From Verrucomicrobiota bacterium (GTDB lineage Bacteria; Verrucomicrobiota; Verrucomicrobiia; Limisphaerales; SXQI01): 64,000 bases of DNA. The DNA lies in assembly GCA_033762115.1 (NCBI GenBank), contig JANRLX010000067.1, positions 33,189 through 97,188 on the forward strand, written 5' to 3'. The translations under genes were made by a program, and so were the position numbers. The notes below the pieces were generated by a model. That model searched no databases, was not told the origin of the DNA, and was given only the letters and a program-made list of their open reading frames with translations. Shown piece by piece: positions 1 to 64,000 of this stretch. How positions within the stretch are numbered: the stretch's first letter is position 1; every line of letters begins with the position of its first letter.

Positions 1-2566
1 CGGTCACCCGGATCCGGTCGCCTGGCTTAAATTCACCGTTCAGCAACCGGGTGGCCAACGGATCAAGCAATAACTCCTGGATGCTGCGCTTCAAGGGCCT
101 GGCCCCAAATTGTGGGTCATAACCCTCCTTGGCAAGCAGACGTTTTGCCTCCTTGTCCACGGTCAAGGCAAGGTTTTGCTGCTGCAATCGTTGTTCAACA
201 CGCTGCAACTGGACATCCACAATCGCTGATATTTGTTTTTCGTCCAATCGATGAAACACGATGATATCGTCCACGCGGTTGAGGAATTCCGGACGAAAAT
301 GACCCCGCAATTCCATTTTCACCCGCTCTTCCATTTCAGCCCGGTCCTTGGCTGCTAATTTCCCTTCATTGAAATATTCCTGGATAATCGGCGAACCAAT
401 ATTACTCGTCATGATGATTACGGTATTTTTGAAATCCACCGTTCTGCCCTGGCCATCAGTCAAGCGTCCATCATCAAGGACTTGAAGCAGGACGTTAAAG
501 ACATCGTGGTGGGCTTTTTCGATTTCGTCGAAAAGAACGACAGAGTAAGGGCGTCGGCGCACGGATTCACTTAACTGTCCTCCTTCCTCGTACCCAACAT
601 ATCCTGGAGGGGCGCCAATAAGTCTGGCGACAGTATGTTTCTCCATGTATTCGCTCATATCGATTCGCGCCATGGCGCTCTCATCATCGAATAAAAATTC
701 CGCCAGCGCCCTTGCGAGTTCCGTTTTGCCGACGCCAGTTGGCCCAAGAAATATAAACGAACCAATCGGGCGGTTGGGATCCTGCAATCCACTTCGGGCT
801 CGCCGGACGGCATTGGATATTGCTGTCAATGCCTCCTCCTGCCCGATGACTCTTCGGGCCAGGCGCTCCTCCATTGTCACCAGTTTCTGCCGCTCTCCCT
901 CCAACATCCTTGTGACAGGGACATGAGTCCACGATGAAACCACCTCGGCAATATGTTCTTCGGTCACCTCTTCATTCAGAAGCCGTTGTTGATTTGCATG
1001 TGACTCTGTCTGAGTGCTGGCAAGCTTTCTTTGCAATTCTGGAATCCGCCCATACTGAATCTCCGCAGCCAGATTCAAGTTGCCGGTTCGTTGCGCTTTT
1101 TCCAAATCCTGCTTGGCTTGTTCCAGTTGAGAATTAACGTCACTCACCGCGTTGATTGCCGCTTTTTCATTCTGCCATTGGGCTTTCAACTGGCTGGACT
1201 GTTCCTTCAGATCGGCGAGTTCCTTCTCCAGCTTTTTAAGCCGCTCACGCGATCCTTCATCTTTTTCCTTGCGCAATGCATTTTGCTCGATTTCAAGCTG
1301 CATGATGCGACGTTCCAACTGGTCGATCTCAGTTGGCATTGAATCCAATTCCATTCGAAGCCGCGAGGCTGCCTCATCCATCAGGTCCACTGCTTTGTCA
1401 GGAAGAAAGCGGTCTGTGATGTAACGGTGGGAGAGGGTTGCAGCCGCCACTAGGGCAGCGTCCTGAATGCGGATTCCGTGATGCACTTCATATCTTTCCT
1501 TAAGCCCTCGAAGGATCGCAATGGTTGCCTCCACTGAAGGTTCCTCAACCATCACAGGCTGAAACCGTCTCTCGAGCGCAGGATCTTTCTCAATATGTTT
1601 ACGATATTCATCCAGGGTCGTCGCGCCGATACACCTGAGTTCTCCCCGGGCCAATTGCGGTTTGAGCATATTGGCGGCATCAGCAGCCCCTTCGGCTTTT
1701 CCCGCACCCACCAGCGTATGCAATTCATCAATGAACAAAATGATCCGCCCCTCGCTGGAGGTAATTTCCTTAAGAAACGCTTTCAGCCGATCCTCGAATT
1801 CCCCTCTATACTTGGCTCCTGCAATCATTGCTCCCAAGTCCATTGCGATCAGCCGTTTATTTTTTAGTGATTCCGGGACATCTCCGCTGATTATTCGACG
1901 CGCCAAACCTTCGGCAATCGCCGTTTTACCCACGCCTGGCTCGCCAATCAAAACCGGATTATTCTTCGTTCGACGGGTCAACACCTGCATTACGCGACGG
2001 ATTTCATTGTCGCGTCCAATAACAGGATCGATCTTTCCTGAGCGGGCCATTGCAGTCAGATCCCGACCATATTTCTCAAGGGATTGAAACTTATCTTCCG
2101 GGTTCTGGTCTGTGACACGTTGATTGCCACGAAGCTCAGCCATGGCTTTCAGAATGTCGTCCCGTTTTATTCGATGCGTCTGAAAAAGCCGTTGCAGTGC
2201 GGTACCACCATCCTTCACCAATCCAAGTAACAGATGCTCGGTGCTGATGTATTCGTCCTTGAGCCTGGTCGCTTCAGCTTCCGCCGTATCAAGAGCCCGT
2301 TTCAGGTCACTGGATAGAAACACATCTCGAGAGCTGCTTCCGCTGACTTTAACACGACGATTAAGGGCTTCCCTTAAATCCGAGGTCAATTGGGGCAGAT
2401 TGACTCCGATTTTTTGCAGCAGCGGAGGAATGAGGCTTTCTTCCTGCTCAATCAACGCGAGCAATAGATGCTCCCCATCGATCTCCTGGTGTGAATAATT
2501 GTGTGCGATACCCTGCGCGGCTTGAAGAGCCGCTCCGGTCTTCATGGTGAATTTGTCCGCTTGCAT
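1..2566 (-). CDS. clpB: ATP-dependent chaperone ClpB (3' end runs off the window)
   Basis: Manual translation from ATG at 2566 ([10 protein letters not shown]). Both AAA+ modules present: GEPGVGKT and GPTGVGKT Walker A motifs, [22 protein letters not shown], plus a coiled-coil middle domain. Absent from the ORF track because there is no stop in the window. Confidence 0.96.
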
Positions 2567-2724
2567 ATATTTCCCTTTATCTTTGAATCCGCAGCCTAAG
2601 GAAACCCGATATCTGTTCTATAGTAGCCTTAAATTGTCAGCATTTTTGTAAAGCTCAAGTCACAGATTGCTTGGAAAGACACTTGCAATACACACAAGGA
2701 TTATCCCAATCTTGGCTTTCAAAT

Positions 2725-5700
2725 ATGCAGAATCCGGAAAACGGGAATCGCTTTGTTCAGCGAACCTTGCCTTGGCTGATAGCGGCTGGAATACTCGTTC
2801 TTTATTTGATCACCCTTAATCGGTGGGTGAATATCCGCAGTTTGTCGGTTGTGGCAAAAGTCAGTGGATGGGATTGGACAACGCCTGCGCAATGGCCCCT
2901 CTTCTTTGGCATTACTTACCCTTTACGCTTTCTTCCTCAGGCATGGCAACCGGTTTTGCTTAATCTCTTTTCAGCAATCTGTGCTGCCGGGGCCATTGGT
3001 CTGCTGGCCCGTTCCGTGGCTTTACTGCCGCATGACCGTACCCACGAACAACGCGTCCGGGAACGGAGTGAATACTCACTGCTATCAATTCCTTTTGCAT
3101 GGGTCCCGCCGCTCCTTGCCACTCTGGTATGTGCCCTGGAACTTTCGATGTGGGAACACTCGACGACTGTAACAGGCGAATCGCTTGATCTTCTCATTTT
3201 CGCGTACCTGATCCGTTCCTTGCTCGAGTATCGGATCGATCACAAGAATGGCTGGCTTTACAGGTTTGCATTCATCTATGGCCTGGGCGTGACAAACAAC
3301 TGGGCTTTGATCAGTTTCTTTCCTGCGTTCCTCGTGGCGTTCTTTTGGATCAAGGGATTGAGTGCTTTTAAATTCAGCTTCCTGTCCCGAATCCTTGGTT
3401 GCGGCATACTTGGTCTTTCGCTTTACCTGCTCCTGCCCCTGGTCTGGATGATCAAGGGAAACTCAGATTATTCATTCGGTGACGTGCTGAAGGCCAATTT
3501 AGTCCAACAAAAGCTGTTGATTTTTGATGTTTCGGCATTGCGTTCCCGCGTTCTCCTGCTTTCCCTGACCTCGATTTTACCTGTCCTGATTATCGGGATT
3601 CGATGGCCATCAAGTTTTGGTGACACCAGCGCGGCTGGGGCAAGCCTGACCAATATCATGTTTCGCGTGATTCACATCCTCTTTTTCCTGGCATGCCTGT
3701 TTGTGGCCTTTAACCAAAAGTTCAGCCCTCGTGAATTGGGATATGGCCTGCCGTTCCTGACTTTTTATTATCTCGGAGCACTCGCAATCGGTTATGTCAG
3801 CGGTTACATGCTGCTGGTTTTTACCGATCCTCCCCGGAAAAGCTGGCGTCAGCAAAATCCTCTTCTGAAATTGATCAATCCTCTGGTGCGCGGTTTGGTT
3901 TTGCTGGCGCTGGTAGCGGTTCCGGCAGCATTGCTTTATCTGAATTTTCCAAAAATTCGAGCGAACGATGGCCATTTTCTCAAAGCTTTTGCCAAAAGCA
4001 TGAGGGATCGCTTGCCTGAACAGGGAGCTGTTTTGTTGAGTGAAGATCCTTATCAGATTCTTCTCTTGCAAGGTGAAATGACTACCTCTGGACTGGCCAG
4101 GAAGCATCTCCTGGTAAATACGCGCTCCCTGGAATACCCCACCTATCACGACGAGCTCAAAAAGCAGTATCCAGATCGTTGGCCGGACCTGGGTGCATCT
4201 TATGAGCTGGGGGCGAGAATCAATCATCTTACTTTACAAAGAATGATCTCGGAATTGGCACGCACAAACCTTGTTTATTATCTGCATCCAAGTTACGGCT
4301 ACTTCTTTGAAAAAGTTTACCTTCTTCCAAATGGAACCATTTACAAGGTCGAGAATTTTCCAACCAATACCGCACTACTTCCTCCACTGCCTCCGGATGT
4401 GATGGAGCAAAATAAAACCTTCTGGAGCAATCTGGAACCTGACCTGGATCGCATCGTCAAAGCCCCGAAAACAGTGTCGGACAGTGCATATGTGGCTGCC
4501 TATTATTCACGAGCCTTGAACACCTGGGGAATCGAAGTTCAACGAACAAGCCAGATCAAGGAAGCAGGAGAAGTCTTCAGGCAGGCGCTCAATCTCAATA
4601 CCAATAATTACGCAGCCTATATCAACCATGAATTCAACAAATCTCTTCAATCTGGCGAACGTGTCAGCACTGAGGTGTCCCGCACTGTTGAGGATCTTTT
4701 CGGAAAGCATCGCTCCTGGAATACGTTATTGGCGGAAAATGGGCTATTCGATGAACCTAATTTCTGCTTTCGTTTAGGGCAAACCCTCCAGCAGCAGGCA
4801 TTATTCAGGCAAGCGGCTTATCAATTCAACCGCACACGAAAGCTTGATCCGCAACGCACTGACGCTGCCATTGAACTTGCCAGCAGCCTTGTGGCTGCGC
4901 GCTTCCCAAATGAAAGCCTGCAAATTCTGAATGATCTCGAAACTACCGGTCGCATTGGCCCTAGCAACAAAGTGGATGTCGTTAGCATCCGGGCCAGCGC
5001 ATTATTTGCCCAGGGAAACCGATCTGGCGCTGAAGAAGTACTTCAACGCGCGTCTCAGGAAATGCCCACTCAAAATGGATTGAAAGATGCCCTGTTTGAG
5101 CTATATCGCAGCACAAGTGAGCTGGAAAAAGCTTTGTCCCTGCTGGATCGCCGCCTCGCCAGTGGCACCAATGCCGCTCTGTTGCTGCAAAAAGCTGACT
5201 TATTGATCCAAAAAGGGGATTACTCGACCGCAAACGCCACCCTCGATCAACTCCTTCAGATCGCACCCGGTGTTTCGCAGGCGGTTATCTATAAAGTATT
5301 CGTTGCCAAGCAAAACAAGGATTACAAAACAGGTCTGGAATTGGTTGAGCAGATTTTGGAACAGGATCCAAAACATATACAGGCGTTGACTTACAAAGGA
5401 ATCATCCAGATGGAGACTCAGGAGTTTCAAAAAGCGCGCGAAACCTTCAATGAAATTCTTGATATCGAAGAAGGAAGTATTTCTGCTTTGCACAACCGTG
5501 CGATTGTTAACCTGAAACTGGATCGTCTTGAGGATGCAGAGAAAGATTATACCCTGCTGCAGAAAAATGTACCGACTGAGCCAACCATCTATTATGGTTT
5601 GGGAGAAATTGCCTATCGGCAAAAGAACATGGCTGATGCGATTCGCTTTTTTTCTCTTTACATGAAGTATGCCGAAAAGGACAAAACCGGCATCCTGGAA

Positions 5701-5757
5701 GAGGAGAAAAAGCAAGTCCTGACGCGATTGCAAGAGCTTCAAGCCGGGACGAAGTAG
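2725..5757 (+). CDS. DUF2723 (TMEM260-like) multi-pass membrane protein with long C-terminal TPR array; putative GT-C glycosyltransferase
   Basis: About 11 hydrophobic helices in the N-terminal half (LNLFSAICAAGA, FIYGLGVTNN) followed by many TPR-like repeats. ATG at 2725 preferred over TTG at 2671. Confidence 0.7.
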   Translation: MQNPENGNRFVQRTLPWLIAAGILVLYLITLNRWVNIRSLSVVAKVSGWDWTTPAQWPLFFGITYPLRFLPQAWQPVLLNLFSAICAAGAIGLLARSVALLPHDRTHEQRVRERSEYSLLSIPFAWVPPLLATLVCALELSMWEHSTTVTGESLDLLIFAYLIRSLLEYRIDHKNGWLYRFAFIYGLGVTNNWALISFFPAFLVAFFWIKGLSAFKFSFLSRILGCGILGLSLYLLLPLVWMIKGNSDYSFGDVLKANLVQQKLLIFDVSALRSRVLLLSLTSILPVLIIGIRWPSSFGDTSAAGASLTNIMFRVIHILFFLACLFVAFNQKFSPRELGYGLPFLTFYYLGALAIGYVSGYMLLVFTDPPRKSWRQQNPLLKLINPLVRGLVLLALVAVPAALLYLNFPKIRANDGHFLKAFAKSMRDRLPEQGAVLLSEDPYQILLLQGEMTTSGLARKHLLVNTRSLEYPTYHDELKKQYPDRWPDLGASYELGARINHLTLQRMISELARTNLVYYLHPSYGYFFEKVYLLPNGTIYKVENFPTNTALLPPLPPDVMEQNKTFWSNLEPDLDRIVKAPKTVSDSAYVAAYYSRALNTWGIEVQRTSQIKEAGEVFRQALNLNTNNYAAYINHEFNKSLQSGERVSTEVSRTVEDLFGKHRSWNTLLAENGLFDEPNFCFRLGQTLQQQALFRQAAYQFNRTRKLDPQRTDAAIELASSLVAARFPNESLQILNDLETTGRIGPSNKVDVVSIRASALFAQGNRSGAEEVLQRASQEMPTQNGLKDALFELYRSTSELEKALSLLDRRLASGTNAALLLQKADLLIQKGDYSTANATLDQLLQIAPGVSQAVIYKVFVAKQNKDYKTGLELVEQILEQDPKHIQALTYKGIIQMETQEFQKARETFNEILDIEEGSISALHNRAIVNLKLDRLEDAEKDYTLLQKNVPTEPTIYYGLGEIAYRQKNMADAIRFFSLYMKYAEKDKTGILEEEKKQVLTRLQELQAGTK

Positions 5758-5773
5758 CCGCTGCGCTCATCAC

Positions 5774-6943
5774 ATGCGCGTCACTCATGTCATCACCCGG
5801 TTGATTCTGGGAGGTGCGCAGGAAAATACCGTCGCGACTGTTCTGGGACTTCACAACAAACCACCTTTCCAGGTCTCTCTTTTAAGTGGTCCCACGCAAG
5901 GGCGTGAAGGTACCCTTGAACATTATTTCCACGATAATCCACAGCTGCTTCAGGTGGTCCCTAATCTCGTTCGGGAAATTAACCCATGGAAGGACTTTTG
6001 GGCTTACCGAGACTTGTTACTTCGTTTTCGAAAAGATGCTCCCAATATTGTTCATACTCACAGCGGCAAGGCTGGGATTCTGGGGCGGCTGGCCGCTGCA
6101 AAAGCCGCAGTTCCCCTTATTATTCATACGATTCATGGGCCCTCATTCGGTCCCTTTCAGGGGGCAATTCCGAATGCAATTTATCGGCAGGCAGAGGTGA
6201 CCGCCGCAAAGAAAACGACTCACTTCATTTCCGTCGCCCAGGCAATGACGGATCAATACCTGGCAGCGGGCATTGGGACATCCAGACAATATTCATTGAT
6301 CTACAGCGGATTTCCTTTGGGACCGTACCTCCAGACCACCAATGATCCTGGATTAAGGAAACAACTTGGTCTTGAGCCAGAGGATTTCGTGATTGGAAAA
6401 GTTGCCCGTTTGTTTGAGTTAAAAGGGCATGATGATCTGTTGCATGCTGCTCAGGAAATCGTGCAAAAGTTTCCACGTGCGCGTTTCCTGTTCGTCGGCG
6501 ATGGTCCCTGGCGAAATCGATTTGAGCGAATGGTCCGCGAACAGGGACTCACCGGAAAGGTAATCTTTACCGGGCTCGTGCCTCCAGAACAAATTCCCTC
6601 TCTTTTGGGAGTCATGGATATGCTGGTTCACTTGTCGCGCCGTGAAGGACTTCCTCGCGCGTTGTCTCAGGCACTTGCAGCAGGGAAGCCAGTGCTGGCT
6701 TATGATTGCGATGGTGCCCGCGAAGTCTGCCTTGATAATATTACCGGGGTTCTGCTGAAGCCCGGTGATGTTTCTGGCGTGGCCGCTGGGATTTTGAAAA
6801 TTGCCCGGAATCCCGCTCTGGCAAATCAGTTCGGGACAGCTGGGCGCAACCTCGTTCGTGAAAAGTTTTCAGTGGAAGGGATGGTTCAAAGTATTGGTGA
6901 TCTTTATCTTCGTCTGGCTCGTGAACAGAACCTGTTACCGTGA
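5774..6943 (+). CDS. Glycosyltransferase family 4
   Basis: HVITRLILGGAQEN, VHTHSGKAG, REGLPRALSQALAAGKPV (GT-B/GT4 motifs). Confidence 0.92.
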   Translation: MRVTHVITRLILGGAQENTVATVLGLHNKPPFQVSLLSGPTQGREGTLEHYFHDNPQLLQVVPNLVREINPWKDFWAYRDLLLRFRKDAPNIVHTHSGKAGILGRLAAAKAAVPLIIHTIHGPSFGPFQGAIPNAIYRQAEVTAAKKTTHFISVAQAMTDQYLAAGIGTSRQYSLIYSGFPLGPYLQTTNDPGLRKQLGLEPEDFVIGKVARLFELKGHDDLLHAAQEIVQKFPRARFLFVGDGPWRNRFERMVREQGLTGKVIFTGLVPPEQIPSLLGVMDMLVHLSRREGLPRALSQALAAGKPVLAYDCDGAREVCLDNITGVLLKPGDVSGVAAGILKIARNPALANQFGTAGRNLVREKFSVEGMVQSIGDLYLRLAREQNLLP

Positions 6944-7944
6944 CGCAATTTCCTTTTAATATTTACCTGGCTGGTTTTGCATCAGCTTTTCTCGCAGGGA
7001 CAATAGGAATGCTTCTTTGGAGACGCCTTGGTTATCTTTATGGATGGGTTGATGCACCAGGTGAACGAAAAATCCATTCCGTCCCCATCGCCTTGACTGG
7101 CGGCATGGGCGTCATCACCGGGATTTTATTTCCGATCGTTGGAGGAATTATCGCGCTGTTTCTCTGGCCCGGGCTAAATGAGTTATTAGGAATCACGACC
7201 GGGCTGAAGGATCTTTTTATTTACGGATTCCAAAGACGAGGTGGGCAGCTTGGAGTCGTCCTGCTCGGAGCAATCGGAATGCTTCTGCTAGGCTGGGTGG
7301 ATGATCGTATTGAACTGAAACCGGGCGCAAAATTCTGTGGTCAACTCCTGATTGCTGCAACTGTCGCTGCAGCAGGCGTGCGTATCACATTGTTTGTTCC
7401 AAACCTGCTATTCAGCTACCTGGTAACTATCCTCTGGATTTTAACGATCACGAATGCGTTTAATTTCATGGATAATATGAACGGTTTATGTGCCGGACTT
7501 GGGGTGGTCGCCTTATGGAGTTGCGCCTGGGCAGCAGCAGTTAATGGCCAGTTCCTCGTCGCAACGTTCGCCTTTCTTCTTTGTGGAGCACTGTTTTCTT
7601 TTATTCCCTTCAATTTCCCGAGTGCTTCAATTTTTCTCGGGGACTCAGGCAGTCATCTCACGGGATTCCTTGCAGCTGTCATGTCAATTCTCCCCAGTTT
7701 CTATTCGGCTGAAGTGACGCATCGCCTGACTGTGGTCACTCCGCTGCTGCTATTGTTTATTCCATTGTTGGACCTTGTTTCAGTCGTAATTATCCGCTGG
7801 AAGAACGGGAAAGCGTTTTACATAGGCGATAACAATCATTTGTCTCACCGTCTCGTGAGACATGGATACTCAAAAAGCTTCGCTGTGTTGATTCTCCTGC
7901 TGTGCAGTGCTTTCCTATCTGCCGCAAGTTTCCTTCTTCGGTAA
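6940..7944 (+). CDS. MraY/WecA-family undecaprenyl-phosphate sugar-1-phosphate transferase
   Basis: RKIH..P...GG, GWVDD, NAFNFMDNMNGL, FLGDSGS, DNNHLSHRL; GTGA overlap with the upstream gene. Confidence 0.92.
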   Translation: MTQFPFNIYLAGFASAFLAGTIGMLLWRRLGYLYGWVDAPGERKIHSVPIALTGGMGVITGILFPIVGGIIALFLWPGLNELLGITTGLKDLFIYGFQRRGGQLGVVLLGAIGMLLLGWVDDRIELKPGAKFCGQLLIAATVAAAGVRITLFVPNLLFSYLVTILWILTITNAFNFMDNMNGLCAGLGVVALWSCAWAAAVNGQFLVATFAFLLCGALFSFIPFNFPSASIFLGDSGSHLTGFLAAVMSILPSFYSAEVTHRLTVVTPLLLLFIPLLDLVSVVIIRWKNGKAFYIGDNNHLSHRLVRHGYSKSFAVLILLLCSAFLSAASFLLR

Positions 7945-8850
7945 ATGCAAAAGCTTGTTCAACGGCAATGCCCCGTCTGCAAAAGCAGCAACTATTTGCC
8001 GTATCTTTCCAAGGAATCCTTGCAGTTGGTGAAGTGTCTTGAGTGCGGGATGACATTCTCGAATCCTGTAGCAGAGGAATTTATCACCGGCAGCTATTAT
8101 AATGATTCAAGCAGTTATTACCTCTCCGAAGCGAAACTCGCCGGGGATTACTCGCCAGTCCGCTTCAGCAGGGAACTAGCTATTTTTCGGCGTTTTTCCC
8201 AGCGGGGACGCCTGCTTGATGTCGGCTGTTCCACTGGTGCATTTTTGTACCAGGTGGGGCAACGGTGGCCGGGTGATTACGAGATGCTCGGCACAGATGT
8301 GGCGGGTCCTGCTTTGGATTTTGCAAGAGCCAAAGGTGTCAACGTAACCAGCGCCCACTTGTTCGATGAAGAATGTGATTGGGGCAAATTTGACGCCATT
8401 ACTTATTGGGCTGTGCTTGAGCATTTACCTGATCCTTCAATGTTTCTCAAACGCTCCTCTGAACTTCTGAAACCAAACGGACATTGTTTTGTTTTGGTCC
8501 CTAATTTCAATGCACTTGCAGTCAAACTTTTAGGTGCCCGTTATCGCTATATTCTTCCCCAGCATTTGAATTATTTTACCCGTCATACATTGCGCAGGCT
8601 GGCAGATGAACATTTCACGATCCTTTACGAGGGTAATTCTCATTTTAATCCAGCTGTCATTTACCAGGATTGGAAACGTTCCGGAAGAACTGCCAGTGAC
8701 CAGGAAAGGGCCGCTCTGCTTGCAAAAACAACACTCCTGAAAAACAATCGATGGCTGCTTCCGTTACGTGAGGGCTACAAGGTTGCGGAAAGGGTATTGG
8801 CCCTTTTGAATCTTGCCGACAATCTCGTGCTGGTTTTGAGGAAACGCTGA
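7945..8850 (+). CDS. Class I SAM-dependent methyltransferase with N-terminal Zn ribbon
   Basis: CPVC...CLECG, LLDVGCSTG, VLEHLPDP, PQHLNYF. Confidence 0.88.
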   Translation: MQKLVQRQCPVCKSSNYLPYLSKESLQLVKCLECGMTFSNPVAEEFITGSYYNDSSSYYLSEAKLAGDYSPVRFSRELAIFRRFSQRGRLLDVGCSTGAFLYQVGQRWPGDYEMLGTDVAGPALDFARAKGVNVTSAHLFDEECDWGKFDAITYWAVLEHLPDPSMFLKRSSELLKPNGHCFVLVPNFNALAVKLLGARYRYILPQHLNYFTRHTLRRLADEHFTILYEGNSHFNPAVIYQDWKRSGRTASDQERAALLAKTTLLKNNRWLLPLREGYKVAERVLALLNLADNLVLVLRKR

Positions 8851-8890
8851 AATCGACTTTGAGGCCATTTCCCGCAAGTCATTCAGGCAA

Positions 8891-9901
8891 CTAACTACCT
8901 GCGGGTCCACTGCTCGCCCGAACAACAAGTTCAGCTTCCAGCCGTCGCGAATCCGCAGGTTCACCCGCGAGCAATTTTTTCATCGCTTCCATTGCTGCCA
9001 CTCCAAGCCGAAACTTCGGCTGTCTCACGGTCGTCAAAGGAACGCGAAAATATTCGCTCACCAGAACATTCCCATATCCTGCAATGGAAATATCCTGTGG
9101 AATCCTCAATCCCTGTTGCAGCAGGACACTGGCGGTCCCAATTGCTATCAAATCATTCGCCAGCTGAATTGCGGTGACGTTAATTCCTTCATTTAAAAAC
9201 TGGAGCGCTGCTTTTTCTCCATCTTCAATCGTCGTCCCGGCATTGAAAACGAGTCGGTCATCCTGTTCAAGATGTGCTTCACGCAATGCCTTGCGATATC
9301 CCTCCAGCCGTTCACGAGCCCAGGGGGAAGCGCTCGGTCCGGCAAAAAAGGCAATCCGTTTATGGCCAAGGGAAATCAGGTGCTCAGTTACTGATGCGCT
9401 TGCGAGGACATCCTCCGTTTCGACATTGACAAACCCGGCACAAAACGGCGCACGATGACCCAAGATCACTGTTGGTGTCGCTCGTTGGAAAAGTTCCTCG
9501 TAGGCAGGAGCATTGGGAGCGAGACGATAAACAGGCACGATAAACATCCCATCGACTCGCCGGGCCAGAAGCCTACGGATCGCGATCTCCTCCCGTTGTG
9601 GATCATTTAATGTATGTGCCAGGACGATCTCATAACCGGCTTCATGTGCCCCCTCCTCAATACCCATCATCATCCGGGCAAAAATCGGATTCGTCACACT
9701 CGAGATCACGAGGCCAAGCAATCGAGTCGTGCGTGTTCGGAGACCTTGCGCCATTGCATCCGGAACGTAGCCCATTTGCTGGGCAAGACGTTTGATTCGA
9801 GTTTTGGTGGCGCTCGAAATGTCCGGGGCGTCCCTCAATACCTTCGAGACTGTCATTACTGAAACTCCGGCAGCCAGCGCAATGTCTTTAAGGCGGACCA
9901 T
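8891..9901 (-). CDS. LacI-family transcriptional regulator
   Basis: RLKDIALAAGVSVMTVSKVL HTH; periplasmic-binding-like C-domain ending PLTTVRQP...LVVRAS. Confidence 0.95.
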   Translation of the reverse strand: MVRLKDIALAAGVSVMTVSKVLRDAPDISSATKTRIKRLAQQMGYVPDAMAQGLRTRTTRLLGLVISSVTNPIFARMMMGIEEGAHEAGYEIVLAHTLNDPQREEIAIRRLLARRVDGMFIVPVYRLAPNAPAYEELFQRATPTVILGHRAPFCAGFVNVETEDVLASASVTEHLISLGHKRIAFFAGPSASPWARERLEGYRKALREAHLEQDDRLVFNAGTTIEDGEKAALQFLNEGINVTAIQLANDLIAIGTASVLLQQGLRIPQDISIAGYGNVLVSEYFRVPLTTVRQPKFRLGVAAMEAMKKLLAGEPADSRRLEAELVVRASSGPAGS

Positions 9902-9905
9902 ATAT

Positions 9906-10766
9906 TTAGAGATTCGATCCGCTCCAGTTTAGTTTTTGACGCAATGTGTTAAAAAAAGAGGAACCTGGAAGGCGCACCAACCGAATGGATTGCCTGCTCT
10001 GACGCAAAGTGATCAGGTCGTCCCGTTGCAATGGCACCTGCACCTGTCCATCCGCCGTCAAAAAAACTTCCAGCTTTTCTGACAAAACCTTTACCTGAAC
10101 AATTGAATCAAGGCTTACAATCACTGAACGTGCTGACAACGTGTGGGGACAAACCGGAGTGATGGTAAATACCGGGGTCGTGGGACTCACCACCGCCCCA
10201 CCTGCCGCGAGGGAATAAGCAGTCGATCCAGTGGGTGAACTCACAATCAAACCATCGCACCGGTACCGGGTCAGCACTTCCTGATCTACTAATACCTCCA
10301 ATTCGATCAACCGAGAAGCCACTCCTCTGCTAAAAACAAAATCGTTCAGGGCAGTCTGGTAAATCTGGGCCCCCGCCGCGTTTCCTGAAGCCTCAATCAA
10401 GGAACGTGATTCCAAGGAGAACACACGGTCCTGAATAGCTGCCAGCGCATCCTCTAATTGGTGCCGCTGAATGGCCGTTAAGAAACCCAAGCCACCGACG
10501 TTTACCCCCAGGATCGGTGTGGAAGCTCCCTCCATCTGTCTGGCCACTCCAAGCATTGTTCCATCCCCGCCAAAAACGATGAGCATCTCAACATCCTTAG
10601 CAAGAGAAGTAATGTCCTGGTGGGTTGCGGAAGTATCCACAAGCGCAGCGGTTTTTGGTTCCAGAAGCACTTCTCCCCCTTGATCCTGGATCAGATGCAC
10701 CGCTTCCTGCACAATGCTTCGGGAGGCGTTCTTCTCAGGATTTGCAATCAGGCCAATTCGTTGCAT
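9906..10766 (-). CDS. nadK: NAD(+)/NADH kinase
   Basis: GGDGT, GVNVGGLGFL, ALND, DGLIVSSPTGSTAYSLAAGG. Confidence 0.95.
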   Translation of the reverse strand: MQRIGLIANPEKNASRSIVQEAVHLIQDQGGEVLLEPKTAALVDTSATHQDITSLAKDVEMLIVFGGDGTMLGVARQMEGASTPILGVNVGGLGFLTAIQRHQLEDALAAIQDRVFSLESRSLIEASGNAAGAQIYQTALNDFVFSRGVASRLIELEVLVDQEVLTRYRCDGLIVSSPTGSTAYSLAAGGAVVSPTTPVFTITPVCPHTLSARSVIVSLDSIVQVKVLSEKLEVFLTADGQVQVPLQRDDLITLRQSRQSIRLVRLPGSSFFNTLRQKLNWSGSNL

Positions 10767-10768
10767 GG

Positions 10769-11509
10769 CTAAAGCTTTTGAATGAGAGCCAGGAATTCCT
10801 TGTTCCCTGCAGGACCGATCAGCGGCGATTCAACATCTCGAACCCACCTTAAGCTCCCGATTTGTTCCACAAAATTCCTTAATTTTTCCAATACTCGTTG
10901 ATGAATGGCCGGATCGGTAATGACCCCCTCTCCACGATCCACTTCTGCTTTGCCTGCTTCAAATTGCGGTTTGACCAGCGCCACGAGTGTACCGCCTGAA
11001 CGAAGCAATGCAACGGCGGCGGGCAAGATTTTTTCCAGGGAAATAAATGAACAATCAATCACCACCAGATCCAGCGCGGTAAACGGTTGAGGCATTCTTT
11101 GAGGAATCAAATCACGGGCATTCGTCCGCTCCATCACGATTACTCTTGGATCCTGCCTTAATTTCCAGGAAAGCTGCCCTTGTCCGACATCGACTGCATA
11201 AACCTTTTTTGCTCCATGCTGGAGCAGGCAATCCGTGAATCCTCCAGTGGAGGCTCCCAAATCTGCGGCAATGGAATCCTGGACATTTACCCCAAACAGG
11301 GAAATAGCGTGTTCCAATTTGTATCCCCCGCGGCTAACATACCGTTCCGGTTGCTGAAGGGTGATGATATCCGTGGACTTGACCTTGTCGCTTGCCTTCT
11401 GCGCAACCTGCTCATTGATGCGGATCATGCCTGCCAGAATTGCCCGTTTCGCCCTTTCCCGGCTCTCGCACAGCCCTCTTTCGACCAACGCCTGGTCCAG
11501 CCGTGTCAT
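10769..11509 (-). CDS. tlyA: TlyA-family rRNA 2'-O-methyltransferase (S4 + FtsJ-like)
   Basis: RLDQALVERGL, YVSRGGYKL, DLGASTGGFTDCLLQ, LVKPQFE, GNKEFL. Confidence 0.95.
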   Translation of the reverse strand: MTRLDQALVERGLCESRERAKRAILAGMIRINEQVAQKASDKVKSTDIITLQQPERYVSRGGYKLEHAISLFGVNVQDSIAADLGASTGGFTDCLLQHGAKKVYAVDVGQGQLSWKLRQDPRVIVMERTNARDLIPQRMPQPFTALDLVVIDCSFISLEKILPAAVALLRSGGTLVALVKPQFEAGKAEVDRGEGVITDPAIHQRVLEKLRNFVEQIGSLRWVRDVESPLIGPAGNKEFLALIQKL

Positions 11510-11555
11510 TACGAATCAAATTCCGGGAACAGGCTCGACACTGCAAGCTTTCAAA

Positions 11556-12020
11556 TCATTTCCCCTGCGAAATCCTGATTTGTGTGTCGCGATAGACATT
11601 CAAAAACAAGTTATTGTCAGATACCACTCGCTGGATAATCTGGGGCATGCTGGGCAAATCCATCGGATTGACCACTGCATGCACACTCTGCACGAAGGCC
11701 TGCATAGGATTAAGCGTTTCAAACGAATCTCCAATCATGATGACTGAGGCATGGCGCCGCAGGTTCATCGGTGCAATCTGCATATATGAAAGACTTTCAT
11801 TTTCAGAAAGGGAGGTCGCGGCGAACAGTTCCGATATGATCACCACCTGATACTGGATGCTGGTAAAACGCTTGATAAATTCCTGGTGATCTGTCGCGGT
11901 ATGGACCTTAAAACCGAGTTCCTGTAGGACGGTTCGATTGAAGTCACGCACTTCGGGTGAGCTGACCGCTATCAGCGCGGGTTTATCCGTCGGGCTTATG
12001 ATTTCCAGATCAATGGCCAT
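11556..12020 (-). CDS. Hypothetical protein, possibly receiver-like fold, cotranscribed with pilT genes
   Basis: 154-aa ORF 2 bp downstream of the PilT paralogue; alternating beta/alpha pattern. Confidence 0.6.
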   Translation of the reverse strand: MAIDLEIISPTDKPALIAVSSPEVRDFNRTVLQELGFKVHTATDHQEFIKRFTSIQYQVVIISELFAATSLSENESLSYMQIAPMNLRRHASVIMIGDSFETLNPMQAFVQSVHAVVNPMDLPSMPQIIQRVVSDNNLFLNVYRDTQIRISQGK

Positions 12021-12022
12021 AA

Positions 12023-13228
12023 TTATTTTAATTTCAATACCGGCGGAGGAGTGCTCATGGGAATTTTCTCCGAAGTTCCATCTTTTTTCATTTGCAACCC
12101 GCTCAGACTGGTGGTCATTTCCCCACGCCGCTTTTTGATATTATCAATACCGCGTGTCACTGGTCCTTTTTTCGTGCAATATAACAAGGCCGTCTCCTCA
12201 CTGATAACGCCATTATCGTAAGCCTCCAAACAGGCCTGGTCGAAGGTCCTCCAGCCGAAGGTATAGCTGGATTCTATGATTTCGAAGAAACTGCGTCCCT
12301 CCCCCTCTCCCTGCACAATGCTGTCCTTGATTCGCAGATTGGATCCCATGATTTCCAGGAGTGCATGACGTCCCCCACCCTCCTTAGGCGCAAGCCGCTG
12401 GCTGATCACCCACCTCAACGTGTCCGCGAGGCGCAACCGTAACTGCTCCTGCTCTTCCTGCTCGAACATACCCAGGATACGGTTAATTGTCTGCCCTGCG
12501 TCGATTGTGTGCAGCGTGCTGACCACGAGGTGTCCCGTTTCTGCCGCGCTTAAACCGATCTCGACTGTCTGGCGATCACGCATTTCCCCGACGAGAATTA
12601 CTTTTGGAGCCTGGCGTAACGCCGCCCGCAATCCTGAGGAAAAGGAATCGAAATCCGTTCCCATTTCACGCTGGTTAAAAGTTGCTTTCTTCTGGGAATG
12701 CACAAACTCGACAGGATCCTCCAAGGTAATGATATGGATCGATTTATTCTCGTTAATATCATTCAGCAACGCTGCCAAAGTAGTTGATTTACCGGAACCT
12801 GTTGCACCCGTCACAAGGATCAATCCTGTTTTCTCTTTGGCTACCTGATGGAAAATTTCAGGAAGTTTAAGGTCGGCCAATGATGGAATTTTTGTATTAA
12901 GTTTGCGGAGAACGACTGAGTAATTCCCGCGCTGGGAAAAAATATTAACACGAAAACGCGCTTTTCCCGTTAACGAATAGGAAGAGTCGCATGAACCAGT
13001 CCGTAAAAGATCCTCGGTTAATCGACGGTTCCCCGCCACAAGATTCAACGCCAGCATTTCCGTTTGATATGGTGTCAGCTTGCTGATCGGCGGTTCAACC
13101 GCCACAGGAACCAGTTGTCCCGAACTCTCAACCTGTAGCGGTTTGTCCACAGTGATGTTCAAGTCCGACACATCCTTGTTGGACTCAAGCATTGTTCCGA
13201 GTATGTAATCCAGTTCGTTGCGGCGCAT
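12023..13228 (-). CDS. PilT/PilU-family type IV pilus ATPase
   Basis: GATGSGKST, TLEDPVEF, ALRQAPKVILVGEMRD, AETGHLVVSTLHT. Confidence 0.92.
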   Translation of the reverse strand: MRRNELDYILGTMLESNKDVSDLNITVDKPLQVESSGQLVPVAVEPPISKLTPYQTEMLALNLVAGNRRLTEDLLRTGSCDSSYSLTGKARFRVNIFSQRGNYSVVLRKLNTKIPSLADLKLPEIFHQVAKEKTGLILVTGATGSGKSTTLAALLNDINENKSIHIITLEDPVEFVHSQKKATFNQREMGTDFDSFSSGLRAALRQAPKVILVGEMRDRQTVEIGLSAAETGHLVVSTLHTIDAGQTINRILGMFEQEEQEQLRLRLADTLRWVISQRLAPKEGGGRHALLEIMGSNLRIKDSIVQGEGEGRSFFEIIESSYTFGWRTFDQACLEAYDNGVISEETALLYCTKKGPVTRGIDNIKKRRGEMTTSLSGLQMKKDGTSEKIPMSTPPPVLKLK

Positions 13229-13244
13229 GGCAGTGGCTTAGGAG

Positions 13245-14336
13245 TTATTCCTCATCCTCCGGAGGCGTTTTCAGGAATGGACGGAATTTTTTTCGATCCA
13301 GGCATTTATCGTAAGCTTCTTCAGGGGCAATCCGACCCATTTTCAAATGATCAAGGATCGCATCATCAAGCGGTTGATTTCCCAGGCGTTTTCCGACCTG
13401 GATCATACCAGGAATCTGGTGAGTTTTGCCTTCGCGGACCAGGTTCGCAATGGCCGTGGTAAAGACCAGGATTTCCAATGCTGCGACGCGACCTTTCTTA
13501 TCAATTCGTTTAAATAAATTCTGCGCCACAACCCCCCGAAGGGCTTCGGATAAAGTCGCCCGAATTTTGTTCTGCTGCTCGCCAGGAAACACGTCGATAA
13601 TACGATCAACGGTTTTGGCAGCACTTGGTGTGTGCAACGTGCCGAAGACCAAATGCCCTGTGCTTGCGGCGGTCAATGCGAGTTCAATAGTTTCCAGGTC
13701 GCGCAACTCACCCACCAAGATAATGTCCGGGTCTTCACGCAAAGCTCCACGCAAAGCGGACGCAAAGGATTTGGTGTGGACACCCACTTCGCGGTGGTTG
13801 ATCAGCGAATTTTTGCTTTCATGCACAAACTCAATCGGGTCCTCAACAGTCAGGATATGGTCACGCCGATTCTTGTTTGCGTAATCAATCATTGCTGCAA
13901 GGGTCGTGGATTTGCCCGAACCGGTTGGCCCGGTCACAACCACCAATCCCTTGTGCAACATGGCAAATTTCTTCAGGACGGCAGGCAAGGGCGCACCAAT
14001 CCCTTCAAAATCTTCGAACGACAGGACCTTCGAGGGGATTTGTCGGAATACGGCCGCACAGCCATATTTTTGGTTGAAAAAATTGGCACGGAAACGGGAC
14101 ACGTTCGGAATTTCATAGCCGAAATCCACATCCCCGGTTTCCTCGTAAACCTTTACCTTGTACTCCGGCGTGATTTCATAGAGCATCGATTTCAGCTCGT
14201 CACTTTCCAGCGGGGGATAGTCTACCCGATGTAACTCGCCGTTGATCCGGAGAATTGGAGGGTTCCCTGAGGAGAGGTGCAGGTCCGAAGCTTTTTGCTC
14301 GAACATCAGGTTAAAGAAGGCATCGATCTTTGCCAT
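13245..14336 (-). CDS. pilT: Type IV pilus retraction ATPase PilT
   Basis: ASDLHL, GPTGSGKSTT, EDPIEFVH, ALREDPDIILVGELRD, AIANLVRE (AIRNLIRE-like). Confidence 0.93.
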   Translation of the reverse strand: MAKIDAFFNLMFEQKASDLHLSSGNPPILRINGELHRVDYPPLESDELKSMLYEITPEYKVKVYEETGDVDFGYEIPNVSRFRANFFNQKYGCAAVFRQIPSKVLSFEDFEGIGAPLPAVLKKFAMLHKGLVVVTGPTGSGKSTTLAAMIDYANKNRRDHILTVEDPIEFVHESKNSLINHREVGVHTKSFASALRGALREDPDIILVGELRDLETIELALTAASTGHLVFGTLHTPSAAKTVDRIIDVFPGEQQNKIRATLSEALRGVVAQNLFKRIDKKGRVAALEILVFTTAIANLVREGKTHQIPGMIQVGKRLGNQPLDDAILDHLKMGRIAPEEAYDKCLDRKKFRPFLKTPPEDEE

Positions 14337-14388
14337 ACTTGATCAAGTGTTGTGATTTCTAGAGCATTGCGCAGAATCCTGCAAGCGG

Positions 14389-15453
14389 ATGAATCAGCTT
14401 CAAGCCGAAATTGCACAGGAAATTACCCGGGCCGGTCCCATGAACATGGCCCGCTTTATGGAGCTTGCATTGTATCATCCTGCGCTGGGTTACTATCGTT
14501 CGCCGAATTTAATCATCGGCAAATCGGGAGATTTCTACACCAGCGTCAGCGTGGGCTCCTGTTTCGGGGAACTCCTTGCGCGACGCTTTATCTGTTGGGC
14601 AACTGCACTCCAGCATGGTTCATTCCAGATTGTTGAATTAGCTGCTCATAACGGGCAATTAGCCAGCGATATTCTTCATTTTCTCCGCACGACCGCTCCT
14701 TCCTTTTACGAACAGGTCACCTATACAATCTGCGAGCCGCGGGAAAATTACCGCATTGTTCAAAGGCAAACTCTCGCTGAATTTTCCCGAAAGGTGGAAT
14801 GGCATACCATCGAAACTCTCCCTCAGATTCGGGGGGTAATCTTCTCCAATGAATTGTTTGATGCCCTGCCTGCCCGTCTTTTTCGCTATTTTAAGCAGGA
14901 AAGACTGTTCCGCGAAATCGGCGTCGGCCTTTCTTCTGAAGGAAAACTGGATTTCGTTACTCTATCGAAAACTTGTGCTGTGCGTCCGCCGTTTGATCGG
15001 GAAGTTCCTGATCAACTGCCAGATGGATTTTTTTTCGAAATTTCTGAAACCGGTAATGCGCTGTATGAAAATCTTTCGCAAAAGCTCAAGTATGGCTATC
15101 TCCTCACGATTGATTATGGATTCTTGCAGGAGGAAATCCAACAGATGGGGAAATTGACCCTTCGTGCTTACCACAATCACCATTTAACCTCCGATATCCT
15201 CGCCAACCCCGGCGAACAGGACATCACCCGTACGATTAACTTTACTGAACTTCTGCAGATCGGTGAACGTGACGGACTTAAAACTGAATTTTTTACCTCC
15301 CAGGAGCGTTTCCTGATGGATACTTTAACTCTTTCCCAAAGCATCAATCTTTTGTTGCCGGAAGGGCCGTCCTTAATTGGGCAACTCAAAACATTGACAA
15401 ATCCTCAGCACCTTGGGTCCAAGTTCCGGGTCCTTCTGCAATCCCGTTTCTGA
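14389..15453 (+). CDS. MidA/NDUFAF7-family SAM-dependent methyltransferase
   Basis: ARFMELALYHP..GYY, GDFYTS, SNELFDALP, TIDYG, PGEQDIT. Confidence 0.9.
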   Translation: MNQLQAEIAQEITRAGPMNMARFMELALYHPALGYYRSPNLIIGKSGDFYTSVSVGSCFGELLARRFICWATALQHGSFQIVELAAHNGQLASDILHFLRTTAPSFYEQVTYTICEPRENYRIVQRQTLAEFSRKVEWHTIETLPQIRGVIFSNELFDALPARLFRYFKQERLFREIGVGLSSEGKLDFVTLSKTCAVRPPFDREVPDQLPDGFFFEISETGNALYENLSQKLKYGYLLTIDYGFLQEEIQQMGKLTLRAYHNHHLTSDILANPGEQDITRTINFTELLQIGERDGLKTEFFTSQERFLMDTLTLSQSINLLLPEGPSLIGQLKTLTNPQHLGSKFRVLLQSRF

Positions 15454-15478
15454 CAAATACCAACCGGAAAACCGTGAT

Positions 15479-15691
15479 TTACGCTGGCTGGAGCGAACTC
15501 CCTTTGTGTGCCGCCTTTTTGCCAGATTTGGTGCTCTTGACCAGATATTGGGGAGAAGTTTTCGAGGCTGCGATACGATGACCTTTGATACGAGTTGGTT
15601 TGGTCAGACGTTTCTCGACCACTCCCACGGTGCTTCCTTGCGGCGTGTTCCATCTCACCTTCCTTTTTGGATGAATGCTGCTTTCTTTCAC
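15479..15691 (-). CDS. DUF2945 / HVA1-like small protein
   Basis: KVRWNTPQGSTVGVV...PQYLVKSTKSGKKAAHK pattern. Confidence 0.75.
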   Translation of the reverse strand: MKESSIHPKRKVRWNTPQGSTVGVVEKRLTKPTRIKGHRIAASKTSPQYLVKSTKSGKKAAHKGSSLQPA

Positions 15692-15736
15692 CCGGAAAGT
15701 TAACCTTTTATCCTGCCGATTTCCATGGATACGTGT

Positions 15737-16369
15737 CTATGGAGAAAGCCGGTCGATTCGCCAGTCGCCCGATGAACGGGTGTAAAGAAATCGATCGTGC
15801 AGCCGACTTGGGCGTCCTTGCCAAAACTCAATCGCTTCAGGACACAGCAGGTACCCTCCCCAATAGGGGGGCAATGGAACATTTTCCCCATACTGTGTCT
15901 GTAATTCCGAAAACCGTGTTTCGAGGAACTCTCTGCAGGTCACAACACTCGATTGTTTCGAAACCCAGGCTCCAATGCGACTTGCGAGCGGACGCACTTT
16001 AAAATAGGCCTCGGAATCAGAGCGTGGAAGCAGTTCGCAACGACCACGAATGCAAACCTGCCGCTCCAAAGGAGCCCAGAAAAAATTCAGGGCAGCCCGA
16101 TTATTGACTGCCAATTCCTGGCCTTTGCGACTTTCATAATTCGTAAAAAAGCTGAATCCCCGTTCATCCACCGCTTTAAGCAAAACGATCCTGCTTGAAG
16201 GTTGCATTTGAGAATCGACCGTGGAAAGCGTCATCGCATTGGTTTCCAGGACCTCGCTTTTCAATGCCTGCTCAAACCATTTCCTGAACTGCATGATCGG
16301 ATCAATTTCCAGGTCAGCCCGCCGCAATCCTTCACGGGTATACTCTTTACGCAATTCGGCAATGGTCAT
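15737..16369 (-). CDS. pdxH: Pyridoxamine 5'-phosphate oxidase
   Basis: LRKEY, RIVLLK, FFTNYESRKG, EFWQGRPSRLHDR, RLSP; start moved to ATG 16369. Confidence 0.95.
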   Translation of the reverse strand: MTIAELRKEYTREGLRRADLEIDPIMQFRKWFEQALKSEVLETNAMTLSTVDSQMQPSSRIVLLKAVDERGFSFFTNYESRKGQELAVNNRAALNFFWAPLERQVCIRGRCELLPRSDSEAYFKVRPLASRIGAWVSKQSSVVTCREFLETRFSELQTQYGENVPLPPYWGGYLLCPEAIEFWQGRPSRLHDRFLYTRSSGDWRIDRLSP

Positions 16370-16371
16370 AA

Positions 16372-16695
16372 TCAATAACGGGGCAGTGTGGGATCGACTT
16401 CGATTGACCATGCGTCAATTCCACCGCTTAGGTTTCTCAACTCTTTGAAGCCAGCCATTTGCAGGAAACCGATTGCATGAGCGCTACGGATTCCGTGATG
16501 ACAATAAACAATTATGGATTCATTGATCCAATCCCGAAGTTCTTCAACGCGAGATTCCAATTCATGCAATGGAATCAATCGGCTGTTTGGCAGCGCTGCA
16601 AACTGATGTTCTTCGATTTGTCTGACATCCAATAGCCGAGGCGGCTTTTCTGAAGCCAGCATTTCGGCGAGTTCAGTGGCTGTCACCCTGTTCAT
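16372..16695 (-). CDS. Rhodanese-like sulfurtransferase
   Basis: LLDVR, VYCHHGIRS, NLSGGIDAWS..VDP; start ATG 16695 overlaps the trxB stop (ATGA). Confidence 0.9.
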   Translation of the reverse strand: MNRVTATELAEMLASEKPPRLLDVRQIEEHQFAALPNSRLIPLHELESRVEELRDWINESIIVYCHHGIRSAHAIGFLQMAGFKELRNLSGGIDAWSIEVDPTLPRY

Positions 16696-17624
16696 TCCCT
16701 GGGCAAACCGCTCAGGAATCGTTCCGCATCGATGGCTGCGGCACACCCCATCCCAGCAGCAGTAATTGCTTGCCTGTAAACATGATCCGAGCAATCTCCA
16801 GCGACGAAAACCCCTTTGACATTGGTCAGACTGCCCTGAGTTGGAACGATATAGCCATTTTCGTCCATATCAATCTGTCCCTTGAAAATCTGGGTGTTTG
16901 GCACATGCCCGATCGCCACGAACACGCCGGCGCAATCGAGGATAGACTCATTTCCTGTTTTTAGATTTTTGAGACGAACTCCGGTAACTGTGTCCAATTT
17001 CACGTCCAAAATTTCAGTCACAACCGAATCCCAAACCGGCTTGATTTTAGGATTCGCAAGGGTTCGGTCTGCCATGACTCGCGATGCACGCAGTGAATCA
17101 CGGCGATGAACCAGGTAAACCACTGAAGCAAAACGGGTCAGGTAAGTGGCTTCCTCGCAGGCGGAATCTCCTCCTCCCACAACCACCAAAGGCTTGTTCC
17201 GAAACATCGGCAATGCTCCATCACAAGTGGCGCAATAGGTCACTCCCTTTTTTTCAAGCAGATGCTCACTTTCCAACCCGAGATGACGATGCCCCGCGCC
17301 ACTGGCAATGATCAAGGTTTGGGTTTGGAGTGGCTCGCCATCCACGGTCAAAGTGAACGGGTTTTTACCAAGGTCCACCGCTTCAACAGTCCCAAATTTT
17401 GTGCGCGCACCAAAGCGTTCCGCCTGTTTTTGCATCCGTGTCATTAATTCATACCCATCAATCCCCTCAGGAAATCCTGGAAAATTTTCCACTATGCTGG
17501 TGGTGGTAAGCAATCCGCCGGGCATGGTGCCAGTGAGAACGAGCGGGTTCAGATTGGCACGGGCAGTGTAAAGAGCGGCAGTTAACCCCGCGCAACCCGT
17601 TCCTATAATCACGACTTTTTCCAT
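16692..17624 (-). CDS. trxB: Thioredoxin reductase
   Basis: VENFPGFPEG, CATCDG, VVGGGDSA, YRQAITAAG. Confidence 0.96.
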   Translation of the reverse strand: MEKVVIIGTGCAGLTAALYTARANLNPLVLTGTMPGGLLTTTSIVENFPGFPEGIDGYELMTRMQKQAERFGARTKFGTVEAVDLGKNPFTLTVDGEPLQTQTLIIASGAGHRHLGLESEHLLEKKGVTYCATCDGALPMFRNKPLVVVGGGDSACEEATYLTRFASVVYLVHRRDSLRASRVMADRTLANPKIKPVWDSVVTEILDVKLDTVTGVRLKNLKTGNESILDCAGVFVAIGHVPNTQIFKGQIDMDENGYIVPTQGSLTNVKGVFVAGDCSDHVYRQAITAAGMGCAAAIDAERFLSGLPRE

Positions 17625-17717
17625 AAAGCGCGAACGTTAGCGATTGAGGATTGCAATAGCAAGCGACCCTCGTGGCAATATATTATAACAGAAAGAAGAT
17701 GCCACTGATTCTGCTAC

Positions 17718-20114
17718 TCACCCCGGACCAGGCACTGCTGATTGAATCAACTGATGAAGAGAGTGATAATTCACTGGCTTGGTGATGATCTGATTGATGT
17801 TCAGCGATTCGACCTCTGCATGAGAGAGTGACTCGAAAAATCCAGAGCAGATGATGATCTGGACAGACTTTGAAACCTCCCGAATGCCTCTGGCCAACTG
17901 CATTCCACTCATCCCTGGCATGGTCATATCTGTCACAATCACATCGAATGCCGAAGGATTGGCCAAAAAAATCTGCAACGCTTCGACTCCGCGGGAGGCA
18001 CAAGTGACTTCGTAACCCATTTTACTAAGTTTTTGGGCAAAAATATCAGTGATCGCCGGTTCATCATCCACAAACAATACCCGCTGATAACCCGGTGGGA
18101 GTTCCGCGCGTTCAACCGGAGAAACCACCTGCCCCGTTGCGGCCAAAGGAAGATAAACTGTGAAAGTGGTGCCCTTTTCCGGGGTGCTGCGGACCTGGAT
18201 GATGCCGCCGTGGCTGGTCACTATTCCATGAACGACCGCCAATCCCAACCCTGTTCCCTCCCCGACCGGTTTGGTCGTGAAAAACGGCTCGAAAATTCGT
18301 TCCAATACTTTGGGCGACATTCCATGACCTGTATCCGCCACTGCAACGCTGAGGAAATTTCCAGGTTTTAACTGAAATTGATCCGCTTCAGCCGGGGAAA
18401 ATGCTTTGTGTTTGACGGTCACTTCAAGTTTTCCGGATGCATTGCGCATGGCATAACCGGCGTTTGCACAGAGGTTCATCAACACCTGATGAATCTGGCT
18501 GGGATCTCCAATGATCCGACTCTCAATGGTGTCCAATTTTAGGTTTACTTCAATTGAGGCAGGCAAAGTCGCCCGAATCAGCTTGAGTGTCTCCTTGACA
18601 ATTGGCACCACCTCCATGCTTTGGCGTGAACTTTCAGTTTGTCTGCTGAAAGTCAGGATCTGCTTTACCAGGTCTTTGGCCCGATCTGCCGCACGCATCA
18701 CTGCTTCCATGTTTCGGCGGCGTGGATTCTCAGCAGGCATGCCATCCAGAGCGAGATCAGTGTAACCAAGGATTGCGCTTAGGATGTTATTAAAATCATG
18801 CGCGATCCCGCCTGCCAACGTTCCCAACGCCTCCATTTTCTGCGCCTGACGCAGGCGGGCTTCCAATGCGGCATTCGCCTGCTCCGCTTCCTTCCGTTTT
18901 GTTATATCCTGGATTGTTCCCTCGTAAAAAACGGTTTCCCCTGCTCCGTTTCGGACTGCGCGGGCATGCTCCGAAATCCAAATAATTCTGCCATCCTTTC
19001 GCCGCACCTGATATTCCAGCCCGCTGATTTTTCCCTCTTGTTCGATGGCCCGTTGGAATTCGGAACGGATGGACGGATCAAGATAGATATCGGAGCTAAT
19101 GTCATTCACCTCTGAAATCAGCTCTGCGGGACTTTCATAACCATACATGCGGGCCAATGCCGGGTTCACACTCAAGTACTGCCCCCCGGGAGTGCTTTGA
19201 AAAATTCCTTCAATGGCATTTTCGAAAATGCCTCGGAACTTGGATTCCGCCTCTCGCGCGAGTTCCTCAGCTAATTTCAGCCGGGTCAGTTGATCCTGCA
19301 GCACCTGGTTGGCCGAGCCGAGCTCCTCAGTCCGTTGTGCCACTGCAAGCTCCAGGTCATCCCTTGAACGTCGCAGATCCAGCTCGGCACGTTTTTGCTC
19401 CGTGATGTCGCCACAATAACAATGCACCACCCGCTGTTCAGGGATTGGAAAAAAAGACCATGAGATGACCCGCTCATGAATCGTTGTTTCAAACCGAAGC
19501 CTGGGCTGGCTGCTTTCAATTGTCTGTTGAATCATTCCTTTCGTTTCGGCGGGCAATATGTCCTCAACTCGCGTACAGCCGAATTGGGCGGCCATGATAT
19601 TCGCTGCCGCATTCGCATAGGTCAGCGCACCCTCTTCTGAAAATTCGAGAACTGGATTGGGATTGAATCGCGGAAAACTCGCCAAACGTTGAATTTCCCG
19701 TTCAGCCCGACGAGCTTCCGTGACATCCCTGCCGCTCAGGAAGAAAGCTTTTCGATCCAGGCAGACTGTGGCATTCCAGGTGATCCATCGCTCATAACCA
19801 TTCCCACTTTTCACCCGTGCAGAACAGCTTGAAGAGAAAAATGTTTCGCGCAATCCACACAGAAATGCGGTTAATGCCTCTCTGTCCTCCGACACAAAAT
19901 GATCCAGAAAATTACTGTTACGCAATTCCGAGAGAGGAAGGCCCAGCAAAACTTCCCATGTGGGATTTACTCTCACGATCACACCTTCAAGCGAGAGAAG
20001 GCAAAGCAGATCCAGTGAGCCAAAGAAAAAATGTTTATTGGCCTGGTCCCAGGTTTCTTCGGAATTCAGATAACGCTCTCGAATCCGGTCGAAGTCAGAA
20101 CTTACCACTTGCAC
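17718..20114 (-). CDS. PAS-domain hybrid sensor histidine kinase with C-terminal receiver
   Basis: Several PAS domains, GGIAHDFNN H-box, NLCANA, FEPFFTTK, GTGLGL, REC domain with DMTMP. Confidence 0.93.
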   Translation of the reverse strand: MQVVSSDFDRIRERYLNSEETWDQANKHFFFGSLDLLCLLSLEGVIVRVNPTWEVLLGLPLSELRNSNFLDHFVSEDREALTAFLCGLRETFFSSSCSARVKSGNGYERWITWNATVCLDRKAFFLSGRDVTEARRAEREIQRLASFPRFNPNPVLEFSEEGALTYANAAANIMAAQFGCTRVEDILPAETKGMIQQTIESSQPRLRFETTIHERVISWSFFPIPEQRVVHCYCGDITEQKRAELDLRRSRDDLELAVAQRTEELGSANQVLQDQLTRLKLAEELAREAESKFRGIFENAIEGIFQSTPGGQYLSVNPALARMYGYESPAELISEVNDISSDIYLDPSIRSEFQRAIEQEGKISGLEYQVRRKDGRIIWISEHARAVRNGAGETVFYEGTIQDITKRKEAEQANAALEARLRQAQKMEALGTLAGGIAHDFNNILSAILGYTDLALDGMPAENPRRRNMEAVMRAADRAKDLVKQILTFSRQTESSRQSMEVVPIVKETLKLIRATLPASIEVNLKLDTIESRIIGDPSQIHQVLMNLCANAGYAMRNASGKLEVTVKHKAFSPAEADQFQLKPGNFLSVAVADTGHGMSPKVLERIFEPFFTTKPVGEGTGLGLAVVHGIVTSHGGIIQVRSTPEKGTTFTVYLPLAATGQVVSPVERAELPPGYQRVLFVDDEPAITDIFAQKLSKMGYEVTCASRGVEALQIFLANPSAFDVIVTDMTMPGMSGMQLARGIREVSKSVQIIICSGFFESLSHAEVESLNINQIITKPVNYHSLHQLIQSAVPGPG

Positions 20115-20248
20115 AGAGTATAGGCAGGTGGGCTGTCGCGCAACTTAAGTCCTGCTTGGAAGCTGGATCAGTTGTCTAAACTTCATGTTGTGGCTGGCGG
20201 ACAACCAGTTAATCTTGTCAAACAATCCCTTTGTTTTAGGCTGCTTTA

Positions 20249-22825
20249 ATGGCTCGAAAAACATCTTCCGCTCCAACTGAAAGCCGTCCCAATGACGTGC
20301 TGGGGCTGGTGTTCCTTCTCTTTTCCACCCTTCTGCTGGTAGCATTACTGACTTACGATCGGAAAGACATCTCCACCACTACCCTGCCGGTTAACAGCCA
20401 GATCCATAATTGGATCGGCATTGCAGGGGCACGGGTCGCTTACGCTTTTTTCTTTGTCATGGGGGGCGCTGCGTATCTTGTTCCAGTAGCGCTGGCGTTC
20501 ATTGGAATGGGCTACCTGATGGAGTTCCTGTTTTATTTTCAACGACGCTGGCTCTGGTCTGGGGTGTTGATCCTTTGTTGTATGGGCTTTCTGGATCTTC
20601 ATGGTGAATATTTCACTTCCCTGACCCGGACATTGAATGCTCCCGGACCAGGCGGAATCGTCGGCCAGGCCATGAATTCCGTTTTGTTCAGCCATTTCGG
20701 CCGAGTGGGAGCTACCATCATCTTCCTCACTCTTTATCTGATCAGTCTCCTTTATCTGACGAATTTTAAATTGGGTGAATGGTGCAGGGCAGTTTGGCAA
20801 CGTTATCTGGAAAGCCGCGAGGAAGCGAAAGCCCGTGCCAAAAATCCGAGCGCCACCCCTGAAGAGCGGGCTTTAGAAAAGAAAGCGCGTGAACTGGAGA
20901 AGCAAGCTCGCAGGTTAAAAGACGAAACAGCGGATGAAGAGGAGGAACGTTCCGGGCTGGGGGCCGACCTGCAACCAATTCCCGAACCGACAGTGCGCGA
21001 TTTAAGCATTCCGCAAGCGCGAACCAGGACCTCCAAATCCGCTTTACCTCCTGAATCGGAAAAACCGGTTATGGAAGGGGATGTTATTAGCGCCAGGGAG
21101 ATCGCTGCCGCATCCACAGCCGAGGTCCTCGGCAAAGCGGAACCTTCCGGCCGCACCCCTGGTGGCCCTGAAGAAATGCCGCTTAACGTCGTTCCCAAAA
21201 AACCTGCCGCCAAAAAAAGCAAGGCAATTACCGTCGCCTCCACCCCTCTTATCGGTAATTACAAATTACCGAGCATGGAGTTCCTGCACATGCCGGACAT
21301 TTCGGTGAAGCCCACCGAATCCAAGGAGGAATTAATGTCGAATGCCAGACTGATGCAGAGCACCTTGGCCCAATTTGATATTGAAGTGGCCCTGGGGGAC
21401 ATTACAAAAGGCCCCACCATTACCCGTTACGAATTGCACCCGGCTCCCGGAGTTCGCCTCGAGAAAATCTCCGCCCTTGGCAACAACATTGCCGCAGCCC
21501 TCAAAGCTGAACGGATTAACATCCTTGCTCCTGTTCCCGGAAAAAGTTCGGTCGGTGTTGAGGTTCCCAATGCTGTGAAAACCAAGGTCATTATGCGCGA
21601 CCTTCTTGAGTCAGAAGAGTGGCTGAATACCAAAGCGCGCATTCCCCTTGCCCTTGGAAAAGATGTCTATGGCCATCCGATCATTGCAGATTTGGCTGAG
21701 ATGCCTCACCTGCTGATTGCTGGAAGCACCGGATCCGGAAAATCCGTCTGCATCAACTCAATTATCGCTTCGCTGCTTTATCGCTTTTCGCCGGACCAGC
21801 TTCGTTTCGTCATGATCGATCCCAAAGTGGTCGAGTTGCAACAATACAACAGCCTTCCGCACCTGGTCGTCCCGGTGGTCAACGATCCAAAAAAAGTCAT
21901 CCTCGCCCTCCGTTGGGTGGTGAATGAAATGGAAAAGCGCTACCAGATTTTCGCGAAAGTCGGCGTTCGGAACATTAAATCATTCAACGAACGGCCCAAG
22001 GATAAACCGAAGGAATCAGACCAGCCTGAACTGCCACTCTCTTCCAAAAAAGAGAAAATCGAAACGAATGCCGAAGGAATGGCCGTGGAACTGGATGAGG
22101 AGATCGTGGTTCCCCGTGAGGATGAAATCGTCATTCCCGAAAAACTCAGTTACGTGGTCGTCATCATCGATGAATTGGCAGACCTGATGTTGGTTGCGCC
22201 AGCCGATGTCGAGATGGCCATTGCCCGTATTACTCAAATGGCCCGGGCCGCAGGGATTCATTGCATTGTTGCAACTCAAAGGCCGAGCGTTGATGTGATC
22301 ACCGGGGTGATCAAAGCCAACATCCCCGCACGTATCGCTTTCCAGGTCGCCGCCAAGGTTGATTCACGAACAATCCTGGATGCAATGGGTGCGGACAAAT
22401 TACTGGGAAAGGGTGACATGCTGTACCTCCCTCCCGGCGCTGCCAAATTGACTCGTGCCCAGGGGGTGCTTATTACCGACCAGGAAATCCAATCCGTGGT
22501 CGATTTCATTTCACAGCAGGGAAAACCAAGCTACGAGATGGAAATTCATCAACAGCTTTCCAAGCCGACCTCTGCTGGAGGCGATGGCGAGGAAGGGCTG
22601 GATGAGGACGAGGATTTAATCCAGCAATGTATTGAAGTTATTCGGAGCGAACAGAAAGCCAGTGTCTCTCTGATGCAACGTCGGCTTCGCCTCGGTTATA
22701 CCCGTGCGGCCCGGATCATGGATGAACTCGAGAACCGCGGGATCGTGGGGCCTAGCAAAGGTGCAGAACCGCGCGATATTCTTATCGATTTGGATGCAGC
22801 CAGTACCGATGGCAGTTCACGGTAA
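20249..22825 (+). CDS. ftsK: DNA translocase FtsK
   Basis: N-terminal TM domain, AGSTGSGKS, IDELADLM, ATQRPSVDVITG, gamma domain SLMQRRLRLGYTRAARIMD. Confidence 0.96.
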   Translation: MARKTSSAPTESRPNDVLGLVFLLFSTLLLVALLTYDRKDISTTTLPVNSQIHNWIGIAGARVAYAFFFVMGGAAYLVPVALAFIGMGYLMEFLFYFQRRWLWSGVLILCCMGFLDLHGEYFTSLTRTLNAPGPGGIVGQAMNSVLFSHFGRVGATIIFLTLYLISLLYLTNFKLGEWCRAVWQRYLESREEAKARAKNPSATPEERALEKKARELEKQARRLKDETADEEEERSGLGADLQPIPEPTVRDLSIPQARTRTSKSALPPESEKPVMEGDVISAREIAAASTAEVLGKAEPSGRTPGGPEEMPLNVVPKKPAAKKSKAITVASTPLIGNYKLPSMEFLHMPDISVKPTESKEELMSNARLMQSTLAQFDIEVALGDITKGPTITRYELHPAPGVRLEKISALGNNIAAALKAERINILAPVPGKSSVGVEVPNAVKTKVIMRDLLESEEWLNTKARIPLALGKDVYGHPIIADLAEMPHLLIAGSTGSGKSVCINSIIASLLYRFSPDQLRFVMIDPKVVELQQYNSLPHLVVPVVNDPKKVILALRWVVNEMEKRYQIFAKVGVRNIKSFNERPKDKPKESDQPELPLSSKKEKIETNAEGMAVELDEEIVVPREDEIVIPEKLSYVVVIIDELADLMLVAPADVEMAIARITQMARAAGIHCIVATQRPSVDVITGVIKANIPARIAFQVAAKVDSRTILDAMGADKLLGKGDMLYLPPGAAKLTRAQGVLITDQEIQSVVDFISQQGKPSYEMEIHQQLSKPTSAGGDGEEGLDEDEDLIQQCIEVIRSEQKASVSLMQRRLRLGYTRAARIMDELENRGIVGPSKGAEPRDILIDLDAASTDGSSR

Positions 22826-22843
22826 AGCTTTTGCCCAATTTGG

Positions 22844-23497
22844 ATGAAGGAAGATTACATTGCCCGCAAGGAACGTTGGGCCAGAAAAATGGCCGGTAAG
22901 GAAAGACCTGCCGTTCGCTCAGAGGACCGCCTTCCACCCGGCCAGCGACAAGTACACAATTTCCCAGTGCTCGATTTGGGAATTCGGCCGGATATTCCCC
23001 TTGATAAATGGCAGTTAAAAATCCATGGGAAAGTGGAAAACCCAGTCACTCTGAATTGGGATCAGTTCATGGCGTTGCCGCAGTTCAAGGATGTCAGCGA
23101 TTTCCATTGCGTCACCACCTGGAGCCAGTTCGATATGGAATGGCAGGGCGTGGCGTTCTTTACCATCACTGACCTCGTGAAACCGAAGCCCGAGGCAACC
23201 CACGTTTTTTTCAAAAGCTTTGATGGTTACTCAACCAATAACCCACTTGACGTCTGCCTTGATGACGATGTGCTAATCGCGCATACGTGGAACGGAAAAC
23301 CGATCAGCCGGGAGCATGGCGGTCCAGCCAGAGTGATCATTCCGAAACGATACGCATGGAAAGGCGCGAAATTCATTCGTGAGATCACCTTTCTTGACCG
23401 GGACATCCTTGGTTTTTGGGAAGTGCGTGGATATTCCAACAGCGCCGATCCATGGTTGGAAGAACGCTTTTCTGAAGAGAAAGTTGGGCCACCCTGA
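22844..23497 (+). CDS. Molybdopterin-dependent oxidoreductase (sulfite oxidase/YuiH-like)
   Basis: RLPPGQ, DFHCVTTWS, EHGGPAR, YAWKGAKF, GFWEVRGY. Confidence 0.9.
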   Translation: MKEDYIARKERWARKMAGKERPAVRSEDRLPPGQRQVHNFPVLDLGIRPDIPLDKWQLKIHGKVENPVTLNWDQFMALPQFKDVSDFHCVTTWSQFDMEWQGVAFFTITDLVKPKPEATHVFFKSFDGYSTNNPLDVCLDDDVLIAHTWNGKPISREHGGPARVIIPKRYAWKGAKFIREITFLDRDILGFWEVRGYSNSADPWLEERFSEEKVGPP

Positions 23498-23517
23498 ACC
23501 TATCTCAATCGAATAAA

Positions 23518-23607
23518 TGGCGGAAGGGGAGGGATTTGAACCCCCGGTAGGGTTGCCCCTACGCCTGATTTCGAGTCAGGTGCCTTAGACCACTCAGCCA
23601 CCCTTCC
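23518..23607 (-). tRNA. tRNA-Ser (anticodon CGA), 90 nt, encoded CCA
   Basis: GGAAGGG acceptor stem, TGGCTGAGTGGTCTAAGGC D-arm, anticodon stem-loop CCTGA-CTCGAAA-TCAGG, long variable arm, GGTTCAAATCC T-arm, ends CCTTCCGCCA. Confidence 0.97.
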
Positions 23608-23651
23608 GTCGCCAGTATTTTCAATGGTTTTGTGAGGTTTTGTTGCCTCTC

Positions 23652-23685
23652 GATTTGCAAATCTGATACAGCAATGTGATACTAT
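23652..23685. promoter_or_regulatory. Divergent tRNA/integrase control region (palindrome, TGATAC repeats, extended -10)
   Basis: Perfect palindrome GATTTGCAAATC at 23652-23663; TGATAC at 23664 and 23677; TGnTACTAT at 23677-23685 just before the integrase ATG. Confidence 0.5.
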
Positions 23686-23689
23686 ATTC

Positions 23690-25186
23690 ATGAATGCCGA
23701 TCAATCGGAAGCAAAGGTTGACTCCGAAGACCAATCGCCATGGCAAAAAACACCTGTAGCGAATTTGGTCCGCTACATTCCATCTGGAATATATTTTGCA
23801 CGCGGACACGTAAACGGCAAGTTGATTCGGAAATCGCTGAAGACAGATCGAATCAGCGTCGCGAAATTTCGGCTCAACGACCTGATCAAGGAGGAGCAAC
23901 GGAAAGCGGAAGCAACAAAAGCCGTAGCAAAGGGCAAGATGCTTTTCAAGGACGCCCTTCACACGTATCGAGAACGCCTGAAGGCTGACCTTTCGTTAAA
24001 AGAACGGAGCAAGGTTTACCGCGAGGAGCGAATCACTGCCCTGCTGAAATCCTGGCCTGATTTGGAAAACTCAGATGTTTCGAAAATCACCAAAGCCGAG
24101 TGCCTCGAATGGGCGGGGCGATTCGGAAAAAAATCCAGCTCGACCGCTTTCAATAACACCGTCGGCACGCTTCGAATGATCCTTAACATCGGAGTTGAAG
24201 CGGGTGCTCGTTATGACAATCCAGCCAACGCAATCAAACGAATGCGAATTCGCCAGAAACAGGTCAAGCTTCCAAGCCACGATGATTTCCTGGCACTCGT
24301 TAAGACAATCCGGTCGAACGACGGCGGATGGAATCATCGTTGCGCGGATTTGGTCGAATTTCTCGCGTACTCAGGCTGCCGAAAAGGAGAAGCAGCTCGC
24401 GTCACGGGGCGAGACTGTGATCTGGACAAGGGTGAGATTACTGTTTTGGGCGATCCGGTGACAGGCACGAAGAATTGGGAAATCCGTCGCGTTCCGATAA
24501 TTCCCGACATGAAACGATTGCTCGGACGACTTTGCGAAGAACGTGGCGAGCTGGAATTCCGAAGCAATCCGGTGATGCGCATCAAGGAGTGCCAAGGCGC
24601 AATTACCTCTGCCTGTCGAAAGCTCGGAATCGAGCGATTCACGCATCATGACCTTCGACATTTGTTTGCCACTCGCTGTATCGAATCCGGTGTGGACATC
24701 CCAACGGTCAGCCGATGGCTGGGGCACAAAGACGGGGGAGCCCTTGCGATGAAGACATATGGGCATTTGCGGGACCAACACTCCGCTAACATGGCGCAAA
24801 AAGTTGTGTTCTCAGAATTGGTGCCGAACGTTGTTCAATTCCCTCCTGGGTCGTTAGCGCAAAGCCCGCCACCCGGACAGTCGAACGTTGTGGAGAAAAA
24901 GACCGTCGCTCAAGCAAAGGCAAAGTACAATTATCCATGGTGGGCCTCGAAAAACCCTCTGGAAATGTTTTGGGGGCAGCTTAACGAAGAGGTTCAAATC
25001 GTTGCGCCTGAAAAATTTCATGAATGCGCCAAGCAAGCAATGAACCGGGAGGTTTTTGCAGACGAACTTGAAGACCGAGAACCATTGAAAGAGGAGTTGG
25101 CGGAACGGATTTCAAACACAGAGCTGGATAAACTCGCGAGCAAGATTCAAATGAAACGATCCGGTCCTGCTTTGAAAGTCGGTTGA
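23690..25186 (+). CDS. Tyrosine recombinase/integrase with C-terminal extension
   Basis: AYSGCRKGEA (R), TKN (K), HDLRH (H-x-x-R), WLGH, KTYGH (Tyr ~357). Confidence 0.95.
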   Translation: MNADQSEAKVDSEDQSPWQKTPVANLVRYIPSGIYFARGHVNGKLIRKSLKTDRISVAKFRLNDLIKEEQRKAEATKAVAKGKMLFKDALHTYRERLKADLSLKERSKVYREERITALLKSWPDLENSDVSKITKAECLEWAGRFGKKSSSTAFNNTVGTLRMILNIGVEAGARYDNPANAIKRMRIRQKQVKLPSHDDFLALVKTIRSNDGGWNHRCADLVEFLAYSGCRKGEAARVTGRDCDLDKGEITVLGDPVTGTKNWEIRRVPIIPDMKRLLGRLCEERGELEFRSNPVMRIKECQGAITSACRKLGIERFTHHDLRHLFATRCIESGVDIPTVSRWLGHKDGGALAMKTYGHLRDQHSANMAQKVVFSELVPNVVQFPPGSLAQSPPPGQSNVVEKKTVAQAKAKYNYPWWASKNPLEMFWGQLNEEVQIVAPEKFHECAKQAMNREVFADELEDREPLKEELAERISNTELDKLASKIQMKRSGPALKVG

Positions 25187-25205
25187 TGCCGTATTGGAAT
25201 CGCTC

Positions 25206-26978
25206 CTACAGGCGTTTCGAGGATGCGCGCTGAATTTCATGGTCCAGCATCTCACGGAAGCGTTTGCAATTTGATGACGGAACCATATTTTTGGTTTTCG
25301 CGTCGAGTAGTTTTCTGCGAATGGCCTCGGCTCCGTCGACCGAATAAACCGCCTCGATCGATTGCTCGATATTTCTTGCGAGGGCCTGATCTGTCGCCAG
25401 CACGTCTATTGCCTGACTAAAACCTTTGCCGAAATGCGCGTTGTGGGGATCATTAGCATCTACCGCTTTGTAGCATTCCGCTCCTGTCCGCTTGATGATG
25501 CCGAGCACCAGCCCGACACACAGCAGACGCACAGGACGTAACGGGTCATGAGCGGATTCCGGCGAGAACGCAACAAGGAAGTCGTCCTCCGCAACAGCGA
25601 CAATCATTGGGGAACGTTGCTCCGGTGTGAGGCTTTGAAATTGGCGCACTCCTTCGAGATATTCCGTTATTTCGGAGCAAGGCTCGAAACGTGATTCCGT
25701 CACGCAGACAAACTCATCGCTCCGTGGGTGATTGATCGTGCGAACAATCATGTCTTTGGAAATCCCAATAACGTCTTTGCAAACGGGGGCTGTTTCTCCC
25801 CCTTCCACCATCAAGAAGCGATGACGGATGCGCTGACGACCTGGTGTTGGACTGGCCGTAGCAAACTCGTGGGATTGCAGGTCAATTTGTTTGAGTAACA
25901 ATTGCTTGTCGCCGTTACGTTGGCTGTAAAACTCGCCGAAGCTTTCTGGAAGTCTGACCTTCGACGCCACTTTTTCAGCTTGGTTGCGGATCGCTTCGGA
26001 CAATGGTTGCTCCGCTTCGCGGGAGGCGATTGCTTGTCGGATTGATGCTTCGTTCAACACAACTTCATTCTCCACAATTCCAGCGATTTCACTCGGCAAG
26101 GGTAGCCCCTTGTTGCAGCCGGTAACGTTCTGCAATCGGTTGGTCGCATCAATTTTCAATCCTGCGTCGCTTGCCTCAGACGAAGTCACGCTTTTCGCAT
26201 CGACATAATCACCCGACAATTGACTGAGTGATTTCGCGAGCGTTTCATAGCCTTCGGCTGCGGCGGAGCAGGCACCCTGCTCGAATCGAATTGCGGCTCG
26301 CTTTTCCAGCGCAGCAAGCCAGCGCGATGCGGCGACACGCGTGTACGCAGGAAACAGACGGCTCGGCCACCAACGGCGGGCGCGATCTTCAAACATGGCA
26401 GTTGCGTCTCGAACTTCGCGGTCTGCGCTTTCCACAGCTTTGCAGGCGTCTGTGTTGCGTCCTTGCGCGGTTTGTTGATACTCACGAACAGCCGACAGGG
26501 CTTCCGCATACGATTGTGCAATCTCATTGAGGCTGTGTCCCGCAGACAGCAGTTCGTTGGCCTGCTGATGGACTGTGGCCTGCGTCTGCATCGTCTGAGC
26601 CATTGCCAGTCCTCGACTTTCGTCGGCGGATGATTTTGCGGCTATCTTTTCCTCCGCTTGCGCGAAATACAAGACCGTTTGTTTGAGCACGCCATGATCG
26701 AATTCAAACAAACAATAAATGCTCGCAATGAAAGACCCAGCCGCCAGGATCGCTCCAATGCTTGCCCAAAGTCCTTCTGGAGCAAATATCGAACCTGCCA
26801 GTAACAGGCAAGCGAGCACCACAAGGGTTACTGCATGAAGTGTTTTACGCCACTTTCCTCCTGATGCGACTTTTGCGCGGGTCAGCAAGACCGCTTCGCG
26901 AAGTTTCGTCTTGCTCTGGTTCGGTGAAACGTTTGCCAGCAGCGTCTCGACTTCAGGGACTTGAATGTTTGTTCTCAT
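25206..26978 (-). CDS. 2-TM coiled-coil protein; probable C-terminal partner of the tubulin-like protein
   Basis: Two TM helices, long Ala/Glu-rich helical region, C-terminal segment (VGLVLGIIKR...Y...FGKG) reminiscent of long Tubulin_2 protein C-termini. Confidence 0.6.
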   Translation of the reverse strand: MRTNIQVPEVETLLANVSPNQSKTKLREAVLLTRAKVASGGKWRKTLHAVTLVVLACLLLAGSIFAPEGLWASIGAILAAGSFIASIYCLFEFDHGVLKQTVLYFAQAEEKIAAKSSADESRGLAMAQTMQTQATVHQQANELLSAGHSLNEIAQSYAEALSAVREYQQTAQGRNTDACKAVESADREVRDATAMFEDRARRWWPSRLFPAYTRVAASRWLAALEKRAAIRFEQGACSAAAEGYETLAKSLSQLSGDYVDAKSVTSSEASDAGLKIDATNRLQNVTGCNKGLPLPSEIAGIVENEVVLNEASIRQAIASREAEQPLSEAIRNQAEKVASKVRLPESFGEFYSQRNGDKQLLLKQIDLQSHEFATASPTPGRQRIRHRFLMVEGGETAPVCKDVIGISKDMIVRTINHPRSDEFVCVTESRFEPCSEITEYLEGVRQFQSLTPEQRSPMIVAVAEDDFLVAFSPESAHDPLRPVRLLCVGLVLGIIKRTGAECYKAVDANDPHNAHFGKGFSQAIDVLATDQALARNIEQSIEAVYSVDGAEAIRRKLLDAKTKNMVPSSNCKRFREMLDHEIQRASSKRL

Positions 26979-27012
26979 AAAATAGATCGAATGGTTATTT
27001 GATGTGTGATGG

Positions 27013-28104
27013 TTAGTTATTGTCGCGGTTCAACATTCTTGAGATGGCAAGGATCGCGGCGTTAAAAGCAATCTCGCGGTTCAAATCACGGTCAATCGCA
27101 AATCTCGCCAAGCCGAGCCGACGAATACCGCGATAACCCAACGACGTGTCCAAGACAGTCTTTTGCGGGTCGCAAAACGCCGATTCGGAAAGCCCTCCCA
27201 ATTGGCTGTGCGCCATGTAAAAAAGGAGAAGCCCGATGCTCGAAGCCACTTCATCACGGTCGCCTGCAACGAGATTGCCAGTTGAACATCCCCAGATTGT
27301 AAAAGTATCCAGCAGTTTCGAGCCGGGTTCGTGTGTAATTTTCGCGCCGGTGAACAATCCGAATTCAATTCGGGCAGCATCCGTCATCGCGACCAAAACC
27401 TCTTTGCATGTCGCGCCGAATGCGCCCCAGGCCGTGACCACATCGTGCGTCTTCGCCACGCTAGGACTTGTCAAGATGACGTGGACGCGGATTTTGAGCC
27501 CAAGCAATTTCGCAACATACCGGATGCGAGAGATGATGTAGAGCAAGAGTCCGGCAGCGGTTGATCCAAAACCCGACCCAAAGAGGTTTACGTCGAGAAC
27601 ATCACTGGCGAGAATCGACGTGCCCTGGTCGCACAATGCGCCGTATCGACAGCGATTCCTTTCAGTCGTAAAGAGATTGGAGAGGCTTTGAACAATCAAG
27701 GGATCTTCGGCCTTCCCAACATTCACCGCGAAAATCTTTTGCCCTCCAGCCCCTTCTTTCGATGTTGCAGGTGGAATCTTGTCGAGCTTTTCCGCATCGC
27801 GGCGCGTGCATGGATTCCGGCGGGCCATCGCAGCCAATTCTTGCGTGGTACGTTCATGCAGGATGATTACTTCTTCGTCTCCCAAGGAAACCGAACCTTT
27901 CGTTGGCCCCAACGTTACCGAGTAGTTTCGAGAGCTTTCCGCCGTGTCGATAACGAGCGTCGGAATGTGGGTCAATGGCTCATTGCCCATGAGCTTGGTT
28001 TCCCAGGCACGGTGATGTGTCCCAATGTATGTGCCCAATGTACCCAATCCGATATTAACACTTGGGTTGCGAACGCGGGGGGCGTTGTCAGTTGTGAATT
28101 TCAT
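27013..28104 (-). CDS. Tubulin/FtsZ-like GTPase domain protein (Tubulin_2-like), degenerate signature
   Basis: NIGLGTLG (T1), LVIDT (T2), EGAGG (T3), FGSGFGSTAAG (T4-like) in the correct order. Confidence 0.75.
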   Translation of the reverse strand: MKFTTDNAPRVRNPSVNIGLGTLGTYIGTHHRAWETKLMGNEPLTHIPTLVIDTAESSRNYSVTLGPTKGSVSLGDEEVIILHERTTQELAAMARRNPCTRRDAEKLDKIPPATSKEGAGGQKIFAVNVGKAEDPLIVQSLSNLFTTERNRCRYGALCDQGTSILASDVLDVNLFGSGFGSTAAGLLLYIISRIRYVAKLLGLKIRVHVILTSPSVAKTHDVVTAWGAFGATCKEVLVAMTDAARIEFGLFTGAKITHEPGSKLLDTFTIWGCSTGNLVAGDRDEVASSIGLLLFYMAHSQLGGLSESAFCDPQKTVLDTSLGYRGIRRLGLARFAIDRDLNREIAFNAAILAISRMLNRDNN

Positions 28105-28134
28105 AATGATGTCCTATTCGTTTGGTTTCAGTTG

Positions 28135-29919
28135 TTAAATCGTTTCGGATTGCGGTTCGAGAGAGGGCATTTCTACTGCTGTCACACCTTGGAAAATCCA
28201 ACCCGTGGCAGGAAATGATTCACTGGCTGCTATTTGATCACCTGGGCGTAAACGACGCCTACCCGCCACGCTGACTCCATTGAGCTTTATTCCGCCCAGC
28301 GCAACTAGGACAGGTCTGCCAAACCAGTCACGTGCAATAGCAGAGGCGGTTCCACACATATCAGCGGGAGCCGAATGCGGTGGATTGCTCAGAATCGCGA
28401 CCTCTCCCGGACCCGCCACAATCACTCCGTGATTCTCGCCACTGGTCTGTTCGCTGAGTTCAATTTTCACCAAACGATTCCGGGCGTGGGTTGCAATACC
28501 AATGATGAATATCCCAGCAATTAGAATCAATCCGACCGCGCCGGCGGCGAGCTTTAAAGAAAGGCTCAATGGAGCAGGAGGCACTTTGGTGCGTCCTTCA
28601 ACGGGAGGTAGAGCACGCTTTCCGTCCAGACCGACTGCCTCGGAATTTGTTGCAACCTTTTTGGAAGCGACATAAGGCGTGGCTGCGTTGGTTTGGAAAG
28701 TGCGGCCCGGCAGATTGGCTTGTGCAACTTGTAATGGCGCGGAATTGCTCAAAGACAGAATGGGTCTATCCACAAAGACCTTTTGGACGTTCGTCACATA
28801 CTCGATCACCTTGTTTGTGACCACAGTGCGAGTCGTAATAGGAACCGACTTTTCAACGATGTTCGTTATGACGATGGGGGCTGGGGCAGGCATGGGCTTT
28901 TCAATCGTCCTGACAACTTCATTTGTAACGATGAGCGTCACGGGGGGTTGCACGGCGGGTTTTCGTCGCTCTGCCTCTTGGGCACTGCGAAGAGCAGTCA
29001 ACTGGGTTTGCAATTCGCCTTGTTCGCGTGTTAGCCGTGCGACTTCGGCGGCAGTTTTCCCAACGTCTGGTGAGCTCGGCTCCATTTGTGGGACGGCCTT
29101 CACTTGAGCCAGTTGGCGAGTGCAATCATCCAAAACTGTTTTTACATCGGTGAGCCCAGCGCGAATGAGATTGCGGTATTCGCCCTGTTTGCTTTGGAAA
29201 ACCTGAACGATGTTTGAGGTAGTGGCTCTTGTATTGAATTGCTTGTTCAAGCTGGCAACGCGCAGTTCAGCAGTTTGGAGCTGTTTGCGGAGGATCGCGT
29301 ATACCGCGTTAAGTTTTCGCTGTTCCTCACCCCGGATATATCCAAGCGAGGATTTGAGTTGTGAAATTCTGTCTGCTTCACCTTCTAAACGAATTCCAAC
29401 CAGGTCCGTGAGGAAGGACGCTCGGACCAATTGTTCAGGTGCTCCGGGAAGACCTGCATCAAGCAAGCGGGATGCGGACTCAAGGTTTCGCTCGATTTCC
29501 GAAAGCGATTCTTGAGATCTGCCTTGCTCGCTTTTCAAGAACTCACGAGTGTAAAACACACCGTTTTGTTGGGGCGCCGCTATCGCCGGCATGAACGCGA
29601 AGGCCACCAAAAACATCACGACCGCCAACGCACATCGACGATGAGCACATCCGGTTATTCTTCGCTTTGCGTCGGACTTCTCGAGCATCAGGGAAATTGG
29701 AGAAGAAAATTCCAAATTAAAGGTAGGGTCAACGCGGTGGGCACTAGTGGGTTTGGCCACTGTGGGTTCGACTGTCATATTAAGCTCCGTCCCGGGGTGT
29801 CTCTTTGTCGTCATATTCCTCATGCGTGACGGGAAATGTCGTCTCCATGACACGTTTGGAACGCCAGATCGTAGGATGCCAAGCGACTTTGAAGGCAGGT
29901 AAGCGTTAGCAGTTCGCAC
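28135..29919 (-). CDS. Exported coiled-coil membrane-anchored protein with C-terminal FHA-like domain (true start probably 29778 or 29688)
   Basis: Signal-like ALAVVMFLVAFAFMPAIAA, coiled coil, Val/Thr/Pro stalk, TM helix, then GGIKLNGVSV..RRRLRPGDQI typical of FHA C-terminal strands. Confidence 0.6.
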   Translation of the reverse strand: MRTANAYLPSKSLGILRSGVPNVSWRRHFPSRMRNMTTKRHPGTELNMTVEPTVAKPTSAHRVDPTFNLEFSSPISLMLEKSDAKRRITGCAHRRCALAVVMFLVAFAFMPAIAAPQQNGVFYTREFLKSEQGRSQESLSEIERNLESASRLLDAGLPGAPEQLVRASFLTDLVGIRLEGEADRISQLKSSLGYIRGEEQRKLNAVYAILRKQLQTAELRVASLNKQFNTRATTSNIVQVFQSKQGEYRNLIRAGLTDVKTVLDDCTRQLAQVKAVPQMEPSSPDVGKTAAEVARLTREQGELQTQLTALRSAQEAERRKPAVQPPVTLIVTNEVVRTIEKPMPAPAPIVITNIVEKSVPITTRTVVTNKVIEYVTNVQKVFVDRPILSLSNSAPLQVAQANLPGRTFQTNAATPYVASKKVATNSEAVGLDGKRALPPVEGRTKVPPAPLSLSLKLAAGAVGLILIAGIFIIGIATHARNRLVKIELSEQTSGENHGVIVAGPGEVAILSNPPHSAPADMCGTASAIARDWFGRPVLVALGGIKLNGVSVAGRRRLRPGDQIAASESFPATGWIFQGVTAVEMPSLEPQSETI

Positions 29920-30170
29920 AGAACTATTGCGTGACTTCTTCTGGGGAGACCGTGACAGTATTCGGCTAGCCTAGAGCTATCCTGTAACTTGACTGGCCGA
30001 TTAACCGGCGCGGAAAAATGCGACTAGAAGTTCCTGCGAAAGGAGGTTGCTACAACTCAACAACTCAAAAGGGCGTGACGAGATAACAAGAAAATGAATA
30101 GGTTCGAAACAACCGAAGATCGATAACTGATTGAGGATTGAAAATTGAACAAACTGAACTTCGAACTACG

Positions 30171-30206
30171 AAAAAAAAGGCTGCCCAAATTCGGCCGAGG
30201 AAGCCT
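30171..30206 (-). terminator. Probable intrinsic terminator after the REC-wHTH gene
   Basis: Minus strand AGGCTTCC...GGCAGCCT imperfect stem followed by a T-run, about 20 bp after the stop at 30226. Confidence 0.5.
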
Positions 30207-30225
30207 CCTAATTTGGTTTCATGCT

Positions 30226-31611
30226 TCATACCGCCCACTCGATACCTGAGGGTGGGATGTAGCTCCATTTGGTTCCCAAAGGCATGATCTGTTGTTGAAG
30301 GTGGTCCGCAAATGCCGGAAATCCATTTTTTCGCAAATAATCACGCACGCGCTCCAAATACTTACGCGCTTTCACGGCCTCTGGTGAATCTGGTCTTTTG
30401 CTCCCCGGTCGTTTCGTAAAGTTGCCAGAGTCCCGCTGCATTCCATCTCCTAAAGACGCGTCAAGTGATGCCATTTCGTCGAAGTCATCAGGGTATGCTT
30501 CTTCAAATGGCGATTCGGCGCGGCCGGCCAAAAAATCCTCCAGTGGCTCCGCCAGCGGTCCAAGATTCTTTACCAATCGATCCAGCTCTTCTTCCTCGTT
30601 GGACGAGATATCGCTTTCCGCTTCGAGCGCCATCAGTTCTCTCATGCGTCTAATGGTTGGTGCAATGAACTGCAATTGTGCGAGCTTTTGCTCGTTGTCG
30701 AGCTTTTCCCAATTGACGCCCAATGGTTTGAAATAGGCCATTAAAGCATGATTAAGTTCGCATTTCACTTCATCTTCTTCAGCCTCGCTTTGGGAATTCG
30801 TCACCGTATCAGATTCTGAAACCAAGCGATTAAGAAAAGGCGCTTCGACTGGTTCAGCGGTTTTATCCAATCCAAGTAAATGATGAACGATCTCAAACCC
30901 TTTGCACCCTTCGACGGTCAAAAGCTCTCCACAGTTGAACCGCACCTGCCAACGAGTCACCTTGGCTGGTACAAGTTTCGATTTAGCCTTTCCTTCCTTT
31001 TGAGGCACAGGCACCCGTACCATTCCTTCTACTATCACGGGACGGAACACGTAACGTTGCTGACTGACAACTTGAAAAACCTGAACGATCTGATCCAGCT
31101 TATTCATCAGCTCACTTGTGGCGGCCGGAGCATCAGCTTCAACGCGGGCCTGTCTAGGCTTCTCGACGACCAAAAGTCGCTCCGGAAAGAAATTCTGATA
31201 CGCTTCCCGCCGCAATTTTCGTCGGATTGCCTCTGCGTCTGACAGGCCTAACGTGCCATCCAGAGTACTGTCGGTCTCAACCCCCGTGAGAAGAACAACC
31301 ATCCATGCTGAATTGTGTGCTTTGAGAACGCGCAGAACATCGAGGCCTGTGAGCACCCGACCCTTTTCAACCGAAGTGTCTCCTAAATTCACATCGAGGG
31401 AAACAAAGTCATAAGGCCTCCTGAGGGCCTTCCGCGCTCGTTCCTTGGCCTCATCGGCTGTCTTTGCGGTTTCGACTGTAACTGTCGCGTATCCCTGCGA
31501 CTCGAACAATCGGCGGTAATGTCCCTCTAAAGTGCTCAACAAAGCGAGGTCATCCTCCACGATGAGGATACGAGCTTCGGTTCCTTTTGCGATTCCTGTA
31601 TTCGTTTCCAT
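30226..31611 (-). CDS. Response regulator: receiver domain plus probable winged-helix-type C-terminal domain
   Basis: ILIVEDD, FVSLDVNL, GLDVL, VVLLTG, KP; C-terminus KGFEIVHHLL...KARKYLERV...FADHL...WSYIP..IEW. Confidence 0.75.
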   Translation of the reverse strand: METNTGIAKGTEARILIVEDDLALLSTLEGHYRRLFESQGYATVTVETAKTADEAKERARKALRRPYDFVSLDVNLGDTSVEKGRVLTGLDVLRVLKAHNSAWMVVLLTGVETDSTLDGTLGLSDAEAIRRKLRREAYQNFFPERLLVVEKPRQARVEADAPAATSELMNKLDQIVQVFQVVSQQRYVFRPVIVEGMVRVPVPQKEGKAKSKLVPAKVTRWQVRFNCGELLTVEGCKGFEIVHHLLGLDKTAEPVEAPFLNRLVSESDTVTNSQSEAEEDEVKCELNHALMAYFKPLGVNWEKLDNEQKLAQLQFIAPTIRRMRELMALEAESDISSNEEEELDRLVKNLGPLAEPLEDFLAGRAESPFEEAYPDDFDEMASLDASLGDGMQRDSGNFTKRPGSKRPDSPEAVKARKYLERVRDYLRKNGFPAFADHLQQQIMPLGTKWSYIPPSGIEWAV

Positions 31612-31627
31612 CTACGGGTTACCTAAA

Positions 31628-32446
31628 TTAAGTTCGGAGCAAAGGAATGAGCGCGCGCCCATCCTGAACGATATGCGTGACGCTTTCTGTCACATCGCGT
31701 TCAAGGGCAGTCGAGAGCCATTTTCTCCACTTTCGGCCATGTTCATGGCAATTCGGACGACAATAGCGATCCCATTCATGAGGGCATTCGGCAAACTGAA
31801 CTCGAATCGCTGAAATAGCTGCCATCAACGCACGAGGATTAGTTGGCTCAACTTCAAGGGCCGCGCGCAAGGACCGTAAAGCGAGGAGGCCTCGGTCAAC
31901 GCGTTGCAGCGCGTTCCACGTTATCAGGTCTGTTACATCTCCCGAGGAACGCATGTCTTTTAGCTTTTCTCGAAGAGCATCTATGGGCGCATCGGATGCC
32001 ATTACAGCATAGCCTTTTTGATTACCCAGTTTGACGGATTCTGTCCCTGCATCAGAGAGAGACAACTGGCGAGCAACTTCGATTCGTTCAACCGAGGCTA
32101 GAATAATCCACGAAACCCGTTGTGCCTCATTTTTACCCCATTTTGACAGCCAATCCCATAAACGTCCGTGGCGCCAAAATACCAGGGCTTCCGAATCGTT
32201 TTGACCCCAGACAAGGACGATCCCTCGAACATTTCTTAACGGCGTTAAGCTAACATTCGTATATGCTTGCCACTGCATTTGATCCAATATCTCCAGCGAT
32301 TTGTCCGAAGCTAAGATGGCGTTCGAGAGTTCTCCAACCAAGTCCTCAGGAAGCATTCCTCCACCCGAAATGCAAAAGTGAGGCGGATTGTTCAGCCAGT
32401 CGCCCAGACCGCTTTTCCCTAATTCAATATCGTTACGGAATCCCAT
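31628..32446 (-). CDS. Hypothetical protein in receiver-domain operon
   Basis: 272-aa ORF with 16-17 bp spacing to both neighbours. Confidence 0.7.
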   Translation of the reverse strand: MGFRNDIELGKSGLGDWLNNPPHFCISGGGMLPEDLVGELSNAILASDKSLEILDQMQWQAYTNVSLTPLRNVRGIVLVWGQNDSEALVFWRHGRLWDWLSKWGKNEAQRVSWIILASVERIEVARQLSLSDAGTESVKLGNQKGYAVMASDAPIDALREKLKDMRSSGDVTDLITWNALQRVDRGLLALRSLRAALEVEPTNPRALMAAISAIRVQFAECPHEWDRYCRPNCHEHGRKWRKWLSTALERDVTESVTHIVQDGRALIPLLRT

Positions 32447-32463
32447 AAATGGCGCACCGGCAT

Positions 32464-33675
32464 TTAAGCAAAAAGCTGATTCAGTTCAGGACCGGCTATT
32501 TGTTCGCTCCACACTTGGGCGTTTCGACGCAAGAGAAGCGGACCCAGAGTTTCCAAACCAGAAACTCTACGAATAGCTTCGGCTCTATTCCCTTGATCCC
32601 AATCACGTGAAGCGACAATCCATCGAGTCAAGGCTGACAAATGAGTATCTTCTATCAAAAAGCCATTCCCAAACCACTCTTGAAGCGTTGCATTCGCGGT
32701 GATCCAACCGGGTTGATTTGCGATGAAATGTGTTATCCAGTCGGCTAGGTAGTGAATTTGATTTGGAAGGTGCTCCCGGTGATTCTTAAGAATCTCATTT
32801 GGTTGCCTCTTCTCCTTTGGCTTAGGTGCGACCAGTGTATGCCAATCATATTTCAAGATTCTTGCAACGGCACGCCCCACCGTCACCTTGTGAAAGAATC
32901 TTCCTCGTGATTCCAATACGTCATCCAGAAGAAAACGGCCTCCATCGGGACCAAGGCTAAAGAATGTAACCGCTCCACCGCCTCCGGATCCAATCAGGCC
33001 ATATCTGCGTTTCACCCTTTCGGAATGCGCGATACTATCAATTGGATCGACAAACTCCTTCTGCTCATTCATTCGCGTTGCCCAGTCCAACGCCAAGATG
33101 CAGGGTTCGGCATTGAAGTGGTTGGTAAGTGTAGGCAGTTCAAAGAGTAGCAACTCCAGGCATTGTCGAAGTGCAATTTGAAAACGACTATCCAAACAAT
33201 CGTTCCAGAATCTGTCCGCAGATCGTCGCTCCTGCGGACTAAATAATGAGTAGTTTGGAATTTCAGGCTGCCAGAGGCGGTTATTTTCGTTAGGCGGCAC
33301 TTTCATTCCAAAAGCGAACATCTGAACATTCTGCGCTAACGCATGCACCTTTACAGCTTCGCACACCGCATTCATTTTGTTTTGAGCCGAAGCTAGATTT
33401 GCACTCTCGGAAAGAGCTTTGCCTTTTACCAACCGGTCGTTGTGAGAGGGAACGTCAGCTACAGGGAAAAGAAAGCCGCCGATCTGCCCTGTGGTCGGCT
33501 GCTGCAAAAGGTGATAGTGCGCATCTTCAACACCCCAGCTCTGATTAGCTAAGGCATGCACCAACCCATCGTGGAAAGGCAGCAATGTCTGATCACTGAT
33601 TAAACCCAATCCGCCGACTACCATTTCGGCCCTGCTGTTAAACGACTCGTCGAAATATAGCTCGATGTGTTTCAT
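32464..33675 (-). CDS. DUF3800-like protein (putative RNase H-fold nuclease)
   Basis: N-terminal LYFDES..VVGG and C-terminal IHYLADWI (QLAD-like). Confidence 0.55.
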   Translation of the reverse strand: MKHIELYFDESFNSRAEMVVGGLGLISDQTLLPFHDGLVHALANQSWGVEDAHYHLLQQPTTGQIGGFLFPVADVPSHNDRLVKGKALSESANLASAQNKMNAVCEAVKVHALAQNVQMFAFGMKVPPNENNRLWQPEIPNYSLFSPQERRSADRFWNDCLDSRFQIALRQCLELLLFELPTLTNHFNAEPCILALDWATRMNEQKEFVDPIDSIAHSERVKRRYGLIGSGGGGAVTFFSLGPDGGRFLLDDVLESRGRFFHKVTVGRAVARILKYDWHTLVAPKPKEKRQPNEILKNHREHLPNQIHYLADWITHFIANQPGWITANATLQEWFGNGFLIEDTHLSALTRWIVASRDWDQGNRAEAIRRVSGLETLGPLLLRRNAQVWSEQIAGPELNQLFA

Positions 33676-33681
33676 AAGCCA

Positions 33682-35106
33682 CTATGGTTTCATTTGCGTG
33701 AGTTGTCTTAAGGACTGCCTAACCTTCAAAATCCGTGTGGCTTTCTTCATTGAGCTACGAAAGCGGTGACGGATGTGATCGACGTATTCAGTTGCATCTC
33801 CCAGCACTGCGCGGAAAATCGGCTTCTGAAAATCGGTGATAATGTTACCGCATTTCTCCAAATCGGCGACGATTGACCTTTGGTTACTCGATGAAAAGAT
33901 CACAATAGGCAAGGTAGGGTCAAAAAGGCTCAGAAGCCTCGGCAACAGCCCCAGTTCGTGAGCATCATGGGGAATCATCTCCCATGCTGGTTTAATTGAA
34001 GAGTTTAGAACACTATTTTCCAAATCTTTGGCGATAACACGCAACCGAGAGTGGTAAAGGGATGAATCTCCTGCTTGAGCACGGGTAAAGAACCGGAGGT
34101 CAAGAAAAAGGATGCAATCCAGTTTCGCGACTGTGTCGGGAGCGGTTGGTACAAAATCGCACAGTGTGAGAAATCTTCGTGTGTAAGGCTCTTCCGCAAA
34201 ACATTCCAATCTGCTCACCAAATGCGATAACGCACCACTTCCTCCTCGAAGACCGGTTCCGGCGAGCGGAGCGTGAATATCATTAGGTCCCGTTAGAAGC
34301 GCGCCCTCCAAAAACGGTTTCCAAAGTTCCGACATATCATCTAATAGCAAATATTGATTTGTCGCGCCTGTCCACCATTGCTGCTTTGCGGATTTACTAA
34401 GACTTCCTTCCAAAAGGCAGGTTAATGCTTCCAGCAATCTCCAAATCGCCCATTCCACTGGATGTCCCACGGCAGTCTGGTAACTGTTTGCCAAATGTCG
34501 GAGGAATAACGCGCCCGCAATATTCGCTAACTCATGATGATTCTCGGGATCGCCATTTACGCCGCTTTGAAGGAGAGCACGCAAGGCGTCCAATTGGGCG
34601 TGTGTCGGTAAATTCACTGGGCCAACGATCCAGCCCTCAAAGAACGCAGTATTGTTTTCATCTGTGACTTGAAGCACGCCCGGTACAATTCCAGGCTGAA
34701 TGACGTTGTGCTCCTCTCGGTCGAGCAGGGGAAGGACAAGTTTGGCTAATGTGAGCTCTTCTCCATTTACTGATTGGCTGACAATGATACCGGCTGTTCC
34801 TTTTGGAAAACGGAGTCTCCATACTGCTGCCCAGACAAGCGCGCTCAGGTAGCGGCGAGGCGAAACCCGATTGACGCTTTCAGGGGCTCCCGTCGGCAGC
34901 GCTTCGTCAACGATAAGGACGATGACCCTTGAGCCGGAATCGCCACTCCCAACGGTGACAGATTCTGAAACTCCATTCCCGAGATCAAATTCGGTAGAAT
35001 TGCCAGATAGGGCTTGATTCCAAAGTGCAGCGAAGCAGTCTTGGTAGTCGAGCAAATAAACTGGAACGCCGCGAACCTTTCGTTTCTGAGCCTGAATGGA
35101 ATTCAT
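33682..35106 (-). CDS. Atypical receiver-domain protein
   Basis: YLLLDD, ILFLDLR, PIVIFSSS, FQKP receiver hallmarks with large insertions; HHELAN helix upstream. Confidence 0.6.
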   Translation of the reverse strand: MNSIQAQKRKVRGVPVYLLDYQDCFAALWNQALSGNSTEFDLGNGVSESVTVGSGDSGSRVIVLIVDEALPTGAPESVNRVSPRRYLSALVWAAVWRLRFPKGTAGIIVSQSVNGEELTLAKLVLPLLDREEHNVIQPGIVPGVLQVTDENNTAFFEGWIVGPVNLPTHAQLDALRALLQSGVNGDPENHHELANIAGALFLRHLANSYQTAVGHPVEWAIWRLLEALTCLLEGSLSKSAKQQWWTGATNQYLLLDDMSELWKPFLEGALLTGPNDIHAPLAGTGLRGGSGALSHLVSRLECFAEEPYTRRFLTLCDFVPTAPDTVAKLDCILFLDLRFFTRAQAGDSSLYHSRLRVIAKDLENSVLNSSIKPAWEMIPHDAHELGLLPRLLSLFDPTLPIVIFSSSNQRSIVADLEKCGNIITDFQKPIFRAVLGDATEYVDHIRHRFRSSMKKATRILKVRQSLRQLTQMKP

Positions 35107-35132
35107 GAACGCAAAAATAAATTAAGCCGCCG

Positions 35133-38100
35133 TTAAGTGTTGGATTTCGATTGCTTTACGTAGGTTGAAAGGATTTCAAGCGAACTCACTAACTGCTCGA
35201 TGGGCGGGAGATCGGACGTCAGGAGGGCCTCAAAAACTCTCTTTTGAGAATCTCCGTCGCTGCCGGTTGCGCGGTCCGCCATAAGTCTCTCCAGGACAAA
35301 CCGTCGCGGCTCCATATTTAAGTCCTTGGCGCAGCGCAGAAGGCGGTTCTTGATTTTAACCCACTTCTCTGACGGTGGACTTTCCGTATCAAGCGTTTTC
35401 TTCCATGCATTGAGACAATCCTCGGGTGATGGGCAGAGAAGTCCCCACGGAAGATCAGAGAGATTCGAATATCCAGTAAGCTTTTGAAAAAACAAAGTCA
35501 CCCGCTTCGACGTAGTAAAGGTCGCGCCCGCATTAAGTCCAAAGCCACAAACGTGAACCCTTTCTCCCGCACCATTCGGTAGCACGCTAGAGGGCGCACC
35601 AGCACTTAGGATTACCAGATGTCCGATGCCATTCTCGATCGAAAAGGCATCCACCCACGGCTTCTGCGTGATGGAATCACAGTGGAGGAATACAATCGAT
35701 TGCGGGGCTGAGAGTTTGGCGGCCGTAGGTTCGGTTTGATTATTTTCGTTACCTTCGATCAATATAGTACCTTCCGGTAGCAACTTCTTTAGTGCATTCA
35801 ACCAAAACTTGGTTCCCGATTCGTGATCGCGGAGGTGAAATGTCATGCCATCCGTCTTCTCCGCAGTTACCGAAGCAGACAATGTCCGAGAAATGGAAGC
35901 ATTTTTTGATTCTTCTAAATTATCAGCTATCTGGCCCTCGACTAAAGTGCCATCTACGGGCAACCAGGCAAGACGGATGCCTGGTTGGCTGGCTTTGTGG
36001 CCTAATTCCAAGCGAAATTGACGCGTGCCCTGTTCGAGAATGCAAATCGTATTTGGACTGTGATCGTCGAAATGCGGCAATCCGGATTTCGGTTTTCGCC
36101 AGCCGGCTGGAGAGGCGTTATCGTTTGACCCAGTTGGATGAGAATCGACAAAACCCATGATCCTGGATGCAAGTTCAACAAAAGGGCTGTAAAAATCACC
36201 GATATTTGCTGATTCGATCCGCCAATCACGCGGCGAAGACAACACTTGATCATTAATCAGCCGCCGTAACCTTTCCACTTCCGCCAAAGGCCCTGCTTGA
36301 CTGTAGAGATAGCTATCACGAAACCACACCTCGATGACAAACCGTCCATCCGGTGACGAATCATGGCTGGGCCACACTTTTATCGATGTAATCCTGTTTC
36401 TTTTATAGGCCACCGCCGATGATTTCAAAAGATAGTTTAGGACTGCGTGCCAAGCAACGGGCGTCCACTCTCTCGAAATGGTGAGCGCCGCTGCAATATC
36501 GGCCCAAGTTGCAATTGTGGGTCCATTTTCAACCCCTTCCGGCAGGGTGAGCTTCTTGTCGTCGGGCGCGAGGCGGTATCGCTCCAGGGCCAACAGAAGA
36601 GGTAAAATATGCCATTTGTCTTCACTAACCTTAAATGGCTTAAAAACAACCCATTTCAAAAACACCAGAAAATCCGTGACATCCTCCCTGTTCAGCGAGT
36701 CACTTAAACTTTCTGGTGCGCTTCTCCCATCCGGAGCACATAAATGGATCAAGTCGGCTTTCAATTCCTTAAAAGCGTCTCGCTTTTCATATTGCGCGAT
36801 CAGATCCTTGGCGGTTAGCACGACGGACTCTTTGCTGCGACAAGTAGACAGTTCCCTTTCCTTCTCGATACCAAAGATGCGACATAAGGCCAGAGCCCAT
36901 ACTACACGACCGTCCAGTTGACTCCCGTAATCGTTACAGTTTGGCTCCTTGTACGAACAGTTGTGATTAAGCTTTATCCGTACGTCCGGTGATACTTGCA
37001 AAAACTCATTCTCTTCGAAGAGTCCGGAAAGGCTCTTGTGCGACTCAAATATCGCGCGTGCCGGGTCGTAAAGAATGGCCCGCAATTCTTGAGTATCACG
37101 TTGCATTGTACCAATGCTGCGCGATAATTCCTCCAGAGGTCTCTGGAGAAGTTGCATCATTTGTTCGTATTTCTTCAACTCGTCTATCTGAGAGTTATCG
37201 TAGACGAAGTTGAGCCCCTTATGGAGCCGGTGGCAACGAAGACGTAGGGCTTCAGAAATGGGAATATCAGCCTTAAAGAGGGTATCCCACTTGGGTTTAA
37301 TGGTAATTACGAAATCCAGAGGCGTCTTGTGGTCTTTTTGTGACTTTCGCGGAAGCTTCAGTTCACTCGTTGCGGTGTCATCGAATTCCCATCCCTCTAT
37401 TCGAGCCAAATAAATGGATTTAAATGCTACTTCAGGTTTTGGCCGCTCGGCTTTGGCATACCATGTGCCGTACTCACCCAAAACCTCATCGATACTGGCT
37501 TCCAAAACGCGGTCGGCGAAATGATTCACAGCGAATCGGAAGCTATTCCAGTGCGTTCCTAAATCGTTAGGCGGATCGGATGATAAAAAGCTGAACAATA
37601 ACCACCCGAGAAACGCGCCAGAGAATTGATCCGGCCTCGTCTCTTCGTAGCAAGGGAATGCGAAGCCTGAAAACACTGCGCTACTTTCAGCGTAAGCCGG
37701 CGAACTTTTGTTCGGCGTATCACCCCGCAGCAATGGATTCAAAAATGTTCGGAACAAGGGATTCAAAAGCTCTTCCGATGCTCCGATATCTGTGTGAAAG
37801 GAAACCGGGTGAACGTTTGGGAGAATCTGAAGTGGTTCCTCTGTTTCAGTATTTAAACGTGGAAGTCGTCGAAAAGTGAACTCGGTTCCTTTGCCTGTAA
37901 ACCAATAGCCATTGGGTACGGCATTTGCAGATAGCTTGAGTTGTTCATCAAAGGCGGTTGGGAGTTGCCCACGATACGGAATCGAAGATGCAGCTTGTAT
38001 CAAAAGAGAATGCGCACGCTCGCGAAGGATCTCGTTTTCGGACCTGAACTCCTTCTGAAATGCCTCGAAACGGTTTCCTTCGCCGGAGACGACAGCGTGA

Positions 38101-38420
38101 GCCCTAAACAGTTCCTCCAGTTGATTTCGCGTAATTGACGACTCTCCGGCAGCATCGAGCGCATTGATCAATTCAGTTCGGATTCCACCTACGAGTTGGT
38201 ACGTGGCACACAGATTTGCTTTGTAATAGCGCCCGGTGTCCGCTCTTGAATGTTTCCAGTCGCGTTGAACAAAGAAAACGGAGTGCAGCGAGTCCCGATA
38301 GTGGGGAAGCGTCGTTAGATCATTTTTAAGAAGATTCGCGAGCTGCTGAAAGCGAAATACGGTTCGGTCGCTCAGCTTCTGGCGATCGCTCGAAACGGAC
38401 CAATTGTTCGAATCGGACAT
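35133..38420 (-). CDS. Large protein, probable degenerate hybrid histidine-kinase-like (GAF-like, coil, HATPase-like, REC-like)
   Basis: 1095 aa; AVLNYLLKSS...FVIEVWFRD resembles N-box/G1 strands without the Gly motifs; C-terminal IVFLH/LVILSAG beta-alpha unit. ORF certain, function tentative. Confidence 0.45.
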   Translation of the reverse strand: MSDSNNWSVSSDRQKLSDRTVFRFQQLANLLKNDLTTLPHYRDSLHSVFFVQRDWKHSRADTGRYYKANLCATYQLVGGIRTELINALDAAGESSITRNQLEELFRAHAVVSGEGNRFEAFQKEFRSENEILRERAHSLLIQAASSIPYRGQLPTAFDEQLKLSANAVPNGYWFTGKGTEFTFRRLPRLNTETEEPLQILPNVHPVSFHTDIGASEELLNPLFRTFLNPLLRGDTPNKSSPAYAESSAVFSGFAFPCYEETRPDQFSGAFLGWLLFSFLSSDPPNDLGTHWNSFRFAVNHFADRVLEASIDEVLGEYGTWYAKAERPKPEVAFKSIYLARIEGWEFDDTATSELKLPRKSQKDHKTPLDFVITIKPKWDTLFKADIPISEALRLRCHRLHKGLNFVYDNSQIDELKKYEQMMQLLQRPLEELSRSIGTMQRDTQELRAILYDPARAIFESHKSLSGLFEENEFLQVSPDVRIKLNHNCSYKEPNCNDYGSQLDGRVVWALALCRIFGIEKERELSTCRSKESVVLTAKDLIAQYEKRDAFKELKADLIHLCAPDGRSAPESLSDSLNREDVTDFLVFLKWVVFKPFKVSEDKWHILPLLLALERYRLAPDDKKLTLPEGVENGPTIATWADIAAALTISREWTPVAWHAVLNYLLKSSAVAYKRNRITSIKVWPSHDSSPDGRFVIEVWFRDSYLYSQAGPLAEVERLRRLINDQVLSSPRDWRIESANIGDFYSPFVELASRIMGFVDSHPTGSNDNASPAGWRKPKSGLPHFDDHSPNTICILEQGTRQFRLELGHKASQPGIRLAWLPVDGTLVEGQIADNLEESKNASISRTLSASVTAEKTDGMTFHLRDHESGTKFWLNALKKLLPEGTILIEGNENNQTEPTAAKLSAPQSIVFLHCDSITQKPWVDAFSIENGIGHLVILSAGAPSSVLPNGAGERVHVCGFGLNAGATFTTSKRVTLFFQKLTGYSNLSDLPWGLLCPSPEDCLNAWKKTLDTESPPSEKWVKIKNRLLRCAKDLNMEPRRFVLERLMADRATGSDGDSQKRVFEALLTSDLPPIEQLVSSLEILSTYVKQSKSNT

Positions 38421-38450
38421 AAAAACCGTTGGCTCAGGAACCTACGAAAC

Positions 38451-38474
38451 TTGGCGAGCCAATCGGCTCGCCAA
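38451..38474. repeat. Perfect 10-bp inverted repeat TTGGCGAGCC-AATC-GGCTCGCCAA
   Basis: Seen directly, 30 bp upstream of the 1095-aa ORF start. Confidence 0.8.
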
Positions 38475-38703
38475 AAAAACGGGACACACCGGACAATACA
38501 CTGGCGTTTCGGATGGAGGCAAGCGGATCAACGCGTCCGTCGTTTTTCACGCGGAAGTGCGAAAAGCATGAAATCGATATTAGCATTGTTCTTGAACACG
38601 AAGCGATCCAAACAAACTCTCAAGTCAAAAACGCCCCGACTCCCACCTTTTCTTGAAGCCGGATGGGCGATTGCCGGACACGGCTCGCTACGTGTCGTAA
38701 CTT

Positions 38704-39552
38704 TCATGCGCGAAAGCGACGAGGGCGACCGAGCTGAGAGGAGAGGCCACTGGTTAGTGAATATATTCCTAAAGCATAGCAAACGAGAAGCAACGTTGGC
38801 AGACCCGACAACCATGGGGCTGCGTCCCAGCGCCGTAAGCCGTCGTAAATCAGAGCACCGAGCGTTGCTTGAGGAGGTTGGGCGCCAAGGCCAAAGAGGC
38901 TCAACACTGCATCGATCCCAATAATTTCGGGAACCAGATATAAAAGGCTGATTGCAGCAGGAGCCGTGATCATTGGTAAAAGTGATCGCGTTAAAATTAT
39001 TATTGGGGAGAACCCCAGCGCGCGCTCATACCGAACGAACGAGCCCGTGACAAGGCGCCTCGTTTCACTCCGGACTACGCGTGCCGGGGCTGCCCAGATA
39101 ATACCGCCAATAATCCAAGGTAGGACAGTGAGGCCAGAACCAATTACGGCAGCCAGAGCGACAACGAGCAAAAAAAAGGGGGTTGTGTATATTACTGCGA
39201 TCACCCAGCTAATCAAATGATCAGGCCAACGTCCCGCCCAAAAACCGGCACAAAGGCCAAGGATAAGACTGAGAGGCATTGCCACAGCGAGTGCTTTGCA
39301 AATAATTCCAACCGATAGCGCAAAACCAAGAACTGTTCGACTCCAAAGAGAGCGGCCGAGCGCATCGGTGCCAAACCACTCTGTGGAGGAAGGAGATTCG
39401 AGCGCGCGAGAAATGCGGATTTCATAAGCACTCGTCGGGTCCAGAAAAAGATGTAGAAAGGCTGGCAATACCAACAAAAGCACCACTAGAGTCAACATAA
39501 TCCATAATCGCGTCACGCGAGGAATACGGCCCCAAGCGACGAGAGGGCTCAT
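38704..39552 (-). CDS. Dpp/Opp-family ABC permease (DppC-like)
   Basis: WFGTDALGRS, LSLFGLGAQPP, APWL. Confidence 0.9.
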   Translation of the reverse strand: MSPLVAWGRIPRVTRLWIMLTLVVLLLVLPAFLHLFLDPTSAYEIRISRALESPSSTEWFGTDALGRSLWSRTVLGFALSVGIICKALAVAMPLSLILGLCAGFWAGRWPDHLISWVIAVIYTTPFFLLVVALAAVIGSGLTVLPWIIGGIIWAAPARVVRSETRRLVTGSFVRYERALGFSPIIILTRSLLPMITAPAAISLLYLVPEIIGIDAVLSLFGLGAQPPQATLGALIYDGLRRWDAAPWLSGLPTLLLVCYALGIYSLTSGLSSQLGRPRRFRA

Positions 39553-40481
39553 ATGGGCACCTCTCTAAACTGTGATGATGTTCCTTTTGCTTGAAAAAAA
39601 TGAACAACCAGAAAAAAAACTCCATTGAGCAGAAGAATGGCTGAGATGACTGGGAGGTCTTTTCCCTGAATAGAACGAACAAGCAGAGCGCCCAGGCCTC
39701 TGATCGAAAAAATTTGTTCTACAATAATCGTGGAGAAAAAGATAAGGCCGAGTTGGTTGACGCACAAGGTGGTTAACAGGGAGCGAGCATTGCTCAGCAA
39801 TACCCGATTGAAGATATGAAATCGGCCGAATCCTAACGCCTCCGTAGCGCGAAATGCAGAGGATGCCTCAATCTGTGACAAACGATCAGATAAAAGGCTG
39901 GTGATAAGGCAACTGGTATAAAGTCCAGCCGAAACACCAGGGACAAAACTAAACTTCTCTATGGATAGGCCACTCGACCAACGGCTTGCCAGTAGGGCTC
40001 CGCCCATAGCCAATACTACACCGGGAATCGCCACTCCAAAGCGAGTAACGTTGACAATCCAACGGAGGTGAGGAATCCAAAAAAAGCAGGCGTTCAGAGC
40101 GATGGCAGTTCCGAGAGCGAATAGGACCGCCACGATACCGATCCTTATTGTCGGCCCTAGATGTTCTCCAATCTCGGCCAAGACCGGGCGGCGAGCAAGC
40201 CAGGAATTTCCCCAGCGACCAGAAAGCAATCGCCAACTGTAATCCGTAAACTGCCTCAATAACGGTCGGTCGAAGCCCATCTCACTTCGGAGAGCTTGTA
40301 CGCTATCCTCTCGTGCATTTGCTCCCAGAATAATGCGGGCGGGATCACCTGGAGCGACGTGTGTCAAAAAGAATGCCAAAAAAAGCAAGCCGGCAAGCAA
40401 TGACAAACCATACCCGACCGACGCACAGAATCCGTTGAACCAGCGTAACCGAACGTTCGGAGTCCCAGAAGGATTTAACAT
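39549..40481 (-). CDS. Dpp/Opp-family ABC permease (DppB-like)
   Basis: APGDPARIILG, GFDRPLLRQF, VEQIFSIRGLG, KDLPVI. Confidence 0.9.
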   Translation of the reverse strand: MLNPSGTPNVRLRWFNGFCASVGYGLSLLAGLLFLAFFLTHVAPGDPARIILGANAREDSVQALRSEMGFDRPLLRQFTDYSWRLLSGRWGNSWLARRPVLAEIGEHLGPTIRIGIVAVLFALGTAIALNACFFWIPHLRWIVNVTRFGVAIPGVVLAMGGALLASRWSSGLSIEKFSFVPGVSAGLYTSCLITSLLSDRLSQIEASSAFRATEALGFGRFHIFNRVLLSNARSLLTTLCVNQLGLIFFSTIIVEQIFSIRGLGALLVRSIQGKDLPVISAILLLNGVFFLVVHFFQAKGTSSQFREVPI

Positions 40482-42131
40482 TCACTTCCAGCGGGCGACA
40501 GAAAGGTCAATGAAGTTGGCTGCGTTGCACGTCAAACCGATGAAGGCCGGGTCAATTAATAGAGTCTGGCTAGTTTGATAAAGAAAAACACCGGGAGCAT
40601 CTTCGACCAGGTCTTTCTCGATCTTCGCGACTTGGTCAAGCTGGGATTGAGTGGGCGCATCCCTGAAAAGATTTGCAATCGCTTTGTCGTTAGCTGGATT
40701 TTTAAAATAGAAGACGTTGGGAAGGGGCACTGCAGCCGAGGTGTAAAAATTTTCCAGGATGAGCTGAGGCAGTCCATACTGGTATTCAAAACCAAGAACG
40801 GTTGCTTCAAAATCTCCCTTCCGAACTGCATCGAGAACAGCGTTGAAGCTCTGCTGAACAAGTTCCACATCTATGCCTAGAGGTTTAAGTTGAGATTGAA
40901 CTACTTCACCGATGGGCACCGCCTGCGCTAGTTCATGAACCAAAAGCTTCATTTTGGGTGTGGCGCCGGGGCTATTCTGTTTATAGCGCTCTAATGCTTG
41001 CCGAGCTGCGTCAAGATCGCGTGAGGGCTTCACAAGGCTGTGGTAACTGGCACACGCAAGCGGAATAGGTCCTGCCGCCGGGATGCCGGTCGTTGGAACG
41101 GCAGCCGCGATGACTTCGTTACGATCCAAGGCGAGGGCAATTGCTCGGCGTAGATCAGAATTTACTTTGGGATAATTGAAGGCAATGAAATAGGAGTTGA
41201 AAATCGGAAATGTTTGTTGGCTAAATGTGCGAGCGGCGTCATCTGTCAGAGTCACCTGCTCATTCGTCCTCTTGACAAGACCTTGGAGCAATGCGGGAGT
41301 TCCATACAGAACAGTGACACGGCGTGCTTTAGCCTCTGCCAAACGGACGGCGTCTTCCTTAATAGTCCGGTAGATTACTTGTCGAGGCGCATCTTTAACG
41401 GTTGTTCCCCAATAGCCGGAGAAACGCTCCAGGACAATTTCATTGCCTCGCCGTTCTACGAAACGGAATGGACCTGTTCCAGAGTGGAGCTTTTGCCCAA
41501 AGTCAGCCCCATCGGCCTCCACAGCTTTACGACTTACAATGGCATAAGCTGGAGAGGAAATTCGTCCAGGAAAGAGACTGTCTGGCCGGGTAAGAGTGAA
41601 TTCTACCTCAGAGGGCGAAATGACCCGAACCCCAGAAAGGTCTTCCGATTTTCCGTCCTGGACATCTTTCGCGCCGACTATGATGCCCGCCAACGGCCCT
41701 GCGGTGACCGCATCCTTGGCCAACATTCGCGTGAAACTAAAGATAACATCATTGACCGTGACTGCCTCCGATGGTCCTCCTGAGGCAGGATGTGGGTGAA
41801 AAGTGACTCCCTCGCGGAGATGAAAAGTCCATTTCGTAAAATCGGGGTTGCTCTCCCATTTGTCGGACACCGCACCAATAATCTCGTTTTGTTTACCAAG
41901 CTTTGTCAGCCCTTCAGCGATCTGATAGCCGACTCGGAGCCCAAAAACGTCCTGAAGGCGCGCCGGATCGATAGATGCGACATCATTCTCCAGAGCAATA
42001 ACTACAGAACGCTCTGTTGATGGTGTTGGTGTTGGTGTTGGTGTGGGTGTGGGTGTGGAGCGCCGACTAAAAATTGCCCAGGAAAGCCCGGCGGCAACTA
42101 GGACGACGATGAGGACATGCGATTTCTTCAT
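40482..42131 (-). CDS. Family 5 ABC substrate-binding protein with Pro-Thr linker
   Basis: SIDPA, WTFHLREGVTFH, GTGPFRF, LRRAIALALDR; N-terminal anchor then (TP)6. Confidence 0.92.
   Translation of the reverse strand: MKKSHVLIVVLVAAGLSWAIFSRRSTPTPTPTPTPTPSTERSVVIALENDVASIDPARLQDVFGLRVGYQIAEGLTKLGKQNEIIGAVSDKWESNPDFTKWTFHLREGVTFHPHPASGGPSEAVTVNDVIFSFTRMLAKDAVTAGPLAGIIVGAKDVQDGKSEDLSGVRVISPSEVEFTLTRPDSLFPGRISSPAYAIVSRKAVEADGADFGQKLHSGTGPFRFVERRGNEIVLERFSGYWGTTVKDAPRQVIYRTIKEDAVRLAEAKARRVTVLYGTPALLQGLVKRTNEQVTLTDDAARTFSQQTFPIFNSYFIAFNYPKVNSDLRRAIALALDRNEVIAAAVPTTGIPAAGPIPLACASYHSLVKPSRDLDAARQALERYKQNSPGATPKMKLLVHELAQAVPIGEVVQSQLKPLGIDVELVQQSFNAVLDAVRKGDFEATVLGFEYQYGLPQLILENFYTSAAVPLPNVFYFKNPANDKAIANLFRDAPTQSQLDQVAKIEKDLVEDAPGVFLYQTSQTLLIDPAFIGLTCNAANFIDLSVARWK
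42021..42058. repeat. In-frame hexamer tandem repeat encoding Thr-Pro repeats
   Basis: tggtgttggtgttggtgttggtgtgggtgtgggtgtgg. Confidence 0.9.
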
Positions 42132-42158
42132 CAGGCAAAAATGTCAAAGCGTGTATTT

Positions 42159-43385
42159 TTATGCAGGCACCAGCGAATGCGTTTTACGAGCGCATCGGCC
42201 AAGATACGACGCTTTAAATAGAGGCAAAACCTCCGACTCAAAACGGTCGTCGAGCTGAGTCAAACGAGGATGCTGCGAAGCTGCCAAAATTAGTTGTCGA
42301 TAATCGCAGCCGGATTCGCGGACATTTCCTACACGGTTTACGGAATAAAGACGAGGTTGAAGACTGTCTTCAACACAGACAAGTTCACCATCTACAGTCA
42401 CGCGAGCTGTCTGTCTAAGGGATATTGGTGTGGGTACGAAGCGGAAATGAAGAGTAAGGCCATTTCCGAAATTGAAATGAGAATACAAAAAACCGCTCCA
42501 ATCGACTTCCATGGATTCCAAACTAAACCATTCCGAACGCATGAATGCAGCAACAGTTGCTGGCGATATAATGCCAGCATCTACCTGCAAAGCCACCGGA
42601 TGCGGCAATTGTAGTGAACCGAGTCCCCCGAGTGTGCGAAAAAAATAGTCGTAATCGTTCTCGGTCAAATCCAATTTGCGATCAGTGTAAGGCAGCGGGC
42701 AGTAGAAACTGGCACCGACGTTTTTCACCCCCAAGCCTGCAAATGCAATTAAGGCGTTTCCGAGATTTTTAAGATTGTGCTTTTGTACGGTCAGGGTGAT
42801 AAAAAGTTTTTCAGCAAGGTGTCGTGCAGCCCATTCAACATTAGGGCGAACGGCTGCATAACTTCCAAGGCCCCGAATAGTATCGTGGTCTGATTCGTTG
42901 CCCTCCATGCTGAGGTCGACGTAGCAAAGTTGATGTGACTGCAACCGGTGTCGGTGTTGGTGAATGAGAGTGCCGTTAGTTATTACGCCAAGTCCTAAAC
43001 CTGGAACCTCCCGGCGTCGTTTCGACAAATGATCCAATACGGCGGGGCCAATCTGTCCGAGGAACAATTCCTTGCCCACGACGACAAAATGCTGAACTCC
43101 GTCGGTAATCGCGGAATCGATGACGAGATTCCACTCATCAAGGCTCAAGCGTCTTTGAGATGGCTTGGGCAACTGCAGATAGCAATGACGACAGGCCAAG
43201 TTGCATTCATTATTCACCAAAAGCGTTAGTGAGCGTCGACGTGGTTGGACCTCTTCCATAGCGCGAATATCGCGGATGTTTGCCTTCCCTTCGAAGAGTC
43301 GTTGGATGAGATTTCTAAACGCTTGGCTCTCATGGGAGCCCAATGGGCCGCCATTCGTGCCGGAAATACTGATTGGTCCGTTCAT
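42159..43385 (-). CDS. Radical SAM protein with Cys-poor SPASM/Twitch-like tail
   Basis: CNLACRHC (CxxxCxxC), ITNGTL, HDTIRG.GSY, VTVDGELVC...VGNVR. Confidence 0.9.
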   Translation of the reverse strand: MNGPISISGTNGGPLGSHESQAFRNLIQRLFEGKANIRDIRAMEEVQPRRRSLTLLVNNECNLACRHCYLQLPKPSQRRLSLDEWNLVIDSAITDGVQHFVVVGKELFLGQIGPAVLDHLSKRRREVPGLGLGVITNGTLIHQHRHRLQSHQLCYVDLSMEGNESDHDTIRGLGSYAAVRPNVEWAARHLAEKLFITLTVQKHNLKNLGNALIAFAGLGVKNVGASFYCPLPYTDRKLDLTENDYDYFFRTLGGLGSLQLPHPVALQVDAGIISPATVAAFMRSEWFSLESMEVDWSGFLYSHFNFGNGLTLHFRFVPTPISLRQTARVTVDGELVCVEDSLQPRLYSVNRVGNVRESGCDYRQLILAASQHPRLTQLDDRFESEVLPLFKASYLGRCARKTHSLVPA

Positions 43386-43412
43386 AAATTTAAAATGGCA
43401 AAAAGCCTTGCT

Positions 43413-44252
43413 TCATAATGCAGGAGAATTCGCATAGTTCAAACCAGAAAACTCGTGAAGGCGGGCTGCCTCGATGAGACGCTTCGTATAGTTATTATCA
43501 GGATGTGACAGCACGTTGCTGGTGGTCCCAGATTCCATCACACAACCGTTATGCAAAACCGTTACGCGTTGACAGAGATGTGAAACGAGGCCGAGATCAT
43601 GGGACACAAAAAGCAATGCCATATCAAGACGTTCGCGGATTTCCTGCAGTAAGCCTACGATCTCCGCCTGAGTGGTCACATCCAAGGAACTCGTGGCCTC
43701 GTCGGCGATTAACAACTTGGGCTTACAGGCAAGTGCCATCGCAATCACGACTCGCTGAGACATGCCCCCGCTCAATTCGTGGGGGTATGCCTTTGCACAT
43801 CGATCCGGGTCTCGCAATTTAACTGATTCAAAAAGACGGAGCACCTCAGCTTTTGCTTCGCTTCCGACAATCCCAGCATGGAGTTTCAGAACCCACTCAA
43901 CCTGCTTGCCGACAGCATAAACTGGGTTTAACGATGCTTGAGGGTCCTGAAAGATCACCGAAATCTCTTTGCCACGGATACGGCGAAGATCTGCTTCACG
44001 CAAGCCGATCAAATCGCGCCCAAGCCATTCAATGCAGCCGTTTGTTACCCTTCCATTGCCAGGCAGCAACCCGAGAATCGAGTGTGCCAGAACTGTTTTC
44101 CCGGAACCAGACTCGCCCACAAGTCCCACCGCCTCACCTTCAAAAATCGAAAGGTTTACCTGGTCTAGGGCGCGATGAGCCACTGACTTGTCCGCGTCAA
44201 AATCGACGGTCAAGCCCTTCACCTGAAGAAGGTTGTTCGCACGCGCTGCCAC
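43413..44252 (-). CDS. Dpp/Opp ABC ATP-binding protein (DppD-like)
   Basis: GESGSGKT, FQDPQASLNP, YPHELSGGMSQR, LLIADEAT, SHDL. Confidence 0.93.
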   Translation of the reverse strand: MAARANNLLQVKGLTVDFDADKSVAHRALDQVNLSIFEGEAVGLVGESGSGKTVLAHSILGLLPGNGRVTNGCIEWLGRDLIGLREADLRRIRGKEISVIFQDPQASLNPVYAVGKQVEWVLKLHAGIVGSEAKAEVLRLFESVKLRDPDRCAKAYPHELSGGMSQRVVIAMALACKPKLLIADEATSSLDVTTQAEIVGLLQEIRERLDMALLFVSHDLGLVSHLCQRVTVLHNGCVMESGTTSNVLSHPDNNYTKRLIEAARLHEFSGLNYANSPAL

Positions 44253-44611
44253 AAATTAAACCCAATTGGTTCTCTTTAACATATGCGTGACAAATTCCGT
44301 CACGGGACCCCGTTTTGGCGCAAGTGCCTGATTTAAAGCCAGTAACGTTCGGATGGGGAATCAATAAAACCGGTCGGAGTAGTTCCAAAAGGGGGGCCAG
44401 TAACCAGCGTTTTTCCCCTCGAAAAAAGAGGACAATTGGGGTTGAACCCGAGAAAAAGTTAAACTTCCATCGCTCAAAATGGTGGCCCTAGCGGTTTTGG
44501 ATCGAATTCCGGGTTCCCGAAATTTCACTGAAATGTGACGCCATTTGTCTCCAGGGCACCGTGCATTGTCACGCAGGGATGATGATGCACAAACCATCCG
44601 CGAAATTGAGA

Positions 44612-45355
44612 ATGACAACGAAAAACCGAATAATTGCGATTCTGTCGTTAGGCATTGTGATGTGTTGCGGTGGCTGCGATCGCTCTTTCGTCGTGAGAAC
44701 TCCTCTCGATTCGTTGGAAACATTCTCAAAGAACGATGCCGTTCTCGTGGATGGAACTTTGGCGGGTCATGTAAAAAAAGTGACAGTTGAAGGCGACAAG
44801 CGTATTGCCGTTCTTGCAATAACGGAGGATTTCGCAAAACAAAAAATGCGAGCCGGAGTGGTGCGGGTCCCTGGCAAGGGAAAAATAAGCCTTCGGACGG
44901 ATGGCGTGGAATCCCAATCGCCATTGCTTTCGACGGGCGCAATCATTCCTGTGATTTCCAAGACGGGGCTCGCGGTTCGCCAATTGACATCGAATCGAAT
45001 GTTGACGGGGTTGATGGTTGGCTTGGGTATTATTGCTGTCTGCTTGCTCGTATTTCGCCGCTTGGTTCGCGGGTGGTTACTCGTTTTGACGTTGGTTTTA
45101 TCCGCAACAATCGCCTGGATTGTATTGCCCTGGACAGCTAATGCGGTCTCAAGAGGGTTTGCACTCTTGCCCAGAATGGCCTCAAGCGCCAACCCCGCGC
45201 CCGCAACTCTCGGTACCTCCCAAAGTCTTTCCACCTTTTTCGAAAGTCCGCCCAATCCTCATATGGTGGCGTACGCTGGGGTATTCATTGCGGCATTTAT
45301 CGTCCTGTCGGTCGTCTTGCGCGGTGCATTCAACCGTTTGGAGAATCGAGGATGA
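44612..45355 (+). CDS. MCE/MlaD-like domain membrane protein
   Basis: Signal ending CGGC, DAVLVDGTLAGHVKKV (MCE-like), then three hydrophobic helices; start moved to ATG 44612. Confidence 0.5.
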   Translation: MTTKNRIIAILSLGIVMCCGGCDRSFVVRTPLDSLETFSKNDAVLVDGTLAGHVKKVTVEGDKRIAVLAITEDFAKQKMRAGVVRVPGKGKISLRTDGVESQSPLLSTGAIIPVISKTGLAVRQLTSNRMLTGLMVGLGIIAVCLLVFRRLVRGWLLVLTLVLSATIAWIVLPWTANAVSRGFALLPRMASSANPAPATLGTSQSLSTFFESPPNPHMVAYAGVFIAAFIVLSVVLRGAFNRLENRG

Positions 45356-45684
45356 TCATGACCCTTCAAATTGCCAAACAGGTCTTCGGTAAGATTGAAG
45401 ACAGCCGAATTGCCGAATTGAAAATTGATCTGTATCGCGCAGCGGAAAAATATACGTGTTGTCGAACTGCATGGAGGCTGACGCCGCCAGAACATCGACA
45501 TCTGATTGATGCGTCGCGAACACGATCACACAACGCGCTAATCGATGCGTTGAATACCTTAAGCCGGGAACAGGCGAACCTCGGCGAGGACAATTCATGG
45601 CGCGGCACGCTGGGAGACGACAGAAAAACTCTTGGTGACATAGCCGCATACATCGTTTTATTCCTCGCCCTCACAGCGAGATGA
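45352..45684 (+). CDS. DUF3232-like small helical protein
   Basis: D..RTRSHNALIDALN.LSR...W...LGDDRK..GD.A pattern. Confidence 0.6.
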   Translation: MIMTLQIAKQVFGKIEDSRIAELKIDLYRAAEKYTCCRTAWRLTPPEHRHLIDASRTRSHNALIDALNTLSREQANLGEDNSWRGTLGDDRKTLGDIAAYIVLFLALTAR

Positions 45685-45691
45685 TTCTCAA

Positions 45692-46618
45692 ATGAATAAA
45701 CATGCAATAACCATTTGTGCGTTACTTCTCGCGCTGGCGACCGGCGGCCTTGCTCTGGCGCTGATTCAGAAGAATGCAGCCTCGGGACCGCAGCAGCACA
45801 GTGTTCCCCGCCCAAAAATTCCAAAGGCAATCTCTTCCGAGAATTTTCAACGCCAGGCTGATCGGGATCTGATCGAGCGGTTGCGAAAGATAGAAGCAGC
45901 GGAAATCACGACAAAGCTGGATGCCGTTCTCGTAAAGCCTTTTGTTGATGATGTAAATACTCGGTCCCTCTGCGTCGAGGGTTTGGAAGTGAGCGAGAAT
46001 CAATTTCCAATACTCCACTCAATCGTTTTAGATTGCGCCCGGATTCTTCGCGTCTCACCGGTGCCCCGTGTGTTCGTCTCAGAACGCCCCGAACTGTCAA
46101 TTGCGATAGAAAATTTCTCCGAGCCGGTGATCGTCATACATAGCAGCCTCCTATGGCGTTTTCAGGATGGACGGGAGCAACGTTTCCTTATTGGCCGAGA
46201 GTTCGGACACATAATTGCCGGCCATGTGAGATGGCAAACGCTTTCGAGAAGCGCTCAATTATGTGTAAACCAAACCGGATTCGGAGCGGGCCCCCTCAAA
46301 CTGCTGGTTCTTCCATTGCTTCAGTGGACTCGCGAAGCTGAAATGAGCGCGGACAATGCTGGGCTGATTTGCGCTCAAGACATCAAGATCGCGGAGCGAA
46401 CGTTGGTTTCCTTGGCAACCGGTGTTCACGATTTTGCCCTGCATGAGATACATGTGGATGAATACCTCAAACAGGCCGGAGCGCAATCTCTCAGCGGTTT
46501 TTCTGAGGTTGCCCTGTTCTGGAAGGAGTTGCACAAACCAACACCATTCGCGCCCGAGCGAATTCGGCAATTACGCGAGTTTGAAGCTTCAGACCGCTAT
46601 CGGCGCCTGTGGAATTGA
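45692..46618 (+). CDS. M48-family metallopeptidase-like protein (RExxH variant)
   Basis: QFP.L, FLIGREFGH..AGH, WTREAEMSADNAGL, ERIRQL; N-terminal anchor. Confidence 0.8.
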   Translation: MNKHAITICALLLALATGGLALALIQKNAASGPQQHSVPRPKIPKAISSENFQRQADRDLIERLRKIEAAEITTKLDAVLVKPFVDDVNTRSLCVEGLEVSENQFPILHSIVLDCARILRVSPVPRVFVSERPELSIAIENFSEPVIVIHSSLLWRFQDGREQRFLIGREFGHIIAGHVRWQTLSRSAQLCVNQTGFGAGPLKLLVLPLLQWTREAEMSADNAGLICAQDIKIAERTLVSLATGVHDFALHEIHVDEYLKQAGAQSLSGFSEVALFWKELHKPTPFAPERIRQLREFEASDRYRRLWN

Positions 46619-46732
46619 AACAACATCATTAAAGCGAAGGCATCATCCGACTCAGCCGACCAAGATGCGCGGCGTGCGCGGGTTGGGCAAAAATGAATTC
46701 TTCTGGGGGGTGTGTTGAACTGGCGCATTGGA

Positions 46733-47119
46733 TTAGGGATCATTTTTGGTCTGTTTCTCATCGGTTACGTGTTCAATTGTCTCAATAATGCCGCGGTCTT
46801 TATCCGCCAGTGGCTTGTATCGGTGGGGGCACTTTTTGAGCCACGCGACAGAAAGTGTCTGAAATGCCGCGACCAATTCGGTCAACGACTTACCTTTCAC
46901 GGCGAATGTCTGAGACTTGAAGTGGAGGTGTAGAGTTTCTCGATCTCTCTCGCGCAGGAGTTTAGCGCTCTCGAAATATCCGTACGGCAGGATAAACTCT
47001 GTTTCGTCAGAAAGGAAAATTCGCAGACACAGCGGATTTTCGCTGGTCTGCCAGCATTTCAAATCTTCATTCCGTGTCGGTGGAACATCGTGGCGTTTGG
47101 GTCGAGCTTCCGTTTGCAT
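46733..47119 (-). CDS. Small hypothetical protein downstream of the relaxase
   Basis: 128-aa ORF overlapping the relaxase 3' end. Confidence 0.65.
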   Translation of the reverse strand: MQTEARPKRHDVPPTRNEDLKCWQTSENPLCLRIFLSDETEFILPYGYFESAKLLRERDRETLHLHFKSQTFAVKGKSLTELVAAFQTLSVAWLKKCPHRYKPLADKDRGIIETIEHVTDEKQTKNDP

Positions 47120-49878
47120 ATTACTCCTTCATCGGTTCGGATCGCTGAATTTCGTCGGGACTGAATCAGGTTTTCAACGTAACGCCGGATGACGCAGGGA
47201 GTGGTTCCTGAAGAATCTGATTTTGCCATTTCGATTGCCAGTTCCCGCTCGCCTGGACGGCAAACGTTTTCTCGCAGTTGATCCTTGTCCTGCGTGAAGA
47301 TTTTTACCCCCCGTCGTCCTCTGGAAATGGAAACCAGCCATTGCTGATTGTTCGTTGCCGCCTTCACCATTGAGTCGGAGAATAGGACGTGATCCATGGT
47401 CTTGCCCTGAGATCCGTAAGACGTGACTGCATAGCCCCGAACGAATTGGCGAAAGTTGGACGGCAAAGTGCGTCCGTCGCCCAAGCGAATTCGTCCATCT
47501 CCAAAGATAGCCTCAATCGTGACCAATTCGCCGTTGACCACTTCCTTTCCGTCCGCGCTGTGACCGTTGGCTTTGAGTTGGAGACAATCGCCCTTCGCCA
47601 ATTCCATTTCTTTCGGGCGACAGACTGCAATTTTGTCCACATGCTTGAAAGCGATTTTTCGAATGATATCCTCGGATTCGATAAGCAGATGGTTTGCCAT
47701 GACTTTGAGCAACTTCGCGTTATCACCCTTTTTCAAACCCGCAACATTTCGATTGAAAACTAATACAGCACCGGGTTCATAAAACCGCTCATCCCGTTTT
47801 TGAGCATCTGTTAAGTCGATGCGCTCCAAAGCTGAAACCTTGAAGTCCTCTTTGCCAATCAACCCAGCGCTTCGAAGGCCAATGCGAATCCGCTCGTTCA
47901 CCTCGTGAATTTCTCCCCAGGTTTGCGACACGACGACGGTCGATTGCTTTCGTTGAGCCAAATCGAGGTAAGCGGAGACGAGGCTCTCACGTTGTTCATC
48001 CCTCGATTTGCACTCGACGATTGCGCCAAGCCGTTCCAGGCGATCAAAGGAGCCAGCCAAATCCCCACCTTGAGCCTGCCTAACAGCAGACCGGTATTGC
48101 TTGATCCGCTTTCGCTCATGCTTCGTTTCACCGAGTTTTGGATTTTGGCGCCGTATTTTCACGAGGCGGGCTGGTGCCAATCCAGAATATCGTTCAATGG
48201 CGCGAAGCGCGTCTGAGGCTTCGACGGCTCCATGCTGGCGAGTGTCCCCGGAAAGAATCACACGGCCGCTGTTCGCCTTCACAAGACTCAAAAGGTCGTG
48301 CATCTGTTTGCCCCCGATTTGTCCGGCTTCGTCCACGATTATCACTGCACCCGGCTGAATCGAGCGTTTCGCGAGGAACTCGGAAACAGTCTGGGCCTGA
48401 TCAAAAGATTTTCGTAAATCGATTGCTTGCTGGCGCTGAGGTGCAATTACGGATATCGAATGGCCACTCGCCTTCAGTGTTTTCCCAACTTCACTCAGCG
48501 CGTGGCTCTTGCCCGTACCCGCGCCGCCCGAAAACAAGGTTATGAAATCCCGAGAATGAAGGATCTGTTTCACAGCGGCACGCTGATCAGCCATCAAACT
48601 TTGTGGCGCTTCATAGTCAGAAACGAACGGGGCGAACGTTCGGGCGCCTTGTCGCGCCAAGCATACAATCTCCCATTCGCGTCGCAAGGCTTCCAGTGTC
48701 GTCAGCGTATCCGTCCGAATTTCATCGCGGACATATTCCCGCTTTTGCGTGAAATTCTTCAAATCAGATGCGGAAAAAGAATGGCCACGGCCGTGTTCCA
48801 AGGCAGAGCTCCACAAGTCCCGCTCACGCAAGACGGAACGGCGATCAAATAAGTGCTCTTCCGCCCAACCTACCGCTTCAGGCACCCCGATCGGTGAAGA
48901 TTCATAGTGGTGAGATTTGCCCCTCGGCCAGATACCCGAAAGAGCTTTTTGTTCATCACGAGAGAGCTGGCCCTCCCAAAGTTTCTTGAGCACGGAAAGC
49001 TGAAGCCCCACGAGTTTTCGGGGTCGCTCCGCTTGGGCAATTTGCGCCCGGAGCTTTTTCACATTTCCGTTTGCAACCTCCGGATTATCGCGCACAAGCT
49101 CCTCGATCCGCTGATCAATCTGATGGTGGCGTTTTGCAAATCGGGAACAGATTTCGTTTGAAATACCACGAATCTCAAAATCGCCACGCGGCTTGTTTTC
49201 GATCTCGTACCCAAATTGGCGTAACTCGCGAGCCAATTCATGATAGTAAACATTTTCGGCAAATTTCTGAGCCCGTAACATTTCAAAATTGGAGAGTGCC
49301 TTCCATCGACCCTCCGATCCATCGTGCGTGGCGTTAAACACGATGCAGTGGGTGTGCAAATGCGGGTCGAGAGCGCGAGAGGTATCGTGACGGAAGAGGG
49401 CGCATACAATATTTCCTGTCAGCCGCTCGGAGGTTCGCAGCCCTGCATGAACTCGGGTGCCAGCAAAATGCTCAAGCTCCATCATCGCCATCTTCACCGC
49501 TCGATTGTGAGATTCAACGATCCGATTGTCGTTTCCAACGAGGGCCTGGACAGAGACCGATTTCGGTGGTGAGAAAGTGAAGTCGTACAGCACACGGCGA
49601 TTGGCGACCTCCACGGATTTAGCATCATCCCATCGCGTTGTTTTCATCCGCTGCGTTAGGAGATTTCCGGTCGAGGGATTCTGATTCCTGCATAGCTTCA
49701 AAAAGTCATCCATTTTGACTGACGATGACAATCCAAGTTGCTGAGCGCCTTTGCCCATCCATTCGCCCAGAACCTGATTTTCAATGCTGTAATAATCCCC
49801 CACCAGGAGATGTTCTTTAAAATACTTCTCCGCATTTCCGAGATTGCATTGCGCCTTGATCGTGAGCACTGGTTTCAC
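47059..49878 (-). CDS. MOBF (TrwC/TraI-like) relaxase-helicase
   Basis: KYF...GDYY, DFTFSPPKSVS, HDTSRALDPHLHTH (HUH), helicase motifs GGAGTGKS, IVDEAG, SGDTRQH, YAVTSYGSQGKT. Confidence 0.96.
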   Translation of the reverse strand: MKPVLTIKAQCNLGNAEKYFKEHLLVGDYYSIENQVLGEWMGKGAQQLGLSSSVKMDDFLKLCRNQNPSTGNLLTQRMKTTRWDDAKSVEVANRRVLYDFTFSPPKSVSVQALVGNDNRIVESHNRAVKMAMMELEHFAGTRVHAGLRTSERLTGNIVCALFRHDTSRALDPHLHTHCIVFNATHDGSEGRWKALSNFEMLRAQKFAENVYYHELARELRQFGYEIENKPRGDFEIRGISNEICSRFAKRHHQIDQRIEELVRDNPEVANGNVKKLRAQIAQAERPRKLVGLQLSVLKKLWEGQLSRDEQKALSGIWPRGKSHHYESSPIGVPEAVGWAEEHLFDRRSVLRERDLWSSALEHGRGHSFSASDLKNFTQKREYVRDEIRTDTLTTLEALRREWEIVCLARQGARTFAPFVSDYEAPQSLMADQRAAVKQILHSRDFITLFSGGAGTGKSHALSEVGKTLKASGHSISVIAPQRQQAIDLRKSFDQAQTVSEFLAKRSIQPGAVIIVDEAGQIGGKQMHDLLSLVKANSGRVILSGDTRQHGAVEASDALRAIERYSGLAPARLVKIRRQNPKLGETKHERKRIKQYRSAVRQAQGGDLAGSFDRLERLGAIVECKSRDEQRESLVSAYLDLAQRKQSTVVVSQTWGEIHEVNERIRIGLRSAGLIGKEDFKVSALERIDLTDAQKRDERFYEPGAVLVFNRNVAGLKKGDNAKLLKVMANHLLIESEDIIRKIAFKHVDKIAVCRPKEMELAKGDCLQLKANGHSADGKEVVNGELVTIEAIFGDGRIRLGDGRTLPSNFRQFVRGYAVTSYGSQGKTMDHVLFSDSMVKAATNNQQWLVSISRGRRGVKIFTQDKDQLRENVCRPGERELAIEMAKSDSSGTTPCVIRRYVENLIQSRRNSAIRTDEGVICKRKLDPNATMFHRHGMKI

Positions 49879-49900
49879 GATAGCACTCTCTCTCGAAAAT

Positions 49901-49928
49901 CTTGTACCGGCAGCGTTACAGCTTTACG
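49901..49928. repeat. 28-bp direct repeat, copy 1; candidate oriT core
   Basis: CTTGTACCGGCAGCGTTACAGCTTTACG, beginning 23 nt from the relaxase start codon; identical to 63665-63692. Confidence 0.85.
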
Positions 49929-49982
49929 TAATGAGGGGACATTGAGGGCATGAACAGAACCGCAGCAGTTTTAACGAAACTT

Positions 49983-50726
49983 TCAAAAATGGCGGCCCTT
50001 TTTTGAGCCCTTCTTTGGTTGCAGATCCCCAGTTAGCACCCACTCTTGGCCAGATGATTCTATAACACTGAACTTTGGACGAACGGGGTTGCCCTGATTG
50101 TCTCGGTCCCAGTTGATATTATCAGCTGACTCCAGCCACGATTGCCGGACCTGCGCAGGGTCAGCCTTGCCCTTCATATTCGTAAAAAAATTGGGGCTCT
50201 GCCCATTGCTTCCCAAGTTGATATTCACAATTTCCCAGCCAGTGATGCCGATCCATCCAACGTAAACCGCCTGTTTGCCGAACAATTCCCGTATGGTTTT
50301 TACACGATTCTCATCTGAATGAATGTTACACCCTCCCCAGAAAACTGTTTTGGCATTGGCAGACTGTTTGAACCCTTCGCTTTTTTTCAGAATATGCTCC
50401 TGCTCATCATAAATCAATCGGACCTGCGATGACTCAAAATAGATATGGATCGTTTTAGCGTCATTGTAGAGGTGATCAGAAAAATGGCCACCAAAGAAAA
50501 GCCAATGGTCACTACGGGAGAAAAATTCTTTGAGTCGGGCCAATGACGGCCGAGGCTCGCGGATCTCGATGCCTCGCGTCACCTTAAGATTTGTGCGCAT
50601 TCCATCAGCCCAAGTTTTGGCGTCATCGCGCGTGCCAAGGCTGAGCACAGCGTAAGTCTCCGAGGCGTGAACACTTGCGCTGACTGCGAAGGCCACAAGG
50701 CAAAACAGGAGCGTTTTCTTGGTCAT
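49983..50726 (-). CDS. Secreted protein, possible clan CD (caspase-like) His/Cys peptidase fold
   Basis: Signal peptide MTKKTLLFCLVAFAVSASVHA; WLFFGGH and VFWGGC motifs. Confidence 0.55.
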   Translation of the reverse strand: MTKKTLLFCLVAFAVSASVHASETYAVLSLGTRDDAKTWADGMRTNLKVTRGIEIREPRPSLARLKEFFSRSDHWLFFGGHFSDHLYNDAKTIHIYFESSQVRLIYDEQEHILKKSEGFKQSANAKTVFWGGCNIHSDENRVKTIRELFGKQAVYVGWIGITGWEIVNINLGSNGQSPNFFTNMKGKADPAQVRQSWLESADNINWDRDNQGNPVRPKFSVIESSGQEWVLTGDLQPKKGSKKGRHF

Positions 50727-50937
50727 AATCGATTGAAGACCAAATTGCATGAGAACGATTATGATATGGAGGATTAATTTTTCCAGAACAAAAAAAGATC
50801 GCCACTAAATGAATCTTCTCCTTAGGATCGCCACCATCCAGCACGATTTCCGAAGGGTGGTCTTTGTGTGGATTTACGGATTTGTATTGATTTGATCGCC
50901 GCGCCACCAAGCGATATAACGAAAATCCCCTTGCATT

Positions 50938-53900
50938 ATGCCCGACATGCATTTTCTACAGTTAGTTTTCGGCGTCGGTAACGCCGGCGTCCAGCACATC
51001 ACTTTCGATCCGAAAACTAAAGTTTTTGTCTCCAGTAAACAGCCGCCGGCTGATCAGTTTAGTTTCCTAAAGCTCAGCGCTGAGACAGAAACCGGCGAGG
51101 CCATCTCGTTGGAGATTCCTGGCTTGGAATTGTTATGGTGGTTTAACCTCAGCGACGCTGCAGAGCCACAGGTCGTTCCGCCCCGTTCAGTGTTTAACTC
51201 ATCGCGGCGCAACAGCGGGAAAGGGCCAGTCGAGATTCCGATCAGGCAACATAAGGACCCGCAAAAAAAATTGCAGCCGACGCTGCGGCTGCACCTCTGG
51301 ATTAAAGTTCCCAACTTCCTATTGCCGCTTCACATCAACGCCAGTCAGAGCGCGAACAATAAAGACGGGCATTTCGCTTGGTTGGCCCTGTCTGTTATGG
51401 CCAGCGAACGCGGCTTGCGCATTGGGCGGCTTGGCATGGCGGCAGGGAGCGACACGCGGGAACTTTTTTGGTTTAAAAAAATTCAGGGTTGGCGAGGTTC
51501 CCCGTGGGACGGACGACGACTTACCGAACGATTGACCTTCAGTGACCAGCCACCGGCAGCTGCATTGGGCTTCGTGCAACCTCGTTTCCGGCTAGAAGGT
51601 GCGAGCGAATCCATTCTCGGTTTGTCCGCTATTCGCTCGAAAAGACAGCGCACCAGCTTGGACGTGTGGTGGGAAAGCGATGATAGCAGGGTTTGGCGCC
51701 TCGTCTTTTCGCGCGCCCTTTACACTACGCCTTCGACCCGGCTGGTGGGCTCGGAACCGGGGTTGCGAATTGAACTGACTCAGTTGGCTCGGCCCTTGCA
51801 AGTCAGCCGCATCTCTCAAATGTGGACGTTGCGAGCGATCACCCAAGGCGAGCAGGCCATTCGAGGCTGGTGGAATCATCTGCTCTTCGGCGGAAAACCG
51901 GGCGGATTTCAGAGAAGCTTCGCCTTTGAATTGCTGGACCGTGAGCCACATGCCAGCTTCCCTTTCGATTACGACTTGATGCCCGAGCGGGACTCCGAGG
52001 GGGCATGGAGCTTCTCACTGCGGCCGCATTTGGTCCCATGGATCAAACGCCGAATGACGCTTCTTTTTCCGTTCGTTCGCGATCACCAGGGCGAGCCTCT
52101 CAAGCTCCAGGCATTTGTTGCCTGTTCGGTGGCAGGTGATGACGAAAAGATCACCCCCACTGTCAGGCTTGAGATCACCCCGGAGGCTGGCAATCAGGAT
52201 CACCAACTTGTGCGGTTGGGCTCCCTGGATTTGCAAGTTGCTAACTGGCTTTTTCCGCCCGGCACGTTCAACAAAGACCAGGGCGCGACCCAGGTGCACC
52301 TGCACCTAGGTTTTTTGGCGAAAGCCCCGGGCGCAGGAGTCATCGCCCGTTGGGAAATCAGGAGCTTTCAAATCGGCGGCCAATCTGTTGATCCAGAACC
52401 GACGAATCTGCCCCAGGAACGCGCGCTGCGACTGCCTCTTTATTCAGCGTACCCGGGAGGAGTCGAGAAAAACGATCGCGCCAGTGAGTTGGAGGCGACC
52501 GGAGCCGGCATCATTCTACGAATGCAGGAGCCTCCGCAGATTACCGGAGAGCCGGACATGTTTTTGCTTATCTACGAACGGCGTGATTCCAGCAGCGGGG
52601 GCGGATTACAAATGCGCATCGTCCGGCGTAATCCACCAAGGGCGACTGTTGCAAGCGGTCAGACGGAGCGACTGCTATACCTCACCTGGCGGCCATTTCT
52701 CGTGGCAATGGTGCGCACGAATCGGCTGGAGGAATTTACCCCGCGAGACAATGCAAACGAGCTGGCCTTTTGGTCCACGCGAGGAGAGTACGCGGGATGG
52801 CAAGGCAAAGCAGCGGCGGAAATGGCCGAACTGGTCTTCCCCCCGCAGGCCCTTGGCGAAGAAATGGAGCGCCTGAAGGCGACAGTCGGCGAGGATATCA
52901 ACCCGGGTGAACTCGTGGATTTTCGGCTTTCTCCGCCAACGATACTGCGGCTGGTCCTCAACGATCAATTACGGGATTACGCCCCGATGCCGTGGAACTT
53001 GCAGAGCCTGCTCGACAGGTTGACTACGCACCCTGCGACAGCCGGAGCCCGATTGCGTTCGGCGGACATCGAGTTGCTCTACGGAATCGGCTTGCACATC
53101 GCACCGCCTAAAACACTGGAACTGAGAGTGGCGGAAGTGTTCGCGCGCGCCGGCTGGCCACGGCGCATTCTGCCCGAGAGCCTCGGCGCGCGCGAGGGCT
53201 GGTTTTCAGAGACCGCTTACAATCACGTGCGAGCGGCGTGGACCCTTGAACTGGAAACATACCAAAAGCGCCTGGCCGTCTACGAATTGTTCGACACGGA
53301 CGCACAGGATTTTAATGAAGAAGGCCAACCTGCGGGCCTGGATCTTTACGGACGGGGGTTGAACGCTCCGCTGCAAGCTTACCTCCGGAAGAACGCCGAC
53401 TTAACCACCTCATTTGTGCCGTTCGATGAAATGAGAGGGTTGCGCGGAAGTTACGCATGGGCGTTTGAATCCAGGAACGTTTATGACGCGCTCTGGAGAT
53501 CTGAGAACGATCCCGACCCGGAAACACCGCATATAGAAGCGACCGAGGCCACGCTGGCTCGCGTGTTTTTTTCGGCGCTCGGCGGCTGGGGCTCCCAACA
53601 GGCGCGGTTCGACCAGGATAAAACCACTATCGCAGCGCATGTGGAAATGGGTCGCGTATCCGAATTGCGCGTCGAACGGATCGGCCGCATCGGCATGTTC
53701 CTGAACCGTGCGCGCCATGTCATTATTTATCGACGCTCCACGTTGCCGACCGACCAATTCGAAGCCGCGCAAGATTATCATCCCGGTCGGCCAATATTGC
53801 GCAAGGCTGAGGAATATGTTGAATTCCTGGAACCGTTCCGCCGCTTTCCCGACAAGCTCGGAACCAAACCGGCTGCGCCCGGCTGCCTTTGTGGATGTTC

Positions 53901-56900
53901 CTGCTACGAGAAGGTTCGCGTGGACAGTGCGTGGGGCGAGGATGTATTCGCCGCGGACGGATCCCCAATGGGGTGGAAAGTCCCGCTGCGCAAGGCCGGT
54001 GTGTCCGAGGAAGTTTATCCGCCGCTCCATTGCGTCTGTCTCCACTGCCAAGGCGACAAGAAGAGCGATGCCCCGGAAGTGGCCGGTTCGATCGAGAACG
54101 CAGAAAACGTTTATTTCTGGACCGACACTCGCAGTGAGGTCAATGGCGTCCGCATCAACGCCAATACAGACCAATGGCCGCTGGTTCCGGACATTGACCT
54201 GGCGCGGTTCGGGAACGAGGACGAACCGCAAGGTGATTCACTCAAAGCGCAGTGGGGCAGTCCTGCCATCATGCGAGGCGCGGGGGCATTTACCTGGAAA
54301 ATCAGGCCGCCGCTTCGCGAAGCCAACCTGGTCAGCCATTTGCCGCAAGGCGCGCAAATTGGATCGATACTCCGGACTATTACCGCAAGCCGCGGCGGCC
54401 TCCTCAACGCGGGCATGACTAACCTGGGCTATGGCACGCTAATCCGGGAACACATTGAAAATACTTTGACGCGACTGGAACAAATCAAAACCGAGCTGAC
54501 ACGCCTGCCGGACGGGGAACGAACAAGAGCCAAAGAGATTGTCGGAGGATTTTTTGACAGCCTTAAAGCCGGCCCGCGCCTGACCCGGGGAGGGGCTAAC
54601 TTTGGATGGCCTGCGTTCCAAAATGATATCGCCTCTGTCGCGGCCGCATTCATAAAGCAAAGGGTCGCAAAGAACATTGATTGGGCGAACCAACAAATGT
54701 CCGCGCGGATCAAGGATATTTGTGAAACCCGCTTCGGTATGGTTGCAGCGACCCGGAAATTTCATGAAATGATCGAGGCGGCGCGGCAAGGCCAGGACCA
54801 GCTCAATGCTTTGGTCGATTACTATATTGCGCAGGCTCGCCTGGCGATTGAGGAACTCCCAGCGCAATTGGATTACACCATTGAGCGCCTATTTCGCCTT
54901 GCCAGGAGTTTGACCGACCAGCGGATCGCCGACGGCAAAAGAGCTGTGACCGATTTCGTCGCCGCTGTCAATACATCCAACCAGGAAGCCCTCAAACAGG
55001 CGCGCGAGCGACTGAGCGCATTCCTCAAGCCGATCCTTGAAAGCCAAGACCTCTGCTGGCGCGGCCTGGATTTAAAGATCGAGCTGCAGCCCTCCCCGGA
55101 GCAATTCCGCAGGGCCAAACAAATCATTGAGGCGACCCTCAACCCGAGCGACGCGCGCCTGGCCGAATTAGAGCAAATCTTCACAACCTTTCAAACCGCC
55201 AAGGTGCGCGAACTGGAAGCAAAAGCGCGCGAGGCGGCAGCGAACGCAGCGGCCCTTTTCAATGACCAATTCAGCGCTTTGCGCCAGGAGATGCAGGACG
55301 CTGCCATTCCAATCCCCGGTCGCATTGCGGCTTTCCAAAGCCGCATTGGCTCCCTTGCCACGGCCATGTCCGCAGGGCTGCAGGAGGAAATCAAAAAACT
55401 TGGCGAGCGCTTGAAAGCTGCCGACCTGGCAAACCTCTTCATCAAGGCGAATGACAAACTCAACGAAGCCTTCGGTTTATTCGACAAAGACGCCAGCCGG
55501 GAGCTGGCAGCATTCCTGGCCAAAGTCGAGAACGCCACGATGGGCGAACTGGCGGGCCAGTTTGACCAATTCATCGCGAAGTGTCGTGAAAGAGGAAGCC
55601 TCGCATCCCAGGCTATCGAACAGCTTGTGCCGCGAACGACTAAAGAAATGGAAGAGTTAGCCCAACTCGCCGGCGATGCTGCCCGCCGCCTGGGCGAGGA
55701 CATCAACTCTGTGCACCAACAGTTTCAGCAGCTTCAAGAGCAAGTAAAAGGAGACTTCGGCGTTCGCCTGCAACGCGTGATGGGAAACGTTCCACGAGTC
55801 GAAGGCCTGGACTTTCAAAAGCTGGCCGGCGAACTGGAACAGGGCGTGGATGCTGTGGAAGCGAAGTTGCGAGGAGCCATCCGCACAGTCGGTTACAATT
55901 TTGCGGATGCGGCCAAGGTGCAAATGACCCGGGTGGAGGCGCTGGTGGACCGGCAGAGGGATGCGCTGGCCGGAGCGGTCAATCACGCGGCGCAGGAGAT
56001 CAAACTAAAAGCCTCCAGCCTGGTGATGCCAGTGAAGGATCTGGTTGATCGGGTCGAAGCAGAAGTCGACCGCGTTAAGGAGGTGGGCCTGCAGAAGCTC
56101 ATGCCCGATTTTGGTGGACTGCGGCTGGAAAAGCTCCTGGGGAATGTTCCGATCGACGAAGAACTCGCCGAACGCATTCGGCGGAGCGTCAAGATCAGCC
56201 ATGGGTTCGACCCAAAGAACATGACCGCTTTTGTCCAGGCGGAAGTTGATGACCCCACCACGGAAAAGGACGGAATTGCAATCGGTCGGGATTTAACGCT
56301 GTTCAGCTTTGGACCATTCGAGTGCCGATTAAAAGAGGCGCGGCTGTATGCGTTTCAGCGAACGGAGATTGGAGCAACCGGCGCGCCCCGGAGGGAGGAG
56401 ACAGGGCGAATCACCGCTGATTGGCAGATGCTCTTCCAGAGCGAGCCGCTCATCATGTTCAAGGAGGCCAGGCTCGAAAGCATTCAGGGCGAAGTTCGGA
56501 TGGACCTGGACCCGAAGAAGTTGGTCATGTCCAAGGTGCTTAAGGCCATTTCTGACATCTGCAATAAATTTACCGGCGAAGACGGTTCGGCATCCGGCGT
56601 TAAAATCGATTTCCCAAGATCCATAGAAGCATTTTTTCGGATGAACATCGAACTCCCTCCCCTGGGCGGCGGGACGTTCTCACTCAGCAACCTGTGGATG
56701 GGTGGACACTTCGACCTGATCGTCAACAGCGAGGGGTTCGAAATTCGTTGTGGTCTAAATATTGCCAGCCGAGAAAAGCCGTTCACCGTCGTCATTTTCC
56801 TACTGGGCGGCGCTGGATGGTTCAATTTTAGCACGCGCTACATGGTCCCGTTCCAGGACGGAAAAAAACCGGAGTTGGAGGTGGCGCTGGATGTGGGCAT

Positions 56901-57348
56901 CGGCGCGTCGGCAGGGCTAGCAATCAACCTAGGCTTCTTGCGCGGCTCAGTTTTGATCACCTTTGCGGTCAACCTGACGGTAAAGCTGTTGCGTTCGGAG
57001 AAGAAGGGCAACCGCAACTACCTCTCCTTCGCTTTCGTTCTTACTTTCAATGGTCATGTCAGCGTCCTCGGACTGATCTCCGTTGATCTCATGATCATGC
57101 TGGCCATCCGCTACGAATCGGGCGGCGGAATGGTTGGTGAAGGCAGGGTACGCCTGCGCATCAAGATTTGCTGGTGCTTTACGCTCAAGATCGACAAGGG
57201 ATTTACGTACCGCTTCGGCAAAGCCAAATCCCGGGCAAGCCTCAATCAGCCATACAACCGCGCGCTCCACGCTCGGCGAACCGGACAGCCGGTCAGTTTC
57301 CGCGCTCTGCATGCGGCGATGCGTCGCGCTGAGCGTTGCGTTTGCTAA
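50938..57348 (+). CDS. Giant hypothetical protein (2136 aa): beta-rich N-half, long helical middle, Gly-rich amphipathic beta C-terminus
   Basis: Uninterrupted 6.4-kb ORF; no recognisable catalytic motif. Confidence 0.85.
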   Translation: MPDMHFLQLVFGVGNAGVQHITFDPKTKVFVSSKQPPADQFSFLKLSAETETGEAISLEIPGLELLWWFNLSDAAEPQVVPPRSVFNSSRRNSGKGPVEIPIRQHKDPQKKLQPTLRLHLWIKVPNFLLPLHINASQSANNKDGHFAWLALSVMASERGLRIGRLGMAAGSDTRELFWFKKIQGWRGSPWDGRRLTERLTFSDQPPAAALGFVQPRFRLEGASESILGLSAIRSKRQRTSLDVWWESDDSRVWRLVFSRALYTTPSTRLVGSEPGLRIELTQLARPLQVSRISQMWTLRAITQGEQAIRGWWNHLLFGGKPGGFQRSFAFELLDREPHASFPFDYDLMPERDSEGAWSFSLRPHLVPWIKRRMTLLFPFVRDHQGEPLKLQAFVACSVAGDDEKITPTVRLEITPEAGNQDHQLVRLGSLDLQVANWLFPPGTFNKDQGATQVHLHLGFLAKAPGAGVIARWEIRSFQIGGQSVDPEPTNLPQERALRLPLYSAYPGGVEKNDRASELEATGAGIILRMQEPPQITGEPDMFLLIYERRDSSSGGGLQMRIVRRNPPRATVASGQTERLLYLTWRPFLVAMVRTNRLEEFTPRDNANELAFWSTRGEYAGWQGKAAAEMAELVFPPQALGEEMERLKATVGEDINPGELVDFRLSPPTILRLVLNDQLRDYAPMPWNLQSLLDRLTTHPATAGARLRSADIELLYGIGLHIAPPKTLELRVAEVFARAGWPRRILPESLGAREGWFSETAYNHVRAAWTLELETYQKRLAVYELFDTDAQDFNEEGQPAGLDLYGRGLNAPLQAYLRKNADLTTSFVPFDEMRGLRGSYAWAFESRNVYDALWRSENDPDPETPHIEATEATLARVFFSALGGWGSQQARFDQDKTTIAAHVEMGRVSELRVERIGRIGMFLNRARHVIIYRRSTLPTDQFEAAQDYHPGRPILRKAEEYVEFLEPFRRFPDKLGTKPAAPGCLCGCSCYEKVRVDSAWGEDVFAADGSPMGWKVPLRKAGVSEEVYPPLHCVCLHCQGDKKSDAPEVAGSIENAENVYFWTDTRSEVNGVRINANTDQWPLVPDIDLARFGNEDEPQGDSLKAQWGSPAIMRGAGAFTWKIRPPLREANLVSHLPQGAQIGSILRTITASRGGLLNAGMTNLGYGTLIREHIENTLTRLEQIKTELTRLPDGERTRAKEIVGGFFDSLKAGPRLTRGGANFGWPAFQNDIASVAAAFIKQRVAKNIDWANQQMSARIKDICETRFGMVAATRKFHEMIEAARQGQDQLNALVDYYIAQARLAIEELPAQLDYTIERLFRLARSLTDQRIADGKRAVTDFVAAVNTSNQEALKQARERLSAFLKPILESQDLCWRGLDLKIELQPSPEQFRRAKQIIEATLNPSDARLAELEQIFTTFQTAKVRELEAKAREAAANAAALFNDQFSALRQEMQDAAIPIPGRIAAFQSRIGSLATAMSAGLQEEIKKLGERLKAADLANLFIKANDKLNEAFGLFDKDASRELAAFLAKVENATMGELAGQFDQFIAKCRERGSLASQAIEQLVPRTTKEMEELAQLAGDAARRLGEDINSVHQQFQQLQEQVKGDFGVRLQRVMGNVPRVEGLDFQKLAGELEQGVDAVEAKLRGAIRTVGYNFADAAKVQMTRVEALVDRQRDALAGAVNHAAQEIKLKASSLVMPVKDLVDRVEAEVDRVKEVGLQKLMPDFGGLRLEKLLGNVPIDEELAERIRRSVKISHGFDPKNMTAFVQAEVDDPTTEKDGIAIGRDLTLFSFGPFECRLKEARLYAFQRTEIGATGAPRREETGRITADWQMLFQSEPLIMFKEARLESIQGEVRMDLDPKKLVMSKVLKAISDICNKFTGEDGSASGVKIDFPRSIEAFFRMNIELPPLGGGTFSLSNLWMGGHFDLIVNSEGFEIRCGLNIASREKPFTVVIFLLGGAGWFNFSTRYMVPFQDGKKPELEVALDVGIGASAGLAINLGFLRGSVLITFAVNLTVKLLRSEKKGNRNYLSFAFVLTFNGHVSVLGLISVDLMIMLAIRYESGGGMVGEGRVRLRIKICWCFTLKIDKGFTYRFGKAKSRASLNQPYNRALHARRTGQPVSFRALHAAMRRAERCVC

Positions 57349-57365
57349 CTAGCATTTGAAATTTT

Positions 57366-60300
57366 ATGCCCACGATTATCTACCACGCCATCGCACAGGT
57401 CCTCCCCGGCGGCGCCACACAGGGGGAGTGTTCATTCCGAATCTTCACTGTCAGCGGTGATGCCACCGGCAACGAGCCAGAGCTTCCCAATGTCCATGCC
57501 TGGCAGCTCTTCACCTCGGAGAGCCAATGGTGGAGCGAACCCGACCCGGCTGACCCGAACGCCACGGGGCCCACTCTCGTCGCGGACGCCGAGACGCGCC
57601 CAGGTCCGGCGATTAACACCCATCTCGGCCGGAAATTTAGTGAGATCGCCCAAGGCTTGCCATTTAAAGCAACGCCGCAACCTGGGATGGTTGAGGAAAT
57701 GGAGGTGACCGACGCTTCGACTGGCCCCATCGACACGGACAAGTCCTGGAGTTCAATTCTCGCGGGTATTTCGGACCATGGGTTTCCGATCGTTCAACTG
57801 CTCGGGCTTGGCTGCCGGGCCGGCGTTCGTCCACCCGCGGTTTTCAAAGCGTTCGTTCTTCCAAAGCTTACCCAATCGATTGGCTGGGAGTATATAAATA
57901 GTCCCGCGCCGCGAATCTTCCGGTTTCGGCCGGAGGTTGCCCCGGGCAATACAAGTTCATTCACAATTATTTTGGAAGTCGAATTGCAGGATCTTCCGAA
58001 CGAAACTCCCTTTCTTCCAATATCCGGCGTTGCCGCCACCGAAGAAGAAATGCTGTCGCGCGGGGGAGGAGACTGGCGCGGGGAGTTGCCGCACACCGCG
58101 GGACGCGCGTTTGATTTGCTGAGACTGCTCGCCTCTGCCAACCCTCAAGAGAGCTTCAAAGGCGACGCGGCGTACACAGCGTTGCTTGCTTTGGTTAAGC
58201 GCCTTGGATGGCTCCGCGTCAACCTGGGGCTTACCGGCGCCGCCCTGGCCGAGCCCGGCAACTCCCCGGAATCGCCGTTTCCTTTGATGGCTGCCCAAAT
58301 TTTATTCGGGCCATTTTGTGAAGATCAGGCGGAGCAAAACGCTGTGTCCAGACTGCCAAGCTTGCTTGCGGCGGCGAACGTCACGATCCCCGGGGAGGCT
58401 AAATGGTTGGAATGTTTTACGCGGGTCTTGAAACGCACGGTTAACTTGCAGTACGCCACGGTGAGCGATTTCCTGCAAGGCCAGGGAGCGTTCTCCACAA
58501 GGACCGCGGACAAACCTGGGAAAGGCGAACTGACTGAAGCGCTGAGCGCCATTCAAGCCGCTTTGTCGGACGATTCAGTTCTGGTCGAGATTTGGTTCGA
58601 ACTTTGGTACGAGACGAGAGTTCCGAACATCGAAAACTTTCAGCCTGTGCATCGCCTTCTGGAATACAAAACGTCGCGAGACGCGCCGCTTCCGGACGCA
58701 ACGCGGCAACATTTGCAGGACGCCCTGGCAGCCAGCGGACGCGGACTCTCGGCGCGCTTTGACGACGCGCTCGCCGGCAGTTACTGGCCGACGATTGTCC
58801 AGGCTTTGCTCAATGGCGAACGCGCCGCGGCCACAAATCCGGAAGCGCCGCGGGGGCTGCAGTTGCGCGCCCTGGCGCTGGCGTCCGGAGCCGCCAAATC
58901 TTTTCTCGACCTGCCGCTTTCTTTGCCCGCGGTGGGTGGGCTGCAGCCGTGGCTGGCGGATCCTCAAGCCGGCGAAGCGCAATTTGTGGCTGCTCTACGC
59001 GCGTGGATCGAAGCGGGGCATCCCGCCGCGCCCCCGCTTCCCGCGGAAGCGGAGCCGCCGCCGCCGATTCCGACCACCGAAGTTCCGCTACCTCTACAAA
59101 TTGCTTTGGCGGACATTGAAATGCCTGGCGCGGGCGGGGGCCGATACAATCTGCGCGGCGTTCTGATATTTTGCCGGCGTTATCCGATTGGACAACTTTC
59201 AAAATGGAAAGCGATCAACCTGGGTCGGGTGTTCACGCAGTTGGACGGCCAGCCGGTAACTCTGGCCGGCCTGGCTGCCATTCCAGTTGGTGGAACGGTC
59301 GCTCACGATATTCCCGGGCGAGTCGTCGCTTACGTCGGATCGCCGCTCGGGGTCGACCTGCTGGAGAATGAGGATCTGGATGTGGCGGTGCTGCCGGCAA
59401 GAGGCAGTCTCCCTGCGCCCCAACCGGTCGAAATCCATCGCGAGCAATTGGCGAAACGGGGATATTTCAGCGGCTGGATTGACGAGTGGGATTCTGAGCC
59501 GGGGCTCGGGTACGGCTGGACCTATAGCTTTGTGCAGTCTCCCATTTATCGGGATGGATCATTGCACTATGAACTTCTGCGCGCCGAACCGTTTACCGCT
59601 CAAGACGGCATCCCTCTCAAGTCTGTGGATGCAGTGACCGCGTTAATCGACGAGCATCGGGCGCAAAACGAAAGTATTATACAGTCGCGTAATTGCTCCA
59701 GGACGGTCGGGATTGGCGAGTTGCGCCTTTTTCAGAAATGGGTTCTGGCTGGCTCGGCGGAAGCGGAAGCCGCAGGTATAGTGGGGGTTAGCGGCAGATT
59801 CATACCGTTCTTCGAGATCCCCAAGAATGACCCCAATCCCAATCTGATTCCGTTGAGTTCGGATGTCGCCCGCCAAGGTTACGCCGATCAAATGTTCGAC
59901 AAACTCGATGTCCTTATCCTCCATGAGGGGATAGAACGATTCGAGTTCTTCGTCCGTCCTCCTGCCACGAGTTTTCTGGATTGGAAATCCTGGACCCGCC
60001 GCAAACTTCCCAACGATGACGAGTGGCATGACCACGAAGCGGAGATATCTCTGGCGAGAACGATTATCCGCGTCCTGGATGACCCGCAGGGATATTTGAT
60101 GGACGACGACGAAGTCGATTTGAGCCGGGTTGCTAGCGAGCCCGACCTGTTGGACGATCGGGCCGCGATTCGATTCCTAGTGCGCGTTGAACTTCTCTAC
60201 AGCGCCGAGGACGGCTTTATTCAGAAGGAAGTCTCCGCCATCCATGAATTTGACCAAACCATTAACGGTATCGCTGGGCTCGAAAGTTCGCGTCGCTTTT

Positions 60301-62408
60301 GCTCGCGCCCCATCGTCATCGAGCGTAATCACCGCGCTGCGCCGGTTGATTTGAACAAACTCAACCTCGGGCGTTTTGATGGAAGCACACTGGAAATCGG
60401 GCCCGGCGAAGTGTGGCGAATCTCAACGACGCCTTTGGTAAAACGCAGCGATATCGAATATTTTTCCAACTCGGTCCGGGGTCTGTTTGTCGATTTCGAC
60501 GATGAATACAGCTCCGTTCCGGGTTCCACTTTCTCATTCCTGGCCGAGGCTGCGCATCCATCCAAGGCGGAGGCGCTCAGATTGGGGTCGGCGGAAACGA
60601 CCGATCTCACCCGAAGGGCCCTCGAGATTTTGCCTTCCAAGGAGCAAATCTTTGACTCTTTACTATTGCTGTCTTCGGCAGAGGGCGGCTGGCGGGTTAA
60701 AATCGCCGTTGATCCAACATTGAATTCGAGGCCCGACCGGGGTTGGGCGTTCGTCGGTCGCGTCGAGGCGAATCTTCAATCATGGCGCTGGAACGGCATC
60801 CCTCCGTGGAGCCCGCATATCCTCCTGGACGGGCCGGCTCCCAACCCCCAAATGCCAGCCGCCAAACCCACGAAGCACCCGGGACTTCGTTTGTTCATGG
60901 ACAAGCCTGGCACAAACTTCAAAGCGCCTGCGACGCCAGAAGAGAAGGAATACGTTGCGGCAGAGAAAAGAATATTCGCCACGCGCGAACCTGAAAGTGG
61001 GAACGCTCACGCTAAACCACTCGGATGGCTTCCCGGGCGGGTCGCCGCTCCGAAAGTCAAAAACGCGGAAATTATACTGAATGAAGACAAAGGCAACGAC
61101 GTGAAATTTCCCAACTTCCACAGATGTCAATTGGTCGTTCGCTCGCGATATCATAGCTTGCCCGGCTATGCCGATTTCGAACGGTTGGGCGCCAATTCAG
61201 TGGATGCTGAGCCATGGCGCCGACTCGCAACATTGGCCGCGGGACCAGATCCGTTGCGCGCCCCCCTGGTAAAAATGGTTATTCCTTTGTTCAACTCCAT
61301 TGGCTCGAACCGGCCCGGCTTTTTGGTTCTCACGGGGGATACGTTGCCATCCCCTTTTCACACGCTGACAGCGACCATCGAAGTGGCGCGGGTCAAACGG
61401 CTCACTACCGGAGAAACAATTTGGGCTGCCGAGGCCGGGCCCGATCCGATTCTGGATACAGGCGCCGAACCCGCCGCCTCGAACAGCGATGGCTCTTGCG
61501 TTATCTCGCGGAGTAATCGCGCGGATGATCAACTGCCATCTTGGGCCACTGAACTTCTCGATGCAGACCCGCTCCTGGGACGCGCCGTGGGCCTGACATT
61601 CGAGCGCGAAGCGCTTGATCCAATGTACGCCAACTCGGTTTTCTTGTTTGATTCGCTGCCCCCTTCATTGGACAGCCGCCGGGATAGTGATTGGTTCCTT
61701 AAACTCACTTTCCGTTGGGAAACATCGGTTTCAGACGCCGCTCCCATTGCGCCCACTGGTGAATGGAATGGGAAATGGGCTCAAGTTGACAAAGACGCCG
61801 GCCCGCAATCGGGGCAGTGGCAGGTCCGAATCCTGGCGCCGTTCGACAAGCTGCCCTTTGACGATGCCGGAACGCCCGTCGCGATCAGTGACATCACCTT
61901 CGTCGAAGACGCGGCATCCAAACATGTGAAGTTCTTTGCCAAAGTGAGCGGGGATCAAGTTAAAGAGATAAGCGTTTATTCGCGTTCCAATCCGTGTCAT
62001 CTCGCGCTTCTGTTCATTAGCTTCACTTCGGCGCCTGATTTTTTAAGCGATCGCCCCAGCCACGTGCCGCGCTCTCTGTACTTGCTTGCAAAAGACGGGC
62101 CCAAACTTGTTCACCGGTTCAATTCGCCCGCTGTGGCGCCCAAGTCGCAACCGATGCAAGGCGTCTTTTTGCGCGTCCTGGTTACCTCGCCGACCCCACC
62201 ACCCCCGGGGAGCCCGCAGGCATCCGCCACCGATCGTTTGATGGCTGGAGTTATGAACCTCGATCAATTGATGGCGCGATTCTTCCCAGGCGCGGAAAAG
62301 AGTTTTAGCTCTCGTTTGGGCAGAGATCAGTCAGGCAATCCGGCGCCGTCGTCTGACGCGCAAGCTATGGTGATCCGCGCCTCGGCGCCGATTTCCGGCG
62401 CGGCTTAG
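57366..62408 (+). CDS. Giant hypothetical protein (1680 aa), partner of the upstream giant
   Basis: Uninterrupted 5-kb ORF 17 bp downstream of the 2136-aa ORF; Pro-rich linkers. Confidence 0.85.
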   Translation: MPTIIYHAIAQVLPGGATQGECSFRIFTVSGDATGNEPELPNVHAWQLFTSESQWWSEPDPADPNATGPTLVADAETRPGPAINTHLGRKFSEIAQGLPFKATPQPGMVEEMEVTDASTGPIDTDKSWSSILAGISDHGFPIVQLLGLGCRAGVRPPAVFKAFVLPKLTQSIGWEYINSPAPRIFRFRPEVAPGNTSSFTIILEVELQDLPNETPFLPISGVAATEEEMLSRGGGDWRGELPHTAGRAFDLLRLLASANPQESFKGDAAYTALLALVKRLGWLRVNLGLTGAALAEPGNSPESPFPLMAAQILFGPFCEDQAEQNAVSRLPSLLAAANVTIPGEAKWLECFTRVLKRTVNLQYATVSDFLQGQGAFSTRTADKPGKGELTEALSAIQAALSDDSVLVEIWFELWYETRVPNIENFQPVHRLLEYKTSRDAPLPDATRQHLQDALAASGRGLSARFDDALAGSYWPTIVQALLNGERAAATNPEAPRGLQLRALALASGAAKSFLDLPLSLPAVGGLQPWLADPQAGEAQFVAALRAWIEAGHPAAPPLPAEAEPPPPIPTTEVPLPLQIALADIEMPGAGGGRYNLRGVLIFCRRYPIGQLSKWKAINLGRVFTQLDGQPVTLAGLAAIPVGGTVAHDIPGRVVAYVGSPLGVDLLENEDLDVAVLPARGSLPAPQPVEIHREQLAKRGYFSGWIDEWDSEPGLGYGWTYSFVQSPIYRDGSLHYELLRAEPFTAQDGIPLKSVDAVTALIDEHRAQNESIIQSRNCSRTVGIGELRLFQKWVLAGSAEAEAAGIVGVSGRFIPFFEIPKNDPNPNLIPLSSDVARQGYADQMFDKLDVLILHEGIERFEFFVRPPATSFLDWKSWTRRKLPNDDEWHDHEAEISLARTIIRVLDDPQGYLMDDDEVDLSRVASEPDLLDDRAAIRFLVRVELLYSAEDGFIQKEVSAIHEFDQTINGIAGLESSRRFCSRPIVIERNHRAAPVDLNKLNLGRFDGSTLEIGPGEVWRISTTPLVKRSDIEYFSNSVRGLFVDFDDEYSSVPGSTFSFLAEAAHPSKAEALRLGSAETTDLTRRALEILPSKEQIFDSLLLLSSAEGGWRVKIAVDPTLNSRPDRGWAFVGRVEANLQSWRWNGIPPWSPHILLDGPAPNPQMPAAKPTKHPGLRLFMDKPGTNFKAPATPEEKEYVAAEKRIFATREPESGNAHAKPLGWLPGRVAAPKVKNAEIILNEDKGNDVKFPNFHRCQLVVRSRYHSLPGYADFERLGANSVDAEPWRRLATLAAGPDPLRAPLVKMVIPLFNSIGSNRPGFLVLTGDTLPSPFHTLTATIEVARVKRLTTGETIWAAEAGPDPILDTGAEPAASNSDGSCVISRSNRADDQLPSWATELLDADPLLGRAVGLTFEREALDPMYANSVFLFDSLPPSLDSRRDSDWFLKLTFRWETSVSDAAPIAPTGEWNGKWAQVDKDAGPQSGQWQVRILAPFDKLPFDDAGTPVAISDITFVEDAASKHVKFFAKVSGDQVKEISVYSRSNPCHLALLFISFTSAPDFLSDRPSHVPRSLYLLAKDGPKLVHRFNSPAVAPKSQPMQGVFLRVLVTSPTPPPPGSPQASATDRLMAGVMNLDQLMARFFPGAEKSFSSRLGRDQSGNPAPSSDAQAMVIRASAPISGAA

Positions 62409-62409
62409 A

Positions 62410-63534
62410 CTACGCCATCACGCGGAAAATCTCAGAAGCGCACGCGCTTATCTGCCCGGCGTCGCCCCGCAAAGTTCGGCCGGATTGAAACGCCGCGTTG
62501 GCCGCGAGGCAGGCCCGAGCAGCGGGCGCCACCGTGGCGAAACTGGCTTTAGGCTCGCGTCCATGCGCGATCGCCTCCGCCAGGTCCGCCCAAGCCAGGC
62601 GAGCTAACCTCCGTTCAAAGCAGCCGTTCGGCGAGTTGCCGACCACCGAGCGGCCTCCATCGTTGGGAGTTGCCGCCCAGGCGCCAAACCAATCCAGATA
62701 TACAGTTCCAGCGCTCCCCGTGAACACAACCTCGGCCCGCGAAACGCAGCCGGGCGGCAGTCTTTGCGCAAACAGTTCGACGTTCGTTTCGCCAAATTTG
62801 AATCGGGCCGTTTGGAGAGCAGGGCTCGAGCCGCTTCCAACATAAGACAAGCGATCACCGAATGAATTCACCTCGCTTAGCATATTGCCAGGCGGAAGCG
62901 ACCCGCTGACAAAATCAATCAATCCCTCACCGAAATGGGCTAGTAACCCATTTGTTTTCGCGCCGTGTTGTTGCCACGCTTGTTCCAACGGGGCCGCCAC
63001 CCTGCAGGTGACCGACTTAGTCTGGCCAATCCCGCCCGCTGCTAACAGCGTCGAAAGTTCAGCCAACTCCGGACGAAGGCGCCCTGGCAGAATCGTCTGC
63101 GTCGCCATCCGCATTTTGGCGGCGAGGTTTTGCAGTTGCTCCAATTCACCCATCCTCATGCAAATTGGAGCAGCCAGAAGAACAGCATGATCACTTTCGA
63201 GCGCCTGCACAGCGAGGTCACAGTGCGATTGATCGGGCGTTGCTATCGCCACAACGTCCGCGCGGGTCTTTGGCAAAGCCTCTTGGAAGGTTCCGAAACA
63301 TGGAAAGGCGGCGTCCCGCTCAGCTTCGAGGGCGTGTTCGTCAACAATTCCAGCGCACATTCCGCCCAAGCTCTGAATTTCTTCGCGCAAGATTCGGCCG
63401 TAGCGTCCGTTGCCTACAAGTAAGAATCTAAGAGGCGGATTCGGCAGTCGAGGAGACGCAAGAGCTGCGGTGGACGTCAACAAAGCTGAAATCTTTAGAA
63501 ACTCCCTCCGAGAGAAAACGGTACGAGTGGACAT
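62410..63534 (-). CDS. Tat-exported Gfo/Idh/MocA-family oxidoreductase-like protein
   Basis: SRREFLK twin-arginine signal, LLVGNGRYG, DVVAIATPDQSH. Confidence 0.85.
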   Translation of the reverse strand: MSTRTVFSRREFLKISALLTSTAALASPRLPNPPLRFLLVGNGRYGRILREEIQSLGGMCAGIVDEHALEAERDAAFPCFGTFQEALPKTRADVVAIATPDQSHCDLAVQALESDHAVLLAAPICMRMGELEQLQNLAAKMRMATQTILPGRLRPELAELSTLLAAGGIGQTKSVTCRVAAPLEQAWQQHGAKTNGLLAHFGEGLIDFVSGSLPPGNMLSEVNSFGDRLSYVGSGSSPALQTARFKFGETNVELFAQRLPPGCVSRAEVVFTGSAGTVYLDWFGAWAATPNDGGRSVVGNSPNGCFERRLARLAWADLAEAIAHGREPKASFATVAPAARACLAANAAFQSGRTLRGDAGQISACASEIFRVMA

Positions 63535-63579
63535 GGGTGAACGGTAACGAAATCCACAATTGTCGCAAGACTGGCGAGT

Positions 63580-63642
63580 TCAAGAAACAAAGTTTAGGAA
63601 CGGGCTCAGGAAAGTGTTGTGGATTGTGAACGATAGTTTCAT
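63580..63642 (-). pseudogene. Vestigial relaxase 5' stub (MKLSFTI..., stop after 20 codons)
   Basis: Start codon 23 nt from repeat copy 2, the same offset as the intact relaxase (MKPVLTI). Confidence 0.55.
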
Positions 63643-63664
63643 GATACTATTTTCCGTCCAAAAA

Positions 63665-63692
63665 CTTGTACCGGCAGCGTTACAGCTTTACG
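63665..63692. repeat. 28-bp direct repeat, copy 2; candidate oriT core
   Basis: Identical to 49901-49928; flanking GGGCRTGAACAGAAC is also shared. Confidence 0.85.
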
Positions 63693-63716
63693 CACGGGGG
63701 TGCCTAAATTTGGGGC

Positions 63717-63959
63717 GTGAACAGAACGGGAGAGAATGAGCGATTTAAAAGGGACGCTTTACCTCTAACTGTCGTTAGAAAGGTTGTCTCCGATGATAAT
63801 CCGAAACTCATTCGTTTTCATGGCGAAAGCGTTCTGAGAACCATCCGATCCATTATCCGAAAAATATCCGATTTTTATCCGACGAATCATCGAAATATTG
63901 TTATTTCCCGCACGATTCTTGGCGCGAGCGCGTCCGACTTTTATCTGAATCAATTATGA
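63717..63959 (+). CDS. Small hypothetical protein (MNRT...)
   Basis: 80-aa ORF divergent from repeat copy 2; its stop overlaps (ATGA) a next ORF starting at 63956. Confidence 0.4.
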   Translation: MNRTGENERFKRDALPLTVVRKVVSDDNPKLIRFHGESVLRTIRSIIRKISDFYPTNHRNIVISRTILGASASDFYLNQL

Positions 63960-64000
63960 CTCCGGATGCGGCAATGGACAAAGCGGAAAAGCAGTTTTCG
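63956..64000 (+). CDS. Start of an ORF running off the window (MTPDAAMDKAEKQFS)
   Basis: ATGA overlap with the previous ORF; open to the window edge. Confidence 0.35.
   Translation, partial: MTPDAAMDKAEKQFS

Follow-up and report, generated by a model that had tools for sequence, protein, structure and literature searches.

A palindromic, operator-like box at both ends of a cargo insertion in an integrative mobilizable element of a Verrucomicrobiota genome

Most of an integrative mobilizable element, sited at tRNA-Ser in a Verrucomicrobiota genome, lies within the 64,000-nt stretch of DNA analysed here (the window). The small divergent intergenic region beside its MobF relaxase gene is duplicated whole, one copy at each end of a 13.7-kb insert. 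With a little more than even confidence, we read the 28-bp core of the two copies as a control box of the element's promoters, whose region is split by a cargo hot spot; a join made by the relaxase, as an earlier note on this sequence proposed, is poorly supported and disfavoured.

RESULTS

The element and its relaxase

The left att repeat is formed by the 5′ 40 nt (23568-23607) of a tRNA-Ser(cga) gene (23518-23607, minus strand; ARAGORN), and its perfect 40-nt direct repeat on another contig of the same genome (C34, 3452-3491) marks the right end of the element. A 498-aa tyrosine recombinase (integrase; 23690-25186, plus strand; Pfam Phage_integrase, E = 4.8e-18) has 57% identity to the relaxase-adjoining integrase of the element in genome G342. 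Between the integrase and the relaxase module lies a first cargo region (25206-46618), in which Pfam scans identify a peptide ABC transporter set, an M48 peptidase and a radical SAM protein and leave eight ORFs without a family. There follow a 128-aa ORF (46733-47119, minus strand), which tblastn finds kept downstream of the relaxase at many loci of relatives, and an apparently intact 939-aa MobF relaxase-helicase (47059-49878, minus strand; Pfam TrwC, E = 1.1e-77, and AAA_30, E = 2.4e-36; NCBIfam MobF, E = 3.2e-67), whose His triad and both tyrosines are in place in an alignment to TrwC (1OMH). On the far side of the insert, the window ends with its contig, only 308 nt from the second copy of the repeat, and cuts off a coupled ORF recognised by sequence reading (63957-64000, plus strand); at this position, relatives have a 134-243-aa ORF without a Pfam family, then ParA and the coupling protein. 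The genome assembly, a draft of 134 contigs, contains no ParA or coupling protein assignable to the window's element, which is incomplete there. Parts of at least two further related elements occur in the same genome: a relaxase on contig C21 and a coupling protein on contig C90.

A duplicated intergenic region around a 13.7-kb insert

The 28-mer reported in the earlier note, CTTGTACCGGCAGCGTTACAGCTTTACG, is an exact pair at 49901-49928 and 63665-63692, on the same strand and 13,764 bp apart. Allowing up to three mismatches adds no further match in the window (a pair arose in 0 of 100 shuffles), and a search of the 3.92-Mb genome, which the note had suggested, returned these two alone. The weaker similarity described over about 100 bp was also recovered; pairwise alignment matches 49858-49960 to 63622-63727 with one 3-nt gap, and blastn gives 75.5% identity over 106 nt (E = 1e-13), divided into 100% in the core and about 70% in the flanks. 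Exact identity covers 28 nt (33 of 34) and runs 7-8 nt past an inverted repeat, whose half-sites in copy 1, CTTGTACC and GTTACAGC, flank the centre GGCAGC. From left to right, copy 1 comprises the relaxase start codons, a leftward promoter region, the box, a rightward promoter region and the start of an MNRT ORF, so named from its first residues; a scan of both copies for sigma-70 promoters found none.

Of coding sequence, the repeat takes in only about 7 codons at the 5′ end of the relaxase gene and 4 (M/V-N-R-T) of the divergent ORF, and the reciprocal gene stubs that had been described are present. In particular, copy 1 has the intact relaxase on its left and an 18-codon MNRT stub on its right (49950-50006, plus strand; ATG at 49950), with homology to copy 2 limited to the first 4 codons, while copy 2 has on its left a 20-codon relaxase-like stub (63580-63642, minus strand; ATG at 63642), homologous to the relaxase start over its first 7 codons. 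The offset between the core and the relaxase-type start is 23 nt in both copies, as first stated, and by sequence reading and alignment the remainder of each stub is read-on through unrelated DNA. The 80-aa ORF placed to the right of copy 2 (63717-63959, plus strand) exists, but starts with GTG, not ATG, and is probably no gene: its sole conserved stretch coincides with a second conserved element described below, and its counterpart in genome G106 has 31 codons, with conservation ending at ALPLTVVR.

Relative to the closest relatives, whose relaxase, intergenic region, short MN ORF and downstream genes adjoin, the 13.7 kb are an insertion, and its GC content (56-60%, versus 48-53% in the remaining element) marks it as compositionally foreign. 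Its genes encode a 255-aa protein with a hydrophobic N-terminus (49983-50750, minus strand; without a family in family and homology searches), a 2136-aa protein (50938-57348, plus strand; without a family in searches including Pfam, and with 13 relatives in the 5.8 billion proteins searched), a 1680-aa protein (57366-62408, plus strand; without a family in family searches) and a Gfo/Idh/MocA-type oxidoreductase (62410-63534, minus strand; Pfam GFO_IDH_MocA, E = 1.2e-10, above the cut-off). The last gene, whose weak match to TAT_signal is below the cut-off (18.1 versus 22.7 bits), lies downstream of the leftward face of copy 2. The cargo leaves gaps of only 22 and 87 nt to the repeats. Searches of the relatives' elements found no homologs of it; its three-gene module recurs only in genome G002, adjoining TnsD/TniQ in a Tn7-like context, and no cassette was found in identical form in more than one backbone.

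The box family and a separate oriT candidate

An inverted repeat with covarying arms is present in all close relatives, between divergent promoters and 20-25 nt upstream of the relaxase start. The window core occupies the same place and is an imperfect palindromic member of this family (22 nt; half-sites symmetric at 5 of 8 positions), and folds weakly (z of 0.23 and -1.85, versus values down to -3.0 and -3.5 for relatives' boxes). A third box of the same element lies on contig C34, 35 nt upstream of an HTH_17 excisionase-like gene, with the half-sites of the core (TTGTACC / GTTACAG); its 6-nt centre differs from the one that copies 1 and 2 have in common. Across the three boxes, the distance to the start codon is 28, 31 and 35 nt. 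The earlier note took the core for an oriT nick region and set this against the 28-mer being a generic dispersed promoter sequence; the third box speaks for the latter.

Further, genomes G266 and G200 have an extra box copy before a ClpB-like cargo gene, 14.8 kb off, and in one relative the box is inverted with respect to the relaxase. In the closest clade, the box consists of 10-nt inverted arms flanking a 6-nt centre. The centres of the two copies are unlike in five relatives, and the box variants at the two positions differ in loci L059, L062 and L063. In seven relatives, the copies lose their homology within a few bases of the palindrome; in G342 and loci L111, L139, L180 and L183, the copies are alike in the palindrome only and diverge directly beyond it, on both strands.

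The second conserved element (63751-63779), recognised by conservation and stem covariation, combines the motif GGGACGCTTTACC with the hairpin TCTAAC-TGTC-GTTAGA (63764-63779). It has one copy in the window, the sole true copy in the genome, and is found at 26 of 44 relaxase loci in genomes and 64 of 70 metagenome loci, once per element and adjoining accessory and coupling-protein genes. Its stem positions covary, with a paired fraction that is inflated because the sequence set was picked by perfect hairpin. Judged by conservation, covariation and position, this element is the best candidate for the oriT nick region.

One position, many cargo sets

Empty-site alleles, which the earlier note proposed to look for, are the majority among relatives: among the 26 genome loci with the second element, 15 have it no further than 1.2 kb from the relaxase, and in 56 of the 70 metagenome loci it lies at +105 to +187. 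The split layout occurs in 11 of the 26 and 4 of the 70, and the distance from box to second element is then always as in uninterrupted loci. Eight of the 11 split genome loci have a second box at up to four mismatches; in two it is absent. Different cargo between box copies, the other predicted observation, is found at the same spot in at least 12 relatives, with at least nine cargo sets, among them MEDS with a PAS kinase and a receiver; MFS and RND efflux with a two-component system; Wadjet JetABCD; a subtilase with an AAA protein; an S15 hydrolase with AraC; RND efflux with a LuxR-type system; RadC; and enolase with a Na/H exchanger and CrcB (fluoride-resistance-like). Across the split loci examined, the relaxase remnant adjoining copy 2 never exceeds about 20 codons, and the cargo contains no remnant of an integrase, att, ParA or coupling protein. 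Assemblies made independently of this one show the order of box, cargo, box and second element as well, among them a 3.6-Mb contig of G342 and several metagenome contigs of great length.

DISCUSSION

Alternative explanations

The earlier note's capture claim stands as to a 13.7-kb insertion with a duplicated region at both ends; it is not supported as to the repeat being an oriT nick region and the relaxase being the joiner. That reading has the MobF relaxase integrating a circle of only oriT and cargo into a resident oriT, as TrwC does in R388, and adds that excision or mobilisation of the cassette may follow the same route. The enzyme is indeed an intact two-tyrosine TrwC relative with the repeat directly upstream of its gene; duplication with reciprocal stubs is the arrangement that one crossover of a circle with a resident site would leave; the identity past the inverted repeat in the window is allowed by a nick site of hairpin plus single strand; and TrwC carries out oriT-oriT recombination and integration into a 17-bp target (PMC3264647). 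However, a MobF nick site requires the proximal hairpin arm and about nine invariant bases up to the nick (PMC4176350), and the copies in the five relatives alike in the palindrome only differ directly beyond it. The box also precedes an excisionase-like gene and, in relatives, a cargo gene; it is inverted in one relative and makes a poor hairpin in the window, while the more conserved motif-plus-hairpin element is single-copy. Moreover, F TraI does not carry out the oriT recombination or integration reaction, as stated in PMC3264647, so that this activity cannot be assumed for every MobF enzyme. Overall, we consider a relaxase-driven join improbable. An assembly artefact, with a 13.7-kb circle or other locus that in truth is separate from an uninterrupted element and shares the 28-mer with it, is hardly credible: the assembly is a fragmented draft with a contig end close to copy 2, but the stretch of exact identity falls short of the usual length of reads and of final k-mers, the contig does not break at the core, and independent assemblies have the same layout.

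Two further readings are each unlikely, though less so than the relaxase-driven join. The box may be a dedicated att-like recombination site, possibly doubling as an operator, at which box-bearing cassettes are exchanged between elements by the element's tyrosine recombinase, host Xer proteins or another non-relaxase enzyme. The arms and centre of the closest clade's box have the layout of a tyrosine-recombinase core site, and the copy homology ending at the palindrome edges, the centre common to copies 1 and 2 only and the many cargo sets at one position all favour it. Against it, no recombinase is linked to the box, an unrelated 40-nt tRNA segment serves as the integrase's own att, the unlike centres in five relatives would prevent exchange by a tyrosine recombinase unless they arose afterwards, two split loci have no second box, and no cassette is found identical in two backbones, the window's module recurring only in the Tn7-like context. 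Alternatively, two related elements may have stood in tandem at one tRNA site and then lost the first element's redundant right module together with the second element's integrase and relaxase; the insert would then be the second element's usual integrase-to-relaxase cargo, and core identity would reflect the same regulator in both. The flanks' difference of about 30%, with the cargo keeping its own GC content, suggests two different parental elements. Differing box variants in three loci of relatives also favour a tandem, parts of related elements are indeed present in this genome, and cargo between integrase and relaxase is normal for these elements. But random deletions should leave larger fragments in some loci, and the uniformly short relaxase remnants and the cargo's freedom from backbone remnants therefore count against a tandem, as does the close packing of the window cargo.

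A control box at a cargo hot spot

In the operator reading that we prefer, the element runs from att in tRNA-Ser through integrase, cargo and MobF relaxase to a small divergent promoter region, which normally faces a module of the conserved oriT-like element, a small ORF, ParA and the coupling protein. The 28-bp core would be this element's version of the palindromic box between or before its promoters, most likely bound by one dimeric regulator; a core kept letter for letter between flanks that differ by about 30% would follow from such binding. The GC-richer module sits in a hot spot that splits the promoter region, with each half retaining a full box and its own promoter face. Copy 1 would serve the relaxase, and copy 2 would serve the oriT-side module on its right and the cargo oxidoreductase on its left. 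A pure operator alone would not account for an insertion that duplicates the box, and it leaves unexplained the centre common to copies 1 and 2 and different in the third box, a pattern that a recombination site whose overlap region is identical would show as well; further, homology that stops sharply at the palindrome looks more like a defined crossover site than drift. The box may have been duplicated by recombination at or around it, between related elements or box-bearing cargo segments (Campbell-type).

Comparison with known systems

The window shares with R388 a MobF two-tyrosine relaxase-helicase with a short repeat adjoining its gene, and the single-crossover geometry of a circle joining a resident site (PMC3264647, PMC4176350). 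It differs in that the core's nick-site single-stranded stretch is not common to both copies across relatives, the box also lies at promoters of the element other than that of the relaxase, and a different sequence makes the better oriT candidate. TrwA binds the R388 oriT and represses trwABC (PMC3264647); like such an operator, the box lies at a fixed distance upstream of several transcription units (relaxase and excision side) and varies between elements, but here inserted cargo stands between two copies of the putatively bound box with its promoters. In pdif modules of Acinetobacter plasmids, varied accessory modules lie between short XerC/D sites (PMC6449649, PMC5790767 and PMC13141974), and short sites with inverted arms and a 6-nt centre likewise bracket varied cargo in a mobile backbone. 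Unlike pdif, the box has a different sequence, sits in promoters, is linked to no Xer or other recombinase, and marks one hot spot per element seen here.

Cargo hot spots and tandem accretion of integrative elements are known from SXT/R391 and from streptococcal ICEs and CIMEs. As in SXT/R391-type hot spots, variable accessory genes, including defence systems, occupy a fixed intergenic position of the backbone; in contrast to them, the insertion here divides a divergent promoter region, so that a copy of the operator-like box remains on either side of it.

A duplicated intergenic region flanks the cargo

An identical 28-mer occurs at positions 49901-49928 (copy 1) and 63665-63692 (copy 2) of the window, on the same strand, as the earlier note had described. 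It is the only such pair: no further copy with up to three mismatches is present in the window, none is found in the 3.92-Mb, 134-contig genome, and none of 100 shuffled sequences contained two matches. Weaker similarity surrounds this core, where pairwise alignment joins 49858-49960 to 63622-63727 with one 3-nt gap (blastn: 106 nt, 75.5% identity, E = 1e-13); the flanks outside the core are about 70% identical between the copies. The repeat is the entire small region separating two divergently oriented starts, and it reaches into the relaxase by about 7 codons and into the opposite ORF by 4. In particular, the starts of both genes are repeated, as claimed for the reciprocal stubs of 18 and 20 codons, but only these ~7 and 4 codons are homologous, the remainder of each stub being unrelated read-on past the repeat. 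The window ends with its contig, C67, 308 nt past copy 2.

The cargo between the copies (49961-63621) is richer in GC (56-60%) than the remainder of the element (48-53%) and the genome as a whole (52.3%). None of its four proteins has a relative in the related elements compared or at another place in the genome, and the nearest named relative of a cargo protein comes from a Verrucomicrobia MAG. A search of 5.8 billion proteins gave 13 relatives of the 2136-aa protein; a separate search of 400 other genomes of the order gave two, and the genome contig collection contained no related locus. Two giant proteins without a family (about 2100-2800 and 1600-1900 aa) and a Gfo/Idh/MocA-type enzyme form a module, located at 50938-63534 in the window, that recurs in two other genomes: G002, beside TnsD/TniQ and an rve integrase (C11:7326-19751; L101), and G203, on a short contig (C154:922-16319; L103). 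Its recurrence in other contexts marks it as a travelling accessory module. Transcription from the leftward face of copy 2 would cover the cargo's oxidoreductase gene, whose start lies 45 nt past the relaxase-like stub.

The host element

The relaxase gene (47059-49878, minus strand) encodes a MobF relaxase-helicase that has an N-terminal TrwC-type HUH relaxase domain (Pfam PF08751, E = 1.1e-77) and matches the NCBIfam MobF model NF041492 (227 bits, cut-off 100), with a C-terminal SF1 helicase domain at residues 428-621 (AAA_30, E = 2.4e-36). When aligned to the TrwC structure 1OMH (E = 1.4e-42), its two catalytic tyrosines, Y19 and Y29, match Y18 and Y26 of TrwC, as numbered in PMC3264647, and the histidine triad (H..HxH) is kept.

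The element has the borders of an integrative mobilizable element: its integrase gene adjoins a tRNA gene, and att sites in direct repeat bound it on either side. The tRNA is a tRNA-Ser (23518-23607, minus strand), the integrase is a tyrosine recombinase encoded next to it at 23690-25186, and a 40-nt perfect direct repeat joins window positions 23568-23607 to C34:3452-3491 (L093), on a second contig of the same genome. Because tRNA-Ser and C34 share this att repeat, the element spans the tRNA gene to the window end, an assembly gap, and the first 3.5 kb of C34, which carry a 110-aa ORF, an HTH_17 excisionase-like gene and two more ORFs; housekeeping genes follow. Neither the end of C67 nor the start of C34 overlaps or resembles any contig, and tblastn at E 0.01 detects no match in this genome to the ParA or the small ORF known from the closest relatives, so the element's middle is absent from the assembly. 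No T4SS families were found in the window's part of this element, which is broken by the gap; the relatives carry only ParA and a coupling protein.

Several further features of this genome were recorded. Forty nucleotides at the 5' end of the tRNA-Ser gene make up the att repeat, and the integrase gene is located outside that end of the tRNA, so the element apparently uses the 5' part of the gene; integrative elements usually use the 3' part. In the element's first cargo region, 25206-38420 holds eight consecutive minus-strand ORFs of 272-1095 aa, which belong to no Pfam, NCBIfam or PADLOC family and show only one sub-threshold receiver-domain match and one faint TnsD match. Also inside the element, 38704-44252 carries the genes for an ATPase, two permeases and an SBP_bac_5 binding protein, together a peptide-type ABC transporter set; a radical SAM protein is encoded between the binding protein and the ATPase. 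Elsewhere in the genome, a second TrwC-type relaxase, 33% identical, is located at C21:95994-98543 (L004), and C90:33490-36333 (L094) carries a coupling-protein gene that shares 71% identity with its counterpart in the G215 element, together with two small element genes and no adjoining relaxase. The C21 relaxase and the C90 coupling-protein gene are parts of further related elements.

Most relatives carry the uninterrupted layout

The relaxase family is present in 91 of the 401 genomes of the order searched, the window's own included, and the closest relaxases are 66% (G106) and 63% (G215) identical. A metagenome scan returned 80 loci at 54-66% identity and none closer; 10 of them lacked the relaxase N-terminus and were dropped, leaving 70 usable loci. 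In G106 and G215, the gene order is relaxase, an intergenic region of about 85 nt, a short ORF beginning MN, a 134-136-aa ORF and ParA; elsewhere among the relatives, the next genes encode a 121-aa product and a TrwB-type coupling protein. The layout in G106 and G215 is the uninterrupted form of the window's two pieces, and it bears out the proposal that the cargo was inserted. Intact layouts and other cargo, which the earlier note suggested looking for, are both present among relatives with at most 66% relaxase identity; the exact core has no match in either the genome contig collection (searched with the 28-mer) or the metagenome contig collection (searched with a 22-mer).

The core as a probable promoter control box

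In the relatives, an inverted repeat lies 20-25 nt upstream of the relaxase start, and the window core occupies exactly this position. The arms of this palindromic box covary between lineages (TTGTTATG/CATAACAA, TTGTTCAG/CTGAACAA, TGTGCCC/GGGCACA and TTGCGCA/TGCGCAA), and the clade closest to the window has 10-nt inverted arms around a 6-nt centre at 56 or more loci. The window core is an imperfect member with an 8+6+8 arrangement, CTTGTACC-GGCAGC-GTTACAGC. It folds into a weak hairpin (-2.9 and -6.0 kcal/mol, z = 0.23 and -1.85), and the boxes of two relatives are perfect hairpins (z = -3.0 and -3.5).

A third box is located at about C34:306-330, 35 nt ahead of the excisionase-like gene; the att repeat links this contig to the element. 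The third box has the half-sites of the core, TTGTACC and GTTACAG, around a different centre (GATGCC versus GGCAGC). Rightward start codons lie 28, 31 and 35 nt past the boxes at 49901, 63665 and C34:~306, respectively, so that each of the three copies is upstream of a separate transcription unit of one element at similar spacing. The paired boxes of relatives differ mostly in their centres. Genomes G266 and G200 have a second, exact copy of the box ahead of a ClpB-like cargo gene at a distance of 14.8 kb, and its promoter-side flank is similar too; in G047 the relaxase-side box is inverted. A box ahead of the integrase was considered and dropped, as only a half-site-like TACAGC is found upstream of that gene. 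The sigma-70 promoter scan gave no match in copy 1 or in the intergenic part of copy 2.

Half-sites that are kept around a variable centre, in either orientation and at a fixed spacing from more than one start, agree with an operator or activator function, and the core is most likely the element's promoter control box, as judged from sequence comparison. The earlier note had itself set a generic dispersed promoter against its proposal, and the third box before the excisionase-like gene and the relatives' box before a cargo gene are of that kind. Two ORFs are candidates for a regulator that would act on the box: the one of 110 aa ahead of the third box, and the one that follows the second element described below.

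A second conserved element is the likely oriT

A second element, single in both window and genome, is located at 63751-63779, within the 80-aa ORF that follows copy 2. It consists of a motif, GGG[A/C]ACGC..TAC, and a hairpin, and in many lineages a second small inverted repeat (CCGCGA..TCGCGG) follows. The 80-aa ORF is doubtful as a gene, since its counterpart in G106 has 31 codons and conservation is confined to the part that overlaps the DNA element. The second element is present in 26 of 44 genome loci (the window and 43 relatives) and in 64 of 70 metagenome loci, drawn from L049-L092 and L104-L183, and always on the side of the small ORF, ParA and coupling protein. Across 25 sequences, five of the six stem pairs change on both sides, and the covariation score is 0.359 versus 0.132 in shuffles, with 0 of 500 shuffles reaching it; the sequences were picked by requiring a perfect hairpin, which inflates the paired fraction and leaves the variety of stems uninflated. 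Rfam contains no match to the second element, and no Rfam hit rises above noise in 46000-64000. A role as a terminator was dropped, as the T-run after the hairpin is not conserved.

At the nick site of plasmid R388, a hairpin (5-nt arms, 4-nt loop) comes first; nine single-stranded bases that hardly vary separate it from the nick, and a purine follows (PMC4176350). TrwC recombines and integrates at a 17-bp target containing the proximal arm and the nick, whereas TraI of F does not (PMC3264647). If the window's relaxase had the site requirement described there for TrwC, paired sites should therefore have the same bases between hairpin and nick. The window's copies share 7-8 nt beyond the inverted repeat. 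At five relatives' loci (L052 in G342, L111, L139, L180 and L183), however, the paired copies are alike only in the palindrome and diverge at once beyond it on both strands, and the run of about nine invariant bases expected at every copy of a MobF nick site is not found across these relatives. The second element, in contrast, has a conserved unpaired motif beside a variable hairpin, resembling a nick region; it occurs once per element, beside the accessory and coupling-protein genes, and is kept even between relaxase lineages with boxes of unrelated sequence. This comparison disfavours the 28-mer as the oriT nick region, the role assigned to it in the earlier note, and indicates that the second element is likely the oriT or nick region of the element family.

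A recurrent cargo site

Among the 26 genome loci with a second element, 15 have it within 1.2 kb of the relaxase and 11 at 1.6-13.9 kb. A second box with 0-4 mismatches is present in 8 of these 11 split loci, at the distance from the second element that is seen in uninterrupted loci; in L062, a second box of another variant was recognized by eye, and two split loci have none. Across the 70 metagenome loci, the second element is found at +105 to +187 in 56, at about 0.9-1.6 kb in 4 and at 3.1-9.7 kb in 4; the other 6 gave no match to it. For the four metagenome loci that are clearly split, local alignment of the two intergenic regions yields only the box, over 22-31 nt. Some loci are kin (L069/L072, L065/L067 and L111/L139).

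The cargo at this position is diverse: a MEDS protein with a PAS kinase and a receiver in G342; MFS and RND efflux with a two-component system in G377; the Wadjet system JetABCD in G200; a subtilase and an AAA ATPase in G314; an S15 hydrolase and AraC in G383; RND efflux and a kinase in L111 and L139, with a LuxR-type regulator in one; RadC and others in L180; and an enolase, a Na/H exchanger and CrcB in L183. The last three, together at L183:4185-8038 with CrcB as a fluoride channel, resemble fluoride resistance. The window's own module recurs elsewhere only in a Tn7-like context and on a short contig, and other modules occupy the same hot-spot position. The extent of duplication varies from the box only (7 loci), through the box and a relaxase stub of about 8 codons (G377) and about 105 nt (window), to about 225 nt at more than 95% identity with sharp ends (G383). 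In our view, this recurrent, box-framed cargo site is a more interesting result than the nature of the core.

Origin of the duplication

In the window, flanks that differ by about 30% surround cargo that is still foreign, which suggests that the two copies came from two related parents rather than from drift in place. Moreover, stubs of both genes stand at the cargo-side edges in the window, G377 and G383, showing that the incoming copy was once part of an intergenic region that was still uninterrupted. The geometry is explained by one crossover that joined a circular segment, bearing a related copy, to the resident region. To this point the capture proposed in the earlier note is apt; its oriT-like label and its relaxase mechanism are unsupported. 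The crossover could have been made by general recombination on 20-35 identical bases, by a recombinase that uses the box, or by the relaxase. Tandem elements trimmed by deletions would be a further route, but the stubs never exceed about 20 codons and the cargo holds no backbone remnants.

Copies 1 and 2 have the same centre, which the third box does not, and homology between paired copies often ends at the edge of the palindrome; these observations keep a site-specific mechanism alive, its relaxase version included, though we consider it unlikely. The box would then be a recombination site as well as a promoter element, and in mobilizable elements of Verrucomicrobiota box-bearing cargo (efflux, defence and ion-resistance genes, or the window's giant-protein module) would be inserted or exchanged at the box between relaxase and oriT by the relaxase, acting non-canonically, or by a tyrosine recombinase. 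The 10-nt arms around a 6-nt centre, or 8+6+8 in the window, fit the inverted arms and 6-8-nt centre of an att-type or pdif-like site, and the whole would resemble an integron or pdif system tied to transfer genes. We regard this dual role as improbable, and the promoter control box remains the main reading.

Implications

We have not found the hot-spot layout described in a limited full-text search for integrative or mobilizable, relaxase-bearing elements of Verrucomicrobia; going by title and abstract, no paper treated elements of this type. If the box were a recombination site, it would represent a new cassette-exchange system. If relaxase-driven capture were true, a reaction so far seen with R388 in the laboratory would have its first natural example; the evidence points away from such capture. 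If instead the box is the element's promoter control box, the case would illustrate how a family of small mobilizable elements of Verrucomicrobiota carries its accessory genes: there would be one hot spot in a divergent promoter region, located between the relaxase and the oriT-side module, where copies of that control box stand on both sides of each insertion and the cargo may switch on with transfer. The box, the candidate oriT and the cargo site would then be three testable pieces in elements that are common in the order.
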